From assembly GCA_963713865.1 (NCBI GenBank), contig OY970208.1, forward strand, positions 1,024,001 through 1,088,000: a stretch of 64,000 nucleotides of DNA, read 5' to 3'. The notes under the pieces are model-generated. The model searched no databases. It saw only the letters and a list, made by a program, of their open reading frames with translations, and was not told where the DNA came from. Shown piece after piece: positions 1 through 64,000 of this stretch. The stretch comes from an uncultured candidate division Zixibacteria bacterium. Lineage in GTDB: Bacteria > Zixibacteria > MSB-5A5 > RBG-16-43-9. Each line of letters begins with the position of its first letter. Within the stretch, counting starts at the first letter, position 1. The translations under genes and the position numbers were made by a program.

Positions 1-3000
1 TGACCTCACCTGCTTGAGCATCTACGGTCATAGACCTTAAGTCACTGACTTCATAGTCTAAACCTTTGGCAGAAAGATGCACATTGCTGTACGAGACAGT
101 CAAAACTGTCCCTGATTGAAGGTTGAATGTGAGTGCAGCATTGTCGCCAAGGTAAATATAAGACTTCTTCTCGCCTTGATCACTTGTCTTTTGACTAAGG
201 GTAATAAGGTTACCAATCCAAACGCTATCTTGAGCCTTGTAGTCGCCTCCACCCAGATCTAGAATTGACTTTGCACAGATGGTAATATTACCTACTGAGC
301 GGCAGTGAGCAATAGAAGAGGATGTCAACTGAAAATCCACAGTTGTCGTCTGCCCAGCTATTAGGTTTTTTCCCATCTGGGTTTGCGTTTCATAGCCGGA
401 CTTTGATGCTCGTAAATCATAAGTGCTAGGACACAGGTCAAATATGAAGTATTGACCGTTTATATTGGTGATATTAGCGCCTCTAACCGTTCCATTCTGC
501 AGAGCTTCAACTAGAACGCCTTCTAAGTTCTGCTGAGTGCTTGCATCTCGGATATTCCCTGCTATCGTGCCTCTACTCCCCGGACATAGCAAGAATGGTA
601 TATATTTGACGTTGCCGTGAATAATACCGGCAATATAGGATGAGTCTGTACTACCCCAATAATTATATGTTGCATCAACACTATCACCAGATTGCCAATA
701 TATAGCCCAAGATATATTATTCATTATTTCAGAGTAATGACAGGAAGTAACCCCATTTACATGGTAAAACCCAACATTGTTCCCAATGATTTTAGAAGAG
801 TCAATATCAAAAGTTGTCTCACCATAAGAGTAATTTGAGTAATCTATCGCATAAATACCATTTCCTGCATAATTTAAGACTTTTACGTTTTTAAGGTTAG
901 CTGTGACATAGCCTTCTTGTCCTGCCCAATAAGTAGAATTGCTATATCCATATATCCCATCACCAGTACCGCCAGCGAGAGAATCCCCGTTCATGTTCAC
1001 TACAAGATAATTATCACCGCCCTGACCAGTATAAGAATTATGCACACCTGTCCCATACAGATACATCCCTCTGCTTCCACCTGTAATAACATTATTTCTT
1101 AAAGTTGCGGTTAGATGGCTAACCCCAAATGCATAGGACTCCAAAGATATGCCTGTCGATGCACCTGATATCGTATTATCTTCAATAACGGGGTTCGAGG
1201 TACCATCATATTCGGTTCCCAGTGAACGAATCTCAACCTCTATGCCGCTCCCTGAGCCAGTAAAGTTATTCGCCCTTATAACCGGATTGGCTACTCCACC
1301 ACCATTAGCTAAACTGTAAAATTTGTTGCTACTAAAAATGTTTCTCTCAACTAAAGGAGATGAATTCTGAGAGTAGACTCCATAGCTCACATTATTCAAG
1401 AAAGTACTATTCTTAATTATGGTGCTAGACTGGGAATAACAAGCGATACCATTTTCACTGTTATCATGTGCCCCACAGCTATCAACAATAGCATTGGAAT
1501 TGGATAATTTCAGTGCCGTGCCACCATAGGCTGCTGCCAATCTTATTATCCTATTTGTATCAGAAGGTTGGGAGTTTATTAGATAAATCGATCCCCATGA
1601 CCCCGCGCTTGGGGTGACTTGACTGAGAGGTTTCCAGGGCAACGTGTAAACGCTATCTCCGCTACTGCCTCCGATCCTAACATTTCCATAAATTAGTATG
1701 TCACATCTACCATTCGTACCTCCTGTGGTATCAAATTGACTTGCTTTGTCTGAGAGCTTTATCTTTGTTCCTCGTTCAATCGTTAGCGAAACCCCAGAAG
1801 GAAAAACAACATCGCCAATAATCTTCACTGAATCACGCCACGTCGTGTTCACGCCTATTAACCCAGAAACATATGAGGTATAGTATATGTTAGTATGGCT
1901 AGCATCAACCCACGGAGAATATTGATTAAACCCTCCTCCCAACCAGTAAAAGATGCTGTCTTCATAAATCGTGCCCCAATAATTATATCGTGCTTTAACA
2001 GGCATAGCATCAGCATATTGGTTTCCAACTCCATTGTCATAAATATCACAACCCAATTGAAGACTGTCACCAACTACAGCTTCGCAATTGTTTAAATAAA
2101 GACCCCAATTGTTGTTACTTTTCACTTGAGACCTTTTAATTTTTAGCTCGGAGTTGATGAAATATAGTCCCGTATTACATAATTCGATTTTAGATGAGTC
2201 GATATCAAAAGTTGTTTCACCGTAGGAGTAATTTGAGTAATCCATCGCATAGATACCATTTCCCGCATAGTTTGAGACTTTTACCTTTTTAAGGTTAGCT
2301 ATAACATAGCCCTTTTGTCCGCCCCAATAACTAGAATTGCTATATCCATATATCCCATCACCGCTACCACCGGTAAGAGAGTCCCTATCCATATTCACCA
2401 CAAGATAATTGTCACCACCCTGACCAGTCCCAGAATTATGCCCACCTATCCCATACAGATATATCCCTCTGCTCCCGCCAGCAATAACATTATTTCTTAA
2501 AGTCGCGGTTAGATGGTTAACCCCATATGCGTATGACTTCAAAGATATGCCTGTTGATGCACCTGATATCGTATTGTCTTCAACAACCGGGTTCGAGGTA
2601 CCGTTATATTCGGTTCCTAGAGAACGAATCTCAACCTCTATACCACTTCCTGAGCCAGCAAAACTATTCGCCCTTATAACCGGATTGGCTATACCACCAC
2701 CATTAGCTAAACTGTAAAACATGTCACCAGCAAATTCATTGCTTTCTATCAAAGGAGATGAATTCCTTGAATAAATACCGTCGCCTACATCTGAGGCATA
2801 GTTAGAATGAATCAAACAATTGGTTACCTTAAGATTTGTGTTATTGCAATAAATCCCACCGCCTCTACTATCTGATCCAGAACCATTGGCCCTACCATAC
2901 TCAATTCTGCAATAGTTCAATTGACTTGAACTATCCGCGTTGAGAAACCTGATTCCAAACCATCCGGTATCTGCATTTTGAGCAGTAAAAGTTATTGAAT

Positions 3001-3256
3001 CAGTCGGGGTTCCCACCGCAAGCAGAGTGGCTCCGGTATCCACAACTAATTTGTAATGTCCCTGAAACGTGAGACGACAGCCGGGTTCTATTACGAGTGT
3101 GGATTCTGACGGGACCCTCAATTCACCCATGACATTATAGGGGCTGTTGACAACATAAAGGGTACCCCAAATGTCACCTGAAATATCGGTTGCAGATACC
3201 TGTCGCGTAAAATAGCTAAAAAGCAAAATCACTAAAATTAATAACTTCTTACTCAT
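1..3256 (-). CDS. Large secreted protein with right-handed parallel beta-helix repeats and a carboxypeptidase-regulatory-like Ig domain; runs off the left edge (>1085 aa)
   Basis: Hand translation from ATG 3256 (SD AGGAGGT at 3261-3267): MSKKLLILVILLFSYFTRQVSA-TDISGDIWGTL..SPYNVMGELRVP..TLVIEPG..GGGIYC..YNYWG..GTIAGNIRDAST..SKSGYETQT. Start and window-edge frames agree; absent from the ORF track because there is no stop in the window. Confidence 0.85.
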   Translation of the reverse strand, partial: MSKKLLILVILLFSYFTRQVSATDISGDIWGTLYVVNSPYNVMGELRVPSESTLVIEPGCRLTFQGHYKLVVDTGATLLAVGTPTDSITFTAQNADTGWFGIRFLNADSSSQLNYCRIEYGRANGSGSDSRGGGIYCNNTNLKVTNCLIHSNYASDVGDGIYSRNSSPLIESNEFAGDMFYSLANGGGIANPVIRANSFAGSGSGIEVEIRSLGTEYNGTSNPVVEDNTISGASTGISLKSYAYGVNHLTATLRNNVIAGGSRGIYLYGIGGHNSGTGQGGDNYLVVNMDRDSLTGGSGDGIYGYSNSSYWGGQKGYVIANLKKVKVSNYAGNGIYAMDYSNYSYGETTFDIDSSKIELCNTGLYFINSELKIKRSQVKSNNNWGLYLNNCEAVVGDSLQLGCDIYDNGVGNQYADAMPVKARYNYWGTIYEDSIFYWLGGGFNQYSPWVDASHTNIYYTSYVSGLIGVNTTWRDSVKIIGDVVFPSGVSLTIERGTKIKLSDKASQFDTTGGTNGRCDILIYGNVRIGGSSGDSVYTLPWKPLSQVTPSAGSWGSIYLINSQPSDTNRIIRLAAAYGGTALKLSNSNAIVDSCGAHDNSENGIACYSQSSTIIKNSTFLNNVSYGVYSQNSSPLVERNIFSSNKFYSLANGGGVANPVIRANNFTGSGSGIEVEIRSLGTEYDGTSNPVIEDNTISGASTGISLESYAFGVSHLTATLRNNVITGGSRGMYLYGTGVHNSYTGQGGDNYLVVNMNGDSLAGGTGDGIYGYSNSTYWAGQEGYVTANLKNVKVLNYAGNGIYAIDYSNYSYGETTFDIDSSKIIGNNVGFYHVNGVTSCHYSEIMNNISWAIYWQSGDSVDATYNYWGSTDSSYIAGIIHGNVKYIPFLLCPGSRGTIAGNIRDASTQQNLEGVLVEALQNGTVRGANITNINGQYFIFDLCPSTYDLRASKSGYETQTQMGKNLIAGQTTTVDFQLTSSSIAHCRSVGNITICAKSILDLGGGDYKAQDSVWIGNLITLSQKTSDQGEKKSYIYLGDNAALTFNLQSGTVLTVSYSNVHLSAKGLDYEVSDLRSMTVDAQAGEV
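798..2765. repeat. Intragenic direct repeat, ~570 bp (798-1367 and 2196-2765), offset 1398 bp = 466 codons
   Basis: Both copies encode NSSPL..FYSLANGGG.ANPVIRAN..GETTFDIDSSKI. The two similar antisense ORFs at 917 and 2315 reflect this repeat. Confidence 0.9.
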
Positions 3257-3301
3257 TTTTACCTCCTCTTTAAGGGGGGGATAATATATCTAATTAATAA
3301 A

Positions 3302-3329
3302 ATTTTAACTCAAAAATTGAAAAAGTCAA
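3302..3329 (-). promoter_or_regulatory. sigma70-like promoter for the beta-helix gene
   Basis: TTGACT-N16-TAAAAT on the minus strand upstream of ATG 3256. Confidence 0.5.
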
Positions 3330-3661
3330 GGAAAATAACAGAGTTTTTCACAGTAGATGAAGCGGATTAAGCAGAGCCGAGAAACGGATCCATAGGATGA
3401 GAATAACTGATATCAGCTTAATCACATTAATCAGCTGTGATGTATGTTCTCCTCCTCTTGCGGGCAGTCTCGCCATAGGCGTTCTGCCTTAACTGAGGCT
3501 AAGACGCATTCAATGCGTCTCTCCAAAAACTGTATCATCTGCTACACCTTTTGTAGGAAAAGATTCAAATTTCAAATAATAGAAAGTTTAGCTAAAAATT
3601 AAAGAAGTTATATCTTCTTATTGTTAAACCAGTTAAGAAAAACTTTATTGGTTTTTTATTT

Positions 3662-3678
3662 TTGGCAGGAGTATTGCG
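3662..3678 (+). promoter_or_regulatory. sigma54 (-24/-12)-like promoter
   Basis: TTGGCAGGAGTATTGCG has exact GG-N10-GC spacing, ~27 nt upstream of ATG 3705, with an IHF-like AT-rich site at 3611-3635. Confidence 0.55.
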
Positions 3679-3704
3679 ATATAGATTGTTTTGAATGGTA
3701 AAGG

Positions 3705-4718
3705 ATGAATATGGGAAAAGTCAAAATTATAGCAATGAGCTTGGTTTCAGTTCTGATAGTAGGAGTTGCAGTCCATGCGCGGAATTATCAGATTACCGGG
3801 GCTTTGGATTACAGGTTTATGTTTAATGATAATCAGAGCAAGATCAATAAAGATAATTTCTTGATTCATGGAGTTGAGGTGAACTTCAGATATATTTTTC
3901 AGGGTGAATCCGGTGATTGGGGGACTCTGGTTTTACAGGGTTCGTATTCTCCTGATTTTGATTTTTTCTCCAGGGAGTTTAATTACCATTACGGGGATAA
4001 GTATTTTGTTTTAAAAGGTCCTAAAGGGCAGGTAAATTTTAAAATCGGGAAGTTCGTGGTTCCCTTTGGAAACCTGCAGTATTATGTCTCTCATCTTTTA
4101 ATCCTTCAGCCAATGTTTCAAAGAAGCTTGGGAATAAGAGAGGATATAGGTATAGGAGTAAGCGGATATTTTAAGGATTATGAGTATGACCTGTCTTTTA
4201 CCAACGGACGGGGTGATGGAAGGATAAACTTCAAAAATGAAGGTTTGTTCGTATTCAGGCTCGGCAGAACAGATGGTGATCTGAAATATGGGCTTTCTTT
4301 TCTTTCAGGTGGAGCGCCGGAAGGTGAGTATATGATAGGAATGATGCACAAAGAGGACGAGAAGATTGCTTATGTTCACAAGAATAGATTGGGATTTGAT
4401 GTTCAATATCCTTATAGGGAATTTACTTTCAGAGGTGAGGCAGTTTTTGGTAGAGATGAGAAAATAAACGTTGGTGGGTTCTATTTAGGAACAGATTATG
4501 AGATTTCTCCTAAAATTTTAGCCAGCCTGAAATATGATTTCTGGGATCCGGATTTTAAGAATAAAGATTTCATAACGGATTTAGGATTTGGATTGAGCTA
4601 TCGCATCAATAAATACGTTACCCCCAGAATAGCTTATGAGAAAAGCTGGGCAAAAGATGAAATGGTAATGAGTGAAAGCACAGGGTTTTTTACTGTCCAG
4701 TTGAACTTAAATTTTTAA
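3705..4718 (+). CDS. Outer-membrane beta-barrel / porin-like protein
   Basis: Signal peptide, alternating amphipathic strands, IGKFVVPFG motif typical of OprO/P-like porins, C-terminal Phe (QLNLNF). Confidence 0.75.
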   Translation: MNMGKVKIIAMSLVSVLIVGVAVHARNYQITGALDYRFMFNDNQSKINKDNFLIHGVEVNFRYIFQGESGDWGTLVLQGSYSPDFDFFSREFNYHYGDKYFVLKGPKGQVNFKIGKFVVPFGNLQYYVSHLLILQPMFQRSLGIREDIGIGVSGYFKDYEYDLSFTNGRGDGRINFKNEGLFVFRLGRTDGDLKYGLSFLSGGAPEGEYMIGMMHKEDEKIAYVHKNRLGFDVQYPYREFTFRGEAVFGRDEKINVGGFYLGTDYEISPKILASLKYDFWDPDFKNKDFITDLGFGLSYRINKYVTPRIAYEKSWAKDEMVMSESTGFFTVQLNLNF

Positions 4719-4725
4719 ATATAAA

Positions 4726-4783
4726 GTAGCGTTGCCACTCCTGTGGCAACGAACAAACGTCCTCACGGGAGTGAGGACGCTAC
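4726..4783. repeat. REPIN-like inverted pair of GTAG-REP hairpins
   Basis: GTAGCGTTGCCACTCCTGTGGCAACG followed by the reverse complement of GTAGCGTCCTCACTCCCGTGAGGACG. Confidence 0.75.
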
Positions 4784-4806
4784 GGGAGCGAATAAAGGGT
4801 AAAAAG

Positions 4807-5406
4807 ATGAGTAATTTGAGATTCAAAATAATAAAAATCATACCAGTAATAGTTTTAAGTTTGGCTATCTATTTCCCACTATCCAGTTTTGCTGCGGTTT
4901 GTGTTTTCCGTTTTCCGGATAGAGATGTCTACAAGCTCTATCCCAAAGCTACCAATTATAAATCGGTTTTGAAAAAAGTGGACAAAACCGCCAAGGGGAA
5001 AATTGAGGCTTTGCTTGGCCAATCTTTAGAGGCAGATGAAACCGAGCTTACTTTCTATGAGATCTATAAAAGTAAGGATTTAATCGGTATGATTCACCCG
5101 CATGCGGAAAGGGGAGAATATGGCACTATCGAAGTTGTCTGGGCATTTGCCCCGGATGGTAAGATTATCGATTTTACAATCCAGAGGGATAGAGAGAAGA
5201 AAGGGAAGGAGCTTAATAGCCCAGCTTTCAGGAAACAGTTTACAGGCAAGGATATTAACTTTCCTTTTACAATCGAGAAGACCAGAGAAATAAACTCAAA
5301 GTTAATCAAGCCAGTGGATGGAGCAGAAAAAGGTTCCTCCGCCATTGCCTATGGGGCTAAAAAAACCTTAGCTTTTTATAAATTCCTTTTTCAGGAGGTA
5401 AAATAA
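4807..5406 (+). CDS. Secreted FMN-binding-domain (RnfG/NqrC-like fold) protein
   Basis: G.YGTIEVVWAF.PDGKI...REKKG......F..QF.GK pattern and signal peptide. Start moved to ATG 4807 because the TTG at 4732 lies inside the REP. Confidence 0.7.
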   Translation: MSNLRFKIIKIIPVIVLSLAIYFPLSSFAAVCVFRFPDRDVYKLYPKATNYKSVLKKVDKTAKGKIEALLGQSLEADETELTFYEIYKSKDLIGMIHPHAERGEYGTIEVVWAFAPDGKIIDFTIQRDREKKGKELNSPAFRKQFTGKDINFPFTIEKTREINSKLIKPVDGAEKGSSAIAYGAKKTLAFYKFLFQEVK

Positions 5407-5407
5407 A

Positions 5408-6572
5408 ATGAAATTCATCAAATTTGTCTTAAAGAACCTATTCAGGAACAAAGTCAGGACTCTTTTGACTATCCTTTCAATGTCTATCTCGGTTATGGTA
5501 TTGTTCTCTCTCCTTTCCTTTACTAAAGGATATGAAAAAGGGATGACTACTGAATTAGGTAAAATGGGTTATCAGATAATGGTTGTTCCCAGGGGTTGCC
5601 CTTATGAGGCGGCAACCTTTAGCTTTATCCGGAGGAAAAATCCCGAACTATTTCAGCTATTCGGTTTTAGATGAGGTTAAAAAGATTCTGGAGATAGAAA
5701 TATCTGCACCTTTCTTCATGTCAGCCATAATAAGACCGGATGAAGACCGGACTGATATCTACCTGGGGATGGACGAGACTATGTTTCAAATGAAAAGGTA
5801 CTGGAAGATAAAAGGGGGCTATTTCAAAGATGAAAATTCAATGATTATGGGTGGGGATGCGGCTTATATAGAACAGACGGATGAGCCGGGTCAGAAATTC
5901 TATGTCAAAGAAAAGGACCGGGAGTTTGAGGTAACCGGTATCTTGGAGAGGACCGGCACAAAAGATGATGGCTTCTTCTTTATTCCCTTAAAAGCAGCTC
6001 AGGAGATGTTCGGGCAAAAAGATAAGTTGACTGGAATAGCAATCAGGGTTAAGGACCCTACTCTAATCCCAACTGTAGTAGAGAAGTTAGAGAAATTACC
6101 GGATTCTCAGGTAATAACTATGTCCCAGCTTATGGGAACTATGATAAATCTGGTAGCTCAAGCCAAGACTTTAATCTTATCGATCATAATCATAGCCATA
6201 ATCATCAGCGCCTTAGGGGCTTTAAATACAGTCCTGATGTCGGTTTTCGAGCGAACCAGAGAGATCGGGGTAATGAGAGCTATGGGTGCAGGCAGGGAGC
6301 ATGTATTTCAATTAGTCTGGGTGGAGACCTTAGTGATGACATTAATAAGTGGAGTACTGGGAATAAGCATAGCCCTTGTAGGGATGAGATTGGTAGAGAG
6401 AATAATCAAAAGACTCCTCCCATTATCACCAGAAGGGAGTGTGGTCTCTTTTGATCTGAATATCCTTTTAATCTGTCTGGGGTTTGTCATTCTGGTCGGT
6501 TTAGTCGCAGGGATCTATCCAGCTTATCGAGCTTCAAAACTTAAACCGATAGAGGCGATCAGAACAGAATAA
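5408..6572 (+). pseudogene. MacB/FtsX-family ABC permease with a +1 frameshift (possible sequencing error)
   Basis: ORFs 5408-5674 and 5583-6572 join by removing one T from TTT at 5618-5620, giving CPYEAATLALSGGKIP, colinear with the paralogue's CPYEAASLVLHGGKFP. Carries SVFERTREIG and YPAYRAS motifs. Confidence 0.85.
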
Positions 6573-6591
6573 TCCGAGAAACGGAGGAGAT

Positions 6592-7752
6592 ATGAATTTC
6601 TTTACTTTAGCCATTAAAAACCTTTTAAGAAGAAAGATCAGAACAACCCTTACCATATTGAGCGTGGCAATTGCCATCTCTATCCTTTTCAGCTTGCTGG
6701 CATTCAACCGGGGTTATGAAAAGGAGATGAAAAAAGAGTTAGCCTATTTAGGTTACCATATCTTAATCGTTCCTAAAGGGTGTCCTTATGAGGCGGCTTC
6801 ATTAGTATTACATGGAGGGAAATTTCCCAGGTATCTGAAAGATGAATATGTGGAAGAGATAAGAAAAGTGCAAGGAGTCAAAGAATCGGCCAGACTTTTT
6901 ATGAACTCCGAAACAGACTCTTTGTCCAAGGAGACTAAAATCTATTTTGGCATTGATCAGGATTATTTAAATTTTAAACCACGCTGGAAGTTCAAAGCGG
7001 GAGGATTTTTTACCAATGACCATTCGGTGGTGATCGGACAATATGTAGCTGAGAGTAAAAAGATAAAATTGGGGGATAAGGTTGAAGCTTTGGGAGAAGA
7101 GTTCATCGTTGCCGGAATCTTAGAGCAGACCGGGGATCAGGATGACGGGTTCTATTTTCTGCCTATTAAGACTCTTACCAGATTATCAGGCAAAGAAGGT
7201 CTTTTAGTGGCAGTTCCCATAAAAGTGGATGATCTTTCCAAAATAGAACAGATCGCAGAGAAGATAAGAGGAACAGAAAGCGATATGAATGTGGTTTCGA
7301 TGAAAGAGGTTACCGGTGCAATTATGGGTCTGGTCAGTTCCACCCGGGTTTTAATCTATGCGGTGGTTTTAATTGCTATTCTCGTGAGTGCAGTCGGGGT
7401 TTTAAACACTATTCTGATGTCAGTATTTGAACGCACCCGGGAGATTGGGATGATGAAAGCAGTTGGCTCTTCCAGGATAGATATATTCCGGCTGATCTGG
7501 TATGAAACCTTTATCGTCTGCATGACCGGAGGACTTTTGGGTTCATTTTTAGCAATAGTAGGTTCAAGCATAATAGAGAATTTTATTAAGAAGTTAATGC
7601 CTTATGCTCCTGGTGGTCAACTGATCTCAGCAGACCTTTTAGTAATAATTATTTCGGTTCTGTTTGCTTTGATTATGGGGATTTTAGCCGGGATTTATCC
7701 AGCTTACCGGGCTTCAAATCTAAGGCCGATTGAAGCTATTAGAACCGAATAG
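6592..7752 (+). CDS. MacB/FtsX-family ABC transporter permease
   Basis: NLLRRKIRT N-terminus, large periplasmic domain, SVFERTREIGMMKAVG, YPAYRAS.L.PIEAIR. Confidence 0.9.
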   Translation: MNFFTLAIKNLLRRKIRTTLTILSVAIAISILFSLLAFNRGYEKEMKKELAYLGYHILIVPKGCPYEAASLVLHGGKFPRYLKDEYVEEIRKVQGVKESARLFMNSETDSLSKETKIYFGIDQDYLNFKPRWKFKAGGFFTNDHSVVIGQYVAESKKIKLGDKVEALGEEFIVAGILEQTGDQDDGFYFLPIKTLTRLSGKEGLLVAVPIKVDDLSKIEQIAEKIRGTESDMNVVSMKEVTGAIMGLVSSTRVLIYAVVLIAILVSAVGVLNTILMSVFERTREIGMMKAVGSSRIDIFRLIWYETFIVCMTGGLLGSFLAIVGSSIIENFIKKLMPYAPGGQLISADLLVIIISVLFALIMGILAGIYPAYRASNLRPIEAIRTE

Positions 7753-7767
7753 CTATAGGAGAAGAAA

Positions 7768-8469
7768 ATGACAAAAGAACTATTTAACTTAGAAGAAATA
7801 ACTAAGATTTATAGGAGAGGTAAAGAAGAAATTAAAGGGGTGAATGGGATTACTCTGAAAATTAAAAAAGGTGAGTATATTTCCATCCTGGGTCCTTCAG
7901 GTGCAGGCAAGACTACATTCTTAAATATGTTGGGTTGTATAGACTCTCCAACTTCTGGAAAATTGATTTTTAATAAAGATAATGGAGACAAACTTGATCT
8001 TACTGATATGAAGGAGAATAGACTGGATGAGTTCAGAAGAGAAAATATCGGTTTTGTTTTTGCTGACTTTTTTTTGATTCCTTCTTTAACTGCAACTGAG
8101 AATGTAGAATTACCCCTGCTTTTTTCCAGTGATAAAAAAGTTGAGCAGGATTATTCTAAAAAGGTATTAGAGACTGTAGGTTTGGGTCACAGGCTTACTC
8201 ATAAACCGTTGCATCTTTCAGGTGGGGAGATGCAGAGGGTCGCAGTTGCCCGCTCCATTGTAAACAGACCAAAAGTCCTTTTAGCAGATGAGCCGACTGC
8301 CAATCTGGATACTGGGAACAGCGAGGTCATCTTTAATCTGTTCGAAGAGCTGAACTCTAAGGGGATGACAGTAATTGTGGCAACTCATGCAGAGGAGTTA
8401 GCCCGTAGGGCTAAAAGGATAATCTTTCTTCTGGATGGTAAGATCGTTGAGGATAAAGGAGGAAGATAA
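7768..8469 (+). CDS. ABC transporter ATP-binding protein (LolD/MacB type)
   Basis: Walker A GPSGAGKT, signature LSGGEMQR, Walker B LLADEPT, H-loop ATH. Confidence 0.93.
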   Translation: MTKELFNLEEITKIYRRGKEEIKGVNGITLKIKKGEYISILGPSGAGKTTFLNMLGCIDSPTSGKLIFNKDNGDKLDLTDMKENRLDEFRRENIGFVFADFFLIPSLTATENVELPLLFSSDKKVEQDYSKKVLETVGLGHRLTHKPLHLSGGEMQRVAVARSIVNRPKVLLADEPTANLDTGNSEVIFNLFEELNSKGMTVIVATHAEELARRAKRIIFLLDGKIVEDKGGR

Positions 8470-8470
8470 A

Positions 8471-9139
8471 ATGAATAATTATGCTATACAGGGTGAAGGT
8501 CTGACTAAGATTTATCAAAGGGGGAGTGAAAAGCTCTACGCTTTAAAAGAAGTAAACTTCCAGATAAGTCCGGGTGAAATAGTCTCAATAGTTGGCAGGT
8601 CAGGCTCTGGAAAGACGACTCTTTTGAATATGATCGGATGTCTGGATACACTATCAGAGGGAACCCTATATATTGGAGATATAGAGGTATTTAAACTAAA
8701 AGAGAAAGATTTGATTAAGGTGAGAAGGGAAAATATAGGTTTTGTTTTTCAACTGTTTTATTTAGTCCCCACCTTAACTGCTTATGAAAATGCACTTTTG
8801 CCTTTACTTTTCAGTCGCAGGTTAGATAAGAAAGAGAAAGTTAAAGAGATTTTCCAGAAAGTGGGGTTAGGGGAACGGTTAAATATGCTTCCTTCAGAGC
8901 TGGATGGTGGGGATATGCAAAGAATAGCTATAGCCCGGGCCTTAGTAAATGAGCCAAAAATAATCCTGGCAGATGAGCCTACGGGAAGGTTAGAATCCAA
9001 GTCCAAAGAAAACATTTTCGGTCTTTTTAAAAAATTGACTGAAGAAGGATTAGCTATAGTGATAGCTACTCATGACCTGGACTTGGCCTCCAGAGCTGAC
9101 AGGATGATAAGGTTAAAAGATGGAATGGTGGTTAATTAA
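8471..9139 (+). CDS. ABC transporter ATP-binding protein (LolD/MacB type) with degenerate signature
   Basis: GRSGSGKT and ILADEPT present; signature reads LDGGDMQR. Start placed at ATG 8471, just after the upstream stop. Confidence 0.9.
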
Positions 9140-9177
9140 TCTATACGGTTTTAGAAAAAGTGGAAGAGAATCGAATT

Positions 9178-9248
9178 CCCTCTCTCCCTGTGGGAGAGGG
9201 TTAGGGTGAGGGGTCACCCTCCCCTTACCCCTCCCATCAAGGGAGGGG
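9178..9248. repeat. CCCTCTCCC/GGGAGAGGG REP-like palindrome cluster
   Basis: Related copies at 51428-51467, 51825-51858, 51913-51937, 55535-55648 and 60863-60974. Confidence 0.75.
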
Positions 9249-9293
9249 TAGCTGATTTGGAGTTTTTTATAAATTATAGAAGGAGGTGAGAAG

Positions 9294-9542
9294 ATGAAGA
9301 AGATCTGGTTGATAGTCACAGGGGTAATAATAATTTTAGTTCTGCTCCTGGGATTTTCCACTGGCTTTTTTGGTAATAAAGGGGATAAAACGCCCAAGAT
9401 GGCTGTTTGTCCAGTATGTAAGATGAAAGTCTTAATTACTGAAGAGACTCCTTCTTATATATATAAAGGAAAAACCTATTATTTTATGAATGAGGAACAC
9501 AAGAGCATCTTTGTGGAAGATCCGGAAAGGTTTATAAAATAG
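9294..9542 (+). CDS. Membrane-anchored YHS-domain protein
   Basis: N-terminal TM helix; CPVCKMKV..YKGKTYYF.....F..DPERF; SD AAGGAGGTG. Confidence 0.85.
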   Translation: MKKIWLIVTGVIIILVLLLGFSTGFFGNKGDKTPKMAVCPVCKMKVLITEETPSYIYKGKTYYFMNEEHKSIFVEDPERFIK

Positions 9543-9575
9543 ACAATTAACTTAATAACTTTTAAGGAGGTTGAA

Positions 9576-10133
9576 ATGAAAAGGTCAAGTTTAATAACTC
9601 TAGCGATTTTAACAGGAATAGTTTTCCTGTATCTATCTTTTGCTATCGGTGGACAGGATACAACCAAAGTTAGCAGCCATAAGATAACTAAAGAAGAAAT
9701 AGGTAAAGATTTTACCTGTGTGATGTGCAATATGAAAGGGAAGGTTTCGAAAAATACCCCAGCTCTGGATTATCAGGGCAAGACCTATTATTTCTGCAGT
9801 GCTGGAGAGAAGATACCTTTTTCTGAGGATCCGGAAAAGTATATATCTCCAGAGAGTGCTGATAGTTTGAAGCTAAGTTACGCAGAACACAAGATAACGG
9901 ATGAGGAATTGGGCAAAGAGGCGACCTGCCCGGTTATGAAGAGGAGTTTCACTATTTCTAAAGATACTCCGGCTATAGAATTTAAAGGAGAAATTTACTA
10001 TTTCTGCTGCCCTGGCTGTATAAAGAAGTTCATAGACTCCCAGACAGATTCAGATTCTCTAAAGGTTGCGCCTGATTCTCTTCATCATGATAAGAGTACA
10101 GAAAGTAGTCATACACATAAAGGATGCTGTTGA
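9576..10133 (+). CDS. Secreted tandem YHS-domain protein with His/Cys tail
   Basis: Two YHS repeats (CVMC..YQGKTYYFCS; CPVM..FKGEIYYFCCPGC); C-terminus HH..HTHKGCC. Confidence 0.85.
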   Translation: MKRSSLITLAILTGIVFLYLSFAIGGQDTTKVSSHKITKEEIGKDFTCVMCNMKGKVSKNTPALDYQGKTYYFCSAGEKIPFSEDPEKYISPESADSLKLSYAEHKITDEELGKEATCPVMKRSFTISKDTPAIEFKGEIYYFCCPGCIKKFIDSQTDSDSLKVAPDSLHHDKSTESSHTHKGCC

Positions 10134-10702
10134 AAAGAAAGTATCTGATATTTACAGGTTTGATATTTATAGTATTACTGATTTTCGGACTGGTAATTTT
10201 TAACCCTGGGAAGAAACAGAGAATCGGGAGCGAGATAGAAAAGGTTGATAGAGTCCAGGAAGGAATTTATGAGGGGGAGACCTCTCCTGATTTTACACTC
10301 AAAGACCTGCAGGGGAGAGAGGTAAGTTTAAAAAGGTTCAGAGGGAAGATAGTCCTTTTGAATTTCTGGGCTACCTGGTGTCCGTCCTGCAGAAAGGAGA
10401 TACCATCGATGATTAAGCTTTATGAAAGGTATAAGGATAAAGGCCTGGAGATTATCGGGGTCAATTTAGACAGGATGGACAAGTCAGGGATCGAGAAATT
10501 CAGTTCAGAACATAATATTACCTTTCCAACCCTTTTAGACCCTGCGGGAAAGACAGCGGTTCTATACGGGATAACAGCTCTGCCAGCTACATTTATCTTA
10601 GACCGAAATGGAAAAATTCAAGAAAGGATTGCAGGTGGAAAGGATTGGTCCTCCGAAGAAAATCTTAAGAAATTTGAAACCTTTTTAAGCGAAACAAAGT
10701 AA
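10124..10702 (+). CDS. TlpA/ResA-family thiol-disulfide oxidoreductase
   Basis: N-terminal anchor, PDFTLKDL, LNFWATWCPSC, LPATFILD. Confidence 0.92.
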   Translation: MLLKRKYLIFTGLIFIVLLIFGLVIFNPGKKQRIGSEIEKVDRVQEGIYEGETSPDFTLKDLQGREVSLKRFRGKIVLLNFWATWCPSCRKEIPSMIKLYERYKDKGLEIIGVNLDRMDKSGIEKFSSEHNITFPTLLDPAGKTAVLYGITALPATFILDRNGKIQERIAGGKDWSSEENLKKFETFLSETK

Positions 10703-11059
10703 AAATATATAGATATGATTTAAGAAGTTGACCCAAGTTAAGCTCCTGCTCTAATATATCAGTTCTGTTGGTCTGAAGACCAACAGACAGCAGGCGATTG
10801 CTTCTCGTTGGCGTTCTTACCAAAGAAGCAAAAGAGGAGAGAGAGATTATTAGAAAAAAAATCCAATTTTTGTATTAAAAAATATTTTAAAAAGATCAAA
10901 CAAATAAAAAGGATATTTCGTTGAATTTGTGAAAAAGGAAACGGGTAAATTTTAAAGCTGAAGTCTTCACTTATTTCATTCTATACTGAGTTCCTGCCCC
11001 CCTCTCAGGTAGAGTAGGTAGTGAAGCTCCTTCAGCTTTTTTGTCTGATTAAAATCATA

Positions 11060-11087
11060 AACCCACATTGAGGGCAATGTGGGTTTA
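11060..11087. terminator. Hairpin / possible bidirectional terminator
   Basis: AACCCACATTG-AGGG-CAATGTGGGTT. Confidence 0.4.
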
Positions 11088-11172
11088 CCAATTTGGCAGG
11101 GGCGTATTGCAATACACCCCTGCAAGTTTTTATATTAAAGGAAGTTGATTTTTTAAAAAAAGAGTATATTAT

Positions 11173-12180
11173 ATGACTATGACCAAAAAAAAAGCCATAG
11201 CCCTTCTATCCGGAGGGTTGGACAGCACCTTAGCTTTGAGAATTATCCTGGATTTGGAATTTGAGGTGATCGGTCTAAATTTGAAGACGCCATTCTGCAC
11301 CTGCGATGGTAAGAAAGGGGTGTGTTATTCCAGTAAATATGCGGAGGAGTTCGGGATAAAGCTTATTCGAATATTCGGAGGTGAAGATTACCTGGGGATA
11401 GTGAAAAATCCTGAACACGGATATGGTAGAAATCTTAATCCCTGTATAGATTGCAGGATCTTTCTTCTCCGGAAAGCAAAAGAGATAATGGAAAAAGAAG
11501 GAGCGGATTTTATCTTCACCGGTGAAGTATTAGGGGAAAGACCAATGTCTCAAAGATTAGATGCCATGAAATTAATTGAGAAAGAATCCGGGTTAAGGGG
11601 AAAAATTTTAAGGCCACTGTCAGCTAAACTTTTAGAGCCGACCATTGCAGAGAAAGAAGGGATAATAGACCGGACAAAACTTTTAAATATTCAGGGCAGG
11701 TCAAGGAAAATCCAGATTCAATTAGCCAAAGACTACCAGATAAGTGATTATCCCTGCCCGGCTGGAGGCTGTCTTTTAACTGAGGAGAATTTTGCCAGAA
11801 GACTGAGAGACTCTTTCCTGCATAATGAGGATTCCTTAAGGCATATTGCTCTTTTGAAGATGGGCAGACATTTCAGATTGCCATCAGGTGCAAAACTTAT
11901 AGTGGGGAGAAATAAGGAAGAAAATAATCTCATTCTATCTTTAGCCCGGATTGATGATATTAAATTTACAGTAAAGGGATTTAAAAGTGCTTATGGGATC
12001 TTAGTGGGGAAAACTGAAATTGATGATCAGGTGCTCTCAGCCAGAGTATGTGCCCGGTATTGTCAGGAGCGTAGTTTAAATAAGTTTGTAGTTAAAAGCT
12101 GGACAAGCTCGGAAGATGATTATAATGAGATAGAAGTAACTACTTTAACGGATACCCAGATTGAACCCTACAGGGTCTAA
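11173..12180 (+). CDS. ThiI/MnmA-like PP-loop ATPase, putative tRNA sulfurtransferase
   Basis: SGGLDS PP-loop, NPCIDC, TGEVLGERPMSQ, CPAGGCLLT, GRHFR..GRN..EN. Confidence 0.8.
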   Translation: MTMTKKKAIALLSGGLDSTLALRIILDLEFEVIGLNLKTPFCTCDGKKGVCYSSKYAEEFGIKLIRIFGGEDYLGIVKNPEHGYGRNLNPCIDCRIFLLRKAKEIMEKEGADFIFTGEVLGERPMSQRLDAMKLIEKESGLRGKILRPLSAKLLEPTIAEKEGIIDRTKLLNIQGRSRKIQIQLAKDYQISDYPCPAGGCLLTEENFARRLRDSFLHNEDSLRHIALLKMGRHFRLPSGAKLIVGRNKEENNLILSLARIDDIKFTVKGFKSAYGILVGKTEIDDQVLSARVCARYCQERSLNKFVVKSWTSSEDDYNEIEVTTLTDTQIEPYRV

Positions 12181-12372
12181 ATAGATGTAGAATTTTGCAG
12201 AGTATATGAAATTGGTTTCAATAGTTATTTTTAAAGTTTTACATCTAAGTTGTTATCATAAAAGGGAATGCGTGATTAGCCCGCCAATTTAAGTGGATTA
12301 CCTTCAAGAAAAACTCAGGCTCATAACTTATTGAAAACAGCCAAGTTACCATTTATCATTTCTTTTTTAAAA

Positions 12373-12388
12373 TGGTATATTTTTTGCT
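12373..12388 (+). promoter_or_regulatory. sigma54 (-24/-12)-like promoter upstream of the cohesin/dockerin cluster
   Basis: TGGTATATTTTTTGCT (GG-N10-GC), with an IHF-like palindrome at 12324-12348. Confidence 0.4.
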
Positions 12389-12475
12389 AATACCTTAACG
12401 AGAGGTTGAAAATGGATGAGGACAAGAAAGTAATTAATATAAGGTAATTTATTGTAAAAATTTTGATTTTTTCTC

Positions 12476-12505
12476 TTGACAAAAAAAAAGAGAGATGTAT
12501 ATTAT
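12476..12505 (+). promoter_or_regulatory. sigma70-like promoter
   Basis: TTGACA-N16-TATATT (or N18-TATTAT). Confidence 0.55.
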
Positions 12506-12769
12506 AACTGAAAGTTGTTAAGTGTAAGTCCTCAGTAATATCACGTAAAAGACCTTCAGGAAGATAGTCCTTGTGAGGGGGAACTGAGGGTGGAGGAAGG
12601 GAGAAAGGATATCTGAGCACCACTTTAAAAAGCAGTGGTTTTTAGTTGTATAAAAAAGTAAACTTTGCTCTTTGAGTGTAAATTTTAGAGAAAGGAGGCA
12701 AAGGTTAAGCCCTTGTGATCGGAGGTAATGGGGTATTAAGGAGGAAAACCATTTGCAAAGAGGGAAGGG

Positions 12770-13600
12770 ATGAACCTAAAAAGAATCGGGATTTACCTGT
12801 TTTTCGGTTTAGTTGGTTTCTTTAGTTTTTCTATGGTTCGAGCGGATACAACGACAATTTTTATTAGCGATGCCATAGATTATCAAGGGCACATTCAAAC
12901 TCAGATCCCGGTCTATATCGACAATATAGATCAACATATCGAAGGTTTCCAGTTAGGGTTTACTATAATCCCTAACGACCGGGTTTATTTCACCACCGAT
13001 CACTTTGAAGTTCACTTTGATACCGTCTGTTGTGATACGATCACACCTTGTCCTCAACTCTGTGTAGATACTAATATCGCTCGCGTTGTGAAGATAGATA
13101 GAACTGGTTCTTTGACAAGTAATTTTCCTTGGTTTTCCGCTAGCGGAGAGGCTGGAGATACCACCAGTGATTATTGTATAAATTTAAGTGTTGTAGGAGT
13201 GGCTCCATCAACTCAGCCGATCGGTCCGGGTTTCGGAATTCTGTTTAAAATATACTTAGATGTTCTCTGTCTTTCAGATACCTTACTACCGGATACGCTG
13301 GTTTATATAAATGTATATGGAACTCTTGCTCAGGATGATACCCTGATCAAGGAAAAAAGGTTTTTACAGGGAAGGTATATAATATTAGCGGTTAAATATG
13401 GTGATGCGAATGGAGATAATAAGGTCTCAGTTGCGGATGTGGTTTATTTGATAAACTATCTTTTCAAAGGAGGTTCTCCACCTAATCCACTGATTAAGGG
13501 AGATGCGAATGGCGATGGAAAAGTTAGTACAGCAGATGTAGTTTACCTGATTAATTATCTTTTTAAAGGAGGTCAACCTCCCCATTGTCAGGAAGGATGA
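12770..13600 (+). CDS. Secreted cohesin-like + C-terminal dockerin protein (adaptor-like)
   Basis: Signal peptide; IPVYIDN..IEGFQLGF..PIGPGFGILFKI cohesin-like fold; two [23 protein letters not shown] repeats. Confidence 0.8.
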   Translation: MNLKRIGIYLFFGLVGFFSFSMVRADTTTIFISDAIDYQGHIQTQIPVYIDNIDQHIEGFQLGFTIIPNDRVYFTTDHFEVHFDTVCCDTITPCPQLCVDTNIARVVKIDRTGSLTSNFPWFSASGEAGDTTSDYCINLSVVGVAPSTQPIGPGFGILFKIYLDVLCLSDTLLPDTLVYINVYGTLAQDDTLIKEKRFLQGRYIILAVKYGDANGDNKVSVADVVYLINYLFKGGSPPNPLIKGDANGDGKVSTADVVYLINYLFKGGQPPHCQEG

Positions 13601-13930
13601 AAGCTTTGGGAGAACAGGCATTTCCTACGGATCCGTTCCTAGGACCTGCCTGTTCCCTGCTCTATCAGAGAGCAAAGCCTGGCGTAGCCACAAGAATGTC
13701 TGACTTATCGGTTTTAGTGAGCATTATGAACGAAGAGGGTAAAACTGTAAACTTTTTTCTGAAAGGAGGTGAGGAAAAGAAGGGGTAAAAACCAACCACG
13801 ATTAACACCCTTAACCACTTTCGAAGGAGGTGAGTGTCTTAAGAGGTAACTAAGCTTTGACCTTTGAAAGAGAGGGGGAAGTATCAAAGATTTTTGAGAT
13901 AAGTTAACATTTATTTAGAGGAGCAAGAAA

Positions 13931-16231
13931 ATGAGAAAGAATTTATTATTAATTGTTTTGGCATTCTCTCTGGTGTTATTCTTCTCCAATTTAGGAGTTG
14001 CCCAAAACAACACACTCACTCTTCAACCAGTAACTCTTAATATTCATCCCTGCATTGGTGGAGGAACGGTAGAAGTTGACATAATGATCGCGACTTTTGA
14101 TCCCCAAATTGTGGCGGTTCAGGTTCCCCTGTTCGTGGGCGGGACTTCTGTTCCGGTGTTGAATACTATTCTGACTGGCCAATCCACAAGTCCGACTCCT
14201 CCAGGTCCTCCAGCATTCTTTGCGCCCAGCTTGTGTTACACTTTCACCACAAGGGTCGTGAATGAATTAATGGCTGGGGGGAATCCACTGTTGTTTGCGG
14301 CAGTCGATTTCGGCAATGGTATTGCGATCCCAGATACTGGACTCTATTGCCAGATGTTCTACGATGTATCTGGTCCGGGAACTATAACTTTTGATACCGG
14401 GTACTTCAATCCTGCTGGTTCATTGGGCATGAACGACCCCAGTGGTCCTCGTACTAACGTTGTCTGGGGTGGAGGCGCTGGCTGGGATCCAGTCCTTAAG
14501 GTATATTCCTTTGACGTGGTCCGGACTACTGAACAAGCACCAGTGGTTAATTGCCATGGTCCCTATGAGTTCTTCGTGAAGGACATTGTACCGATCAGCA
14601 TCACTGCTACTGATGGTGGCGGAACCCCAATGGCAGGAATCTTCCTGAAAGACCCGCTTCCCTGCGGAACTGGTTCTTTCTCCGGAACAATCGGCAACTG
14701 GACCTACAACTGGAACACCGATGGCTGTGATGAGGGTGAATTTGACTTAGAATTTGGTGTGTATGACGGCTGCGATACTGTCTATTGCACTGCCCATGTG
14801 AAGCTGATTGCTACTGTAGGGTTCATCTGGATCGGCAACACCTTAACAGATATCAATGGCGGTCCAGTAGATCCCTGCGACATCGTTAAGGTACCGGTTT
14901 GGTTGAAGGCTAACACCTCCTTTGGTGCCTTTAACCTCTACATTGAATTTGACCCGACTCTGCTTTATTTCCGGGGCATCGAGAAAGGTCCTGGCTTACC
15001 AGATGGATGGGAGTATTTCACCTACAGACAGCTTCCTTGCCCGATGTGCGGCTGCTGCAAATACAAACTGCAGATCCTTGGTTTGTATGACCTAAAGGAC
15101 AAGCACCAGGGTGTGCCGATTCCAATCGGCAACGACGTTGTGATCGCCTATATGACGTTCCAGGTGGCTTGTGATGAGAATATCAGAGGGTATGATCTGA
15201 ACATCTGCTTCGAATTTGACGACGGAATCTGCACAGAGAACACCTTCTCTGATGTTAGCGGTAATATGCTGTATGTCAGCGACAATCCAGAGTTCTTCAA
15301 CTATGATGACTGCGATACCGAGTTCGATGGAGTCAACGTCGTGATGAACAAGATGCATTTTAACCTGTACGCACCTCCTGGAACCCTGAATCCTGATGGC
15401 CGTGCATGCGGTGGAGTATTGGTGAGAACCACAGGCGAGAAGGTAAGAGGTGATATCAACCTCAACCTGATAGCTTATGACCCAGCCGACGTGATTCTGT
15501 TCTCCAGCTACTTCATCTATGGCGAGAAGGTGTTTATCATCGATCAACCGATTCAGATTGCCAATACTGATATTAACGCTGACGGATTCCCACTCTCCTT
15601 GTCAGACTTCATTATGATGATAAGGATTGTGCTGGGCGATGCTACCAAAATACCGAAGCCGACTCCAGGGTCTGACTTAGCCACCATCTATATGATTGGT
15701 GACAAAGTCTCCACCAATGCTACTCTGGGTGCAGCTCTGTTGACCTTCAAGGGTGAGGGCAAAGTTAGCTCTAACTTGACGTTCGAGCAGGGTGTAGTAG
15801 ATGGTAACATGAGAGTTCTGGTTTATATGAACTCCGGCGCTGGCGTAACGGGTGAACTGCTCACCGTTTCCGGAGCAACATTGCAGAAGGTTGAGGCAGT
15901 TGACAACTTTGGCAGACCGGTGAAAACCACTTTGGTCAACAAGGTTATCCCGACTGCTTTCGCGCTGTATCCCAACTATCCCAACCCATTCAACCCGACT
16001 ACCAACATCAGCTTTGCTCTGCCCGTAGACTCCAAGGTTTCCTTGAAGCTCTACAACGTGGCTGGACAGCTGGTCCGGACCCTGGTCAACGAGACCATGC
16101 CGGCTGGTAATCATACGGTTACCTGGGACGGGAGCAACTCCAATGGTGAGAAAGTTGCTTCTGGTATCTACTTCTACAAACTGAATGCTGGTGACTTCAG
16201 CAAGACCATGAAAATGGTTATGACGAAGTAA
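13931..16231 (+). CDS. Secreted cohesin-Ig-cohesin-dockerin-like protein with FlgD-Ig/T9SS-type C-terminal domain
   Basis: VKVPVWL..FGAFNLYIEFDP (cohesin); GDINLN..DINADG (dockerin-like); NYPNPFNPTTNISF..SGIYFYKL..KMVMTK. Confidence 0.8.
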   Translation: MRKNLLLIVLAFSLVLFFSNLGVAQNNTLTLQPVTLNIHPCIGGGTVEVDIMIATFDPQIVAVQVPLFVGGTSVPVLNTILTGQSTSPTPPGPPAFFAPSLCYTFTTRVVNELMAGGNPLLFAAVDFGNGIAIPDTGLYCQMFYDVSGPGTITFDTGYFNPAGSLGMNDPSGPRTNVVWGGGAGWDPVLKVYSFDVVRTTEQAPVVNCHGPYEFFVKDIVPISITATDGGGTPMAGIFLKDPLPCGTGSFSGTIGNWTYNWNTDGCDEGEFDLEFGVYDGCDTVYCTAHVKLIATVGFIWIGNTLTDINGGPVDPCDIVKVPVWLKANTSFGAFNLYIEFDPTLLYFRGIEKGPGLPDGWEYFTYRQLPCPMCGCCKYKLQILGLYDLKDKHQGVPIPIGNDVVIAYMTFQVACDENIRGYDLNICFEFDDGICTENTFSDVSGNMLYVSDNPEFFNYDDCDTEFDGVNVVMNKMHFNLYAPPGTLNPDGRACGGVLVRTTGEKVRGDINLNLIAYDPADVILFSSYFIYGEKVFIIDQPIQIANTDINADGFPLSLSDFIMMIRIVLGDATKIPKPTPGSDLATIYMIGDKVSTNATLGAALLTFKGEGKVSSNLTFEQGVVDGNMRVLVYMNSGAGVTGELLTVSGATLQKVEAVDNFGRPVKTTLVNKVIPTAFALYPNYPNPFNPTTNISFALPVDSKVSLKLYNVAGQLVRTLVNETMPAGNHTVTWDGSNSNGEKVASGIYFYKLNAGDFSKTMKMVMTK

Positions 16232-16248
16232 TCTTCATTCCGTTATTA

Positions 16249-16279
16249 CCGAAGGAGGGGAAAGTCTCCCCTCCTTCGG
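16249..16279 (+). terminator. Strong 3' stem-loop without U-tract
   Basis: CCGAAGGAGGGG / CCCCTCCTTCGG perfect 12-bp stem right after the 13931 gene. Confidence 0.55.
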
Positions 16280-16440
16280 GCTAAAAATGAAAGGAAAAAG
16301 AGATAAGATAGAATTTTTAAGAGATTTTAATTTTCTTCTCCTCTGGGTGAGGACCTTGTAGTTAGCTGGCTGAAGAGCGGTTGTTGACTTGACGATAGTA
16401 AGAGTAGTAAGTTTAAACAAAAAGTTTTCGAGGTAGAAGA

Positions 16441-18603
16441 ATGATGAGAAACAAACTCTTTTCCTTTTTTTTTGTTTTTATAGCTGCATTTTTTTCCTCA
16501 AGTCTTTCTTTTGCTCAAATCCCTGATACAGTTGGGGTAGTCGATACCTTAAGAGTCGGAAAGGTAACAGCTTATCCTGGCTCAAAAGTTTGTGTGCCGG
16601 TTTATGCTTTTAATGATGAAGACTTAGGAGCGATTACTGTGCCTCTTAGGTTTTCCAGCTCAGATGTTTTTTGCGATTCGGTTTCCTTTGTGGGGGCAAG
16701 GATTTCCGGTGATCCATTAAAAGGGGGGGAAATAGATACTTTGAATAGAACTATCAAGATTTACGACATATCTACCACTCAGATAAATTCCGGAAGTGGG
16801 TTGATAGCAAATATGTGGTTTAAAATAAAGGATGACGCTCTTCCACAAACCGTGGAAATAGATACTTTTTCAACGACTGAGCCTCCTCTTTCATTAGCTT
16901 TTGTCTATACCTGGGCAGAGGAGATGATCCCTGCATTCGTAAAAGGGGGGATCACTATAAAAGAGAAAAATCTGCCCCCTCAGATACAGCCGATTGGAAC
17001 CCAGTATGTAACTGAGGGGGATACTTTATTAATAAAAATATCTGCAAACGATCCAGAAGGGGATTCAGTAAAGTTCAGTTTGCTAAATGGTCCCGAGGGT
17101 GCTTCCTTTACAAATTCAAGTAATAGCAAGGCTACTTTCCTCTGGGTTCCTCCTTATACTGGACCCTGGTCTTCAGTGAATACCCCTTTCAAGGTTACCT
17201 TTGTAGCTTTAGATGGAAATAGCACTTCAAAAGAAAATGTGGAGATTAACGTTATAGATAAAAACCTTGGAGCAAAAGGTTATGTCATGGAAATCGGGTC
17301 AGATTCAGGTTTCTTCTCTGATCTTGTTACTATTCCTATTAAACTTACCAACCTTGATTCAATTGCATCTATTAACTTATTACTTAATTTTGATCCAAGT
17401 GCACTTTCATTATTGAATGTAAGCAAGGCAAATACAAGGACTTATAATTGGGAATATTTTCAATATAATCAGCCTGCATCCGGTGATATTAGGATCTCAG
17501 GACTTGCTGACATCCCATTATTACCACTTAATCCTCCCTTACCTCCCGGAGAGGGAGTAATAGCTAATTTGAATTTCCAGATCATACTTGATACTAGTCC
17601 ACTGAGTTTATCTACATCCATAAGATTTAAATTCTTAGACTCAACTGATAATACTTTGAATGGTGCTCTGGGGCAGAACTTTATATCGCAGAAAAAAATC
17701 ACTTACCAGGATGGATTTATCTATATAGAGAAATTAGATGTTCTATTAGGAGATATAAATCTCAACAGTATACCATATGAGATTGGAGATGCAACCCTTT
17801 TTAGCAACTATTTAACTAATCCAGTAAAGTATGTTTTCAATGAGCAACAAGAGCGCAATTCCGATGTGAATGAGGATGGCATTTGTTGTTCCCTGGCTGA
17901 TTTTATCTATTTACTTAGTAAAATATTAGAAGGCCCCGTTTTAGAAAAATTATTACCACGGACTGACATAAATCAGGTTAAATTAAAGAAGAGTTCTTCA
18001 AATCTTGATTTGTTTGTTGATTCAGATATCCCTATAGGTGGAGCTTTCCTGGTGATTAAACATCCGGGGATAACTTTTGGAACTCCGATATTATCCTCAG
18101 AAACAAAAGGAATGATTTCTATGATGAGAGATTATCCTGTAGAGTTAAGGCTCCTTATCTATAGCTCCAGAGCTGGATATATAGAACCAGGACAAAAGAA
18201 ATTAATCTCTATCCCTATTATAGATGGAGAAGGGGATATAGAATTATCCAAAGCTTCATTCTCGGATAACTTAGGGAATTTGATCAATGCAGGTATTTTA
18301 TTACAATATAATGAATTAGTTCCAGAAAAATTTACATTGTTTCAGAACTACCCCAACCCATTTAATCCAGAAACTAATATCTCCTTTACCTTACCTGAAG
18401 AGAGAGAAGTAATATTGAAAATATACAACCTCAGGGGACAATTAATTAAAGTGCTTGTTAACCAGAAATTAAGCCCGGGCTACCACACTTTTACCTGGGA
18501 TGGAAAGAATGAATCCGGAGAGGATGTTTCAAGTGGAATCTATTTCAATAGATTAATTGCAGGAGATTACTCTAAAACCATGAAAATGATAAAGGTTAAA
18601 TGA
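16441..18603 (+). CDS. Secreted cohesin-Ig-cohesin-dockerin-like protein with C-terminal sorting domain
   Basis: DTLRVG..VPVYAFNDE; NLPPQI Ig repeat; IPIKLTN..FDPSAL; GDINLN..DVNEDG; NYPNPFNP CTD. Confidence 0.8.
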   Translation: MMRNKLFSFFFVFIAAFFSSSLSFAQIPDTVGVVDTLRVGKVTAYPGSKVCVPVYAFNDEDLGAITVPLRFSSSDVFCDSVSFVGARISGDPLKGGEIDTLNRTIKIYDISTTQINSGSGLIANMWFKIKDDALPQTVEIDTFSTTEPPLSLAFVYTWAEEMIPAFVKGGITIKEKNLPPQIQPIGTQYVTEGDTLLIKISANDPEGDSVKFSLLNGPEGASFTNSSNSKATFLWVPPYTGPWSSVNTPFKVTFVALDGNSTSKENVEINVIDKNLGAKGYVMEIGSDSGFFSDLVTIPIKLTNLDSIASINLLLNFDPSALSLLNVSKANTRTYNWEYFQYNQPASGDIRISGLADIPLLPLNPPLPPGEGVIANLNFQIILDTSPLSLSTSIRFKFLDSTDNTLNGALGQNFISQKKITYQDGFIYIEKLDVLLGDINLNSIPYEIGDATLFSNYLTNPVKYVFNEQQERNSDVNEDGICCSLADFIYLLSKILEGPVLEKLLPRTDINQVKLKKSSSNLDLFVDSDIPIGGAFLVIKHPGITFGTPILSSETKGMISMMRDYPVELRLLIYSSRAGYIEPGQKKLISIPIIDGEGDIELSKASFSDNLGNLINAGILLQYNELVPEKFTLFQNYPNPFNPETNISFTLPEEREVILKIYNLRGQLIKVLVNQKLSPGYHTFTWDGKNESGEDVSSGIYFNRLIAGDYSKTMKMIKVK

Positions 18604-18719
18604 TTTCCACTTATTGAGTAATATGATTCAAAGAACTAACTTAGAATGATATAATATATCAGAATAGAAGATCATAGAGAAGATTAAAAGATAGAAAAAA
18701 TTATGAAAAGGAATTTAAG

Positions 18720-20972
18720 ATGAGAGGAAAAGCCTTTTTTCAAAAGAAACAAATGTGGGGAATAATTTGTTTGGTAGTCTTATCAGTTATACTTTTCGTT
18801 CCGAAAAGCTGGTCTCAAACTATTCCTCGACCGCAAGACACTTTAAGAGTTATAGATGCCTCTGGTATACCTGGAGATACAGCGGTTTGGGTATCAATCT
18901 ATTTAAGAAACAGTATATCCGTTTCAATTTTTACTTTACAATTGGTTTTTGATGAGAATTTGATTGAGCCCAAGGAAATTGTAGTTGGTACTGATACTAT
19001 GATAAATGCAGTAGCTACTGCAAGAGATACTTTTTTTGAAGACCATCCATCAGATCAGTGGAAAACTTTTGCAGGATCAAGAATCGATGATTCTACCATT
19101 ATCTTTATGGCTGCCAGTCTTGATTCTATGATGTATAGAGATACCATAGCATCTGGAACTGGACTAATACTGCGTATCCAGTTTATGGTGAGCTCAAGTA
19201 TTACCAAAGACACTACCACATCGATAAGATTTTTAGATGACACCTTAGGTAGCTATAACCTCATAGTACATGCAACACGAAGTTCAATAGATCAATATAA
19301 ACTTTCTCAAACCTCTGGTACTTTTACCATAACTACTGGAGGAACACCTGGAAATCATTCACCTGTTTTTGGTACACTGGCAAGCCAGTTTGAAGTAACA
19401 GAGGGACAGACCTTAGCTTTTACGGTAAGTGCCAGTGATGAGGATGGAGATACGGTTACCCTATCTGCGGATGCTCTACCACCTAATGCTACCTTTCCCA
19501 CGGTTAAAGGAGTCAGTGCCGTTTCTCAAACCTTCAGTTTTTCCCCTGATTTCACTCAGGGACCGGATACTATCAGCATAACTTTTAGAGCAAGAGATGA
19601 ACATGGCGCCAGTACTTTAAAGACAGTAACAATTATAATAAATGCTGTCCCTCAGGATCTATTGATAGTCACTAAAGATCGCGGTGGCGTTCCGGGAAGC
19701 ACTGGTAAGCTTGTACCTTTGATTCTAACTAACCTTCAGGATGTCTATGGAATTCAATTTACCCTTCACTTTGATTCAACCGCATTAGAGGTTGATTCAT
19801 TTGTCCCAACGGAAAGAATAAATGGATTTAACATAAAATCTAACTTAGGAGATAGCTCCAATCAAGTAACAGTTCTTGTTTTAAACTTGAATAATCAAGT
19901 TATACCCCCTGGCTCAGATACCATTTTATATTTTGCTTTATCAGTCGATTCTTTAGCGAATCCTGGGGTGAGACCTTTGGCCCTAACTAAAGCTCGGGAA
20001 GCTATAGGTATTACTACCCCGTCAAAAGAGTTGGAAGTTGTGAATGGATTTTTTACTGTGGATAAATTCGGGGATGTTAATTTGGATACTTTAGTTGATA
20101 TTGGGGATGTGGTTTATTTGATAGCTTATATATTAGAAGATGTAACGATTAATCCACGTCAGGCAGAGGCAGCCGACATAAACCGGGATGGGATTGTAAA
20201 TGTTGGTGATTTAGTAGGGGTGATCAATACTATTTTGGGTCGACCCATCAATGCTCCGATACCTCCTTTCCGTGAGCCTTTAGCTTACCTCCACTTAGAA
20301 TATGACTCTTTGCAAGCGGGTAGCGAAGGGAAGATAGATTTGTGGGCGGATTTGAAGACCTCGGTAGCAGGGGTTCAATTAAAAATAAAGTATGACCCAG
20401 AACAGATGACTTTCTCTGCTCCGAAATTAACTTCCAGATCAAATAGTTTTGATACACTTTTTTACAAAGATGACGGAAAGGGAAATCTGACTGTTGTATT
20501 CTTTAGGTTTGGCAAAGCCCCCATTGCCCCCGGAGAAGGTAGTATTCTTTCTCTGCCAGTGGTTGCCAGCTCAAATTTTGACAAGGGGAAAATGCAATTA
20601 TACTTAAAAGAAGCAATCTTAGCTGACCCAGAGGCAGTGGTTATACCGGTGGATAAAGGTGAAGTGATACTGCCTAAATCATTCAGCTTGAGCCAGAACT
20701 ATCCCAACCCGTTCAACCCAAATACGACTATAAGATTTGAGATAGGTGTAGGTGGAGGAAATCAAGCAGCGGTGAATACAACCTTAAAGGTCTATAATAT
20801 CTTAGGTCAAGTAGTAAAAACTTTAGTGAATGAGCCTAAATTGCCTGGGATTTATTATCAGACCTGGGATGGTAAGAATGAGCAAGGGGAAAAGGTTTCC
20901 TCAGGTCTTTATTTTTACCAGTTGAGAGCAGGAAATTACAACGAAACGAAAAAAATGGTTTTATTGAAATAA
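18720..20972 (+). CDS. Secreted three-cohesin + Ig + internal dockerin protein with C-terminal sorting domain
   Basis: Three cohesin-like units, GDVNLD..DINRDG dockerin, NYPNPFNP CTD. Confidence 0.8.
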   Translation: MRGKAFFQKKQMWGIICLVVLSVILFVPKSWSQTIPRPQDTLRVIDASGIPGDTAVWVSIYLRNSISVSIFTLQLVFDENLIEPKEIVVGTDTMINAVATARDTFFEDHPSDQWKTFAGSRIDDSTIIFMAASLDSMMYRDTIASGTGLILRIQFMVSSSITKDTTTSIRFLDDTLGSYNLIVHATRSSIDQYKLSQTSGTFTITTGGTPGNHSPVFGTLASQFEVTEGQTLAFTVSASDEDGDTVTLSADALPPNATFPTVKGVSAVSQTFSFSPDFTQGPDTISITFRARDEHGASTLKTVTIIINAVPQDLLIVTKDRGGVPGSTGKLVPLILTNLQDVYGIQFTLHFDSTALEVDSFVPTERINGFNIKSNLGDSSNQVTVLVLNLNNQVIPPGSDTILYFALSVDSLANPGVRPLALTKAREAIGITTPSKELEVVNGFFTVDKFGDVNLDTLVDIGDVVYLIAYILEDVTINPRQAEAADINRDGIVNVGDLVGVINTILGRPINAPIPPFREPLAYLHLEYDSLQAGSEGKIDLWADLKTSVAGVQLKIKYDPEQMTFSAPKLTSRSNSFDTLFYKDDGKGNLTVVFFRFGKAPIAPGEGSILSLPVVASSNFDKGKMQLYLKEAILADPEAVVIPVDKGEVILPKSFSLSQNYPNPFNPNTTIRFEIGVGGGNQAAVNTTLKVYNILGQVVKTLVNEPKLPGIYYQTWDGKNEQGEKVSSGLYFYQLRAGNYNETKKMVLLK

Positions 20973-21006
20973 AGTTACTTAAAACAAACTAAAAAAGGTT
21001 AGCTAT

Positions 21007-24000
21007 ATGAAAAGATTTTTTAGAAGTTTCCCGCTTGGACTTTTTCTTATTCTCATTTTTTATCTTCCAACCCGGGCTCAGAATGTTCCTCCTGTATTGG
21101 ATTCTATAGGAGCCAAGACTGTAAATGAGGGACAGGTATTGACGTTTAGAGTGCACGCTACAGACATAAACGGTGATAGTTTGATATTGAGTGCCTTGAA
21201 CGTTCCTACCAATGCCATTTTGGTAGACAGTGGCAATGGAGCAGGGTCGTTCACTTTCAGTCCGGATTATACCCAGGCAAACATATATAATGTGACCTTT
21301 ATAGCCACAGATACAGCAGGATCAGCAGATAGCGAGGTAGTGGCGATAACGGTGAATAACGTGAATAATGCACCGGTCTTAGATTCTATCGGAGCAAGAA
21401 GTGTAAATGAGGGTCAAGTTCTAAGTTTTAGAGTTCACGCTACAGATATAAATGGCGACAGTTTGATATTGAGTGCCTTGAACATTCCGACCAATGGAGT
21501 CTTCACAGACAGCGGTAATGGGTCAGGCTCATTCACCTTCAGTCCGGATTATACCCAGGCAAATATTTACAATGTGACCTTTATCGCTACTGATACAGCA
21601 GGATCAGCAGATAGCGAGGTAGTGGCGATAACGGTGAACAATGTAAATAATGCACCGGTCTTAGATTCAATAGGAGCAAGGAGTGTGAATGAGGGGCAAG
21701 TATTGACCTTTAGAGTACATGCCACAGATATCAATGGAGACAATTTGATCTTGAGTGCTTTGAATGTACCCACCAATGCCAGCTTTATAGATAGCACTAA
21801 CGGTTCGGGTTCATTTACTTTCAGTCCAGATTATACCCAGGCGGGTATATATAATGTAACCTTCATAAGCACAGATACAGTAGGGGCTGCAGATAGTGAA
21901 GTAGTCCAAATTACGGTGGTGAGCGCAGGAAACCAGACACCGGTATTGGATTCTATAGGTTCAAGGAGTGTAAACGAGGGAGCTAATTTAACCTTCCGGG
22001 TACATTCTACAGATGCAGATGGAGACAGTATAATTTTAAGTGCAACGAGTATACCTACCAATGCAACTTTTACTGATTCAGGTAATGGAGCGGGTTCGTT
22101 TACCTTTAATCCGAATTATACCCAAGCAGGAACTCATAATATCACTTTCAAAGCCACAGATCTATCTTCAGCGGTTGACAGCGAGGTAGTGGCGATAACG
22201 GTGAACAATGTGAATAATGCCCCGGGATTAGACTCAATCGGCTCAAAGAGTGTGAATGAGGGACAAGTATTGACATTTAGAGTTCACGCTACAGATATCA
22301 ATGGAGACAGTTTAGTTTTGAGTGCTTTAAGCGTTCCCACCAATGCAATCTTCACGGACAGCGGAAATGGAGCAGGCTCATTTACTTTCAGCCCGGATTA
22401 TACCCAGGCGAACATCTATAATGTAACCTTTATCGCTACAGATACATCAGGCTCAGCGGATAGCGAGGTAGTGGCGATAACGGTGAATAATGTAAATAAT
22501 GCCCCGGTATTAGATTCAATAGGAGCAAGGAGTGTGAATGAGGGGCAAGTATTGACCTTTAGAGTACATGCCACAGATATCAATGGAGACAATTTGATCT
22601 TGAGTGCTTTGAATGTACCCACCAATGCCAGCTTTATAGATAGCACTAACGGTTCGGGTTCATTTACTTTCAGTCCAGATTATACCCAGGCGGGTATATA
22701 TAATGTAACCTTCATAAGCACAGATACAGTCGGTGCGGCAGATAGTGAGCTCGTGACGATAACGGTACTGAGCGCAGGGAATCAGGCACCGGTTTTGGAT
22801 TCTATTGGGTCAAGGAGTGTAAATGAGGGTTCTAATTTAACCTTCCGTGTTCATTCTACTGATGCGGATGGGGATAGTATAGTTTTAAGTGCAACTAATC
22901 TACCTACCAATGCAACCTTTACCGACAGTGGCAATGGAACAGGTTCATTTAGTTTTAGCCCGAATTATATACAATCAGGAATATACTATGTTACCTTTAA
23001 AGTTACAGATCCATCCTTAGCGGTTGACAGTGAGGTAGTGCAGATAACGGTGGTGAGTGCAGGGAATCAGGCACCGGTGTTAGATTCAATTGGAGCTAAA
23101 AGTGTGAATGAGAGTTCAAATTTAACATTCAGATTGCATGCTACGGATGCAGATGGAGACAGTATAGTCTTAAGTTCAACTAATCTGCCTGCTAACGCTA
23201 CCTTTATAGACAGTGGCAATGGAGCGGGTTCGTTTATTTTCAATCCCAATTATACCCAGGCAGGAGTCTATAATGTAACCTTCAAAGCCACTGATCCATC
23301 TTTAGCAGTAGATAGTGAGATAATTCAAATAACGGTAAATAATGTGAATCGTTCACCAGTCTTAGATTCGATTGGTACAAAAAGTGTAAAGGAGGGTTCT
23401 CATCTAACTTTCAGGGTACATGCTACCGATGCAGATGGAGACTTATTAGTTTTAACAGCTGCCAATCTACCAACTAATTCATCCTTTATAGACTCTGGTA
23501 ATGGAGCAGGTTCGTTTAGTTTCAATCCGGATTATAACCAGATAGGGGTACATAATATAACCTTTAAAACTATAGATCCGCTATTAGCAGTAGATAGTGA
23601 GGTAGTACAGATAACGGTTAGTAATGTGAATAGACCTCCAGTCTTAAATCCTATCGGATGGAAAATAGTGACTGAAGCTGAAACTCTTTCCTTTAATGTC
23701 TCAGCTTCTGATCAAGATGGAACAATTCCAATTTTATATACCAGTGCTCTACCCCGAAATGCTGTTTTTGTAGATAGCGGGAATGGAAGAGGAAGATTTA
23801 CTTTTACGCCGGATTATGCTCAACAGGGATTAAAAGATGTAATTTTCTATGCCAGTGACGGTAGTTTGATCGATAATGAGTGGGTTCTTATTCAAGTAAT
23901 AGATGCAGGTAACCAGAGACCTATTATGCAGGCGATACCTCCGGACAGCGTTATGGAAGGAGATACCCTGCTAATAACTGTTCATGCGGATGATCCAGAC

Positions 24001-25560
24001 AGCACTATACCAGCTTTATCTACTGGGGCATTACCCCTTAACGCTTATTTTACAGATCATCTAGATGGAAATGGAGTCTTTTGGTTTGCTCCTGTTTATG
24101 TGCAGTTTGGAGAGGATACCATAAAGTTCATAACTTCGGATGGCTTATTAGCTGATACTGAAACGGTTTTGATAACAGTGCTTGAAGCTGGAAATCAGAC
24201 TCCAGTTCTTTCTATACCCTACGATTCAACAACTGTAAACGAAGAAGCTACTTTAAGCTTTAGAGTTAGAGGAATTGATCCGGATAGCACCATACCTATT
24301 CTTAGGGCAAGTAATTTACCGACTAATGCAACTTTTACCGATAGTCTTAATGGAAGAGGGGGGTTTGGATTCTCGCCAAACAATTTGCAGGCGGGTAATT
24401 ATGTAGTTTATTTCCAGGTGTTAGATTCTGAGGATACTCTGATGACCTCAGTTGACAGCGTAACGATAATCGTAATAAACGTTAATCGGAAACCTAAATT
24501 CACTCAATGTATTTCTTCAACAAGCGTTCACGAGGGAGATACTTTGATAATTAATGTCAAAGCAACTGATGATGACGGTACCATACCAATACTAAATGTG
24601 ACACCTCACCTGGATAATTCGGTTTTTGTGGATAGCGGGAATGGTGTTGGAACACTTATGTTTTATCCTGATTATAGCCAGAGTAAACAAGACACTGCTT
24701 ATTATATTTCTTTCTTAGCTATAGACTCAGAATATCCATCTGATACTGGATACTGTCTCCAGCGAACTACAATGATTCTGGTCTATAATGTACCTGTGCC
24801 ACCGACTATCTATCCAATAAATGATACCAGCGTGATAGAAGGTGGAAGTCTAACTTTAGCAGATTCTGCTTATGATCCTGATGGTACTATTCCTACTCTT
24901 AGCGTCTTTAGTCTTCCAGCCAATGCTAATTATACAACTATTTCTGGGAGTGGTAAAGGTGTTTTAAGGTTCCATCCATCGTTTACACAAGCAGGAGTCT
25001 ATACAGTTGGTTTTGTGGCTACAGATCCAACCAATTTGGCAGATACAGAATTAGTTCAAATTACTGTAATAGAGGCTGGTAATCAAAGACCTAAATTAGC
25101 AGCAATTAGTGATAAATCAGCGGCAATTAAGGAAACTATGTCCTTTAAAGTCAGTGCTACAGATCCGGACGGCACTATTCCACAACTTTTCGCAGATTCC
25201 CTGCCACGTAATGCAGTTTTTCATGATAGCTTAAATGGAAGAGGTCTTTTCACCTTCACTCCAGATAGCAGTCAAGCCGATTCAATTTATAAGGTTATTC
25301 TCATCGCCTCGGACGGTTCTCTGGCAGATAGTGTCAGGGTAAGCATCACTGTGATTGAATATGTCAAAGGGGATGCTAATAGTGATGGAAAGGTGTCGGT
25401 TGCAGATGTGGTTTACCTTATCAATTATTTATTTAAAGGTAGTACTGCCCCTAATCCAATGGGTGCCGGAGATGCGAATCATGATGGGTTTGTCTCTGTA
25501 TCTGATTGTGTTTACCTGATCAACTATCTTTTTAAAGGTGGCCCGCCACCAGTGTTTTGA
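21007..25560 (+). CDS. Secreted protein with 15 tandem ~94-aa cadherin/Ig-like repeats and a C-terminal dockerin
   Basis: Counted 15 N..P.L..I...V.EG..L.F.V.A.D..GD repeats; terminal GDANSDG..GDANHDG..KGGPPP. Confidence 0.88.
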   Translation: MKRFFRSFPLGLFLILIFYLPTRAQNVPPVLDSIGAKTVNEGQVLTFRVHATDINGDSLILSALNVPTNAILVDSGNGAGSFTFSPDYTQANIYNVTFIATDTAGSADSEVVAITVNNVNNAPVLDSIGARSVNEGQVLSFRVHATDINGDSLILSALNIPTNGVFTDSGNGSGSFTFSPDYTQANIYNVTFIATDTAGSADSEVVAITVNNVNNAPVLDSIGARSVNEGQVLTFRVHATDINGDNLILSALNVPTNASFIDSTNGSGSFTFSPDYTQAGIYNVTFISTDTVGAADSEVVQITVVSAGNQTPVLDSIGSRSVNEGANLTFRVHSTDADGDSIILSATSIPTNATFTDSGNGAGSFTFNPNYTQAGTHNITFKATDLSSAVDSEVVAITVNNVNNAPGLDSIGSKSVNEGQVLTFRVHATDINGDSLVLSALSVPTNAIFTDSGNGAGSFTFSPDYTQANIYNVTFIATDTSGSADSEVVAITVNNVNNAPVLDSIGARSVNEGQVLTFRVHATDINGDNLILSALNVPTNASFIDSTNGSGSFTFSPDYTQAGIYNVTFISTDTVGAADSELVTITVLSAGNQAPVLDSIGSRSVNEGSNLTFRVHSTDADGDSIVLSATNLPTNATFTDSGNGTGSFSFSPNYIQSGIYYVTFKVTDPSLAVDSEVVQITVVSAGNQAPVLDSIGAKSVNESSNLTFRLHATDADGDSIVLSSTNLPANATFIDSGNGAGSFIFNPNYTQAGVYNVTFKATDPSLAVDSEIIQITVNNVNRSPVLDSIGTKSVKEGSHLTFRVHATDADGDLLVLTAANLPTNSSFIDSGNGAGSFSFNPDYNQIGVHNITFKTIDPLLAVDSEVVQITVSNVNRPPVLNPIGWKIVTEAETLSFNVSASDQDGTIPILYTSALPRNAVFVDSGNGRGRFTFTPDYAQQGLKDVIFYASDGSLIDNEWVLIQVIDAGNQRPIMQAIPPDSVMEGDTLLITVHADDPDSTIPALSTGALPLNAYFTDHLDGNGVFWFAPVYVQFGEDTIKFITSDGLLADTETVLITVLEAGNQTPVLSIPYDSTTVNEEATLSFRVRGIDPDSTIPILRASNLPTNATFTDSLNGRGGFGFSPNNLQAGNYVVYFQVLDSEDTLMTSVDSVTIIVINVNRKPKFTQCISSTSVHEGDTLIINVKATDDDGTIPILNVTPHLDNSVFVDSGNGVGTLMFYPDYSQSKQDTAYYISFLAIDSEYPSDTGYCLQRTTMILVYNVPVPPTIYPINDTSVIEGGSLTLADSAYDPDGTIPTLSVFSLPANANYTTISGSGKGVLRFHPSFTQAGVYTVGFVATDPTNLADTELVQITVIEAGNQRPKLAAISDKSAAIKETMSFKVSATDPDGTIPQLFADSLPRNAVFHDSLNGRGLFTFTPDSSQADSIYKVILIASDGSLADSVRVSITVIEYVKGDANSDGKVSVADVVYLINYLFKGSTAPNPMGAGDANHDGFVSVSDCVYLINYLFKGGPPPVF

Positions 25561-25767
25561 AAATATATAGTATCAAACAAAAGATTCTCCATGTTGTCGA
25601 CTTATATGATTAATAAAGTTCTAAACTCATCCATTTGGGGATGTGGAGAAATTACTTCTTACTTTATTCCAGTGTACGATACTATTAAAAAATACTTGAC
25701 AGATTTGGAATAATGGTTATGTAAGTAATGAAAAGATTTAATTAACTTTTTCTCTCAGACTCGACAG

Positions 25768-27390
25768 ATGTATAAACTATCCTCTATTTTCTTTGTCTTT
25801 TTATTCTTCATTTTTTTTCTTACGCCACCCCTCTTTCCCCAAATCCCTGATACAGTGGGTTTAGTTGATACCTTAAGGGTTGGAAAGGTAACAGCTTATC
25901 CTGGCTCAAAAGTTTGTGTGCCAGTTTATGCTTTTAATGATGAAGACTTAGGAGCCATTACTTTTCCTCTTAAGTTTTCCAGCTCTGATCTTTTTTGCGA
26001 TTCGGTTTCCTTTGTGGGAACGAGGGTTTCCGACGCTCCGTTAAAAGGGGGGGAAATAGACAGCTTGAATAGAACCATTAAGATTTATGCTATGACTTTC
26101 ACCCAGATAAGTTCCGGGAGTGGGTTGGTAGCAAATATGTGGTTTAAAATAAAGGATGACGCTCTTCCACAAACCGTGGAGATAGATACTTTTTCAACAA
26201 CTGAGCCTCCAGTTTATTTAACTTTCGTCTATACCTGGGCAGAGGAGATGACCCCTGCCTTTGTTAAAGGGGCAATTACCATAAAAGAGAAAAATTTAGC
26301 CCCTCAGATACAGCCGATTGGAACCCAGTATGTAAATGAGGGGGATACTTTATTGATAAAAATATTTGCAAACGATCCAGAAGGGGATTCGGTGAAAATA
26401 AGCATGTTGAATGGACCTGGGGGTGCTTCTTTTACAGACTCAGGTAATGGTAAGGCTACTTTCCTCTGGGTTCCTCCTTTTACTGGACCCTGGTCTTCAG
26501 TTAATAGTCCTTTTAAGGTTACATTTGTGGTTTCAGATGGAAATTACACCTCGAAAGAGGATGTGGAAATAAATGTAATAGATAAAAATCCTTTATCTAA
26601 AGCCTATGTTATGGAGATTGGGGCAGATACAGGTTTCTTCCCTGATATTGTTACCGTTCCAATAAAACTTACAAACCCTGATTCTATCGGGGCTATGAAA
26701 TTACTGCTTCATTTTGATCAAACCGCACTCTCTTTATTGAATGTGAGCAGGTTAAATACCAGGATTAGCAATTGGGAATTTTTTCAACCTAAAATAAATC
26801 AGCCAGAGGTGGGTGATGTTTTTATCTTGGGCCTGGCGGATATTCACGATCAAACTGTTACACCGCCTTTACCTCCAGGTGATGGGGTAATCACCAATTT
26901 GATTTTTCAGATTATACTTGACCCCTGTCCCCTTAGTTCTTTATCCGCATCTATAAGATTTAAGTTCACCGATTCAACTGATAATACTTTGAGTGGTGCT
27001 TTGGGCCAGGAATTTATAGGCCAGAACGATATCGAATATAAAGATGGATATGTGCTAATTAAATGTCCTACAGATGTAGTTGAGGGGGAACAGGACAACT
27101 CAACTTTACCCAAGGCTTATGAGCTTTCCCAGAATTACCCGAATCCCTTTAACCCTGTTACCGAGATTAAATTTGCCTTACCTGAAGAGTCTAAGGTGAG
27201 TTTGATAATTTATAATATAAAGGGGCAGGTGGTTAATAGACTGGTAGATGAGAGATTGAAGCCTGGGAGATATAAAGTCACCTGGGAAGGGAAAGATTCA
27301 GCCGGTAATAGAGTTGCCAGCGGGATTTATTTCTATAGATTAAAGGCTAGAAATTATAGTGAGACTAAGAAGATGATAATGGCGAAATAA
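25768..27390 (+). CDS. Secreted cohesin-Ig-cohesin protein with C-terminal sorting domain (paralogue of 16441, lacks the dockerin)
   Basis: Mature N-terminus nearly identical to the 16441 product; goes directly to the NYPNPFNP CTD. Confidence 0.82.
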   Translation: MYKLSSIFFVFLFFIFFLTPPLFPQIPDTVGLVDTLRVGKVTAYPGSKVCVPVYAFNDEDLGAITFPLKFSSSDLFCDSVSFVGTRVSDAPLKGGEIDSLNRTIKIYAMTFTQISSGSGLVANMWFKIKDDALPQTVEIDTFSTTEPPVYLTFVYTWAEEMTPAFVKGAITIKEKNLAPQIQPIGTQYVNEGDTLLIKIFANDPEGDSVKISMLNGPGGASFTDSGNGKATFLWVPPFTGPWSSVNSPFKVTFVVSDGNYTSKEDVEINVIDKNPLSKAYVMEIGADTGFFPDIVTVPIKLTNPDSIGAMKLLLHFDQTALSLLNVSRLNTRISNWEFFQPKINQPEVGDVFILGLADIHDQTVTPPLPPGDGVITNLIFQIILDPCPLSSLSASIRFKFTDSTDNTLSGALGQEFIGQNDIEYKDGYVLIKCPTDVVEGEQDNSTLPKAYELSQNYPNPFNPVTEIKFALPEESKVSLIIYNIKGQVVNRLVDERLKPGRYKVTWEGKDSAGNRVASGIYFYRLKARNYSETKKMIMAK

Positions 27391-27412
27391 AAAGATGGAG
27401 GTTAGTGAATTG

Positions 27413-29642
27413 ATGAAGAAGATATTTTTTCTGGGACTTATAAGTTTGGTTCTCCTTTTTTATTATTCTTTCTCTAAAGCGCAGGTTCAACTGACTAATG
27501 ATACCCTGAGAATTGGAGGGGGAAGCGAGGCTAAGAATGTTATCTATGTAAATAAGGGGATGACCAGGGTGCCGGTTACAGTTTATCTTAAGAATGCCTT
27601 CGACATAGCCGGTTTCCGCTTGCGGGTGGTTTTCGATACAACTGTTATGTCCCCCTATTACCCTTCTGTTCCTGAGTCGAGTTTTTCTCAGCTAACCAGG
27701 TCCTTAGCCCTTCCACTATTTGTCAAGGGCCTTTATAGTGATCCCTGGGAGATATTTTTCACAGGCTCTGCCACCTATGATCCTTCTAACGAGAATATAG
27801 ATGCCGGGAGAGGACCGATTGTTGAGTTTTATTTTAATATAAAATCTAATGCCCCTCAAAGGTTGTCGTCCGATTAAATTGGAGGATGATACATTGCCGG
27901 GCATAGATAACTATATAGTAGATATATATGCTACTGATGAATATATTCCAGTTCTGGTCAATGGCACCATTTGCGTGAGTGATACTATCACGACTATCAA
28001 TCATCCCCCGGTTATCTCCTCAGTTGGTCCACAGTCGGTTGTGGTGGGAGAGACTTTGACTTTTTCGGTCAGTGCCTCTGATCAAGATAATGACCAGATC
28101 ACCCTATTTGCTCAGAATCTACCTTCAAACTCATCTTTCCCACAGGTTCAGGGCATAGGTAGCGTTACCGGGGATTTTACCTTTATTCCTACTGCAGTAC
28201 AAGCCCCGGGCACTTTTTTTGTTAATTTTATTGCAAGAGATGACAGCTTAGTAGCAGATACTATAACTGTAACCATTTTCCTTTATGAGGAGGTAATCCC
28301 TCCTCAGGAACCTACCGACAAATTAAAGATCTTGAGCACCGAAGGTGGTGTTCCAGGTAGCACCGGGAAATTGGTCCCACTCTATCTTATCAACGAAGAG
28401 GATACGGTTTACGGAGTCGAGTTCACTTTAAGTTATAATCATCAGGCGATCATAATTGATTCCATTCTCCCTGCGTCGAGGATAGAGGGTTTTTCAATTT
28501 ATTCTAATCGGGGGGATAGCTTAGGGAAACTTACTGTCTTGCTTTTTGGCCTGGGTAATGAGATGATCTTACCCGGTTCTGATACCATACTTTATTTAGC
28601 CATGAGCGTCGATACCTTGGCTCCATTTGGTAACACCGCCCTTGATCTTATAAGTGGCTGGGAGGCAATAAGCATAGATCCAACTGATTCCTCAAGGGCT
28701 TTAGCCCTGACAGATGGTTTTTTTGCAGTGGATAGGTTCGGGGATGTGAATTTAGATAGGAGAATAAATGTCGCAGATGTGGTTAGTTTAGTAGCTTATA
28801 TTCTGGGGAATATCTCCTTAGACACTCGCCATTGGGATGCAGCGGATATAAATCGAGATTGGGGTGTGAATGTAGGCGATTTAGTTGGGGTGATAAATAC
28901 GATCTTAGGCAGGTCAATCAGTGCTCCGATAGGAACTTTGCGTGAGCCTTTAGCTTACCTTCACTTAGAATATGACTCTTTGCAAGCGGGTAGTGAAGGG
29001 AAGATAGATTTGTGGGCAGATTTAAAGACTTCCGTAGCTGGGGTTCAATTGAAAATAAAATATGATCCTGAGCAATTAACTTTTTCAACTCCAGCTTTAA
29101 CTTCCAGATCAAATAGTTTTGATACACTTTTTTATAAAGATGATGGAAAAGGTAATCTGACTGTTGTTTTCTTTAGGTTTGGCAAAGCCCCCATTGCCCC
29201 CGGAGAAGGTAGTATTCTTTCTCTGCCAGTGGTTGCCAGCTCAAATTTTGATAAAGAGAAATTACAATTATACTTAAAAGAAGCAATCTTAGCTGACCCA
29301 GAGGCAGTGGTTATACCTGTGGATAAAGGCGAAGTGATACTGCCTAAATCATTCAACTTGAACCAGAACTATCCCAATCCATTCAATCCCAATACTACTA
29401 TAAGATTTGAGATAGGTGTAGATGGAGGAAATCAAGCAGCAGTGAATACAACCTTGAAGGTCTATAATATATTGGGTCAAGTGGTCAAAACTTTAGTGAA
29501 TGAGCCTAAATTGCCTGGGATTTATTATCAGACCTGGGATGGTAAGAATGAGCAGGGAGAAAAGGTTTCCTCAGGCCTTTATTTCTATCAGCTGAGATCA
29601 GGGAATTACAGCGAAACGAAGAAAATGGTTTTATTGAAATAA
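27413..29642 (+). pseudogene. Paralogue of 18720 (cohesins + dockerin + CTD) with a +1 frameshift (possible sequencing error)
   Basis: ORFs 27395-27877 and 27849-29642 join by removing one A from AAA at 27858-27860 (..NAPQGCRPIK..). Fused length is close to the 750-aa paralogue and the C-terminal third is near-identical. Confidence 0.82.
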
Positions 29643-29676
29643 AGTTACTTAAAACAAACTAAAAAAGGTTAGCCAT

Positions 29677-32600
29677 ATGAAAAGATTTTTTAGAAGTTTC
29701 CCGCTTGGTCTTTTTCTTATTCTCATTTTTTATCTTCCAGCCCGGGCCCAGAATAATGCTCCGGTATTGGATTCTATAGGACCCCAGAGCGTAGATGAAG
29801 GACAGGTATTAACCTTCCAGATTCACGCTACGGATGCAGATGGAGATAGTATAGTTCTAAATGCTACTAACATACCCGCCAATGTAACCTTTACCGATTC
29901 AGGAAATGGAGCGGGATCGTTCACTTTCAGCCCGGATTATACCCAGGCGAACATATATAATGTAACCTTTATAGTTACAGATACATCAGGCTCAGCAGAC
30001 AGCGAGGTAGTAGCGATAACGGTAAATAATGTAAATGATGCGCCGGTATTAGACTCGATAGGAGCAAAGAGTGTGAATGAGGGACAGGTATTGAGCTTCA
30101 GGGTACATTCCACAGATATCAATGGGGACAGTCTGATTTTGAGTGCGTTGAGCGTTCCCACCAATGCAGTCTTCACAGACAGCGGAAATGGAGCGGCTTC
30201 ATTTACTTTCAGTCCGGATTATACCCAGGCAAACATATATAATGTAACCTTTATTTCTACAGATACAGCAGGCTCAGCAGATAGCGAGGTAGTGGCGATA
30301 ACGGTGAATAATGTGAATAATGCCCCGGTTTTAGACTCGATAGGAGCAAAGAGTGTGAATGAGGGACAGGTATTGAGCTTCAGGGTACATTCCACAGATA
30401 TAAACGGAGACAGTCTGATTTTGAGTGCCTTGAACACACCGACCAATGGAGTCTTCACAGACAGCGGCAATGGAGCAGGCTCATTTACCTTCAGTCCGGA
30501 TTATACCCAGGCGAACATATATAATGTAACCTTTATTTCTACAGATACAGTAGGGGCTGCAGATAGTGAAGTAGTCCAAATTACGGTGGTGAGCGCAGGA
30601 AACCGAACACCGGTATTGGATTCTATAGGTTCAAGGAGTGTAAACGAGGGAGCTAATTTAACCTTCCGGGTACATTCTACAGATGCAGATGGAGACAGTA
30701 TAATTTTAAGTGCAACGAGTATACCTACCAATGCAACTTTTACTGATTCAGGTAATGGAGCGGGTTCGTTTACCTTTAATCCGAATTATACCCAAGCAGG
30801 AACTCATAATATCACTTTCAAAGCCACAGATCTATCTTCAGCGGTTGACAGCGAGGTAGTGGCGATAACGGTGAACAATGTGAATAATGCCCCGGGATTA
30901 GACTCAATCGGCTCAAAGAGTGTGAATGAGGGACAAGTATTGACATTTAGAGTTCACGCTACAGATATCAATGGAGACAGTTTAGTTTTGAGTGCTTTAA
31001 GCGTTCCCACCAATGCAATCTTCACGGACAGCGGAAATGGAGCAGGCTCATTTACTTTCAGCCCGGATTATACCCAGGCGAACATCTATAATGTAACCTT
31101 TATCGCTACAGATACATCAGGCTCAGCGGATAGCGAGGTAGTGGCGATAACGGTGAATAATGTAAATAATGCCCCGGTATTAGACTCAATCGGCTCAAAG
31201 AGTGTGAATGAGGGACAGGTATTGAGCTTCAGGGTACATTCCACAGATATCAATGGGGACAGTCTGATTTTGAGTGCGTTGAGCGTTCCCACCAATGCAG
31301 TCTTCACAGACAGCGGAAATGGAGCGGCTTCATTTACTTTCAGTCCGGATTATATCCAGGCGAACATATATAATGTAACCTTTATCGCTACAGATACATC
31401 AGGCTCAGCAGACAGTGAGGTAGTGGCGATAACGGTAAATAATGTAAATGATGCGCCGGTCTTAGACTCGATAGGACCGCAATTGGTTACTGAGGGTCAA
31501 GTATTAACCTTGAGAGTACATGCCGCAGACATAAATGGTGACAGGTTGATTTTGAGTGCTTTTAATGTTCCCACCAATGCCAGTTTTATAGATAGCACTA
31601 ATGGTTTAGGTTCATTTACCTTCAGTCCGGATTATACCCAGGCGGGTATATATAACGTAACCTTCGTAAGTACAGATACAGCAGGAGCGGCAGATAGTGA
31701 AGTGGTAGCGATAACAGTATTGAGCGCAGGGAATCAGACGCCTGTATTAGACCCGATTGGATCAAGGAATGTGAATGAGGCTTCAAATTTAACCTTTAGA
31801 GTTCATGCTACAGATGCAGATGGTGATGCTATTACATTGACCGCTACTAATCTTCCAGCTAACTCCTCTTTTGCCGATTCAGGTAATGGAGCGGGTTCGT
31901 TTACCTTTAATCCGAATTATACCCAAGCAGGAACTCATAATATCACCTTCAAAGCCACAGATCCATCTCTGGCGGTTGACAGCGAGGTAGTAGCAATTAC
32001 GGTGTACAATGTAAACAATCCGCCGGTCTTAGACCCCATAGGACCGAGGAGTGTGAATGAGGGGCAGGTATTAGCATTTAGAGTTCATGGAACAGATATA
32101 AATGGCGATAGATTGATTTTGAGTGCCTTGAACGTTCCCACCAATGCGACTTTCACTGACAGTGGTAATGGTTCAGGTGCATTTAGCTTCAGCCCGAATT
32201 ATACTCAGTCAGGAGTTTATAATGTGACCTTTGTAGCCACAGATACAGTGGGATCTGCGGATAGTGAGGCGGTGGTAATAACAGTGAACAATGTAAATCA
32301 GGCACCGATTTTAACCTATATTGGTCCGCGGAGTGTGATGGAAGATGATACATTGCTATTCAGGGTAAGTGCCACTGATCCAGATGGAACTTTTCCGACT
32401 CTAAGTACCGTGAATAGACCTGCGAATTCCAGCTTTGTGGATTCTGCAAACGGAGCTGGCTCATTCAGATTCACACCTGATACCACTCAATACGGGATAT
32501 ATTTTGTCACCTTCATATCCAGCGATGGGTCTTTAGCCGATAGTGAAATCGTTCAAATAACAGTAACTGAACAAGGAAATCAACCTCCAGTCATAGATTC

Positions 32601-35124
32601 AATTGGACCAAGATCAGTCAGGGAGGGGGATTCTCTGAACATTACAGTCAGAGCTACTGACCCAGAGGGTAGTATTCCAGTTTTAGGTGCAAGCAATACC
32701 CCATTTAATTCTATTTTCAAAGATAATCATAATGGCACCGGTCTCTTCATTTTTAAACCGAGCTATTATCAAGCTGGAGTGGACACAGTCACCTTTATTG
32801 CTACAGACACCGGTCATGTTTCTGATTTTGAGAATGTGGTTATAACTATAATAGATGTAAATCGACCTCCCACGATTGATTCTATACTTCCACAAAATGT
32901 AGCAGTTGGAGATACCCTGAGGATCAGAGTAGTGGGTAGAGATTCTTCGGATTGGAATGGGGGACGTTTATATATGACTGCAACGAATCTTCCTTTGAAT
33001 TCGACGTTTCAAGACAGCGGAAGTGGTATTGGCAAATTCAGGTTTATACCTAACAGCAGTCAGGTGGGTATTGATACTGTAACCTTTATGTGCACAGATG
33101 CTGAAATTCCAGCAATGACCGGAGTAAGAAATGTTACCATTACCGTAACCTCAGGTCCTAATAAACCTCCGGTCTTAAATCCAATTGGCTGGAAGATAGT
33201 AAATGAAGCTGAAACTCTGACCTTTAATGTCTCAGCTTCTGACCCGGATGGATCAATTCCAATTTTATATACCAACACTCTACCCAGAAATGCAGTTTTT
33301 GTAGATAGCGGGAATGGAAGAGGAACATTTACGTTTATGCCAGACTATGCTCAGCAGGGATTAAAGCAGGTAACCTTCTATGCTAGCGATGGTAGTTTAA
33401 TTGATTATGAAAATGTGCTGATTCAGGTTATAGATGCAGGTAACCAGAGACCGATTTTGCAGGCGATACCTCCGGACAGCGTTATGGAAGGAGATACCCT
33501 GCTAATAACTGTTCATGCGGATGATCCAGACAGCACTATACCAGCTTTATCTACTGGGGCATTACCCCTTAACGCTTATTTTACAGATCATCTAGATGGA
33601 AATGGAGTCTTTTGGTTTGCTCCTGTTTATGTGCAGTTTGGAGAGGATACCATAAAGTTCATAACTTCGGATGGCTTATTAGCTGATACTGAAACGGTTT
33701 TGATAACAGTGCTTGATGCTGGAAATCAGACTCCAGTTCTTTCTATACCCTACGATTCAACAACTGTAAATGAGAATGCCACTTTAAGCTTTACAGTTAC
33801 AGGGGTCGACCCGGATAGCGATAAGGTCATACCTGTACCTTACCTCAGGGCAACTAATTTACCGACTAATGCCACTTTTGATACTACTACATCTGGTAAA
33901 GTCAGAAGGGGAACATTCAGTTTCTCACCTGATTATTTCCAGGCAGGTAATTATACGGTATATTTCCGGGTGTTAGATTCTGAGGATACGCTGATGACCT
34001 CAGTTGACAGTATAAAGATAACGGTCATAAACGTTAATCGGAAACCTCATTTCACTCAATGCATATCTTCAGTAAATGTTAACGAGGGGAATACTTTGGT
34101 TATAAATGTCAAAGCAACGGATAATGATGGGCCAATCCCGAGATTAGATGTAAAACCAAAACCTTATTTAACCCATTTAGATTTTGTGGATAGCCTGAAC
34201 GGCACAGGAACACTTACCTTTACTCCGTATTATAACCAGGGGAATCAGAATCCAACAGTCTATTCGGATACTTTCATAGCAATAGACTCAGAATATCCAT
34301 CTGATACCGGTTACTGTTTGCCGCCAGCTACATTAATCTTGGTTTTTAATGTGCCCATGCCGCCGGTCATATCACCTATAAACGATACAAGTATAGTTGA
34401 AGGAGATACTTTAAGGATTGTCGTGCGTTTTTCTGATCCGGATAGTATACCTCCTGCTTTAGCGATAGTTAATCGACCAGCCAATTCTACTTTTACCTCT
34501 ATTAGTTACTATGGATGGTTCACCTTTACTCCTTCTTATGTCCAGTCAGGAGTTTATAATGTTAGCTTTATAGCTACGGATAATACCGCGTTAGCAGATA
34601 CTGAGCAGGTTCAGATCACTGTAATTGAGGCTGGTAACCAAAGGCCAATCCTGACTCATATTCCAGATACAATTGCAGTGGTTAGTGGTTCACAAAAGAG
34701 GGATACGCTAAACTTGCGTGTCAGTGCAACAGACCCGGATGGGACTATTCCTCATTTATATGCTAAGAATTTGCCTATAAATGCTACATTTATCGATAGC
34801 CTAAATGGAAGAGGGAGATTTACTTTTGCTCCAGATTCTGTTCAGGCTGATTCTATTTATGACGTAACCTTCATAGCTTCTGATGATACCTTGTCTGATA
34901 GTCTGACAGTCTCAATAACTGTAGTGTCCTATGTGCGAGGTGATGCAAATGGAAATGGGCAATGTAGTTTAGCAGATATAGTTTATTTAATTAACTACTT
35001 GTTTAAAGGTGGTCCAGCACCAAACCCCAGACAGGCTGGAGATGCTAATAGAGATAAAAAGGTTACTGTAGCTGATTGTGTCTATCTTATCAATTATCTT
35101 TTTAAAGGAGGCCCTCCTCCGTAA
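29677..35124 (+). CDS. Secreted protein with 18 tandem cadherin/Ig-like repeats and a C-terminal dockerin (paralogue of 21007)
   Basis: Near-identical signal peptide to 21007; counted 18 repeats; terminal dockerin [20 protein letters not shown]. Confidence 0.88.
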
Positions 35125-35739
35125 GCCCTTGTTTTAAAAAAGGTTTCTCTGAAGTTCAATATAGGAAACAGATATACATATAATCTATTGTCCAAAGGAT
35201 ATAAGGTTATTTACTCCCAGGTTTAGGGAATTTTTAACCCCTTTTATAATACAGTTACCTTAATCTTAATAATTACAGGGGATAAGGATAACCCTTAAGC
35301 CTTATCTTATTATCCAGGTTAAACTTTTAAGAAAATTTGTCGATTAGAATATTAATTAAAAATTGATAAAAAGAATAAAAAAAAGACTTGACAAATTGAG
35401 TAAAAAAGTTTAATTATAAAGTGGTAAGTCTTGGGTGTTAGTCAGGTTGGATTTTAAGATCAAAGAGTTAAGCCGTAGAAGTTTTTCTCCAAAGAACTTC
35501 TCAATAGATATTTTAACTTTTTCCTAACTTAAAAGACCAAAGAGCCAATTTAATTGTTTGCAGGAGGAAAGGGAGTGAGGGAAAAGTTAGGCAGGTTTTT
35601 TTATTAAAGCAGGAGGAGGAAATCCAAGCAGAAGTTTTAAAGATAATACTTTTCATTAATAAAGGAGGTGGTGTTAAGGTTTAATAATTATTTATCTAAA
35701 AATAGGAAGTAGTTTTAGTAACCAAGAAAGGAGCAAAAG

Positions 35740-38700
35740 ATGGCGAAAAGAGTTTTAGTCTTAGCCTTAAGTTTATTGCTGATAGCAAGCTTAAGTGCTT
35801 TTGGGGCGAAGAAGCCGGTGGAGAAGAAAGTGCTCCCGAGCATGGAGAAAATGAAGCCCGTAGATGAGAGTATAATCTACCCGTATCGTACTACGACCAC
35901 TTTAGAACCCAAGTTCTTCTTCCCGATGACAGATGACACCGTAGGCTGGACTTATTATGACTACCAGGAAAACAGTTCCGCACACCGCCGGATAGCCTAT
36001 GATTATCTGGGGAATCTGCATTTCGACTGGATGAATATGGTGGGTCCGGATTTGAGCGAGAACCGCTATATCGATTATAATGCTCGTTACTCAGATGGAA
36101 GCTGGCTAAATCCTGGCGCGGGTATGCATGTTACTAAACCCACAGGCAGAGGCGGGTATTGTGGTTTAGATATACTGCCGAATTCGAGGGAGGTATTAGC
36201 TTTCCACGATGTTGGCGGCGGGTACTATTCCTGTCTTGCCATAGAGAAGACCACTCCTGGATTAGGGCAGTTCAACATATTCGATGTTAGAGACGGAGTC
36301 CAAGGCAGTGTAGCTGACGACCATAGTACCTGGCCTATGATTGGCACTTCCAAAGCAGGGCATAGTGGCACCACTTATATTCATATAACTAATTTTGCTC
36401 AGAATGATTATGCTGGTTACCAGCGCTGTTATGAGAAAGCACCGGATTCTCTGATATGTCAATCACCGGGATGGACTGATACCATAAGGGTTAAGGCTGG
36501 TTATCTGCTGGAAGCTAACAGCAAAAACAAACAACCCTATATGTTTAACGGCACTCAAAATGGCAATGATGGCAAGATCACTTATATTGCAGCGCCGGTA
36601 GTTACTTCTCCTACTGGATCAGGACACGTGGCTATAATCTGGTATGATCAGACAGCTTCTGTCTTTTATCAGGGAGAGATGTATTATATAGAGTCCACCA
36701 CTGACGGGGATGACTGGATGGCCGGGAACAACCTAACACCCATAAAGATAACCAATTGGGGCGCCAATAACTGGAAAGATTACGATTTCTATTACACTGA
36801 GATAGCTGCAGTGTACGACTATAATAATGTGCTCCATGTATTCTTTACTGCCTCTGCTACTGGAAACGAAGGAGAAGATCTAAGTTTATTCCACTGGAGT
36901 ACAGCTACTGGTGATACCCTTCACAAAGTGGCTTCTCGGTATGTAGCCGCAAATTGCGGTGCTTGGGATTACGGTATTGCCAAGCCGACCGCGGGTGTAG
37001 AATATCAGGTGGGAAATGCGGCTTACAATTATCTCTATGTGGTTTACGCCGGGTACAAGGATGACGACGTATCTTTAGCTGGTTATGCCAATGCGGATAT
37101 ATATAAGAAAGTATCTGCCACTGGCGGCCGGAACTGGGGACCTGAGGTGAACCTGACCAATACCAATACAGATGGCTGTGACAACGGGGACTGCGAAAGT
37201 GAAGCTTGGCCTACAGTAGCCGAGAGGGTGGGAGACTATATGTATGTCAGCTATCTTTATGATTTAGATGCCTCTGGTGCTATCACCCCTGAAGGTGGAT
37301 ATACCCTCGATCCGTTTCGCTACCTGAAGGATCCACGCGAGTTAGTTCCAGCAGTTGCCGGTAAGGACTTTACCCCAAGTATGATGATTAGTCCGGTCAG
37401 ATGGGCTAAAAACGGAGCAAGCAAAGCTGATGCTTTTACCTTTGCGAATACTGGTACAGCGACTTTGTATGTGAAGATCAGTACACCTCCCTATGTAACT
37501 GCAGTTCCGGCTCAATTCAGTATCCTACAGCTTTCGGCACCGGTGAATGTTAACCTGACCTTCAGCGGAGCCGGGAAACAAGATACCTTCTTAGTAGGCC
37601 AGATAATGATTGAGTCAAACAATGGCTTATTAGGTGGTGGAGAGACCTATGTAGATACTGAGTATGCGAAGTTCCACTTTGTGGTAACTGACACCTTCTA
37701 CTATCCTGAATATGACACAGCAAATTTACATGTTAGAGCGGTCGTTTCCAACGTAGGGAACATAGGACACCAGGAAGATGACGATCTGACCGGCAACGGG
37801 ATGAACTATAATGGATATAATTATCTATTTGAGTTTACTCCGGTTTTTGTTACTGATGATATCGGTGGAGAGGGTCCTGTGGGCTTTACCTGGTTACATG
37901 ATCACCATGACTTTTTACCCGAAGCTCACGTGAAGTCGCAGACTTATAACTATCTATTGAGCACATCATCGTCCGTAAAGGTCAAAGTAATATACGATAA
38001 GTTTAGCCTTGTTTTTCCAGGACGTCTTACTTCTCATGGCGACTTCCACTCATGGTGGAGCTACTGGACTAAGTATTCTCAGGTCATGGTCTTCGACTCC
38101 CCTCCGGTTATTCTGGTATACAACTGGTGGTACTGGAATCCGCCTCCGATATGGTGGGATGATCTTACCGGATCTACAAATCCGCAAGGAGGTTATTTTG
38201 GCATAGCGGCTGACTGGGATATCCAAGCTAAACATGGCTCAGATAACTGGGGTGGTTATGATGAGGATTTGAATCTAATCTGGCAGCAGGGAGACAGTGC
38301 TGAGTTCCTGAACTACTATGGTGCCTTCCAATTCTTAGATGCGGAAGTAACGCAAGGTGGCTCTACCATCTACCACGGCACCGCACCGTTGAGCGCTTAC
38401 GTTTTGAACAACGCTAAACAGCTCTATCCTTATAGCGGGTATAATGATGATTCCCTGTATAAGTTTATGTCAACAACTGGCTTTTCAGTTGAGCAGGAAG
38501 ATTCTATGCAGGATAATAATATGCTGATGTCAATGGCTCAGGTAACTGCTCCTGATCCCACCACTGTAATTGAGCTGAAATATTTATTACTGGTAACTGA
38601 TAAGGGTTTAGATAGTTTGAAAGCCAACGCGGCTAAGTTATCTGAGATAATTGCACAGTGTACTTCTTTATCTGGAGATGCCAATGGTGATGGAAAGATT

Positions 38701-38883
38701 TCGGTTTCGGATGTGGTATATCTTATAAATTATCTATTCAAAGGTGGTCCGCTACCGGTTAATCCAAGTGATGCCAATGGCGATGGAAAGATTTCGGTTT
38801 CGGATGTGGTTTACCTGATTAATTACCTGTTTAAGGGCGGTCCTCCTCCTGTAACTGGTCCTATACCAATTTGGTGTGAGTGA
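35740..38883 (+). CDS. Large secreted protein (beta-propeller/BNR-like N-terminal half, unknown function) with C-terminal dockerin
   Basis: Signal peptide; STTDGDDW and SATGGRNW Asp-box-like motifs; two [24 protein letters not shown] repeats. Confidence 0.75.
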   Translation: MAKRVLVLALSLLLIASLSAFGAKKPVEKKVLPSMEKMKPVDESIIYPYRTTTTLEPKFFFPMTDDTVGWTYYDYQENSSAHRRIAYDYLGNLHFDWMNMVGPDLSENRYIDYNARYSDGSWLNPGAGMHVTKPTGRGGYCGLDILPNSREVLAFHDVGGGYYSCLAIEKTTPGLGQFNIFDVRDGVQGSVADDHSTWPMIGTSKAGHSGTTYIHITNFAQNDYAGYQRCYEKAPDSLICQSPGWTDTIRVKAGYLLEANSKNKQPYMFNGTQNGNDGKITYIAAPVVTSPTGSGHVAIIWYDQTASVFYQGEMYYIESTTDGDDWMAGNNLTPIKITNWGANNWKDYDFYYTEIAAVYDYNNVLHVFFTASATGNEGEDLSLFHWSTATGDTLHKVASRYVAANCGAWDYGIAKPTAGVEYQVGNAAYNYLYVVYAGYKDDDVSLAGYANADIYKKVSATGGRNWGPEVNLTNTNTDGCDNGDCESEAWPTVAERVGDYMYVSYLYDLDASGAITPEGGYTLDPFRYLKDPRELVPAVAGKDFTPSMMISPVRWAKNGASKADAFTFANTGTATLYVKISTPPYVTAVPAQFSILQLSAPVNVNLTFSGAGKQDTFLVGQIMIESNNGLLGGGETYVDTEYAKFHFVVTDTFYYPEYDTANLHVRAVVSNVGNIGHQEDDDLTGNGMNYNGYNYLFEFTPVFVTDDIGGEGPVGFTWLHDHHDFLPEAHVKSQTYNYLLSTSSSVKVKVIYDKFSLVFPGRLTSHGDFHSWWSYWTKYSQVMVFDSPPVILVYNWWYWNPPPIWWDDLTGSTNPQGGYFGIAADWDIQAKHGSDNWGGYDEDLNLIWQQGDSAEFLNYYGAFQFLDAEVTQGGSTIYHGTAPLSAYVLNNAKQLYPYSGYNDDSLYKFMSTTGFSVEQEDSMQDNNMLMSMAQVTAPDPTTVIELKYLLLVTDKGLDSLKANAAKLSEIIAQCTSLSGDANGDGKISVSDVVYLINYLFKGGPLPVNPSDANGDGKISVSDVVYLINYLFKGGPPPVTGPIPIWCE

Positions 38884-38916
38884 GCTTTCCTTCAAGGCAG
38901 GTTAGAGATTTAAAGT

Positions 38917-38956
38917 TTATGGGATTCCGTTCCAAAACGGAGTCCCATAACTTTTT
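38917..38956 (+). terminator. Rho-independent terminator
   Basis: TTATGGGATTCCGTT / AACGGAGTCCCATAA stem followed by CTTTTT. Confidence 0.65.
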
Positions 38957-39119
38957 AAAAGAGGGGTTAAACTTTAAAGAAGATGCGTTTCTTTGATGGT
39001 AACATCTAAGTTAGCTCTTCTCATAAGATTATTCCCTTGCTTGTTTTTATTAAGGTTCTAATTTATGGTAATAATAGTCAAACTTTTTCGTATTTTATTA
39101 TAGCTATACGTTAGGTATA

Positions 39120-39282
39120 ACAACGTTCCTTGAAATGTGGTTAGTTATAGATTTGTTTGGAGGGAGAACCCATTCTATTCTGTGTAGCGTTAAAGGTGCT
39201 AACTGGGTTAGTATTCTCTCAGCGTTAAATATGGTTTATCTAATCAACTATTTATTCAGAGGTTGACTTTCACCAGGTTGTG
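39120..39282 (+). pseudogene. Decayed dockerin remnant
   Basis: Intergenic frame reads [28 protein letters not shown], matching [27 protein letters not shown]. Confidence 0.6.
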
Positions 39283-39511
39283 AAAAAATAAAAAAATCTT
39301 AATTTTTTTGTTGACAAATTATCTGGCTTTGATTATATACTTAAAAAGTGAGTATAATTAAGTAGAAACATCTTTAATATTTTAACGTTAAGGAGGTGGT
39401 TTGGCATATACTATAGCTAAAGCCGATAAAAGCTCTACGGCTCGTAGAGAGGTGGAAAGAAGGAATGAAGAAAACAAAAACTATAACAATTATTAGGAGA
39501 GGGGTGAAAAA

Positions 39512-40357
39512 ATGAAAAGAAACTTAACCTTAGTATTTTTATTATCTCTATTTTGTTTGACAAGCTTTAATTTGGCCTTAGCTCAGGACTCTGGAATAAG
39601 GGATACCTGTTATGTTGATCGAATAACGAAAGTGCGTCCGGATACTCAAGTGATTATGAATATTTATATTGTTAACGATGAGGCCTTAGGTGCATTTACT
39701 ATTCCCCTGAGATTTCCGGATTCTATTTCAACTTTAGATATTACCTGCGATTCTATTAGCTTTGTGGGCACCAGATCTGAATCAGCCGCATATAAAAGCG
39801 ATGCAACCTCCATAAATAATGCTAAAAACAGACTGGTGGCATTAGCGATTTGGATTACGGAACTTGGCATAGGAAATGTAGCAAGTGGCCCTGTGGCTAA
39901 GATATACTTTACAACCGGTTCTTCGTGGGATTCAACCAGTTATGTTCCAGTAGATACTGTTATATGGCCTCCTATATCAGAGTTAGAATTTGTACCTTCA
40001 GCAACTGGCATAGGATTTATGCCAGTCTTCTTGAAAGGTGCTTTAGAGGTAAGAGAGGTTAATACTCCATCAATACCTACGGTTTTCAGCCTTTCTCAGA
40101 ACTATCCTAATCCTTTTAACCCCAAGACACTGATAAGGTTTACCCTTCCAAAGGATTCCTGGGTTAATATAGAGGTGTATAACATCTTAGGGCAGAGGGT
40201 AAAAACTCTGGTGAATGAGAAACTTACTGCTGGAGTAAAAGAAGTGGAATGGGATAGTAAAGGTGATAATGGACTTGAGGTTGCCAGTGGGATCTATTTT
40301 TATAGAATTAAAGCAGATGATTTTTCAGACATAAAGAAAATGGTTATGCTGAAATAG
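39512..40357 (+). CDS. Secreted single-cohesin protein with C-terminal sorting domain (anchoring-scaffoldin-like)
   Basis: QDSGIRDTC..IYIVNDEALGAFTIPL..CDSISFVG; NYPNPFNP..KKMVMLK. Confidence 0.8.
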   Translation: MKRNLTLVFLLSLFCLTSFNLALAQDSGIRDTCYVDRITKVRPDTQVIMNIYIVNDEALGAFTIPLRFPDSISTLDITCDSISFVGTRSESAAYKSDATSINNAKNRLVALAIWITELGIGNVASGPVAKIYFTTGSSWDSTSYVPVDTVIWPPISELEFVPSATGIGFMPVFLKGALEVREVNTPSIPTVFSLSQNYPNPFNPKTLIRFTLPKDSWVNIEVYNILGQRVKTLVNEKLTAGVKEVEWDSKGDNGLEVASGIYFYRIKADDFSDIKKMVMLK

Positions 40358-40389
40358 TTTTTAGGTAACTTATTTTTAAACAGTAAGTT

Positions 40390-40422
40390 AAGCCCCATTC
40401 ATTAAACTGAATGGGGCTTTTT
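40390..40422 (+). terminator. Rho-independent terminator
   Basis: AAGCCCCATTC / GAATGGGGCTT stem plus T-tract. Confidence 0.75.
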
Positions 40423-40547
40423 AATTATATTATTATAGTTAAAACAATAATTTTGAAGAGGCAACTTTTTAACTCTTTGATTATTAATATGTTACAATGA
40501 TAGATAAGATAATCTTATAAAATTTGTTTTATATTTCATATTTTATA

Positions 40548-40576
40548 TTGACAAAATGAGCTTAAGATTATAAAAT
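40548..40576 (+). promoter_or_regulatory. sigma70-like promoter
   Basis: TTGACA-N17-TAAAAT. Confidence 0.6.
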
Positions 40577-40648
40577 ATAAGAACTTTTAGAAAAGATCCT
40601 TTAATTTAAAGGGAAGAAGTATAAAAAATAAAAAAATATAAAATATCG

Positions 40649-42821
40649 ATGCTTAGCCTTCAGAAAAATAAGATTTTAATAGGAAAAGAAGAATATTTCC
40701 TCAATTCTGCTGAAATTCATTATTTCAGAGTAAGCAAGAAATACTGGTCAGTTTGCTTTGAGAGGATCAAAAAAGCAGGTTTTAGAATCATAGCGACTGC
40801 AGTCCCCTGGAACCTGCATGAGATCTCTATGGGGGAATTTGAATTTGCCGGGGAAACCGATAGTCGAAGAGATCTGGTGGTTTTTTTAGAGCTGGCAAGG
40901 GAGTTTGGTTTTAAAGTGATTCTGAAAATTGGACCTTATATAGGTGCAGAATGGGAAAATGGAGGGTATCCTGATTTTGTTTTGGAAAATCTTGCTCTTA
41001 TTGCGAAAGATCCTCAAGGAGATCCAGTGGCTATGTCAGAACAGCAGGAATTCTCAAAAGTAGCACTCCCTTCTATTAACCATCCATCTTTTAAAAGTCA
41101 CTGCAAGAGATATATAAACGCTTTGAGTGGTGCATTAAAAAATTATATCTATCCAAAGGGACCGGTAATTATAATTCAGTTGGGTAGGAAAACCGGTTTT
41201 AATTTTTTCACAGATCCATTTAAGCTCGATTATAATATCGATACTATCCACAACCTTTACCCTGCTTTTCTTAAGGAGAAGTATAAGGAGACAAAAATTC
41301 TCAATTCGGAGTACCAGATAAAATCAAAAAATTTTGGTGAAATATCTCCACCAACAGCTCAGAAGATTAAGAAATTTTCGGATCTATTAAGATTTCTGGA
41401 TTGGGTGGAGTTCAAATCTGGTTCTGGTTTCAACCTACTTGTTAAATCTAAAAGAGTTCTTAATATCTTCACAGATCGTTCCTCTTTTCTTTAACGATAT
41501 CTTCTGGGAAAATGGTTTTTTGTCCTCATCAGAATGGCCTTCTCTGCAGAAAGAAAATATATTTGCCGGTTTAGGAATCAACTGGTTTAGAAATTATTCT
41601 GAATACGCTTGGCACATCAGATCCTTTACTGGTTCAGCTTCCTTTCCCTGGTCTATTGAATTTGCCAGTGGAGCTTCAGCCCAGATCCCGGAGGAGAAGA
41701 AGAAATATCTTCCTATTAGAACACAGGAGATGAAATTTATGTTGATCACCTCTTTGGCTATGGGGATTAAAGGTTTTACTCATACTATGTTTGTGGAGAG
41801 GAGTGACTGGTATGGCTCTCCTTTAGCTGAAGATGGAACTATTCAGGAGGGATATGACCTGATTAAAAACTTCAATCTCCTTTTAGAGAGAATAGATTTG
41901 AGAGCTCTGGAAAACGTAGTTCAGATAAATCTTTTGAATTATAATCCTTATCTATATTTAAGCCAAGTTAAAGATCAAACGCTTTTCCCTTATCTGAACT
42001 CTCTAGTCCATCAAACCCACTTTGGCTTAAGTCAGGACCTGAGGGGATTGAAATATGATTTTGGGATATCGGATTCTGGTATGGAAAAAAGTCTGGAGAA
42101 GTACAAGGTATTATTGATGCCAGTGGCTGAGTTTATGGATTCAAAGACTCAAGCTCTTATTCTGGATGAGGTAAAAAAAGGTAAAAGTTTAATCCTGTAC
42201 GGGCTTTTGCCTAAATATGATTTAAGGTTAAAAAGTTGCGAGGTTTTAGCCCGTGGTCTCAAGATGAAAACTGCTCCCCTTTCAGGGGTTGAGAGAATTG
42301 AAACCCTAAAAGCAGAATTCCCCTCATCCCTCTATGGTTTTATAAAAACTCATCCTAAAAATTATCAAGTAGTAGCTAAAGCAGGAAAAAGAGTTGTCGG
42401 GGTAAAGGGGAAGTTAGGTAAAGGGAAGGTCTATCTTTTTACATTTGATCTGTCTACCTCACTCTTTGGTAAGAATTTAAATTTTTTGGATGAGATTCTA
42501 CAGGAGGCCGGGGTAATCAGATTTTTAAATTCCTCAGACCCTGAATTAGAGGTGATAGTTCAAAAGAATGAGAAAGTTACTTTACTTTATCTGATTAGTC
42601 CCGGAACCCCCTTCTCTCCAGAAAATGCTGGGCCTAAGAAAGGTATTATCCTGCAACTGGATTGCGGTAAGATCGGAGTCAAGGGGAAAAAGATTACCCT
42701 GATCGAACTTTTGGGTGGAGAGATAATCAAGACTACCTCGGATGAATTGAAAAAGGGGATATGTTTGGAGATGGGAAAGTTAGAAGGCCGGATCTATTTA
42801 ATCGAAGGAACCAAAGCTTAA
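40649..42821 (+). pseudogene. GH35/GH42-like beta-galactosidase homologue with a net +1 frameshift near 41410-41440
   Basis: EIHYFRV..VPWNLHE..GPYIGAEWENGGYP in the first ORF; nucleophile-like EF and trimerisation-like domain in the second; total span is 3n+1. Confidence 0.75.
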
Positions 42822-43009
42822 TAGCTTTAATTACACTTCTCCATCTATACAATCTCACTCTAACAATAAATTCCTGCTTCTTATCAATAAAATATTTACT
42901 ACTAATTCTATCTCCAAACCTTTTGACCTGGATTGGCTTTTATCTTTTGTACAGGAGTTCCTGATTTCTCAATCGGAGTTAAAAGTTAAATAGAAAAGAG
43001 TATTTATCC

Positions 43010-44356
43010 CTATTCCTCTTTTTTTATTCCTGGTTGTATGAGGATAAACCTTTGACTTTTCCCCCTTTTTATGGCAAAAAGGATCTGTTTTTGATCCTTA
43101 ACTTTTTCTAAGGCTTTTTTAAAATCGTCCAGACTTGAGATTTTCAAGTCTTCAACTTTTTTAATAACATCCTCTTCGGATAGCTCTCCCTGGCTGGCTG
43201 GACCTCCTACCTCCACGAAGGAGACAAAAACGCCCTCTTTGTCCTCCAGCATATATTCTCTATAGAGAACATCTGTTATCTCCTTAACGGTAAACCCAAA
43301 ATCCGTTTCATATTCCTCAGCTTTGACCTTGGGCTGAAGAGCAATTTTGACTTTAAGATCAAGGATTTTATCTTTTCTCTGCACCTTGATTGAAGAAAAC
43401 TCACCTACCGGGCTTTCGCTTACTAGGAGAGAGAATCGATTTAAATCTTCCTCCTTTTCAGCGGATATTTTTTCTCCCTGATATTCAAGGATAATATCTC
43501 CGGGTAAGAATCCGGCTTGTTCTGCGGGTGAATTGTGTTCCACATCGCTTATCAATACCCCTTTAAGCTTATCATCTCCGAAATATTTGGCAAACTCACG
43601 GTTTAGGGGCTGAATGGATAAACCGAGCCAGCCCCTTTCGATCACGCCTGCGGCTAATAATTTATCCTTGATCTTTAAAGCGGTGTTGATCGGTATGGTG
43701 AACCCCTGTCCGCGTCCTAATCCTATAGAGTTTATCCCTATGACTTCACCTTTCAAATTAACCAGTGGACCTCCGGAAGAACCCGGGTCTATAGCCGCAT
43801 CGGTCTGTATGAAATCGCTGATTAACCTGGATTCTTCAGGCAGAAATGGTATGACCCGACCTTTACCGCTGACTATTCCGAAAGAGACAGTCCGGTCGAA
43901 ACCAAAAGGATTACCCACAGCAATTACCCATTCACCTACTTCGATCTTTTCTGAGTTGCCGAATTTCGGTACAGATAATTTTTCCTCAGCTTTTATCTTG
44001 ATCAAAGCTAAGTCGGTCTGTTTATCCGTTCCGATTACCTCAGCTGGATACTCTAATTTACTGGTCAAGGTAACCCTTATAGACTGGGCTTTATCCACCA
44101 CATGCTCATTCGTCAGGATATAACCTTCTGGATCAACCACCAGGCCTGAGGCTAAGGACTTGAATTTAAAACTGTCTGATTTCTTGATTACCTCAATGTG
44201 AATCACCGAGGGTTGAATCCGGTTGGAAAGCGAGATTATGACTTTCTGCAGGTCATCGAATAATTTTATGACTTTTTGATCGTCAGCAGTAACTGGCTTA
44301 GAAAATTGGAACAAACAAAGAGTTATGACTGTAATTAAAATATGGCTCTTTCTCAT
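43010..44356 (-). CDS. HtrA/Do-family serine protease with two PDZ domains
   Basis: TNEHVV, TDLALIK, QTDAAIDPGSSGGPL; signal peptide. Confidence 0.92.
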   Translation of the reverse strand: MRKSHILITVITLCLFQFSKPVTADDQKVIKLFDDLQKVIISLSNRIQPSVIHIEVIKKSDSFKFKSLASGLVVDPEGYILTNEHVVDKAQSIRVTLTSKLEYPAEVIGTDKQTDLALIKIKAEEKLSVPKFGNSEKIEVGEWVIAVGNPFGFDRTVSFGIVSGKGRVIPFLPEESRLISDFIQTDAAIDPGSSGGPLVNLKGEVIGINSIGLGRGQGFTIPINTALKIKDKLLAAGVIERGWLGLSIQPLNREFAKYFGDDKLKGVLISDVEHNSPAEQAGFLPGDIILEYQGEKISAEKEEDLNRFSLLVSESPVGEFSSIKVQRKDKILDLKVKIALQPKVKAEEYETDFGFTVKEITDVLYREYMLEDKEGVFVSFVEVGGPASQGELSEEDVIKKVEDLKISSLDDFKKALEKVKDQKQILFAIKRGKSQRFILIQPGIKKEE

Positions 44357-44611
44357 TTTGGCTGCTCCTTAGCAAAAGTAGTGTTCTATTATATACAAGG
44401 ATTTTAAGATAAGGTCAAGTGAAAAAATAGGTGCAACAATATGGTCAAAGTTGCGTAATATTGTTAGTTATCTTGGGAAGGGAAAGAGGTAACATATTTT
44501 AGGTTAAGAGGATAGGAAATAATTAATTAAAGATAGATTATCATAGATGTTTTTACTTGACAAAATTTTTATAAAAATTATATTGAAAATTTCCACAGAA
44601 AGGAGCAGGTT

Positions 44612-46147
44612 ATGGCTATCTCTAAATTAAACCTGAGAAGTAAAGATATTTTTCTTTATGGGCTTTTTGCTTTCCTGTTTATTTTAGTCGGGATTTTAAT
44701 AGCCTCAAATTTGAATTTTTCTTCCCCTTCCAAAGCGGTTGAGAATACCCAGTCTGAAAATGCATCAAAGCTGGTTCAGCTATTTGAAAAAGAAAGTCCC
44801 TTTACCATTGTAGCGGAAAAGGTTAGCCCAGCAGTGGTAAATATAAGTGCGGAGAAGGTTTTAGAGCAACAATATCGTGATTTCTTTCCTTTTGAGGATG
44901 AATTTTTCCGTAGATTTTTTGGAGAAACCCTTCAGCCAAAAACTCCACTTAAATCTAAAGGTTATAGCTTAGGCTCAGGGTTTATCATTGATAAAGAAGG
45001 TTATATCCTTACGAATAATCATGTGGTCTCAGGTGCAGATAAAATCACGGTGAAGTTAGCAGATAGAGGTGAATATAAAGCCAAAATTATAGGTACGGAC
45101 AAGGAAACCGATATTGCAGTGATAAAAATTGATGCAGATAAGTCTCTACCAGTAGTTGAATTGGGTGATTCGGATTCTATGCGGGTAGGTGATTGGGTGA
45201 TTGCCATTGGTAATCCCTTTCCTCAATTAGGATTAGACCGAACAGTGACAGTAGGTGTGGTTAGTGCCAAAGGGAGAAAAGGATTGAACTTTCAAGGTGA
45301 AGAAGGTCCTTCTTATCAAAATTATATACAAACTGATGCAGCCATAAATCCCGGGAATAGCGGGGGACCTTTGTGTGATATTGAGGGTAAGGTAATAGGG
45401 ATAAATGCGGCGATTACCAATCCAACGGGAGAAGCTGTTAACATTGGTATAGGGTTTGCAATTCCGATTAGTCTGGCAAAGTTAGTCATTCCTGATCTTA
45501 TAAAAGGTAAAGTTATCTCCAGGGGTTATCTGGGAGTGGGAGTGGAGAATCTTACTGAAGATATGAAGGATGCCTTAGATTTACCATCAACTGAAGGTGC
45601 TTTCGTGCAGCAGGTTCAGCCGAATACACCAGCTTCAAAAGCTGGTATTAAGACTGGAGACTTCATCATAAGCTTTGATGGTAAAAAGGTTACTGATTCA
45701 GACCAATTCAGGTTTATGGTAGCACAGGCTGAGCCAGGTAAAATGGTCAGTTTAGAGATACTCAGAGATAAAAGGAAACTGGAGCTGAAAGTCAAATTAG
45801 GAGAACGGGAGAAATTTCTCGCAACAACCACAGAAAAACCTTCTACACAAGAAAAGGAAGAAAGCTGGCTAGGTCTTAAGGTTGAAACAGCAACTGAAGA
45901 GCTGGCAAATCAATTCCGGGTTAAATTTGCCAAAGGAGTAATCGTTACCGCGGTTGAGCCCGGCAGTAAAGCTGAAGAGGGTAAAATTCAGGCTGGAGAT
46001 ATAATCTTAGAGATCGACAAAAAGACTATTCAAGATAAAGAAGATTATAATAAAATAGTCAAAGGGCTTGAGAGCAGAAAAAAAGCAATAGCATTTTTAA
46101 TCAGTCGTAACGGTAATACTATCTATTTAGCAGTTAAACCCGAATAG
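44612..46147 (+). CDS. degP: DegP/DegQ (HtrA) serine protease with two PDZ domains
   Basis: TNNHVV, TDIAVIK, QTDAAINPGNSGGPL; TTGACA-N16-TATATT upstream at 44557-44584. Confidence 0.92.
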   Translation: MAISKLNLRSKDIFLYGLFAFLFILVGILIASNLNFSSPSKAVENTQSENASKLVQLFEKESPFTIVAEKVSPAVVNISAEKVLEQQYRDFFPFEDEFFRRFFGETLQPKTPLKSKGYSLGSGFIIDKEGYILTNNHVVSGADKITVKLADRGEYKAKIIGTDKETDIAVIKIDADKSLPVVELGDSDSMRVGDWVIAIGNPFPQLGLDRTVTVGVVSAKGRKGLNFQGEEGPSYQNYIQTDAAINPGNSGGPLCDIEGKVIGINAAITNPTGEAVNIGIGFAIPISLAKLVIPDLIKGKVISRGYLGVGVENLTEDMKDALDLPSTEGAFVQQVQPNTPASKAGIKTGDFIISFDGKKVTDSDQFRFMVAQAEPGKMVSLEILRDKRKLELKVKLGEREKFLATTTEKPSTQEKEESWLGLKVETATEELANQFRVKFAKGVIVTAVEPGSKAEEGKIQAGDIILEIDKKTIQDKEDYNKIVKGLESRKKAIAFLISRNGNTIYLAVKPE

Positions 46148-46162
46148 GAAAGGAGTGGTTCC

Positions 46163-47017
46163 TTGGCCAAAAACTCAAAGAGATATAGGGATGAGGATAA
46201 ATCCTTAGATCTTTATTTGAGAGAGATAGGGGAAACCCCTTTGATAACAGCCGGGGAGGAGGTTGAATTAGCTAAGAGGATCAAAAATGGTGATCAATCT
46301 GCTTTAGAAAAGCTGACCAAAGCCAATTTGAGATTTGTAGTCAGCGTAGCAAAGCAGTATCAAAATCAGGGTCTATCCTTAGCTGATTTGATCAATGAGG
46401 GGAATATCGGGCTAATAAAAGCGGCTAAAAGATTTGATGAGACCAGGGGCTTTAAATTTATATCCTATGCGGTCTGGTGGATAAGACAGGCGATTTTACA
46501 GGCATTGGCTGAACAATCCAGGATTGTGAGATTACCCTTAAACCGGGTAGGGACTCTGCATAAAATAGGGAAAATCTCCAGCTCCTTAGAACAGGAGTAC
46601 GGGCGTGAGCCCAGTCCAGATGAGATCGCCAAAGAGCTGGCACTATCCACTATGGAGGTGTCAGATACTCTGAAAATCTCCAACACTCATCTTTCCTTAG
46701 ATGCACCCTTTTCCACCTCTGAGGATAATTGTTTGATGGATGTCTTAGAGGATGAGCTTCAGCCAGCTCCGGATGAGGCGCTTTTAGACGAATCCTTGAG
46801 GGTGGAGATAAGCAGAGCTTTAAGGACCTTAAGCAGTAGAGAGGCTCAGGTCATAAGCCTTTACTTCGGATTGACTCACGAGAAGCCTTTAACCTTAGAG
46901 GAGATCGGGGCAAGGTTTGGCTTAACCCGGGAAAGGGTAAGACAGATAAAAGAAAAAGCAATCCGCAGGCTAAGACATGCCTCCAGAAGCAGGACCTTGA
47001 GGGCGTATCTGAGTTAA
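46163..47017 (+). CDS. RNA polymerase sigma factor, RpoD/SigA family (short form without region 1.1)
   Basis: [54 protein letters not shown] start with SD AAGGAG. Confidence 0.93.
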
Positions 47018-47043
47018 AAAGAAAAAGATAGATAATTAAATTT

Positions 47044-47082
47044 GGGGCAGGGTTTTTACCCCTGCCCCTGTTTTTTCTTTTT
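47044..47082 (+). terminator. Rho-independent terminator
   Basis: GGGGCAGGG / CCCTGCCCC stem plus T-tract. Confidence 0.75.
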
Positions 47083-47138
47083 GCTTCGGTAATTCTCTCC
47101 GTAGGGGATCTTAAGACTATTGCCGAAGCATCAATATT

Positions 47139-48092
47139 TTAAATCTTCAATACCCCGTCTTTCATTATTATCTGCCCATCTATTTCGAGGGTTGGCTTTA
47201 TCAGGATTCCGTCCAGATGGCTCTGCACAGACACATTTCCGCCCATCGATTTGTTATCGCCAATAGCCATATGCACGGTTCCCATTACCTTCTCATCCTC
47301 TAAGACATTGCCTATGATTTTAGCTTTGTCATTTGTGCCAATTCCAAGCTCTGCAATGTTTCTTGCAGGCTTTCCAAATGGCTCAATCGCTTTTTCTAAA
47401 TCTTTAGCAGATTTGTTTCCTGAGATTTCAGTAACGAATCCATCCTTGACAATTAACCTAATTGGCTTTTTGATAACTCCCACTCCAGCCATAGCCCCAT
47501 CCACTATAATTACCCCGTTGGCAGTTCCCTCCAAAGGTGCAATATATACCTCACCTGCAGGGAGGTTTCCAAATTCACCGGGCTTATGATACAAACCGGT
47601 ATCAGGCTCCCAGGTTCTTCCCTCTATTTTCATTGTTATATCAGTACCGGATGGAGTTTTTACTTTTGCCACTTTTTTCCCGGATAAAATTTTAGCTAAT
47701 TTCAAGCTCCTTTCAGCTATCTTATTATAATCAGCGCTTAAAGTCCTTTTCATCGAATCCTCTGTAATCCCCGGCAGGGTGGCAACCCTTGCCCTGGCTT
47801 CGCAGGCATCCCGGCGTGCTTTAGTATGAGTCATAGATCTGGAAGTCGGGATTAATACTACATCGAACCTTTTCATAAAATCAGCCACCATCGGAGGTGG
47901 CTCTTCTCCATTAGATGTGCGTGAGATTATCTCCAAAAGCATCGCCTCACCCGCAATCTCCTTTGCGGCTTTCCATAGAGCCTGGCCAATCTTTCTTAAA
48001 GGCTCATCAGTGATGATTAAAACGTTCTCCCCTTTTTTAACCCCCATACAGTTGTGCACCGCTATCTTTGCGGAATTCATTAAGTCTTCCAT
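47139..48092 (-). CDS. Leucyl aminopeptidase-like metallopeptidase (M29 / aminopeptidase T-like)
   Basis: NLPAGEV, AELGIGTN, EDEKVMGTVHMAIG, HLDG. Confidence 0.85.
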   Translation of the reverse strand: MEDLMNSAKIAVHNCMGVKKGENVLIITDEPLRKIGQALWKAAKEIAGEAMLLEIISRTSNGEEPPPMVADFMKRFDVVLIPTSRSMTHTKARRDACEARARVATLPGITEDSMKRTLSADYNKIAERSLKLAKILSGKKVAKVKTPSGTDITMKIEGRTWEPDTGLYHKPGEFGNLPAGEVYIAPLEGTANGVIIVDGAMAGVGVIKKPIRLIVKDGFVTEISGNKSAKDLEKAIEPFGKPARNIAELGIGTNDKAKIIGNVLEDEKVMGTVHMAIGDNKSMGGNVSVQSHLDGILIKPTLEIDGQIIMKDGVLKI

Positions 48093-48121
48093 TTATCCTC
48101 CTAATAGTTGCGATTTATAAC

Positions 48122-48181
48122 GCAAGGCTGAAGCCTTGCCCTATAATCTTTTTTATAGAGACGCATGCGATGCGTCTCTAC
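48122..48181. repeat. Two REP-like palindromes
   Basis: GCAAGGCTGAAGCCTTGCCCTA (related at 60786 and 52372) and TAGAGACGCATGCGATGCGTCTCTAC (related at 51784 and 3502). Confidence 0.75.
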
Positions 48182-48186
48182 GTCTT

Positions 48187-49047
48187 CTAAATAAATTCTC
48201 GCATTGCTTCAGTTATATCTATTTCCTCGATTTTCTGCTCCACCAGTGGAATATCTTTTATCTGGGGTAGAAAATCTTCATATGTGCTTCGGGTCTCCTT
48301 ATAGAAAACCCCAATCGGGATTTTATCTCCCCATTTGAATGCTTTCTCCAGAGCCATTTTTTTATCTTCAGGGTTATAATCTTTCAAATCTTCTAATTTA
48401 TAGGTTCTTTCTTTATACCATTTGTAAGTGTTTTTGTAGTTAAAACTAACGCAGGGCTGAAGGATGTCCACTAAAGCAAACCCCCGGTGTTTTATCGCCT
48501 GGATTATCTGGTTTTTTAAATGGTCTAATTCACCCACAAATCCCCTGGATACAAAAGTGGCACCTCCAGCTATGGCTAACACCATCGGGTTGACCGGCTC
48601 TTCAATTGCACCGGCAGGAGCTGACTTGGTGGAAAATCCTTTATCCGAAGTGGGGGAATACTGCCCTTTGGTCAAGCCATAGATCTGGTTATCGTGAACG
48701 ATATAGGTCATATCAACGTTTCTTCTGAGGGTGTGCATGAAATGGCACATCCCGATTCCGTAACCATCCCCATCTCCACCATGCCCGATAACAGTTAATT
48801 TATGGTTGGAGAGTTTTATCCCTGTGGCTACTGGAAGAATCCTTCCATGAATTCCCTCAAATCCATAGGTATCAACATACTGGGGAGTTTTGCCAGAACA
48901 GCCTATTCCGGAAACTAAAACGGTGTTATGTTTTTCCAAGCCAGCTTCTGAGATCGCACCTTTGACTGCGGTCAATATCCCGAAGTTCCCACACCCCGGA
49001 CACCACTGGATTTTGACTCTGGTTTTTAATTCTACAGGGGTGACCAT
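48187..49047 (-). CDS. korB: 2-oxoacid:ferredoxin oxidoreductase beta subunit
   Basis: WCPGCG, VSGIGCS, GGDGD TPP motif, DNQIYGLTKGQ.SPT, QPCVSFN; start 49047 follows SD AAGGAG. Confidence 0.9.
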   Translation of the reverse strand: MVTPVELKTRVKIQWCPGCGNFGILTAVKGAISEAGLEKHNTVLVSGIGCSGKTPQYVDTYGFEGIHGRILPVATGIKLSNHKLTVIGHGGDGDGYGIGMCHFMHTLRRNVDMTYIVHDNQIYGLTKGQYSPTSDKGFSTKSAPAGAIEEPVNPMVLAIAGGATFVSRGFVGELDHLKNQIIQAIKHRGFALVDILQPCVSFNYKNTYKWYKERTYKLEDLKDYNPEDKKMALEKAFKWGDKIPIGVFYKETRSTYEDFLPQIKDIPLVEQKIEEIDITEAMREFI

Positions 49048-49080
49048 TTTATATTCTCCTTTCAAAGAATGGAGGAAGTC

Positions 49081-49142
49081 GTAGGGACAGCCCTTGTGGC
49101 TTTCCGAATTAGACTGCGGACAGGGACAAGCCCTGTCCCTAC
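49081..49142. repeat. REPIN-like inverted GTAG-REP pair
   Basis: GTAGGGACAGCCCTTGTGGCTTTCCG...CGGACAGGGACAAGCCCTGTCCCTAC. Confidence 0.75.
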
Positions 49143-49150
49143 ATTAAATA

Positions 49151-49615
49151 TCATCCTCTCAAATCTATCTCCCTCTTGCAATGGTGGCACTTCTTCGCAC
49201 CTGCAACTAATGGTTTTCCACAGAACCTGCAGGTGTAGAATTTTTCAGATTCTGCTAGCCATTCATTTATCTTACCAGCTTTAATCATAACCATATTCTT
49301 TCTCAAATCCACACCATCTTCTTCCAAGTAATTTTTTGAAAACTCCTCGAACATCTGACAATTTCTGTTTTCATAATCTACGCATTCGTAGCAGAATTCA
49401 TAACCTTTTTCTCTTTGGCAATGCACAAATTTGCACTCATATCCCCAGCAATCAGGAGTTAAGGCACCACACCCGTTACATCTGACCTTCTCCATGGGAC
49501 ATTTCATTCTCTCCGCAAAACGCTTTCTCCACTCCTGGTCATCCCTTTCAATCCGGTATATAGTACACGCCCCACAGTAAAGCCCGCATTTGCCGGCAAG
49601 ACTTCTTTCAGTCAT
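49151..49615 (-). CDS. DUF3795-like cysteine-rich protein with C-terminal zinc ribbon
   Basis: CGLYCGAC..CNGC..C...C...KG..FCYEC; CRFCG..CHHC. Confidence 0.75.
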   Translation of the reverse strand: MTERSLAGKCGLYCGACTIYRIERDDQEWRKRFAERMKCPMEKVRCNGCGALTPDCWGYECKFVHCQREKGYEFCYECVDYENRNCQMFEEFSKNYLEEDGVDLRKNMVMIKAGKINEWLAESEKFYTCRFCGKPLVAGAKKCHHCKREIDLRG

Positions 49616-51396
49616 AAGTATTTCCTTATGTCTTTTATTACTTTAATCTCCTTCAGTTTCTTATAAATAAAATTCGGATAAAAGGGTCTGCCGTCGTATT
49701 TTAAGATTTTATGCTGAATTTCTATTCCGGTCTTTTCCCTTATAAAACCTGCCAGTTGAGCAGTGTAGTTGTTCTCAACATCCACGATGGTTTTGGCTTG
49801 TGATAGAACTTTTGTGACATCTTCTGCTGGAAAAGGCGAAAGATATAAGATCTGCAGGAAATTTATTTTTATCCCATCTTTTTCCAGAAGCTTCATCGCC
49901 TCGAAGATGGGTCCTTTGGTTGAACCCCAGGAGACTAAGGTTATGTCAGCTTCTTTTGGTCCATAAAGCTTGGGAGGTGGCAGTTCCTTTTCTATAAAAC
50001 TTAATTTCCTCATCCTTTTATCCATCATCATGATAATAACTTCTGGAGGCATCAAGACCTCTGAAGCCTCATTGGAATAACCGTACTCATCATGCTCACT
50101 GCTGTCAGCCACATGCATCCCCTTCATCTGCCCGGGGATAGCTCTCGGTGAAATTCCATCTTCAGTGTTCAAGTATCTTTTATATTCCGAGATCTTATTA
50201 AGTTCTTCCTGAGTGAGAAGTTTTCCTCTTTCTATTTTCAGATGGAAGTGTTCAAAAAGCTCGGTGGTTTTATAATCCTCAGCTAAGAATTTATCGATCA
50301 GGATCAATACTGGCACCTGAAATTTTTCGGCTAAATTGAAAGCATTGAAGGTCTCGTAGAAACACTCTTCCCTATCTCCGGGTGCCACAAGTATCCTTAT
50401 AAATTCTCCCTGGGAAGCGGAAAGCAAAAATTTCAAGTCTCCCTGGCTGGTTTTGGTGGGTAAGCCGGTTGATGGTCCGGGTCTTTGTCCTTCAACTATC
50501 ACGATGGAAGTTTCAGTCATTGCGGCCAAGCCTAAGGCTTCGACCATCAACGAAAATCCGCCTCCGGAAGTGGCAGCCATTGCTCTAGCTCCAGTAAAAT
50601 TAGCGCCAATTGCCATATTGATGGCGGAGATCTCATCCTCGGTCTGCTTAACCACCAGGCTAAATTCTTTTTCATTTTCTGCCATAGAGTGCAGGATCGC
50701 CGAAACCGGTGTCATAGGATAAGCCGAGTAGAATTTACATCCAGCTTTGACTGCCCCCAAAACGATGGCATCATTTCCGGATAAAAGCATCCTCTCCGGT
50801 GCTTTCATCTTTTCGAGCTTATACCCACACTGTTCGCATACACTCTGTTTTATGTAATCAAAGCCCATCTTGGCGGCTTTTATATTCTGTTCGACTATTT
50901 CTTCTCTCTTTTTCCCAAAAGAATCACTTATGGCTTCTGTTAAAAGCTCAAAATCATAATCTAAAATAGCTACTGACGCACCCACGACCACAGTATTTCT
51001 CAAAAGCAGCTCAGCCTTTAGTTCCCGGATTATCTTCAATAACGGGACGGGGTATAAAGTAATATCATCTCTTTTCAAACCCTCTTTGGAGAGCTTAAGC
51101 TCATCCAGATCATAGATTATCCCCCCTCCGGAGATAATTTCTTTTAAATGCAAATCGACTGTCTCCTGGTTCAAAGCTACCAGGAGATCAATTGTCTCCA
51201 GATGGGAGAAGATCTCCTGCTCATCAACTCTCACCGAAGAAGTATTATGCCCGCCTTTGATCAGGGAGGGGAATTCGCTGTTGATAAAGACATGCAGACC
51301 ACCGCGGGAACAGGCTTTGGCTAAAAGAGTTCCTGCAGCCATAATCCCGTACCCGGCTGGACCCCCTATCATCCAGGAAATTTTGTTTTTAATCAT
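49612..51396 (-). CDS. korA: 2-oxoacid:ferredoxin oxidoreductase alpha subunit (gamma-alpha fusion)
   Basis: GGPAGYG, YPMTP, EDEISA, TSGGGFSLM, QRPGPSTGLPT, KYDGRPF. Confidence 0.9.
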   Translation of the reverse strand: MIKNKISWMIGGPAGYGIMAAGTLLAKACSRGGLHVFINSEFPSLIKGGHNTSSVRVDEQEIFSHLETIDLLVALNQETVDLHLKEIISGGGIIYDLDELKLSKEGLKRDDITLYPVPLLKIIRELKAELLLRNTVVVGASVAILDYDFELLTEAISDSFGKKREEIVEQNIKAAKMGFDYIKQSVCEQCGYKLEKMKAPERMLLSGNDAIVLGAVKAGCKFYSAYPMTPVSAILHSMAENEKEFSLVVKQTEDEISAINMAIGANFTGARAMAATSGGGFSLMVEALGLAAMTETSIVIVEGQRPGPSTGLPTKTSQGDLKFLLSASQGEFIRILVAPGDREECFYETFNAFNLAEKFQVPVLILIDKFLAEDYKTTELFEHFHLKIERGKLLTQEELNKISEYKRYLNTEDGISPRAIPGQMKGMHVADSSEHDEYGYSNEASEVLMPPEVIIMMMDKRMRKLSFIEKELPPPKLYGPKEADITLVSWGSTKGPIFEAMKLLEKDGIKINFLQILYLSPFPAEDVTKVLSQAKTIVDVENNYTAQLAGFIREKTGIEIQHKILKYDGRPFYPNFIYKKLKEIKVIKDIRKYL

Positions 51397-51501
51397 TTTT
51401 TCACTCTACGGGAGTTACTCTTGAGTTTCCCCCTCTCCCTTACCCTCTCCCACAAGGGGAGAGGGAACAAAGGGAGCAAAAGGTTAATCTTTTTACGACA
51501 C

Positions 51502-51756
51502 TCAATAAAGGAGCTCGTTGGTCTCCAGATTTCTAATATGTATCACATTTACCGGACATTCATCCGCAGCCCTGTCATTGCAGGGCAGATCTTTCTCCTC
51601 TATGTCTAAATACTCCCAGCCAGGCTTGGGTTCAGTTGAACCTTTGACATCTGAACGGTCGTCTGGTCCCATCTCCCAGAATTCCGGGCAGAGATTAGTG
51701 CAGTTACGACAACCAATGCAATTTTCTCGGTCATGTTCTATTCTATATTTGGGCAT
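51502..51756 (-). CDS. Ferredoxin (single Fe-S cluster type)
   Basis: CIGCRNCTNLCP...CPVNVIHI; start set at MPKYRIE because the longer ORF begins inside a REP. Confidence 0.85.
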   Translation of the reverse strand: MPKYRIEHDRENCIGCRNCTNLCPEFWEMGPDDRSDVKGSTEPKPGWEYLDIEEKDLPCNDRAADECPVNVIHIRNLETNELLY

Positions 51757-51783
51757 AATTTTGCTCCAATATAAAAAGAGCCT

Positions 51784-51994
51784 GTAGAGACGCATCGCTA
51801 TGCGTCTCTATGTTTTTCATTTACCCCTCCTTGATGGGAGGGATAAAGAGAGGGTGAAAATTTCTTTTTTACATATTCCTTCTCCCCCGCCTCTGGCGGG
51901 ATTTTCAACCTAGCCCTCTCCCACAAGGGGAGAGGGAACTATGTAGTTGCCCAATTTATTGGGCGTTTCTTTGCTAGATAAATCGGGCAATTAC
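51784..51994. repeat. Dense mosaic of REP-like palindromes
   Basis: GTAGAGACGC hairpin (51784), CCCTCC-TTGAT-GGGAGGG, CCCGCCTCTGGCGGG, CCCTCTCCC-ACAA-GGGGAGAGGG, GTAGTTGCCC..GGGCAATTAC. Confidence 0.75.
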
Positions 51995-52291
51995 TTTTTC
52001 TTATATACGAAATCTGCTGGCACGACTACAATAGAGTCGTTCCCTCCATAAGGACTGGGCACATACTTATGCGCAACTGGATCATTTAGCCATTTGTCAT
52101 CCACTAAATATTTGAATTTATACTCCCCGGGCTTTAGAGCCAAAGAGAGCTTCCAGAACGTCTTTGATCTTTTTCATAGGATTTTTCTTATGGTCCCATT
52201 TATTGAAATCTCCTACTAAAAAGACTTTCTTTGCCTCAAGCAGGTCCAAGCTAAAAGTGGTCTTCTTGGTCTTGGGGTTAATATCTATCAT
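51991..52291 (-). pseudogene. Small CBM48/AMPK-glycogen-binding (isoamylase early-set) protein with a +1 frameshift; not in the ORF track
   Basis: ATG 52291 with SD AGGAGGTG: MIDINPKTKKTTFSLDLLEAKKVFLVGDFNKWDHKKNPMK, then +1 frame FWKLSLALKPGEYKFKYLVDDKWLNDP..SPYGGNDSIVVV; span 301 nt; an extra A in the run at 52170-52174 would explain it. Confidence 0.85.
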
Positions 52292-52329
52292 CTCTCACCT
52301 CCTGGTATTTTTGTGTTTTTCTTTTCAAT

Positions 52330-52394
52330 GTAGGGGAAACCTTTAGGTTTCCATTCTTTTGAGCTGAAAATGGAAGGCTGAAGCCTTCCGCTAC
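52330..52394. repeat. REPIN-like inverted GTAG-REP pair
   Basis: GTAGGGGAAACCTTTAGGTTTCC...GGAAGGCTGAAGCCTTCCGCTAC. Confidence 0.7.
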
Positions 52395-52524
52395 AAAATC
52401 CCTAAAAAGTTTTGATTAATATAGTATCAAAATATGTTCAAAAGCAACTTATTTTAGAGAATATGATATGGCTTGATAAATCAACCACCTGCAAATGCAG
52501 GGGTTCTATTTATCGAACCCTAAT

Positions 52525-54660
52525 TTATTTGTCTATCCTTAATACCTTAAAAATGAACGCATATTCAAACGCAACATCTTTTAACTCATCATACCGGCCG
52601 GAGGAGCCTCCGTGTCCTGCGCCCATATTCGTTTTCAGCAAAAGAAGATTTTCATCTGTTTTCAAAGCCCTGAGCTTAGCAGTCCATTTTGCTGGCTCCC
52701 AGTAAGCTACCCGGGGATCGTTCAACCCGGCGGTAATCAGGAGATTAGGATAATTTTTTGGTGCGACATTATCGTATGGAGAATAGGACCGCATATAATC
52801 ATAATATTGTGGACTATTCGGATTCCCCCATTCTTCATATTCGATAACCGTCAAGGGGATGGAGGGGTCCATCATCGTATTGATCAGGTCCACAAAGGGG
52901 ACATTGGCAATGACTGTTTTAAACAGGTCCGGGCGCATATTATTAACCGAACCTATTAATAATCCTCCAGCACTTACCCCCTGGATTACCAACTTATTAT
53001 TTGAGGTATATTTTTCAGCAATCAGATGCTCTGCACAGGAGATGAAGTCAGTAAAAGTATTCTTTTTGTTCAAGAGTTTACCCTGGTCGTACCAGTACCT
53101 GCCCATCTCACCACCACCTCTGACATGAGCGATGGCACAGGTAAAACCCCGGTCCAGAAGGCTCAAGAGATTTGATGAAAAGTAAGGCTCTGAGCTGATC
53201 CCATAGGCACCGTATCCATACAAAAGCAAAGGGTTACTTCCGTTTTTAGCCATCCCTTTTTTGTAAACCAGCGAGATCGGAATCATAGTGCCGTCTATGG
53301 CTTTAGCGAAAACCCTTTCCGATTGATAAAGCGAGGGGTCATACCCGCCCAGGACCTCGTCCTGCTTTTTCAATTCGCGGATTTGCGTATCCATATTATA
53401 ATCGAATACTGATCGGGGAGTGACTAAAGAGGTATAATTAAACCGGAGGAGATTGGTATTGAAATCCGGGTTTCTTGCTGGCCAGAAGGTGTAGACCGGC
53501 TCAAGAAAAGGGACATAATGAACTTCGTTGCTGGACAGATTGGTAATCCGGATTTTCTTTAACCCTCTTTCCCGCTCATAGACCACGAGGTGATTTTTAA
53601 AAACCTCGATGCCATCTATTTTTACCGAATCGCGATTGGGAATGATCTCCTTCCAGTTCTCTTTTGAGGGGTTAGTAATCGGGACTTGCATCAGTTTGAA
53701 GTTTTTCGCATTGTCATTGGTCAGGATGTAGAATTTATCCCCGTGCTGCTCGACCGAATATTCCATTTCGTGCTGGCGGGGCTGAATTATCTTGAAATCA
53801 CCATCCGGATGATAGGCGTCCAGATACCAGTCCTCTGAGGTAGTTTCGCTTTCCAGAACCAGGAAAAGGTAGGCTTTGCTTTTCGATTTCTTCAGGTCCA
53901 GGTTGAAGGCTTCGTCTTTTTCATGATAGACTAAAGCATCATTTTTCGGATCAGTGCCTAAGAGGTGGCGATAAAGCTTATAAGGGCGTTTAGCTTCATC
54001 CAACGTATTGTAAAAGACAGTATTGTTGTCATTGGCCCATTCTGCAGAATAAGAAGTGTTCGGGATAACATCAGTCAGCTCTTTTCCCGTGTTAAGGTTT
54101 TTGAAATAAAGGGTAAAATCCTCCGCTCCGGTTGTATCTATGGAATAAGCCAAAAGTTGATGATCAGGGCTTACTTTGTAAACTCCAACGTCAAGATAGT
54201 TATGCCCTTTGGCAAGCTCATTCGCATCCAGCAAAATCTCCTCTGGAGCATTCAGGTTTCCTTTTTTCCGGCAGTAAATCTGATACTGCTTTCCCTCTTC
54301 GGTGCGGGTATAATAGTAGAAACTGTCTATTTTTTCCGGGACAGAAAGGTCGGTCTCTTTTATCCGGCTCAAAAGCTCGTCGAATAATCTTTTCTGCAAT
54401 TCTTCAGTCGGCTTCATCACCTCTTCGGTATATTTGTTCTCAGCTTCAAGGTATTTTATAACTTCTGGATTATCCCTATCCCTCAGCCAGAAATAGTTGT
54501 CAATCCGAATGTCTCCATGCAGAGTATCTATTTTGGGAATTTTTTGAGCAACTGGCGGGGCTATTGTTTGAGCTACTGTGGATATGCAGTGCCAGGAAAA
54601 AAGAAGGCTGAATAAAATCACCCAGCTTAGCATTCGATAGATTCTTCTTTTTGAGAACAT
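52525..54660 (-). CDS. ptrB: Oligopeptidase B (S9A) with N-terminal signal peptide
   Basis: DNYFWLRD, YGYGAYG, RGGGEMG, GVSAGG nucleophile, NDPRV, GAGHGG. Confidence 0.93.
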   Translation of the reverse strand: MFSKRRIYRMLSWVILFSLLFSWHCISTVAQTIAPPVAQKIPKIDTLHGDIRIDNYFWLRDRDNPEVIKYLEAENKYTEEVMKPTEELQKRLFDELLSRIKETDLSVPEKIDSFYYYTRTEEGKQYQIYCRKKGNLNAPEEILLDANELAKGHNYLDVGVYKVSPDHQLLAYSIDTTGAEDFTLYFKNLNTGKELTDVIPNTSYSAEWANDNNTVFYNTLDEAKRPYKLYRHLLGTDPKNDALVYHEKDEAFNLDLKKSKSKAYLFLVLESETTSEDWYLDAYHPDGDFKIIQPRQHEMEYSVEQHGDKFYILTNDNAKNFKLMQVPITNPSKENWKEIIPNRDSVKIDGIEVFKNHLVVYERERGLKKIRITNLSSNEVHYVPFLEPVYTFWPARNPDFNTNLLRFNYTSLVTPRSVFDYNMDTQIRELKKQDEVLGGYDPSLYQSERVFAKAIDGTMIPISLVYKKGMAKNGSNPLLLYGYGAYGISSEPYFSSNLLSLLDRGFTCAIAHVRGGGEMGRYWYDQGKLLNKKNTFTDFISCAEHLIAEKYTSNNKLVIQGVSAGGLLIGSVNNMRPDLFKTVIANVPFVDLINTMMDPSIPLTVIEYEEWGNPNSPQYYDYMRSYSPYDNVAPKNYPNLLITAGLNDPRVAYWEPAKWTAKLRALKTDENLLLLKTNMGAGHGGSSGRYDELKDVAFEYAFIFKVLRIDK

Positions 54661-54807
54661 CTGAAATCTCCTTTATTTTATCATTAAGTATGTAAGGTAT
54701 TAAGTTTTTTAAGTTGGTCTGGGAATTGGATCTCCAACACCTTTTAACTCTTGTATGAGTATGGTAGGGTCACATTGTCCCGCCAAAGGCTGGATGTCCC
54801 TACAGTT

Positions 54808-55524
54808 CTAAACCAACCTCCCATAAACCTTAATCACATCCCCATTAATAGATTTCGCCTCATCCGAGCAGAGGAAGAGAATCGTTTTCGCCACATCTTC
54901 TAGCTCGACCCATTTGGAGGGGTCTGGTTTTGTAATAGATTTGATATTCTGTTCTGTTTTCACCAGGCTCAATGCCACTGCATTTACATTTATTCCAGAA
55001 TCCTTAACCTCTTTTGCCAGAGTCTCGGTCAAATTTATCAAAGCTGACTTTGAGGCTGAATAGGGACCCATTCCCGCTACTGGTTCTAAGGCTAATTTGG
55101 CTGAGATATTCACTATTTTGCCATATTTCTGTTTGAGCATATAAGATAATACAAATTTTGAGCAGAGGAAAGCAGATTTTAAATTCAGATTGAAAATATA
55201 ATCCCAGGTTTTCTCCTCTAAATCCACAATGTTAAAAGAAGGGGTAACACCACCAACTCCATTAACTAATATGTCTATTCTACCAAGTTTAGAAACTGTT
55301 TCTTCGATAAGTTTTTTCACCTGTTCGGCTATGGTTACATCAACTTTTTTTCCAAAAAGATTTTCTTTGTATTCAGAAAACTTTGGTAAAATCTCGTTAA
55401 ATTGTTCCTCTCTCCGATAAGTAACCAAAACTTTAGCCCCTTCCCGGAGAAAAGTTTCTGCGATAACTCTGCCGATAGCTCCGGTTCCGCCGGTGATTAT
55501 AGCGATTTTATCTTTTAGTTTCAT
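54808..55524 (-). CDS. Short-chain dehydrogenase/reductase
   Basis: ITGGTGAIG, DILVNGVG, YSASK. Confidence 0.9.
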   Translation of the reverse strand: MKLKDKIAIITGGTGAIGRVIAETFLREGAKVLVTYRREEQFNEILPKFSEYKENLFGKKVDVTIAEQVKKLIEETVSKLGRIDILVNGVGGVTPSFNIVDLEEKTWDYIFNLNLKSAFLCSKFVLSYMLKQKYGKIVNISAKLALEPVAGMGPYSASKSALINLTETLAKEVKDSGINVNAVALSLVKTEQNIKSITKPDPSKWVELEDVAKTILFLCSDEAKSINGDVIKVYGRLV

Positions 55525-55673
55525 TTATTCTGTCTCCCTCCCTTGATGGCCGATTAAGCTTTACGGCTCGTAGAGGAGGGATAAAGGGAGGGTGAAATTT
55601 GTTTTTATTTTCCCTCTCCCTAACCCTCTCCCACAAGGGGAGAGGGGATTTTTTTGCTCGATTAATCGAGCAA

Positions 55674-57644
55674 CTACATCCTTTGTTTCTCAGGCTTGCC
55701 CAGCCGGGTAGAATTCCACAAAAGGAAAATGATAATGGCAAAACAGATCAGGGCTAACCAGGGTCCGAAACTACCGGAAAGGCTCACTGCTTCATGCGAT
55801 TCCCAAAAAGCAGCATAACTCGGTACAGAGGCAATAAGGAAAGCAATTAAAACCCCGACTAAAGCATCACCTGCTACCAGCCCTGAGCTGAACAGGATTC
55901 CGTTCCCTTCCCTTTCTTTATACTGATGTTCTTTGGACAATTTCTGCACTATAAGAGCGATTATCCCTCCAGCCATAATCGGGGTGGAAAGGTCCAAAGG
56001 CAGATACAAACCGATGGCAAAGGGCAAAGATGAAACCCCTAAAAGCTCAACTGTTAAAGCTATCATCGCTCCGGCAATTATATAGAGCCAGGGAATACCA
56101 CCGGTCATAACCCCCTGAACCACGGTTGCCATCACATTAGCCTGGGGGGCTAAAAGGGGTACAGGATGAGCATCGCTTTTGACAAATCCAAAAGCAGAAT
56201 TTAGAAGAAAAACTGTAAACCCCATAAAGATAGCCGGGAAAATCAATCCCACAAACTCCATCAACTGCTGGCTTTTCGGAGTTGAGCCCAGGAGATAGCC
56301 GGTTTTTAAATCCTGAGCGATATCCCCGGACATACATACTGCTATGCAAACCACCGTGCCTATAGTCATAACTGTGACCATCCCTTTAAAGCCGGACACT
56401 CCAAAAGCTAAAAGGACTAAACTGGTGACTAAAATTGTAGCTAAAGTCATTCCAGAGACCGGAGAAGATGAGCTCCCCACAATTCCCACAATTCGGGCTG
56501 CCACGGCTACAAAGAAGAAGCCAAAGATTACGATCAGTAATGTTCCCAAGAAATGAAGATTTGTTCCAGGGTAGACCCAGATCAACAAAGTAGCTAAAAG
56601 GGAACCAAATAAAACCACATACATCGGAAGGTCCTGGTCAGTTCTAAGCTTCTGAGGCTGTCCTGATTTCTTCTGAGTTATTTCTTTTACTCCTCCAGCA
56701 AAAGAGTGGACAATAGCAGGAATAGCTTTAGCTAAGCTGACAAAACCTCCTAATCCTACTGCTCCCACTCCTAAAAATTTTATGAAATTGTTTCTGATCT
56801 CCGAGGGGGTCATCTCTGAGATAAGCTTAGTTGCTGGTGGAACTAAATTTGGCATATATTGTCCCAAGTAAGCGATCAAAGGGGCTATACCCAAATAACC
56901 TAATACTGCACCTGCCAGCATAAGGGCGGAAGTTCGTGGACCTATGATATAACCCACTCCTAACAGGGCTGGGGTAGCGTCGATTCCTACATTAGCTCCC
57001 TTGAGGAAGGGAAGGTTATAATTGGGAGTCTCGGGCCAGAGCCTGATACCGCCCATTAAAGTCTTGTATAAAGCTGAAAATCCTATACCAAAAAATACAG
57101 TCTTAGCTTTACTTCCTCCTACATCCCCGGCTTTTAAAATCTCGGCGCAGGCGGTCCCTTCAGGGAATCTCAATCTTCCATGTTCTCTAACAATCAGATA
57201 CCTTCTTAAAGGGATCATAAACAAAATCCCTAAGGTACCCCCCAGGATGGACAAAAAGATTATATCTAAATTTGAAATAGGATGAGAGAAACCAGAAAGG
57301 GTCTCATTCCAGATGAAAAAAGCCGGGATGGTGAAGATAATTCCTGCAGCTAAGGATTCACCAGAAGAGCCTATGGTTTGAACGATATTATTCTCCAAAA
57401 CCGTTCCCGTTTTGAAAATCCCTCTTAAAACTGCCATAGAGATTACTGCCGCAGGGATAGAGGCAGAAACAGTCATACCCACTTTTAAACCTAAGTAAGC
57501 GTTAGCTACTCCAAAGACAACGGCGATGATGGCACCCAGGATAATCGCCCTCAGGGTAAGCTCCGGTATCTTTTCATGAGCTTTTATATACGGCTCAAAC
57601 TGGTTTTGGTTCGGTTCAACCTTTTTTGGTTCAGGACTTCTCAT
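55674..57644 (-). CDS. OPT-family oligopeptide transporter
   Basis: ELTLRA..YLGLKVG, ENNIVQT, FPEGTACA, QDLKTG, APQA; many TM helices. Confidence 0.92.
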   Translation of the reverse strand: MRSPEPKKVEPNQNQFEPYIKAHEKIPELTLRAIILGAIIAVVFGVANAYLGLKVGMTVSASIPAAVISMAVLRGIFKTGTVLENNIVQTIGSSGESLAAGIIFTIPAFFIWNETLSGFSHPISNLDIIFLSILGGTLGILFMIPLRRYLIVREHGRLRFPEGTACAEILKAGDVGGSKAKTVFFGIGFSALYKTLMGGIRLWPETPNYNLPFLKGANVGIDATPALLGVGYIIGPRTSALMLAGAVLGYLGIAPLIAYLGQYMPNLVPPATKLISEMTPSEIRNNFIKFLGVGAVGLGGFVSLAKAIPAIVHSFAGGVKEITQKKSGQPQKLRTDQDLPMYVVLFGSLLATLLIWVYPGTNLHFLGTLLIVIFGFFFVAVAARIVGIVGSSSSPVSGMTLATILVTSLVLLAFGVSGFKGMVTVMTIGTVVCIAVCMSGDIAQDLKTGYLLGSTPKSQQLMEFVGLIFPAIFMGFTVFLLNSAFGFVKSDAHPVPLLAPQANVMATVVQGVMTGGIPWLYIIAGAMIALTVELLGVSSLPFAIGLYLPLDLSTPIMAGGIIALIVQKLSKEHQYKEREGNGILFSSGLVAGDALVGVLIAFLIASVPSYAAFWESHEAVSLSGSFGPWLALICFAIIIFLLWNSTRLGKPEKQRM

Positions 57645-57835
57645 ATTCCTCCTCTTAGCTTAAAATTTGAAAGATCAGTTTTCAATAATTACCCAAAGCT
57701 AATATTATGAAAGCTCTGAGTCAAGTTTTTTCAGTTTGGAGGGATTCAAAATTTTAAACCCCTACAAATTGTTTTCTTGTTGGCGACCCTGAAAGGGTCA
57801 CACTTGTATATTGAATATTATGTTTATATTTTACA

Positions 57836-58016
57836 GGTGAATAAGGGATATACCCTTCACCCAATGGTGGAAGGGAACCTTGCCGACAGATCGTGTCGCA
57901 CTTGGGCTAAAAGCTCGTTCGTAGCTTGGTCGTCGGCAAGGTCCCTTGTGCCTCTGCAAGCTCGAACAGTCGAATGGTTAAAAAGACCGCATAGCAAGTA
58001 TGGGCTACCAGAGGCA
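57836..58016 (+). ncRNA. IS110 bridge RNA (5' stem-loop, target-binding loop, donor-binding loop)
   Basis: Three stems (57836-57861; 57873-57945; 57949-58016). Internal-loop guides TGTCGCACT, TCGTAG, ACAGTCG and CAAG match this element's own target and donor. Confidence 0.85.
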
Positions 58017-58049
58017 AGTTAATTAAATTATACTAAAGGAGGAGTAGTT

Positions 58050-58976
58050 ATGCAACAGATAGTTTGCGGGATTGACGTTAGTTCAGAGGAGCTTGAAGCT
58101 TGCATTCTTTTGGCAGATGATACTGCTAATCCACACCGCCGGACCTTCAGCAACACCAGGAAAGGTATTAAGAAGTTCATATCTTGGTTAAGGGGTAACA
58201 AAGTAGAGTTGGTAGTTATGGAGGCATCAGGAGGGTATGAGCGGGTTTGTAGGAGGATGTTAAGAGAGTTAGGGATTCAGGCTCATGTAGTTAATCCTGC
58301 ACGGGTAAGGCATTTTGCCAGGGGGATAGGAAAACTGGCGAAGACGGACAAGATTGATGCCCGGGTTATAGCCAGATTTGGACAGGTGGTGAAGTTAGAG
58401 GAGTTAGGGGAGATAAGTGAGATGGAGTTGGAGATTCAGGAGCTTATCAAAAGGCGGCAGGAGTTGCAGGAAATGGTAGTGGCAGAGAAAAACAGGCTTC
58501 GTATAGCAGAGAGGGAAAAGGCAAAAAGCCTTAAAAGGATAATCAAGGTATTGGAGAAGGAGCTTGAGCTGATGGATGAGAGGATAAAGGAATTAGCTCA
58601 AAAAGATGATCAGATTATGCGGAAGGTTGGATTTTTAAGAAGGGAAAAAGGGATGGGATTTATCACCGCTATAAGTTTACTTTCTTGTTTACCTGAGTTG
58701 GGGAGAGTAGATAGGAAAAAGATATCTGCGTTGGCGGGGGTGTCACCTTTCAACCGAGAGAGTGGCAAGTGGAAAGGTAAAAGCTTCATAAGTGGAGGAC
58801 GTGGACTCATAAGAAAGATCCTGTATATGCCTGTCTTGGTAGCAATAAGATTTAACCAGAAGCTAAAAGAGTTTTATCAGAGGTTATTAGCTTCAGGAAA
58901 GGCAAAAAAAGTAGCCGTGGTTGCGGTGATGCGCAAATTACTAATTATCTGTAATGCCATTTTAAAAAATGCTTGA
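58050..58976 (+). CDS. IS110-family DEDD recombinase/transposase
   Basis: GIDVS, MEASG, KTDKID (DEDD RuvC-like domain); RESGKW catalytic-Ser motif; SD AAGGAGGAG. Confidence 0.95.
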   Translation: MQQIVCGIDVSSEELEACILLADDTANPHRRTFSNTRKGIKKFISWLRGNKVELVVMEASGGYERVCRRMLRELGIQAHVVNPARVRHFARGIGKLAKTDKIDARVIARFGQVVKLEELGEISEMELEIQELIKRRQELQEMVVAEKNRLRIAEREKAKSLKRIIKVLEKELELMDERIKELAQKDDQIMRKVGFLRREKGMGFITAISLLSCLPELGRVDRKKISALAGVSPFNRESGKWKGKSFISGGRGLIRKILYMPVLVAIRFNQKLKEFYQRLLASGKAKKVAVVAVMRKLLIICNAILKNA

Positions 58977-59086
58977 TTTTCAAGACAGTCGCTACGATGT
59001 TCAGGTACATTTAAAAAACTTTCTCCTTGCTTTCTCTTCTGAAAAACTTAAATTCTTTAAAGGACGTTCATCCAAGGAGATGTTTT

Positions 59087-60775
59087 ATGACCCATAAAGG
59101 TTACAGGTTTTTTTGCGGTTCGGTCTTAATCTTTTTTCTTTTTACAGCCTTTACTTTCGCTCAAGAGAGGAAAAGCAGTAAAAGTTTTAACGATTATCTT
59201 GCTTTTAGCCATTTCGTAAATGGAACCTTATATGAGCTTTCCGGGGACTTAAATTCAGCCGTTCAGGAATATAAAAATGCCCTGAATTATTCACCTGAGT
59301 CCTACACCCTGAAATTTTCCCTGGCTCAGGATTATTTCAAGTTAGGAGATATTGAGAATGCTTTAAAAGAGGTGGAAAAGATAGAGCCTAAAACGGGTGA
59401 AGCCTGGGCTTTTATGGGAGATTGTTACCGTAATCTGAATAAAAAAGATAAAACCATCGAGTCTTACAAAAGGGCAGTTCAGACTGATTCTAATCTTATA
59501 GCACCTTACTGGTATCTTGCCCAGGACTGGCAACAAGCAGGAAAAATTGATTCAGCCATCTATGCCTGGAGAAAAATAGCTTCAGACTCTCCGTTTAGTA
59601 AATCGATCTATTTGAATTTAGGATTTCTTTTAGAAACGCAAGGCAGGTTGGATGAAGCACTGCAGGAGTATAAAAGAGCTTCAAATGTGGATCCCTACGA
59701 CAAAAAAGCCCTTTTGTCCATAGGGGGAGTGTATGAAGCGCAAAAGGATTTCACTCAGGCAATAAGAGTATATCAGGAAGCCTTAGCCCAGGATACAACC
59801 GATATACTCGTTCGCACCAAACTGGTTCAGCTTTATTTTAACTCCGGAGACAGGGAAAAAGCTTTAGATGAAGGAATTAAACTATATGAACTTCGTCCAC
59901 AGGATAAGAATGTCAAAAGGTTATTAGGAGGAATCTATCTTTCCCTGCAAAAATACCCTCAGGCAGAGACTCTTTTCTCTGAATATATTAAAGCTGATTC
60001 AACTGACCCTGGCGGTTATCTTTTTTTAGGCAGAACTTTCTTAGAAGAAAAAAAATATCCACAGGCTAAAACTATGTTCCAGAGAACTATCGCCCTGAAC
60101 GATTCATTGTCCGGAAACGGATCCGTAGGACAGGAAGCCTGGGTAAATTTAGGAATAACTTACTTAGAGGAAGATAGCCTTTTAAAGGCAAAAGAAACAT
60201 TTTCACAGGCACTTCCTAAAGTTGAGAGGAAAGACGAAATTTATTATTTTTTGGGTCTGGTTTATTCCAGACTGAAGGAATTTCCTCAAGCGATAGAATT
60301 TTTACTGAAGGCTGATTCTCTCAATCCGGAGAACACTCAGGTCCTTTTCCTTTTGGGCTCAGCTTATGAACAGAGTAAAAACTTTGAGCTATCGGTCTCT
60401 ACTTTTGAAAAGGTTTTATCAAAGGACCCGGAAAATGATGAAGCTTTGAACTACTTAGGTTATATGTTAACAGATAAAGGGGTAAGGTTAGATGAAGCTT
60501 TAAAAATGATTGAAAAAGCTTTGGAGAAAAAGCCGGACAATGGTGCCTATTTAGATAGTTACGGCTGGATTTTGTTCAGACTGGGAAAAGTAAATGAAGC
60601 TGAAATCCAGATAAGGAAAGCATTAAAGACCCAGTTTAAAGATGCAGTGCTCTATGAACATTTAGGTGATATCTTAGATGCCTCAGGTAGAAAAGAAGAA
60701 GCAAGGCAACAGTGGGAAAAAGCTTTGGAGCTTAACCCTGAGAACGAAAAGATTAAAGCGAAATTGGGGAAATAA
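59087..60775 (+). CDS. Secreted tetratricopeptide-repeat protein
   Basis: Signal peptide from MTHKG (SD AAGGAG); many TPRs; ALNYLGY..YLDSYGW..EHLGD C-terminus. Confidence 0.88.
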   Translation: MTHKGYRFFCGSVLIFFLFTAFTFAQERKSSKSFNDYLAFSHFVNGTLYELSGDLNSAVQEYKNALNYSPESYTLKFSLAQDYFKLGDIENALKEVEKIEPKTGEAWAFMGDCYRNLNKKDKTIESYKRAVQTDSNLIAPYWYLAQDWQQAGKIDSAIYAWRKIASDSPFSKSIYLNLGFLLETQGRLDEALQEYKRASNVDPYDKKALLSIGGVYEAQKDFTQAIRVYQEALAQDTTDILVRTKLVQLYFNSGDREKALDEGIKLYELRPQDKNVKRLLGGIYLSLQKYPQAETLFSEYIKADSTDPGGYLFLGRTFLEEKKYPQAKTMFQRTIALNDSLSGNGSVGQEAWVNLGITYLEEDSLLKAKETFSQALPKVERKDEIYYFLGLVYSRLKEFPQAIEFLLKADSLNPENTQVLFLLGSAYEQSKNFELSVSTFEKVLSKDPENDEALNYLGYMLTDKGVRLDEALKMIEKALEKKPDNGAYLDSYGWILFRLGKVNEAEIQIRKALKTQFKDAVLYEHLGDILDASGRKEEARQQWEKALELNPENEKIKAKLGK

Positions 60776-61006
60776 AAAGAAATTATAGGGCAAGGCTTCA
60801 GCCTTGTTTCGCAGGATAATATGCGGTTGATAACATCCGTTTGGGAGCAAGCTTGGAAAGTTCCCTCTCCCCTCTACGAGGAGCGAAGCCTCCGTAGGAC
60901 CGTATAGCTTTTATCGGCTTGTGGGAGAGGGTTGGGGAAGCTACGCCCCCTTACCCCTCCCATCCAGGGAAGGGAGAAGGTCTTCTCTACAATACCTTAT
61001 GTATAT

Positions 61007-62704
61007 ATGAAAATAAAATTCTGGATCAAATTATTTACCTTTAACTTAATCTTATTATTTATAAGTTGTGCTAAAAGGGATTATCCACTTGGAGGACCGG
61101 TTGATTTAACCCCACCTCAGGTCCTGGAGGTTTTTCCGCAAAACAATTCGCTCAATATAGACACCAAGACAAATATTACTCTTACCTTTAGCGAGGGGAT
61201 GGATAAAGAGAAAACCGAGAAATCGATTTTTATCACCCCCGTTCCAGAAACTCCTTTTAAATTCAAATGGAAGAAAAATAGACTAATACTCGAGCCCTCA
61301 AAACCTCTGGAGAAGGATAGAACCTACGTGATAAACTTGGGGGCTAATGCTCAGGACCTGCATAATAATAAACTGGATAAAAGTTATAGCTTTGCTTTTT
61401 CTACCGGGGAAAAATTAGACGATGGTTTTATCTCTGGTAAAACTAATTTTCAATCTAAAAAAGACAAAGGGGTAAGTATCTGGGCTTATCCGCTTATAGA
61501 TAAAGAACCTGATCCCAAAAAAGATAAACCCGAATATGCGACCATATCGGACCAAAACGGGGAATATAGTTTAAGCTATCTGGCTAAGAGTCTTTACAGG
61601 CTTTTCGCGGTAAAAGATTTAAACAATGACCTTCTGTGGGACCCGGATAAGGAACCCTTGGGTGTGGCTACAAAAGATGTAAATTTAAGTCAAGATTCTC
61701 TGTCTTTTTTTGGAATAGATTTCACTCTAATTCAAAGGGATACTACCTTGCCCACCCTGCTTAACTGTCAGAGCATGGATAATAGAACAGTCAGATTGGA
61801 GTTTGATGAACCGTTATCTCTTAGAGCTAGACAGAGTCTATATGATATAATTAATTACAAAATCCAATCAGATTCTTCTTCAGATTCAGGTTCGAAAGTT
61901 GATCTGGTTTATACCAAAGGGGATGATTATCAAAAAGTTTATCTGATTACAGATGAAATGACTAAAAGAAAATATACAGTTTATGTTCAAAACCTTTTTG
62001 ACTTATCTGGTAATCCAATCAATTCACAGTATAATAACTGTTCTTTTGAAGGGACTGAATCTAAGGATAAAGCCCCTTTAAAAATCATTTCTACTAACCC
62101 TCAATCCGGTGCTAAAAATGTTCAATTGGATGCTGAGATTAAACTCTTTTTTGAGAAACCACCTGAGAAAAATTCTGCTGAAAAAGGGTTTGTTTTGAAA
62201 GATAGTTTAGAGGAGAGAGTTGAAGGTAAGTTTTTATGGGAGAAACCTGCTGAATTAATATTCCAGCCAGATAAACTTCTTCAGGGCAAGATGAAATATG
62301 AATTAACCTTGAAAGATTTAGTTGATTTATGGGGTAATCCTTTCTCTGACACCAGTTTTAAACTAACTTTTGCTACTGTTAATCCTGATACCTTAGGCTC
62401 AATCTTAGGAAGAGTGGAGAATCTAACTAATAGCAAAGGAGAAATAGAGATTACAATGGAAAAGATAGAAATTCCCAAGCTAAAGTATGAAAAAAAATTG
62501 AAAGAGCCAGGGGAATTCAAATTTGAAAACGTCTTTCCTGGAAAGTATAACCTTAAAGCTTATTTAGACTTAAATGGAAACAGAGTTCTGGATCAAGGGA
62601 GACCTATCCTCTTTGAGCCTGCAGAGCCCCAGATTTTTTATCCGGATACTTTAAACATCCGCCCCAGATGGGAGACTGAAGGGGTTATTCTAAAATTTAG
62701 ATAA
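61007..62704 (+). CDS. Lipoprotein with Big_5 (bacterial Ig-like) domains
   Basis: LFISC lipobox, then GGP.D.TPP, FSEGM, FAFSTG; start reassigned because the TTG at 60932 lies within a REP. Confidence 0.8.
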   Translation: MKIKFWIKLFTFNLILLFISCAKRDYPLGGPVDLTPPQVLEVFPQNNSLNIDTKTNITLTFSEGMDKEKTEKSIFITPVPETPFKFKWKKNRLILEPSKPLEKDRTYVINLGANAQDLHNNKLDKSYSFAFSTGEKLDDGFISGKTNFQSKKDKGVSIWAYPLIDKEPDPKKDKPEYATISDQNGEYSLSYLAKSLYRLFAVKDLNNDLLWDPDKEPLGVATKDVNLSQDSLSFFGIDFTLIQRDTTLPTLLNCQSMDNRTVRLEFDEPLSLRARQSLYDIINYKIQSDSSSDSGSKVDLVYTKGDDYQKVYLITDEMTKRKYTVYVQNLFDLSGNPINSQYNNCSFEGTESKDKAPLKIISTNPQSGAKNVQLDAEIKLFFEKPPEKNSAEKGFVLKDSLEERVEGKFLWEKPAELIFQPDKLLQGKMKYELTLKDLVDLWGNPFSDTSFKLTFATVNPDTLGSILGRVENLTNSKGEIEITMEKIEIPKLKYEKKLKEPGEFKFENVFPGKYNLKAYLDLNGNRVLDQGRPILFEPAEPQIFYPDTLNIRPRWETEGVILKFR

Positions 62705-62960
62705 AGAAAAATACCTCCTTTTTTTTCTTGACAAACAGCTAAAAAGGGTTATTTTAAATATAGAGTATTTTTAGACTTAGTTCTAATTTTCGTCTTCTTT
62801 GATTCCGAGGGGGGAAGACGTAAATCCAGAAGATAGAGTATTAGTTTATGTTTTTGAATATTGTTTTTGATGAGTGATTGGAAAGGGGTGATTTTGTAAA
62901 AGGATTTAAAAAGATTTTTAATTGAAATTTAACCCTTTAACTCTTCAGGAGGATAGGCGT

Positions 62961-64000
62961 ATGCTCAAAAAATGTTTGCCCTTTATCTTTTCGGGTATAT
63001 TGATTCTGCTCTGGTTTGGATTAGCTTTTCCCCAGGATCCTGGTGTGGCTGATACATGCAGAGTGGAGTGCTTAGAGAAGGTCAGGCCTAATTCCCAGGT
63101 AATTTTGAACGTTTATATAATCAATGATGAACACTTAGGTGGATTTGCGATCCCTATTGCCTTTCCGGATTCCGCTACTAATCTGGATATCATTTGTGAT
63201 TCTATAAGCTTTGTAGGCACAAGAGCGGCTGATGCTGGCATTAAAAGCGATACGGCATATATAAATAATGCCAAAAACAGGCTTCTTATTTTTGCGGCCT
63301 GGATTGGAGGAGATTTAGCTCCAGGGAATGGTTCGGTTGCCAAACTATTTTTCAGAACCGGTCCTGCCTGGGATTCAACCATGTATGTTAAAGTTGATTC
63401 CATTTTATGGCCTCCTATTTCCAGTTTAGAGTTCACCAAGACGGATGGTAATGGATTCTTACCTGCTTTTGCAAAGGGGTGTTCTGGGCAATCCAGTTGT
63501 ACCTCCTACGATTACAGTTACCTCTCCGGATGGAGGGGAGAACTGGGTAGTAGGGAGTTCGCATAATATAACCTGGACCTCTTCAAATTTCACTGATAAT
63601 GTAAAGATTGAATATTCCACCAATGCAGGTTCTACCTGGACGACAATCGCTGCCAGCACTGCGAATGATGGAACTGAGTCCTGGATTATACCAAATGCAC
63701 CTACAACTCAAGGCAGGGTGAAAGTATCAGACGCAGCTACTGGCACCCCCTCCGATATGAGCAATACTAATTTCACCATAAGTGCGGCTCCTACTCTAAC
63801 TGTTACCTCACCCAATGGCGGTGAGAGCTGGTGTGCGTTAAGCAGTCATAATATAACCTGGACTTCTACCGGAACGATTGCGAATGTGAAATTAGAGTAT
63901 TCGACTAATTCCGGTTCAACCTGGATCACGATCGCTGCCAGCACTTCAAATGACGGAACCGAGTCCTGGTTGGTGCCGAATACACCCTCTTCCAGTACCC
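62961..64000 (+). pseudogene. Secreted cohesin + TITVTSPNGGE Ig-repeat protein with a +1 frameshift (possible sequencing error); runs off the right edge
   Basis: N-terminal cohesin paralogous to 39512. Removing one G from GGGG at 63476-63479 gives FAKGVLGNPVVPPTITVTSPDGGENW.., open to 64000 with a second VTSPNGGESW repeat. Confidence 0.8.

Follow-up and report, generated by a model that had tools for sequence, protein, structure and literature searches.

What kind of system is encoded by a row of secreted proteins that carry cohesin and dockerin modules in the manner of a cellulosome, but without recognisable enzymes among them? The locus lies at positions 12770-40357 of the window, the whole stretch of 64,000 nucleotides analysed here, and consists of ten consecutive genes on the plus strand with the starts given in the initial annotation. 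The annotation took them for ten secreted proteins, six of which end in a T9SS-type C-terminal domain (CTD) and carry one to three cohesins each, while four end in a dockerin. This picture was reproduced. In the translations, all ten N-termini are basic and then hydrophobic, as in signal peptides. FlgD_ig (PF13860, cut-off 27 bits) scores 35.4-48.8 bits in all six CTD proteins (13931, 16441, 18720, 25768, 27849 and 39512), and Por_Secre_tail (PF18962, cut-off 27) scores 26.5-34.9 bits, with five over the cut-off and 18720, at 26.5, slightly below it. A C-terminal Dockerin_1 domain (PF00404, cut-off 22.9) was found in 12770, 21007, 29677 and 35740 with 38.7-48 bits. The Pfam Cohesin model (PF00963, cut-off 24.1) is exceeded in four of the six CTD proteins (Table 1); it gives 20.8 bits in 13931 and no match in 39512 or 12770, and the cohesins of 13931 and 39512 were assigned by profile comparison.

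Table 1. Predicted features of the locus and of the two window ends
Feature	Position	Strand	Layout	Evidence
Beta-helix / CarboxypepD_reg protein	2..3256	-	N-terminal 1085 of 1857 aa; class A dockerin just beyond the window (ORF L021)	Pfam
Candidate cohesin-dockerin adaptor	12770..13600	+	Signal peptide, divergent cohesin-like module (aa ~96-193), C-terminal class A dockerin (aa 210-264)	Pfam Dockerin_1 48 bits; own cohesin HMM 2.7e-9
Predicted scaffoldin B	13931..16231	+	Cohesin, Ig, cohesin (aa 302-448), internal class B-like dockerin (~505-575), cohesin3-like module, CTD	FlgD_ig 48.8, Por_Secre_tail 34.9 bits; own cohesin HMM 6.6e-30
Predicted scaffoldin C	16441..18603	+	Predicted class 1 cohesin 35-159, Ig 182-269, class 4 cohesin 281-415, weak internal dockerin 436-498, further module, CTD	Pfam Cohesin 44.3 bits, Big_9, CTD; own HMMs
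Predicted scaffoldin D	18720..20972	+	Cohesin 37-206, Ig 211-310, cohesin 311-450, class B dockerin 448-510, third cohesin 522-656, CTD 649-750	Pfam (Cohesin 51.5 bits); AF2 model pLDDT 82.4; VIA-align structure comparison
Predicted Ig-stalk cargo	21007..25560	+	Signal peptide, 15 tandem ~94-aa Big_9/cadherin-like repeats, class A dockerin	Pfam Big_9 298 bits, Dockerin_1 42.5 bits
Predicted scaffoldin F, paralogue of 16441	25768..27390	+	Predicted class 1 cohesin, Ig, class 4 cohesin, CTD	Pfam (Cohesin 41.9 bits); own HMM
Predicted scaffoldin G/H, paralogue of 18720	27395..29642	+	Read as two ORFs, 27395-27877 and 27849-29642	Pfam Cohesin (27849, 43.3 bits), Dockerin_1, CTD
Predicted Ig-stalk cargo, paralogue of 21007	29677..35124	+	18 tandem repeats, class A dockerin	Pfam
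Predicted propeller cargo	35740..38883	+	7-bladed beta-propeller (aa ~60-536), beta-sandwich domains, class A dockerin (979-1030)	AF2 pLDDT 74.9; Pfam: dockerin only
Candidate minimal anchor K	39512..40357	+	Predicted class 1 cohesin (aa 31-184), CTD	Pfam CTD 33.5 and 35.7 bits; own HMM 4.8e-25
Predicted further scaffoldin running off the window	62922..63999	+	214-aa ORF (predicted class 1 cohesin) overlapping the start of a 1202-aa ORF (two cohesins, CTD)	Own HMM; Pfam Cohesin 82.2 bits in ORF L075

Do the modules adopt the folds that their names imply? The AF2 model of 18720 was compared with 48,161 chains by VIA-align, and ranks 1-20 are cohesins throughout (Z 12.6-19.4). The module at residues 311-450 matches cohesin 6kgc_A with Z 19.4 and an rmsd of 1.5 for 135 aligned residues, and that at residues 37-206 matches 5nrk_A with Z 17.7 and an rmsd of 1.8 for 140. 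The dockerin matches 2ccl_B (Z 12.5; 62 residues, rmsd 1.1), and residues 649-750 match the PorU CTD 6za2_B (Z 10.9). Thus the proposed folds are borne out in this model by two cohesins, each with the nine-stranded jelly roll of the family, a dockerin and a PorU-like CTD. The protein has about 40 orthologues with identical Pfam architecture, and 25 orthologues with 33-88% identity all keep the residues D448, G451, N454 and D456 in the Ca loop of the internal dockerin. Other proteins were tied to this family by profiles. Residues 134-766 of 13931 align to it with a probability of 99.85% (hhalign), and residues 147-265 of 12770 align to its cohesin2-dockerin region with 92%; by this match and that of our HMM, 12770 carries a cohesin-like module besides its dockerin and would be a cohesin-dockerin adaptor. 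The scaffoldin cohesins fall into at least four classes. The class 1 profile, which includes 39512, matches the first cohesin of 18720 with a probability of 96.4% in profile-profile comparison and has no match among solved cohesins by sequence; it is from the former match that class 1 modules are predicted to be cohesins.

The dockerins are of more than one kind. Both D/N-rich loops of the duplicated segment are visible in every copy of the alignment. The class A dockerins are near-identical and internally duplicated, and the dockerins inside the scaffoldins differ from them. Those of 18720 (37.2 bits) and 27849 (28.6 bits) pass the Pfam cut-off, so that Dockerin_1 scores 28.6-48 bits in six cluster proteins; that of 13931 was identified by hhalign alignment to the 18720 family, that of 16441 is weak (E 0.0024, own HMM), and 25768 has none. 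The supposed rule that a protein has either a CTD or a dockerin therefore holds at the C-termini but not within the proteins: four of the six CTD scaffoldins carry a divergent internal dockerin, and the two elements are not mutually exclusive inside one protein.

Part of the locus is duplicated. A unit of three genes at 16441-25560 recurs in tandem at 25768-35124, with 82% nucleotide identity between 25768 and 16465-17685 and 85% over 3152 bases between 29677 and the first copy. The repeat counts of 15 and 18 in the two Ig stalks were confirmed exactly by our HMM. The gene annotated at 27413 as a CTD protein with cohesin does contain these modules, but it is read here as two ORFs, which match residues 12-160 and 169-750 of 18720 (BLASTP). 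The split is due to an extra A at 27858; the base is absent from the contigs of all four public runs examined (three studies), and its absence restores a single frame. As for the surroundings, the window flank is in line with the main reading given below, for it encodes an OPT peptide transporter, a prolyl oligopeptidase, an M29 peptidase, a 2-oxoacid:ferredoxin oxidoreductase and two HtrA proteases.

How far does the system reach beyond the locus? A census of dockerin and CTD termini, which had been proposed as a check, was made over 5,696 ORFs of at least 60 aa from the genome, which is 94% complete. It gave 65 ORFs with a dockerin, 45 with a CTD and 21 with cohesins, the last holding 28 modules in all, and six-frame Pfam scans gave 66 dockerin and 17 cohesin matches. 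Thirteen of the 28 cohesin modules lie within the 27.6 kb of the locus (about 1% of 2.72 Mb), a clustering that far exceeds chance. Our main reading, which we regard as reasonably probable, is that a cohesin-dockerin system for surface display spans the genome of this diderm, with its main scaffoldin locus here and cargo, including peptidases, encoded elsewhere. Public proteins that are nearly identical to those studied here carry the label Zixibacteria.

Might the scaffoldins display only fibres and adhesins, as a structural coat with no enzymatic purpose? The cluster itself gives this impression: the initial annotation saw no catalytic subunits, and Pfam finds no catalytic domain there; the stalks lack a head domain, their repeats following the signal peptide directly. 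Genome-wide, 10 SBBP, 4 FG-GAP, 4 beta-helix and one Kelch protein carry dockerins as well. However, the absence of catalytic subunits does not extend to the genome. Among the 58 dockerin ORFs outside the cluster there are 14 peptidases (six S8, two C25, two M1, two M14, one C1 and one M64) and one Amidase_3, whose class A dockerins are near-identical to those of the stalks. A coat without enzymes is thus unlikely, and of the proposal that CTD scaffoldins display dockerin-tagged fibres or adhesins in a non-cellulolytic assembly, the folds, SprA and PorU (see below) and the lack of glycoside hydrolases support the main part, while the cargo has to be widened to peptidases.

A second question is whether cohesins and dockerins pair at all. 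The dockerins could serve as tails stabilised by Ca2+ or have a different ligand, with the cohesin-like modules as generic beta-sandwich spacers in T9SS cargo. Peer et al. reportedly described in 2009 that non-cellulosomal cohesins and dockerins with no identified partner are widespread; here, 65 dockerin ORFs face 28 cohesin modules, and six proteins combine a cohesin with a class A dockerin. Yet cohesins sit almost only on proteins that would themselves be anchored or docked: 11 of the 21 cohesin ORFs have a CTD, 7 have a dockerin but no CTD and 3 have neither, two of these three being pieces of split genes. A scaffoldin gene adjoins a dockerin-cargo gene with a spacing of 34 bases, and the order 13931-like, 16441-like, 18720-like and Ig-stalk gene is conserved in one genome of the same genus and one of the same order. 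The two families also co-occur across the phylum (cohesin in 147 of 151 genomes sampled, dockerin in 40 of 41). These observations make shared folds without pairing improbable.

Is the cargo then directed at polysaccharides, by enzymes too divergent for recognition? Twenty-two of the 58 outside dockerin ORFs have no second Pfam domain, so hidden enzymes, including carbohydrate-active ones, may exist there, and BACON_2 occurs in one dockerin ORF and Ig_Rha78A_N in another. The protein 35740, annotated as propeller-like, does form a propeller in the AF2 model; it has 31 homologues, the named ones from Zixibacteria. Its propeller resembles GH145-type hydrolases (5mum, Z 25.9), a PL42 lyase (7esk, Z 23.1) and a PL25 ulvan lyase (5uam, Z 21.4), but it matches lectins and CylK equally well. 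CylK (Z 26.3), the PLL4 lectin (Z 25.9) and the glycoside hydrolase BACINT_00347 (Z 25.9) are all tied, and lectins and GH145, PL42 and PL25 enzymes are about equally alike (Z 21-26). Since lectins and enzymes tie, the modelled propeller may have a catalytic role. As the initial annotation had supposed for the cargo, a glycoside hydrolase family is absent from all 65 dockerin ORFs (searched at E<=0.01 for the 7 in the cluster and at E<=1e-6 for the 58 elsewhere). Pfam found no CBM family in the scaffoldins, and a GH35-like neighbour gene has neither signal peptide nor dockerin. Both marks of a cellulosome (dockerin-bearing glycoside hydrolases and a CBM-bearing scaffoldin) are missing, and a polysaccharide-degrading complex is quite unlikely, even though GH18 and GH57 are reported for a Cloacimonadota system (PMC8542988).

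How would the proteins of the favoured display system reach the surface? The genome was checked for sprA, porV and porU. SprA (573.5 bits, rising to 711.5 when adjacent pieces are included; cut-off 200) and PorU (584.1 bits; cut-off 420) are present. The PorV model gave four partial matches, the best with 85.7 bits against a cut-off of 250, so that PorV is represented only by a PorV-like frame directly downstream of PorU. GldL/GldM (PorL/PorM) gave no match with TIGR03513, TIGR03517 or PF12081, though control genomes gave none for the two TIGRFAM models either and the genome is 94% complete. With GldL/GldM undetected and PorV scoring low, the T9SS would be incomplete or divergent. The genome yielded PilMNOPQ and an MshE-like cluster but no canonical Gsp type II system, and the dockerin cargo has no CTD with which to cross the outer membrane, which counts against the display reading. 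So does the finding that 33 of 44 terminal-CTD proteins have no cohesin. Outside the cluster, 7 of 38 scanned CTD ORFs are directly attached peptidases, including a C25 (ORF L094); surface proteolysis therefore does not require cohesin display.

For cohesin-dockerin binding, its pairing partners, surface anchoring and the physiological role, we infer the following scenario. The six type A T9SS-CTD proteins would be exported by Sec, pass an SprA-type translocon and be fixed on the outer surface by the PorU sortase. Their 12 cohesins would be docking sites, to which 12770 would add a thirteenth. Some 58 secreted proteins with a terminal class A dockerin would plug into the 28 sites of the genome, presumably with Ca2+. 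The cluster would supply the two Ig stalks, the propeller protein and the adaptor, and the cargo encoded elsewhere would be mostly peptidases, beta-propellers and beta-helices. The divergent class B dockerin in four scaffoldins probably joins scaffoldins to each other, so that the network would have two tiers, like that of complex cellulosomes.

How does this compare with known systems? With clostridial and ruminococcal cellulosomes (e.g. the CipA/OlpB/SdbA cluster of C. thermocellum) it has in common the folds (cohesin Z 19.4 with CaCohA2, 15.9 with 1ohz_A), clustered scaffoldin genes, a two-segment dockerin, more than one dockerin type, adaptors and dozens of dockerin proteins scattered over the genome. 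It differs in the diderm host, in a T9SS CTD anchor instead of SLH modules or sortase, in scaffoldins without CBM, and in a cargo of peptidases, propellers and Ig stalks with no glycoside hydrolase domain. In Porphyromonas gingivalis, gingipains are attached to the surface by the T9SS and the enzymes carry their own CTD. The type A CTD, PorU sortase, SprA translocon and C25 peptidases are alike, while the Zixibacteria system has a predicted indirect layer of cohesin and dockerin and undetected GldL/GldM. The amylosome of Ruminococcus bromii is also a cohesin-dockerin system for non-cellulose use, but Gram-positive, with GH13 amylase cargo and binding shown experimentally (PMC4611034). A similar system is that of 'Ca. 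Stygibacter' of the Cloacimonadota (2021), another FCB-group diderm, for which the paper predicts in silico a T9SS-CTD cohesin scaffoldin and dockerin-bearing S8/C25 peptidases (PMC8542988); both systems are in silico only. Its scaffoldin is described there as one protein of 3,755 aa with tandem cohesins and CBM2/CBM3, and dockerins occur on GH18 and GH57, whereas the Zixibacteria genome studied here, from a different phylum, has about eleven smaller scaffoldins of one to three cohesins with internal dockerins and no CBM or GH. The initial annotation knew of no characterised assembly of this kind; given this prediction of a similar CTD-anchored peptidase assembly, only the Zixibacteria variant is new.

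What would such a system be good for? Its likely role is the capture and proteolysis of particulate protein, together with adhesion, in a peptide-fermenting cell. Scaffolds on the outer surface probably hold dozens of plug-in proteins, mainly proteases and binding proteins and not cellulases. The cluster thus probably resembles a cellulosome rebuilt for a two-membrane cell.

The cluster is real and its arrangement is strongly non-random. Ten consecutive genes lie on the + strand, and each N-terminus, read directly, is basic and then hydrophobic, signal-like. As the initial annotation had described, six of the proteins (13931, 16441, 18720, 25768, 27849 and 39512, named by window start position) end in a T9SS-type C-terminal domain (CTD), with Pfam scores of 35.4-48.8 bits for FlgD_ig and 26.5-34.9 bits for Por_Secre_tail (both cut-offs 27), and four (12770, 21007, 29677 and 35740) carry a C-terminal Dockerin_1 at 38.7-48 bits (Pfam cut-off 22.9). 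Cohesins had been proposed in all six CTD proteins. They lie over the Pfam cut-off in 16441, 18720, 25768 and 27849, but in 13931 (Cohesin 20.8 bits, under the cut-off of 24.1) and 39512 (no Pfam match to Cohesin) they are supported by profile-profile comparison, in which residues 134-766 of 13931 match the 18720 family with a probability of 99.85% and the cohesin class of 39512 matches it with 96.4%. An HMM built on the cohesins of the window, with iteration over the genome, counts 13 cohesin modules in the cluster; a profile search of the PDB with the class 1 cohesins gave 0 hits. The two Ig stalks have exactly 15 and 18 repeats, as claimed, each of ~94 aa. The architecture first described is right.

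Do the modules also fold as cohesins? An AlphaFold2 model of 18720 was made from 25 orthologues (mean pLDDT 82.4) and compared with 48,161 solved chains by VIA-align, with the domain matches listed in the table; the top 20 rows are cohesins throughout. The reading was to be abandoned if the modules did not adopt cohesin folds. In the model the tested modules are predicted to adopt this fold, so the objection falls for them. The propeller-like protein 35740 was modelled as well (pLDDT 74.9) and would contain a 7-bladed propeller, for which the best matches are tied among CylK (Z 26.3), Photorhabdus lectins and GH145-type hydrolases (both Z ~25-26), with PL42 and PL25 lyases at Z 21-23. Its function cannot be read from the modelled fold. 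Sequence searches with 35740 (Pfam, PDB profile, protein atlas) matched its dockerin and nothing further, and the best atlas score, 0.87, belongs to its own dockerin cluster. Foldseek on whole multi-domain models returned generic multi-Ig, integrin and sialidase rows at TM 0.1-0.3; the usable domain matches are those from VIA-align.

Positions of the features discussed, in window, genome or protein coordinates
Feature	Position	Remark
Cluster	window 12770-40357	
Three-gene unit, one copy	window 16465-25560	
Three-gene unit, other copy	window 25787-35124	
Split scaffoldin gene, ORFs	window 27395-27877 and 27849-29642	
GC inside 13931	window 14001-16000	0.49 (surroundings ~0.38-0.40)
GC inside 35740	window 36001-38000	0.46 (surroundings ~0.38-0.40)
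Beta-galactosidase	window 40649-42821	ORFs 40649-41494 and 41439-42821
Genes adjoining the cluster	window 43010-57644	
IS110-family transposase	window 58050-58976	DEDD_Tnp_IS110, Transposase_20; between cluster and second scaffoldin group
Second scaffoldin group	window 62922-63999 onward; genome 1086922-1100491	
PorU, two frames	genome 1611886-1614561 and 1614533-1615126	
Multihaem cytochrome	genome 1995440-1998091	
18720 cohesin	residues 37-206	5nrk_A, Z 17.7
18720 Ig	residues 211-310	SraP-like, Z 11.2
18720 cohesin	residues 311-450	6kgc_A, Z 19.4, rmsd 1.5 over 135 aligned
18720 dockerin	residues 448-510	2ccl_B, Z 12.5, rmsd 1.1 over 62 aligned
18720 CTD	residues 649-750	CTD of PorU, 6za2_B, Z 10.9
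35740 propeller (model)	residues ~60-536	

In part of the cluster, a unit of three genes is duplicated in tandem: a scaffoldin with two cohesins, one with three cohesins and an Ig stalk, with 82-85% nucleotide identity between copies. Within it the gene at 27413, whose second ORF is 27849, is split here by an extra A in an A-run at 27858. Contigs of all 4 public runs compared, from three studies, have one base fewer at this place (AA vs AAA here), which joins both frames, so the break is either an indel of the assembly or a lesion specific to this strain. A GH35/GH42-like beta-galactosidase without signal peptide is also found as two overlapping ORFs, which may be another indel, and PorU is in two frames. 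The recurrence of such frame breaks suggests assembly indels.

There is a further question, whether there are no recognisable catalytic subunits, as was first stated. A single contig of 2.72 Mb contains the window, and among the 5,696 ORFs of at least 60 aa, 65 have a dockerin, 45 a CTD and 21 a cohesin (28 modules). A C-terminal dockerin only is found in 49 ORFs and a terminal CTD only in 33; nine combine cohesin and CTD, six cohesin and C-terminal dockerin, and two cohesin, internal dockerin and CTD. When the 58 dockerin ORFs outside the cluster were searched with Pfam (E<=1e-6), Peptidase_S8 was found in six, Peptidase_C25, Peptidase_M1 and Peptidase_M14 in two each, and Peptidase_C1, Peptidase_M64 and Amidase_3 in one each. 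SBBP propellers occur in ten of the 58 (one of them with FG-GAP too), FG-GAP only in three, beta-helix in four, Kelch in one and other domains in three, and 22 are without a second domain. No glycoside hydrolase family was found among these 58 at this threshold, and no glycoside hydrolase among the 38 CTD ORFs outside the cluster, which include seven peptidases (M4, three S8, M28, M6-like and C25), a multihaem cytochrome and a 5'-nucleotidase. Since the dockerin enzymes are encoded outside the cluster, the statement holds for the cluster itself but not for the system, which has peptidases and an amidase with dockerins. As a separate observation, an 883-aa multihaem cytochrome (MtrC/MtrF-like, with Cytochrome_C554 and C7 matches) has a T9SS CTD at its end and is a possible electron conduit anchored to the surface.

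The second scaffoldin group starts with a cohesin ORF of 214 aa, which overlaps a protein of 1202 aa that has two cohesins and a CTD; a 272-aa cohesin-CTD protein follows, and then proteins with a dockerin, an M1 peptidase and SBBP proteins. With the upstream genes included (genome 1,002,000-1,100,500), 14 of the 65 dockerin ORFs lie here. The genes adjoining the cluster encode two HtrA-type proteases, an M29 peptidase, a 2-oxoacid:ferredoxin oxidoreductase, a prolyl oligopeptidase and an OPT transporter, and this content in peptide use fits a peptide-based way of life.

The rule that proteins end in either a dockerin or a CTD is correct for the ends, but dockerins also lie inside the CTD scaffoldins: in 18720 (37.2 bits) and 27849 (28.6 bits) by Pfam, weakly in 16441, and by alignment in 13931. 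Aligned with the other copies, these internal dockerins (class B) are clearly unlike those of class A, ~60 almost identical copies with a common motif of 28 residues occurring twice; the Ca-loop residues of class B are invariant across 25 orthologues of 33-88% identity. Then which cohesin receives which dockerin? Judged from its sequence, 12770 is probably a cohesin-dockerin adaptor, and six proteins of the genome carry a cohesin, mostly of class 1, together with a class A dockerin. This co-occurrence on the same proteins hints that class 1 is perhaps not the receptor of class A. The predicted complex of cohesin 2 of 18720 (309-450), the 35740 dockerin (968-1040) and 2 Ca scored 0.12 vs a mark of 0.32; for a single pair without controls this score weighs neither for nor against binding, and class 2 cohesin may be the wrong partner for this dockerin. 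A Cys lies within 12 residues of the C-terminus in 54 of the 58 C-terminal dockerins, often as the final residue after GGPxP, and in the second Ca loop (NCD) in 39 of the 58, while both stalk proteins are without a terminal Cys. A disulfide between loop and C-terminus was considered; the covariation is not clean (37 with both, 17 with the C-terminal Cys only, two with the loop Cys only, two with neither) and no such bond is therefore claimed.

How far does the system extend? Candidate division Zixibacteria is the label on those homologues of 35740 and 18720 that have a name, a single partial protein reaches 95% identity, and ~40 orthologues of 18720 have its Pfam architecture. The order of 13931-like, 16441-like and 18720-like genes and Ig stalk is kept in a genome of the same genus (G050, contig 34) and in one of the same order (G062, contig 21). 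Of 151 genomes sampled from the phylum, 147 have cohesins (140 over the cut-off), and dockerins were found in 40 of 41, with 1 to 75 matches each and 62 in this genome. A search with the 18720-family alignment gave 77 loci, most matching residues ~650-750 alone. As the CTD motif dominates this search, and the NYPNPFNP-type CTD occurs across many FCB phyla, the spread over these phyla is that of the CTD, not of the scaffoldin. Among five longer matches from other phyla, a clear dockerin with a CTD is found in one, from a Bacteroidetes MAG (SBBP, Dockerin_1 48.7 bits, CTD); another, from an Ignavibacteria MAG, has a sub-threshold Cohesin (20.4 bits) and a CTD. In an RNA run (X20), 0.05 of the sampled words were present.

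The type IX system would export the CTD scaffoldins and anchor them. SprA scores 711 bits counting neighbouring pieces (cut-off 200) and PorU 584 bits (cut-off 420), with PorV-like pieces adjoining PorU. GldL and GldM had no match in the genome with three models, where controls for two TIGRFAM models also matched nothing anywhere; the system may be reduced or divergent here, outside Bacteroidota. The dockerin cargo has a signal peptide and no CTD. Two secretins are present, one in a PilMNOPQ cluster and one in an MshE-like/T2SSF cluster, and no canonical Gsp (type II) system was seen in the genome. Without a CTD and such a system, the cargo could reach the surface docked to scaffoldins: it could bind them in the periplasm and cross with them through the large SprA translocon, which would be a piggy-back type IX secretion.

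Cohesin-dockerin assemblies are known from textbooks as the machines with which Gram-positive bacteria degrade cellulose. The parts are alike, and the differences lie in the anchor, the envelope of the cell and the cargo: here the anchor would be the T9SS of a two-membrane cell, and proteases stand in place of cellulases. The features that define a cellulosome, dockerin-bearing glycoside hydrolases and a CBM on the scaffoldin, were looked for here and not found. The closest earlier case, derived in silico, concerns the Cloacimonadota genus "Ca. Stygibacter": a scaffoldin with a CTD, tandem cohesins and CBMs is described there, together with GH18, GH57, S8 and C25 enzymes that carry dockerins (PMC8542988). 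Within the CC-licensed PMC and bioRxiv literature, no paper links Zixibacteria to dockerins or to type IX secretion, and nothing relevant was found on dockerin with Latescibacteria.

The phylum-wide system would be protease-loaded and T9SS-anchored, with two dockerin tiers; binding, pairing and anchoring are the steps that we infer. Class A dockerin proteins would dock on some of the scaffoldin cohesin classes, and class B dockerins would connect scaffoldins to one another. The full scenario, a two-tier T9SS-anchored "peptidosome" throughout Zixibacteria, in which class B builds a surface lattice of scaffoldins, class A loads it with proteases, propellers and long Ig fibres, and cargo is exported piggy-back, seems to us quite unlikely to be right. 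Zixibacteria is an uncultured phylum common in sediments, and the trait is almost universal in it, as judged by cohesins in the sampled genomes. If binding is confirmed, the system would account for the way in which these bacteria feed on protein particles and would be a second natural model, useful in engineering, for displaying enzymes on Gram-negative surfaces; it would also raise the question of the route by which cargo without a CTD crosses the outer membrane.

Follow-up and report, generated by a model that had tools for sequence, protein, structure and literature searches.

A probable IS621-type insertion sequence and its predicted bridge RNA at a REP-like repeat of a Zixibacteria genome

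Introduction

ISCro4 and IS622, enterobacterial close relatives of IS621, are bridge recombinases used in human cells. IS621 itself is an element of E. coli and belongs to the IS110 group. The active site of its recombinase is composed of D11, E60, D102, D105 and S241 (PMC11208158). The loops of its bridge RNA are read in two parts: the 5' side has the sense of the left half of the site together with the core, and the 3' side complements the core and the right half (PMC11208160). The loop encodes ATCGGGCCTAC; in nature the common site is ATCAGGCCTAC (PMC11208160). The right donor guide of IS621 is described as discontiguous, being formed by A157-U158 and C162-G165, with a G-T pair and with two flipped bases between the two parts (PMC11208158). 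Among relatives of IS621 a nearly constant donor loop was reported together with a variable target loop, and bridge RNAs were predicted in 85.7% of the elements of the IS110 group (PMC11208160). The same report describes a promoter of IS110 elements that is formed at the junction of the circle (PMC11208160). Further, in ISPpu10, an IS110 element of Pseudomonas putida, a GC-rich stem-loop of the target, located just 5' of the paired bases, was reported as an extra determinant (10.64898/2026.03.19.712850).

Here we present an element of this kind from a Zixibacteria genome, a host lineage distant from the enterobacteria in which the bridge-RNA system was worked out. We found no literature that pairs Zixibacteria with IS110. 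A protein-atlas comparison of the neighbouring OPT transporter returned clusters labelled Bacillota, which are of no use for taxonomy. The element lies in a stretch of 64,000 nucleotides, further called the window, and all positions below refer to it unless stated otherwise. An initial annotation, made from the letters of the window, had described an intact IS621-like bridge recombinase at 57782-58998, with RNA guides matching its own REP target and its own donor.

Results

The element and its limits

We observed that positions 57803-58993 of the window hold an IS110-family element with a mobile unit of 1189 bp (Table 1). The element lies within the span given in the initial annotation, but only these 1189 bp are mobile; the rest of that span is flank, namely 21 nt of the target hairpin and 5 nt of the right target. 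The left non-coding end is long (245 nt, 57805-58049) and the right one is short (15 nt before the core, 58977-58991), which is a trait of the IS110 group. The 3' arm of the hairpin overlaps the left target, GGTCACA (57796-57802).

Table 1. Positions of the element, its predicted RNA and its flanks in the window
Feature	Position	Strand	Basis or remark
REP-like hairpin, left half of target	57783..57802	+	outside the mobile element
Parts of the hairpin	arm GCGACCC 57783-89; loop TGAAA; arm GGGTCAC 57795-57801	+	
Left junction	GGTCACA (57796-57802)-CT (57803-04)-TGTAT (57805-09)		
Core dinucleotide CT, left copy	57803..57804	+	CT at both junctions; 2-nt ambiguity at the empty-site joint
Right donor TGTAT, first bases of the element	57805-09	+	three copies identical onward
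-10-like hexamer TATATT	57807-12 (within 57805..57812)	+	junction promoter scan
5' hairpin region of the RNA	57837..57875	+	two alternative foldings
Target-binding stem-loop (predicted) with internal loop	57879..57940	+	fold, covariation, model alignment
Left target guide TGTCGCACT	57894..57902	+	same sense as left target and core
Right target guide TCGTAG	57919..57924	+	reverse complement of CT+ACGA
Donor-binding stem-loop (predicted) with internal loop	57950..58016	+	fold, covariation, model alignment
Left donor guide ACAGTCG	57966..57972	+	7/7 to left donor 58985-91
Right donor guide AT-a-G-CAAG	57991..57998 (CAAG 57995-57998)	+	would read CTTGTAT (core and right donor) discontiguously
Recombinase gene, 308 aa, AGGAGG upstream	58050..58976	+	domains, catalytic residues
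-35-like hexamer TTGATT in the right end	58973..58978	+	joined ends would place it 17 nt from TATATT
Left donor ACAGTCG and core CT, last bases of the element	58985..58993	+	
Right junction	ACAGTCG (58985-91)-CT (58992-93)-ACGAT (58994-98)		
Right target ACGAT (flank)	58994..58998	+	

The recombinase

The open reading frame translates to 308 amino acids, in agreement with the compact protein announced earlier. Both Pfam domains that define IS110 transposases are present, PF01548 at residues 6-151 (E = 7.9e-27) and the C-terminal Tnp domain PF02371 at residues 196-277 (E = 8.6e-15). Among solved structures the protein matched only IS621 (8wt6, E = 1.5e-36) and ISCro4 (9t56, E = 1.4e-34), each over nearly the whole length of the recombinase. 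Identity to IS621, counted as identical alignment positions, was approximately 32% of amino acids. Residues D9, E58, D100, D103 and S238 align with D11, E60, D102, D105 and S241 of IS621, respectively, and all four residues of the DEDD site and the conserved serine (S238) are present.

Copies of the element in the genome

The genome (one contig of 2.72 Mb) contains three copies of the element. Their alignment showed a single difference between 57801 and 58993, namely one A, at position 58814, that is missing in the other two. This deletion is a shared 1-nt frameshift, which splits the gene of both at approximately codon 255; therefore the window copy is the only intact one.

The initial annotation had proposed to compare the flanks of other copies, and this comparison showed the same ends and the same type of left hairpin in all three. 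The hairpin reads GCGACCC-TGAAA-GGGTCAC at the window copy, GCGACCC-TGAAA-GGGTCGC at the second copy (L002) and GCGAACC-TGAAA-GGTTCGC at the third one (L003), the last with a compensatory pair of changes, and all three copies thus adjoin a hairpin of the form GCGAxCC-TGAAA-GGxTCGC. The right flanks are ACGAT, ACATT and ACGAG in the same order. The right target of L002 (ACAT) matches the guide at just two of the four non-core positions.

The predicted RNA and its guides

We observed that the left end folds much better than its shuffles (z = -5.97, 0/200 as good). The fold, which the initial annotation had named as a check, gives two long stem-loops, both of them interrupted by a large internal loop, and the guides are unpaired in these loops. 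The 5' hairpin may be drawn in two ways: the minimum free energy fold pairs 57853-61 with 57866-75, and another pairing, within 57837-62, was found by eye. A scan of 57600-59200 against Rfam 15, a release that may have no bridge-RNA family, returned matches at the level of chance and nothing better than E of approximately 1.

The four guide strings listed in the initial annotation (TGTCGCACT, TCGTAG, ACAGTCG and CAAG) were found where it had placed them. Read in the same way as the loops of IS621, the first loop specifies (T)GTCGCA-CT-ACGA, i.e. it encodes GTCGCACT followed by ACGA. The left target guide agrees with the REP consensus at 8 of 9 positions and with the window's own left target and core at 7 of 9, as previously counted; one of the mismatches is a G opposite a bottom-strand T. 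The first base of this guide (T) mismatches every target observed, where the base is G. If T57918 was added to the right target guide, the consensus A that follows ACGA would be read as well. The base after the left donor guide is A and not the core C, which leaves the core C unpaired. If one base is skipped, CTTGTAT can be read by the right donor guide, ATAGCAAG (57991-98). The first loop thus fits both strands of the target and the second loop fits the donor, with the exception that the left donor guide lacks the core C.

Single guide strings were found in shuffled left ends at various frequencies (0.2% for the target 8-mer, 6.1% for the 6-mer, 1.2% for the donor 7-mer), and the 7/9 match to the window's own site is weak when taken alone, with approximately 0.35 such matches expected per left end. 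All four strings in the observed order were present in none of 200,000 mononucleotide shuffles. Taken together with the genome-wide excess of the guide-encoded 12-mer (see below), this places the guide strings beyond chance.

Conservation of the RNA in related elements

We took 80 loci with relatives of 35-46% protein identity from species-representative genomes. Fourteen were dropped, as they had less than 283 nt upstream or, for one locus (L057), nothing like the left end upstream. The 66 loci that were kept include Rhizobium, Hoeflea, Anaerolineaceae, Pirellula and other records, and their left ends align with that of the window. Relatives of 66-76% identity exist as proteins, and they were not recovered in the metagenome scan.

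Analysis of 44 sequences (one per distinct guide set, and the window copy) with RNAalifold yielded 17 pairs, and compensatory changes were present in 16 of these. We also scored a hand-written structure of 23 pairs in 43 relatives, without the window. It was paired at 86.8%, compared with 71.0% in shuffles, and none of 500 shuffles reached the observed value; partners that were slid gave at most 52% paired. Double changes were present in 21 of the 23 pairs. A covariance model built from the left ends of the 43 relatives, again without the window, matched 57873-58013 (60.8 bits, E = 1.7e-13), with 140/140 positions covered and no non-standard pair. In the whole genome this model matched the three copies of the element only, and in its alignment the four guide strings fall in unpaired loop columns.

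In the relatives, the loops change together with the flanks of the same locus. Hardly any variation is seen in the donor loop (CGAACAGTYG ... CAAGGATGGG); the target loop varies. Of 67 loci (66 relatives and the window copy), 55 have an exact repeat of the 7 nt aligned to ACAGTCG no more than 200 nt behind the gene, and in 53 of these 55 the repeat is followed by CT. The donor variants, each present with its own right end, are ACAGTCG, ACAGTTG, ACGGATA, ACGGTTG, AGGGTTG, ACAATCG and ACAGCCG. The right donor guide co-varies with the ends too (..CAAG/CTTG.., ACTAG/CTAGT, AGGAG/CTCCT). The initial annotation had suggested such a co-variation of donor and guide (AT to CG) in comparison with IS621; its equivalent is shown here among the 66 relatives. 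For the right target, the boundary was placed at the donor 7-mer and guides of other sets were used as cross pairs. A match of at least 6 nt between the own right-target guide and the own core with flank was found in 37 of 55 loci (23/33 when one locus per guide set was counted), in comparison with 77 of 2286 cross pairs. The own left-target guide shared an exact stretch of at least 7 nt with the own upstream flank in 32 of 67 loci and in 215 of 2804 cross pairs; the cross values are inflated by related guide sets, and the left boundaries of the relatives depend on the guides.

The target repeat family

REPs are defined by a conserved GTAG head. Here GTAG is contained in TCGTAG, the reverse complement of the tail (CTACGA). 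The guide-encoded 12-mer GTCGCACTACGA is present 28 times in the genome, compared with 0.18 expected from base composition, and 68 genomic sites are within one mismatch of it, counted regardless of genic or intergenic position. Hairpin repeats of several kinds have these sites at their 3' end, and 12 of the 28 exact empty sites carry the hairpin type of the element. The guide is closer to the consensus of the family (8/9) than to the window's own site (7/9), as is also reported for the loop and the common natural site of IS621 (PMC11208160). The element sits at the 3' tail of a hairpin family that is REP-like, with 28 exact copies of the tail and with GTAG in its complement, and the REP target named in the initial annotation is in this sense upheld. 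A search for the reconstructed 14-mer within the window alone was uninformative (3 matches at 3 mismatches, 2.3 expected).

The genome gave eight PF01797 matches over the cut-off, a count of Y1 transposases in which RAYT and the TnpA of IS200/IS605 are taken together.

Empty and occupied sites

In metagenome contigs from three runs of three studies (X1, X2 and X4), 57802 is joined to 58992 and exactly 1189 nt are skipped. The joint has a 2-nt ambiguity, which is the CT core. Two genomes of the same genus (loci L180 and L183) have the uninterrupted sequence ...GGCGACCCTGAAAGGGTCACACT ACGATG..., with flanks as in the window. The target that had been reconstructed from the junctions, GGTCACA-CT-ACGAT, is thus seen uninterrupted both in the same-genus genomes and in the metagenome contigs. 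Since the empty site carries this target, the A at 57800 is native and not a later mutation. The insertion is exact and scarless; it lies between CT and ACGA, with one CT left at each junction. Comparison of the flank of locus L096 with the genome, for an empty site, gave repeat matches only and no orthologous locus.

The hairpin as a part of the element is ruled out by the empty sites. Because metagenome contigs and same-genus genomes keep it without the element, the hairpin belongs to the target.

The element was also detected with three further left flanks in X1 and X7 contigs. Their likeness to the window starts at 57782-57785, where the hairpin starts, and ends on the right at 58996-59003. 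One metagenome contig contains a 3' half that is 99% identical, with the junction ACAGTCGCT|ACGAAACC. The deletion at 58814 was absent from all element contigs examined. At least six distinct occupied sites share the hairpin type (3/3 in the genome and three metagenome junctions), compared with 12 of the 28 exact empty sites of this genome, which hints at a structural preference for hairpin-bearing sites, as for ISPpu10, in a sample of few sites whose independence is uncertain. We did not find the circle junction, i.e. the joined ends, among the metagenome contigs examined, and rare forms cannot be revealed by contigs. Among the sequencing runs listed as carrying the element there was no RNA run.

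A predicted promoter at the joined ends

We joined the two ends by script, and TTGATT was then followed, after 17 nt, by TATATT, with a score of 9/12. In the integrated left end there was no promoter site reaching 9/12. Related elements of three other genomes have TTGATT at the same spacing in their right ends. The joined ends fit the junction promoter of IS110 elements, and we predict that such a promoter would form here.

A truncated relic of a related element

A left-end fragment of a second, related element, 77% identical, was found at positions 596639-596730 of the genome (G000). The relic retains its left junction, ...GGCGGGATGCCCCT|TGTATATT, and approximately 100 nt of the left end. At the position of the target guide it has TTTGCCCCT, and 7 nt of this guide agree with the left flank of the relic, GATGCCCCT. 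Resemblance to the window ends precisely behind the CT of this guide. ACAAT follows directly and resembles CTACAA, a variant of the REP tail found elsewhere in the genome. There was no recombinase gene downstream, and the covariance model of the RNA gave no match to the relic.

The DNA that codes for the left guide copies the left half of the target and the core, and it might therefore act as a pseudo-site. We regard it as possible, if rather doubtful, that the relic is a deletion made by the recombinase and reaching to the right junction, because its form is the predicted product of a deletion that joins guide-coding DNA to the right junction. A parallel would be "half-match" recombination, which was reported for IS621 (10.64898/2026.08.31.748434). 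If true, such a deletion would provide bridge-RNA elements with a built-in route of self-truncation. The relic is a single case and serves as a lead only.

Discussion

The domains, the catalytic residues, the two-loop RNA, the guides, the CT core and the scarless empty site agree with the IS621-like bridge recombinase element proposed in the initial annotation. Positions 57803-58993 of the window are very probably a complete insertion sequence of the IS110 group and of the IS621 type. The element is genuine and probably active.

As its sequence shows, the left end encodes a predicted RNA of approximately 140-180 nt with two internal loops. The first one has a 9-nt stretch that corresponds to the left target with the CT core and a stretch of 6-7 nt that complements the core and the right target; in the second one, the same two kinds of stretches fit the ends of the element as they would be joined. 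We propose, from the homology with IS621, that the element would act as follows. It is expected to excise as a circle. Its joined ends would then assemble the promoter, with the -35 hexamer from the right end and the -10 hexamer from the left one, from which the bridge RNA would be transcribed. Bound by the recombinase, this RNA would base-pair with both strands of target and donor, and S238 with the DEDD site would exchange the strands at the CT core, both steps again being assumed from what is known of IS621. With their shared frameshift, the other copies in the genome would rely on the window copy in trans.

Three other explanations were weighed. According to one of them, the structure of the left end is a leader for translation or stability of the recombinase mRNA, the REP hairpin is read by the protein itself, and the guide matches are by-products. 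This would suit the observation that all checkable occupied sites have the hairpin (3/3 in the genome and three in the metagenome), compared with 12/28 of the empty ones, and a stem-loop of the target has been reported as an extra determinant for ISPpu10 (10.64898/2026.03.19.712850). However, across relatives the loops change with the flanks and the stems are kept. Conservation of this otherwise conserved RNA is lowest in the loops, and if the protein alone read the site, the loops would not need to follow the flanks. We therefore consider the leader highly improbable, and the target hairpin is more likely a gate added to the guide than a replacement for it. It was also considered that the hairpin at 57783-57801 is the true left terminus of the element, as a subterminal repeat, since it adjoins all three copies. 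Yet it varies between copies that are otherwise identical, it remains in empty sites and it has many occurrences without the element; the chance that it is a terminus and not the target appears negligible.

The last explanation concerns not the mechanism of the element but its present state. The element could be a recently dead fossil in this strain, no longer moving, whose gene is intact by chance; two of the three copies share a frameshift, no RNA run was among the runs listed as carrying the element, and no circle joint was seen among the metagenome contigs examined. On the other side, the window copy is full length with all catalytic residues, the copies are identical but for one base, two same-genus genomes have the locus without the element, and the form without the frameshift is present at other sites in metagenome contigs. 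We find a dead element improbable. Recent mobility is supported by the single-base difference between the copies and by the other flanks seen in metagenome contigs.

The element may be a candidate genome-editing tool, as had been suggested, and it would then be one among thousands. Nothing indicates that it would perform better in editing than the bridge recombinases already tested. It offers a complete natural record: a guide, a consensus target, an actual target with a tolerated G-T mismatch, an empty and a filled site, and sister copies. Such complete natural sets are useful for the rules of mismatch tolerance and for the question of whether the hairpin is a second gate.

Comparison with known systems

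Compared with the 66 relatives, the element has the same RNA architecture, the near-invariant donor loop and the CT core, and its ends are arranged in the same way. It differs from them in protein sequence (identity of at most 46%), in an extra outer stem of the RNA (57950-56 with 58010-16) and in the two bases that follow the left donor guide, which are AA here and CC in the relatives. ISCro4 and IS622 belong to the same family, and ISCro4 matches at full length (E = 1.4e-34). The likeness to ISPpu10 lies in the target, as the left target of the window element forms the 3' arm of a 7-bp hairpin; a role of the hairpin was reported for ISPpu10, whereas in the window element it is hinted at by site counts only.

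The closest resemblance is to IS621 of E. coli (PDB 8wt6). In both, the recombinase has two domains with aligned DEDD and serine residues, and the left end is long and forms a 5' hairpin and two stem-loops that contain internal loops. Further common traits are a left target guide of 9 nt in which the core is included, a split right donor guide, a CT core and REP targets, and the promoter predicted at the joined ends would be another. The split AT-a-G-CAAG repeats the discontiguous pattern described for IS621 (PMC11208158). Both targets end with CTAC(G), as seen in the common natural site of IS621, ATCAGGCCTAC (PMC11208160), both elements cut within the complement of the GTAG tag (CT|AC), and in both the natural site has an A where the guide has a G. 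The differences are in the length of the protein (308 amino acids here, 326 in IS621), at approximately 32% identity, in the right target guide (6-7 nt here, 4 in IS621) and in the left donor guide, which pairs over 7 nt here and 8 nt in IS621 (PMC11208158); most relatives have the core C at this place. The REP family and the host differ as well. Further differences from IS621 are the extra outer stem of the RNA (57950-56 with 58010-16) and the first base of the left target guide, which mismatches all targets observed. In summary, the system is already known from IS621 of E. coli, and the element described here, which is not surprising, adds a well-supported natural example of it.

Copies of the element and their variants

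We observed that the two other copies of the insertion sequence in the window's own genome lack the same single A (window position 58814), and the recombinase is frameshifted at approximately codon 255 in both. This deletion was not found in the metagenome contigs carrying the element. This could reflect either trans mobilisation of the broken copy or a single origin of the deletion followed by copying.

A variant of the donor loop was detected in metagenome run X2, on a loose end that departs after position 57974. Its left donor guide is the same as that of the window. The upper stem of its donor loop is CGATC...GATCG versus GGTT...GACC, and CATTGCAAG stands in place of CATAGCAAG. The variant represents a sister lineage, with changes that look compensatory.

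We also identified the relic of a second element related to the first, in which the left junction and 5' hairpin are retained along with the beginning of the target loop. The relic's target guide, TTTGCCCCT, agrees with its own left flank, GATGCCCCT. Similarity stops exactly behind the CT of the guide and is followed by ACAAT, which resembles a REP tail. The relic may be a deletion made by the recombinase, with the guide-coding DNA serving as a pseudo-target.

Positions of further element copies, the relic and example hairpin repeats in the window's genome (G000; C1, the window's contig)
Feature	Position	Locus
Element copy	G000:C1:196580-197791	L002
Element copy	G000:C1:2436478-2437691	L003
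Relic of second, related element	G000:C1:596639-596730	L004:1501-1600
Hairpin repeat with tail GTCGCACTACGAAA	G000: 2555073
Hairpin repeat with tail GTCGCACTACGAAA	G000: 2620288
Hairpin repeat with tail GTCGCACTACGAAA	G000: 2455786

Target sites and core dinucleotide

Genome-wide, the tail GTCGCACTACGAAA terminates at least three different types of hairpin repeat. All occupied sites seen were of one type, GCGACCC-TGAAA-GGGTCGC, which accounts for 12 of the 28 exact sites that are empty.

The core at the left junction was CT, TT or GT among copies of one and the same element in relatives (locus pairs L023/L024, L012/L013 and L040/L043). Therefore the initial nucleotide of the core there derives from the target, and it may be unlike that of the donor.

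In related genomes, contigs at L177, L181, L182 (G001), L176 (G008) and L178 (G060) open on a related element's right end, TTGATTTTCAAGACAGTCGCT, which is followed by ACAT, ACTA, ACAA or ACCC. Those assemblies are thus broken by related copies, which occupy other right targets.

Eight places in the window's genome match PF01797, the Y1 transposase family; they could be RAYTs spreading the REP-like repeats or IS200/IS605 transposases.
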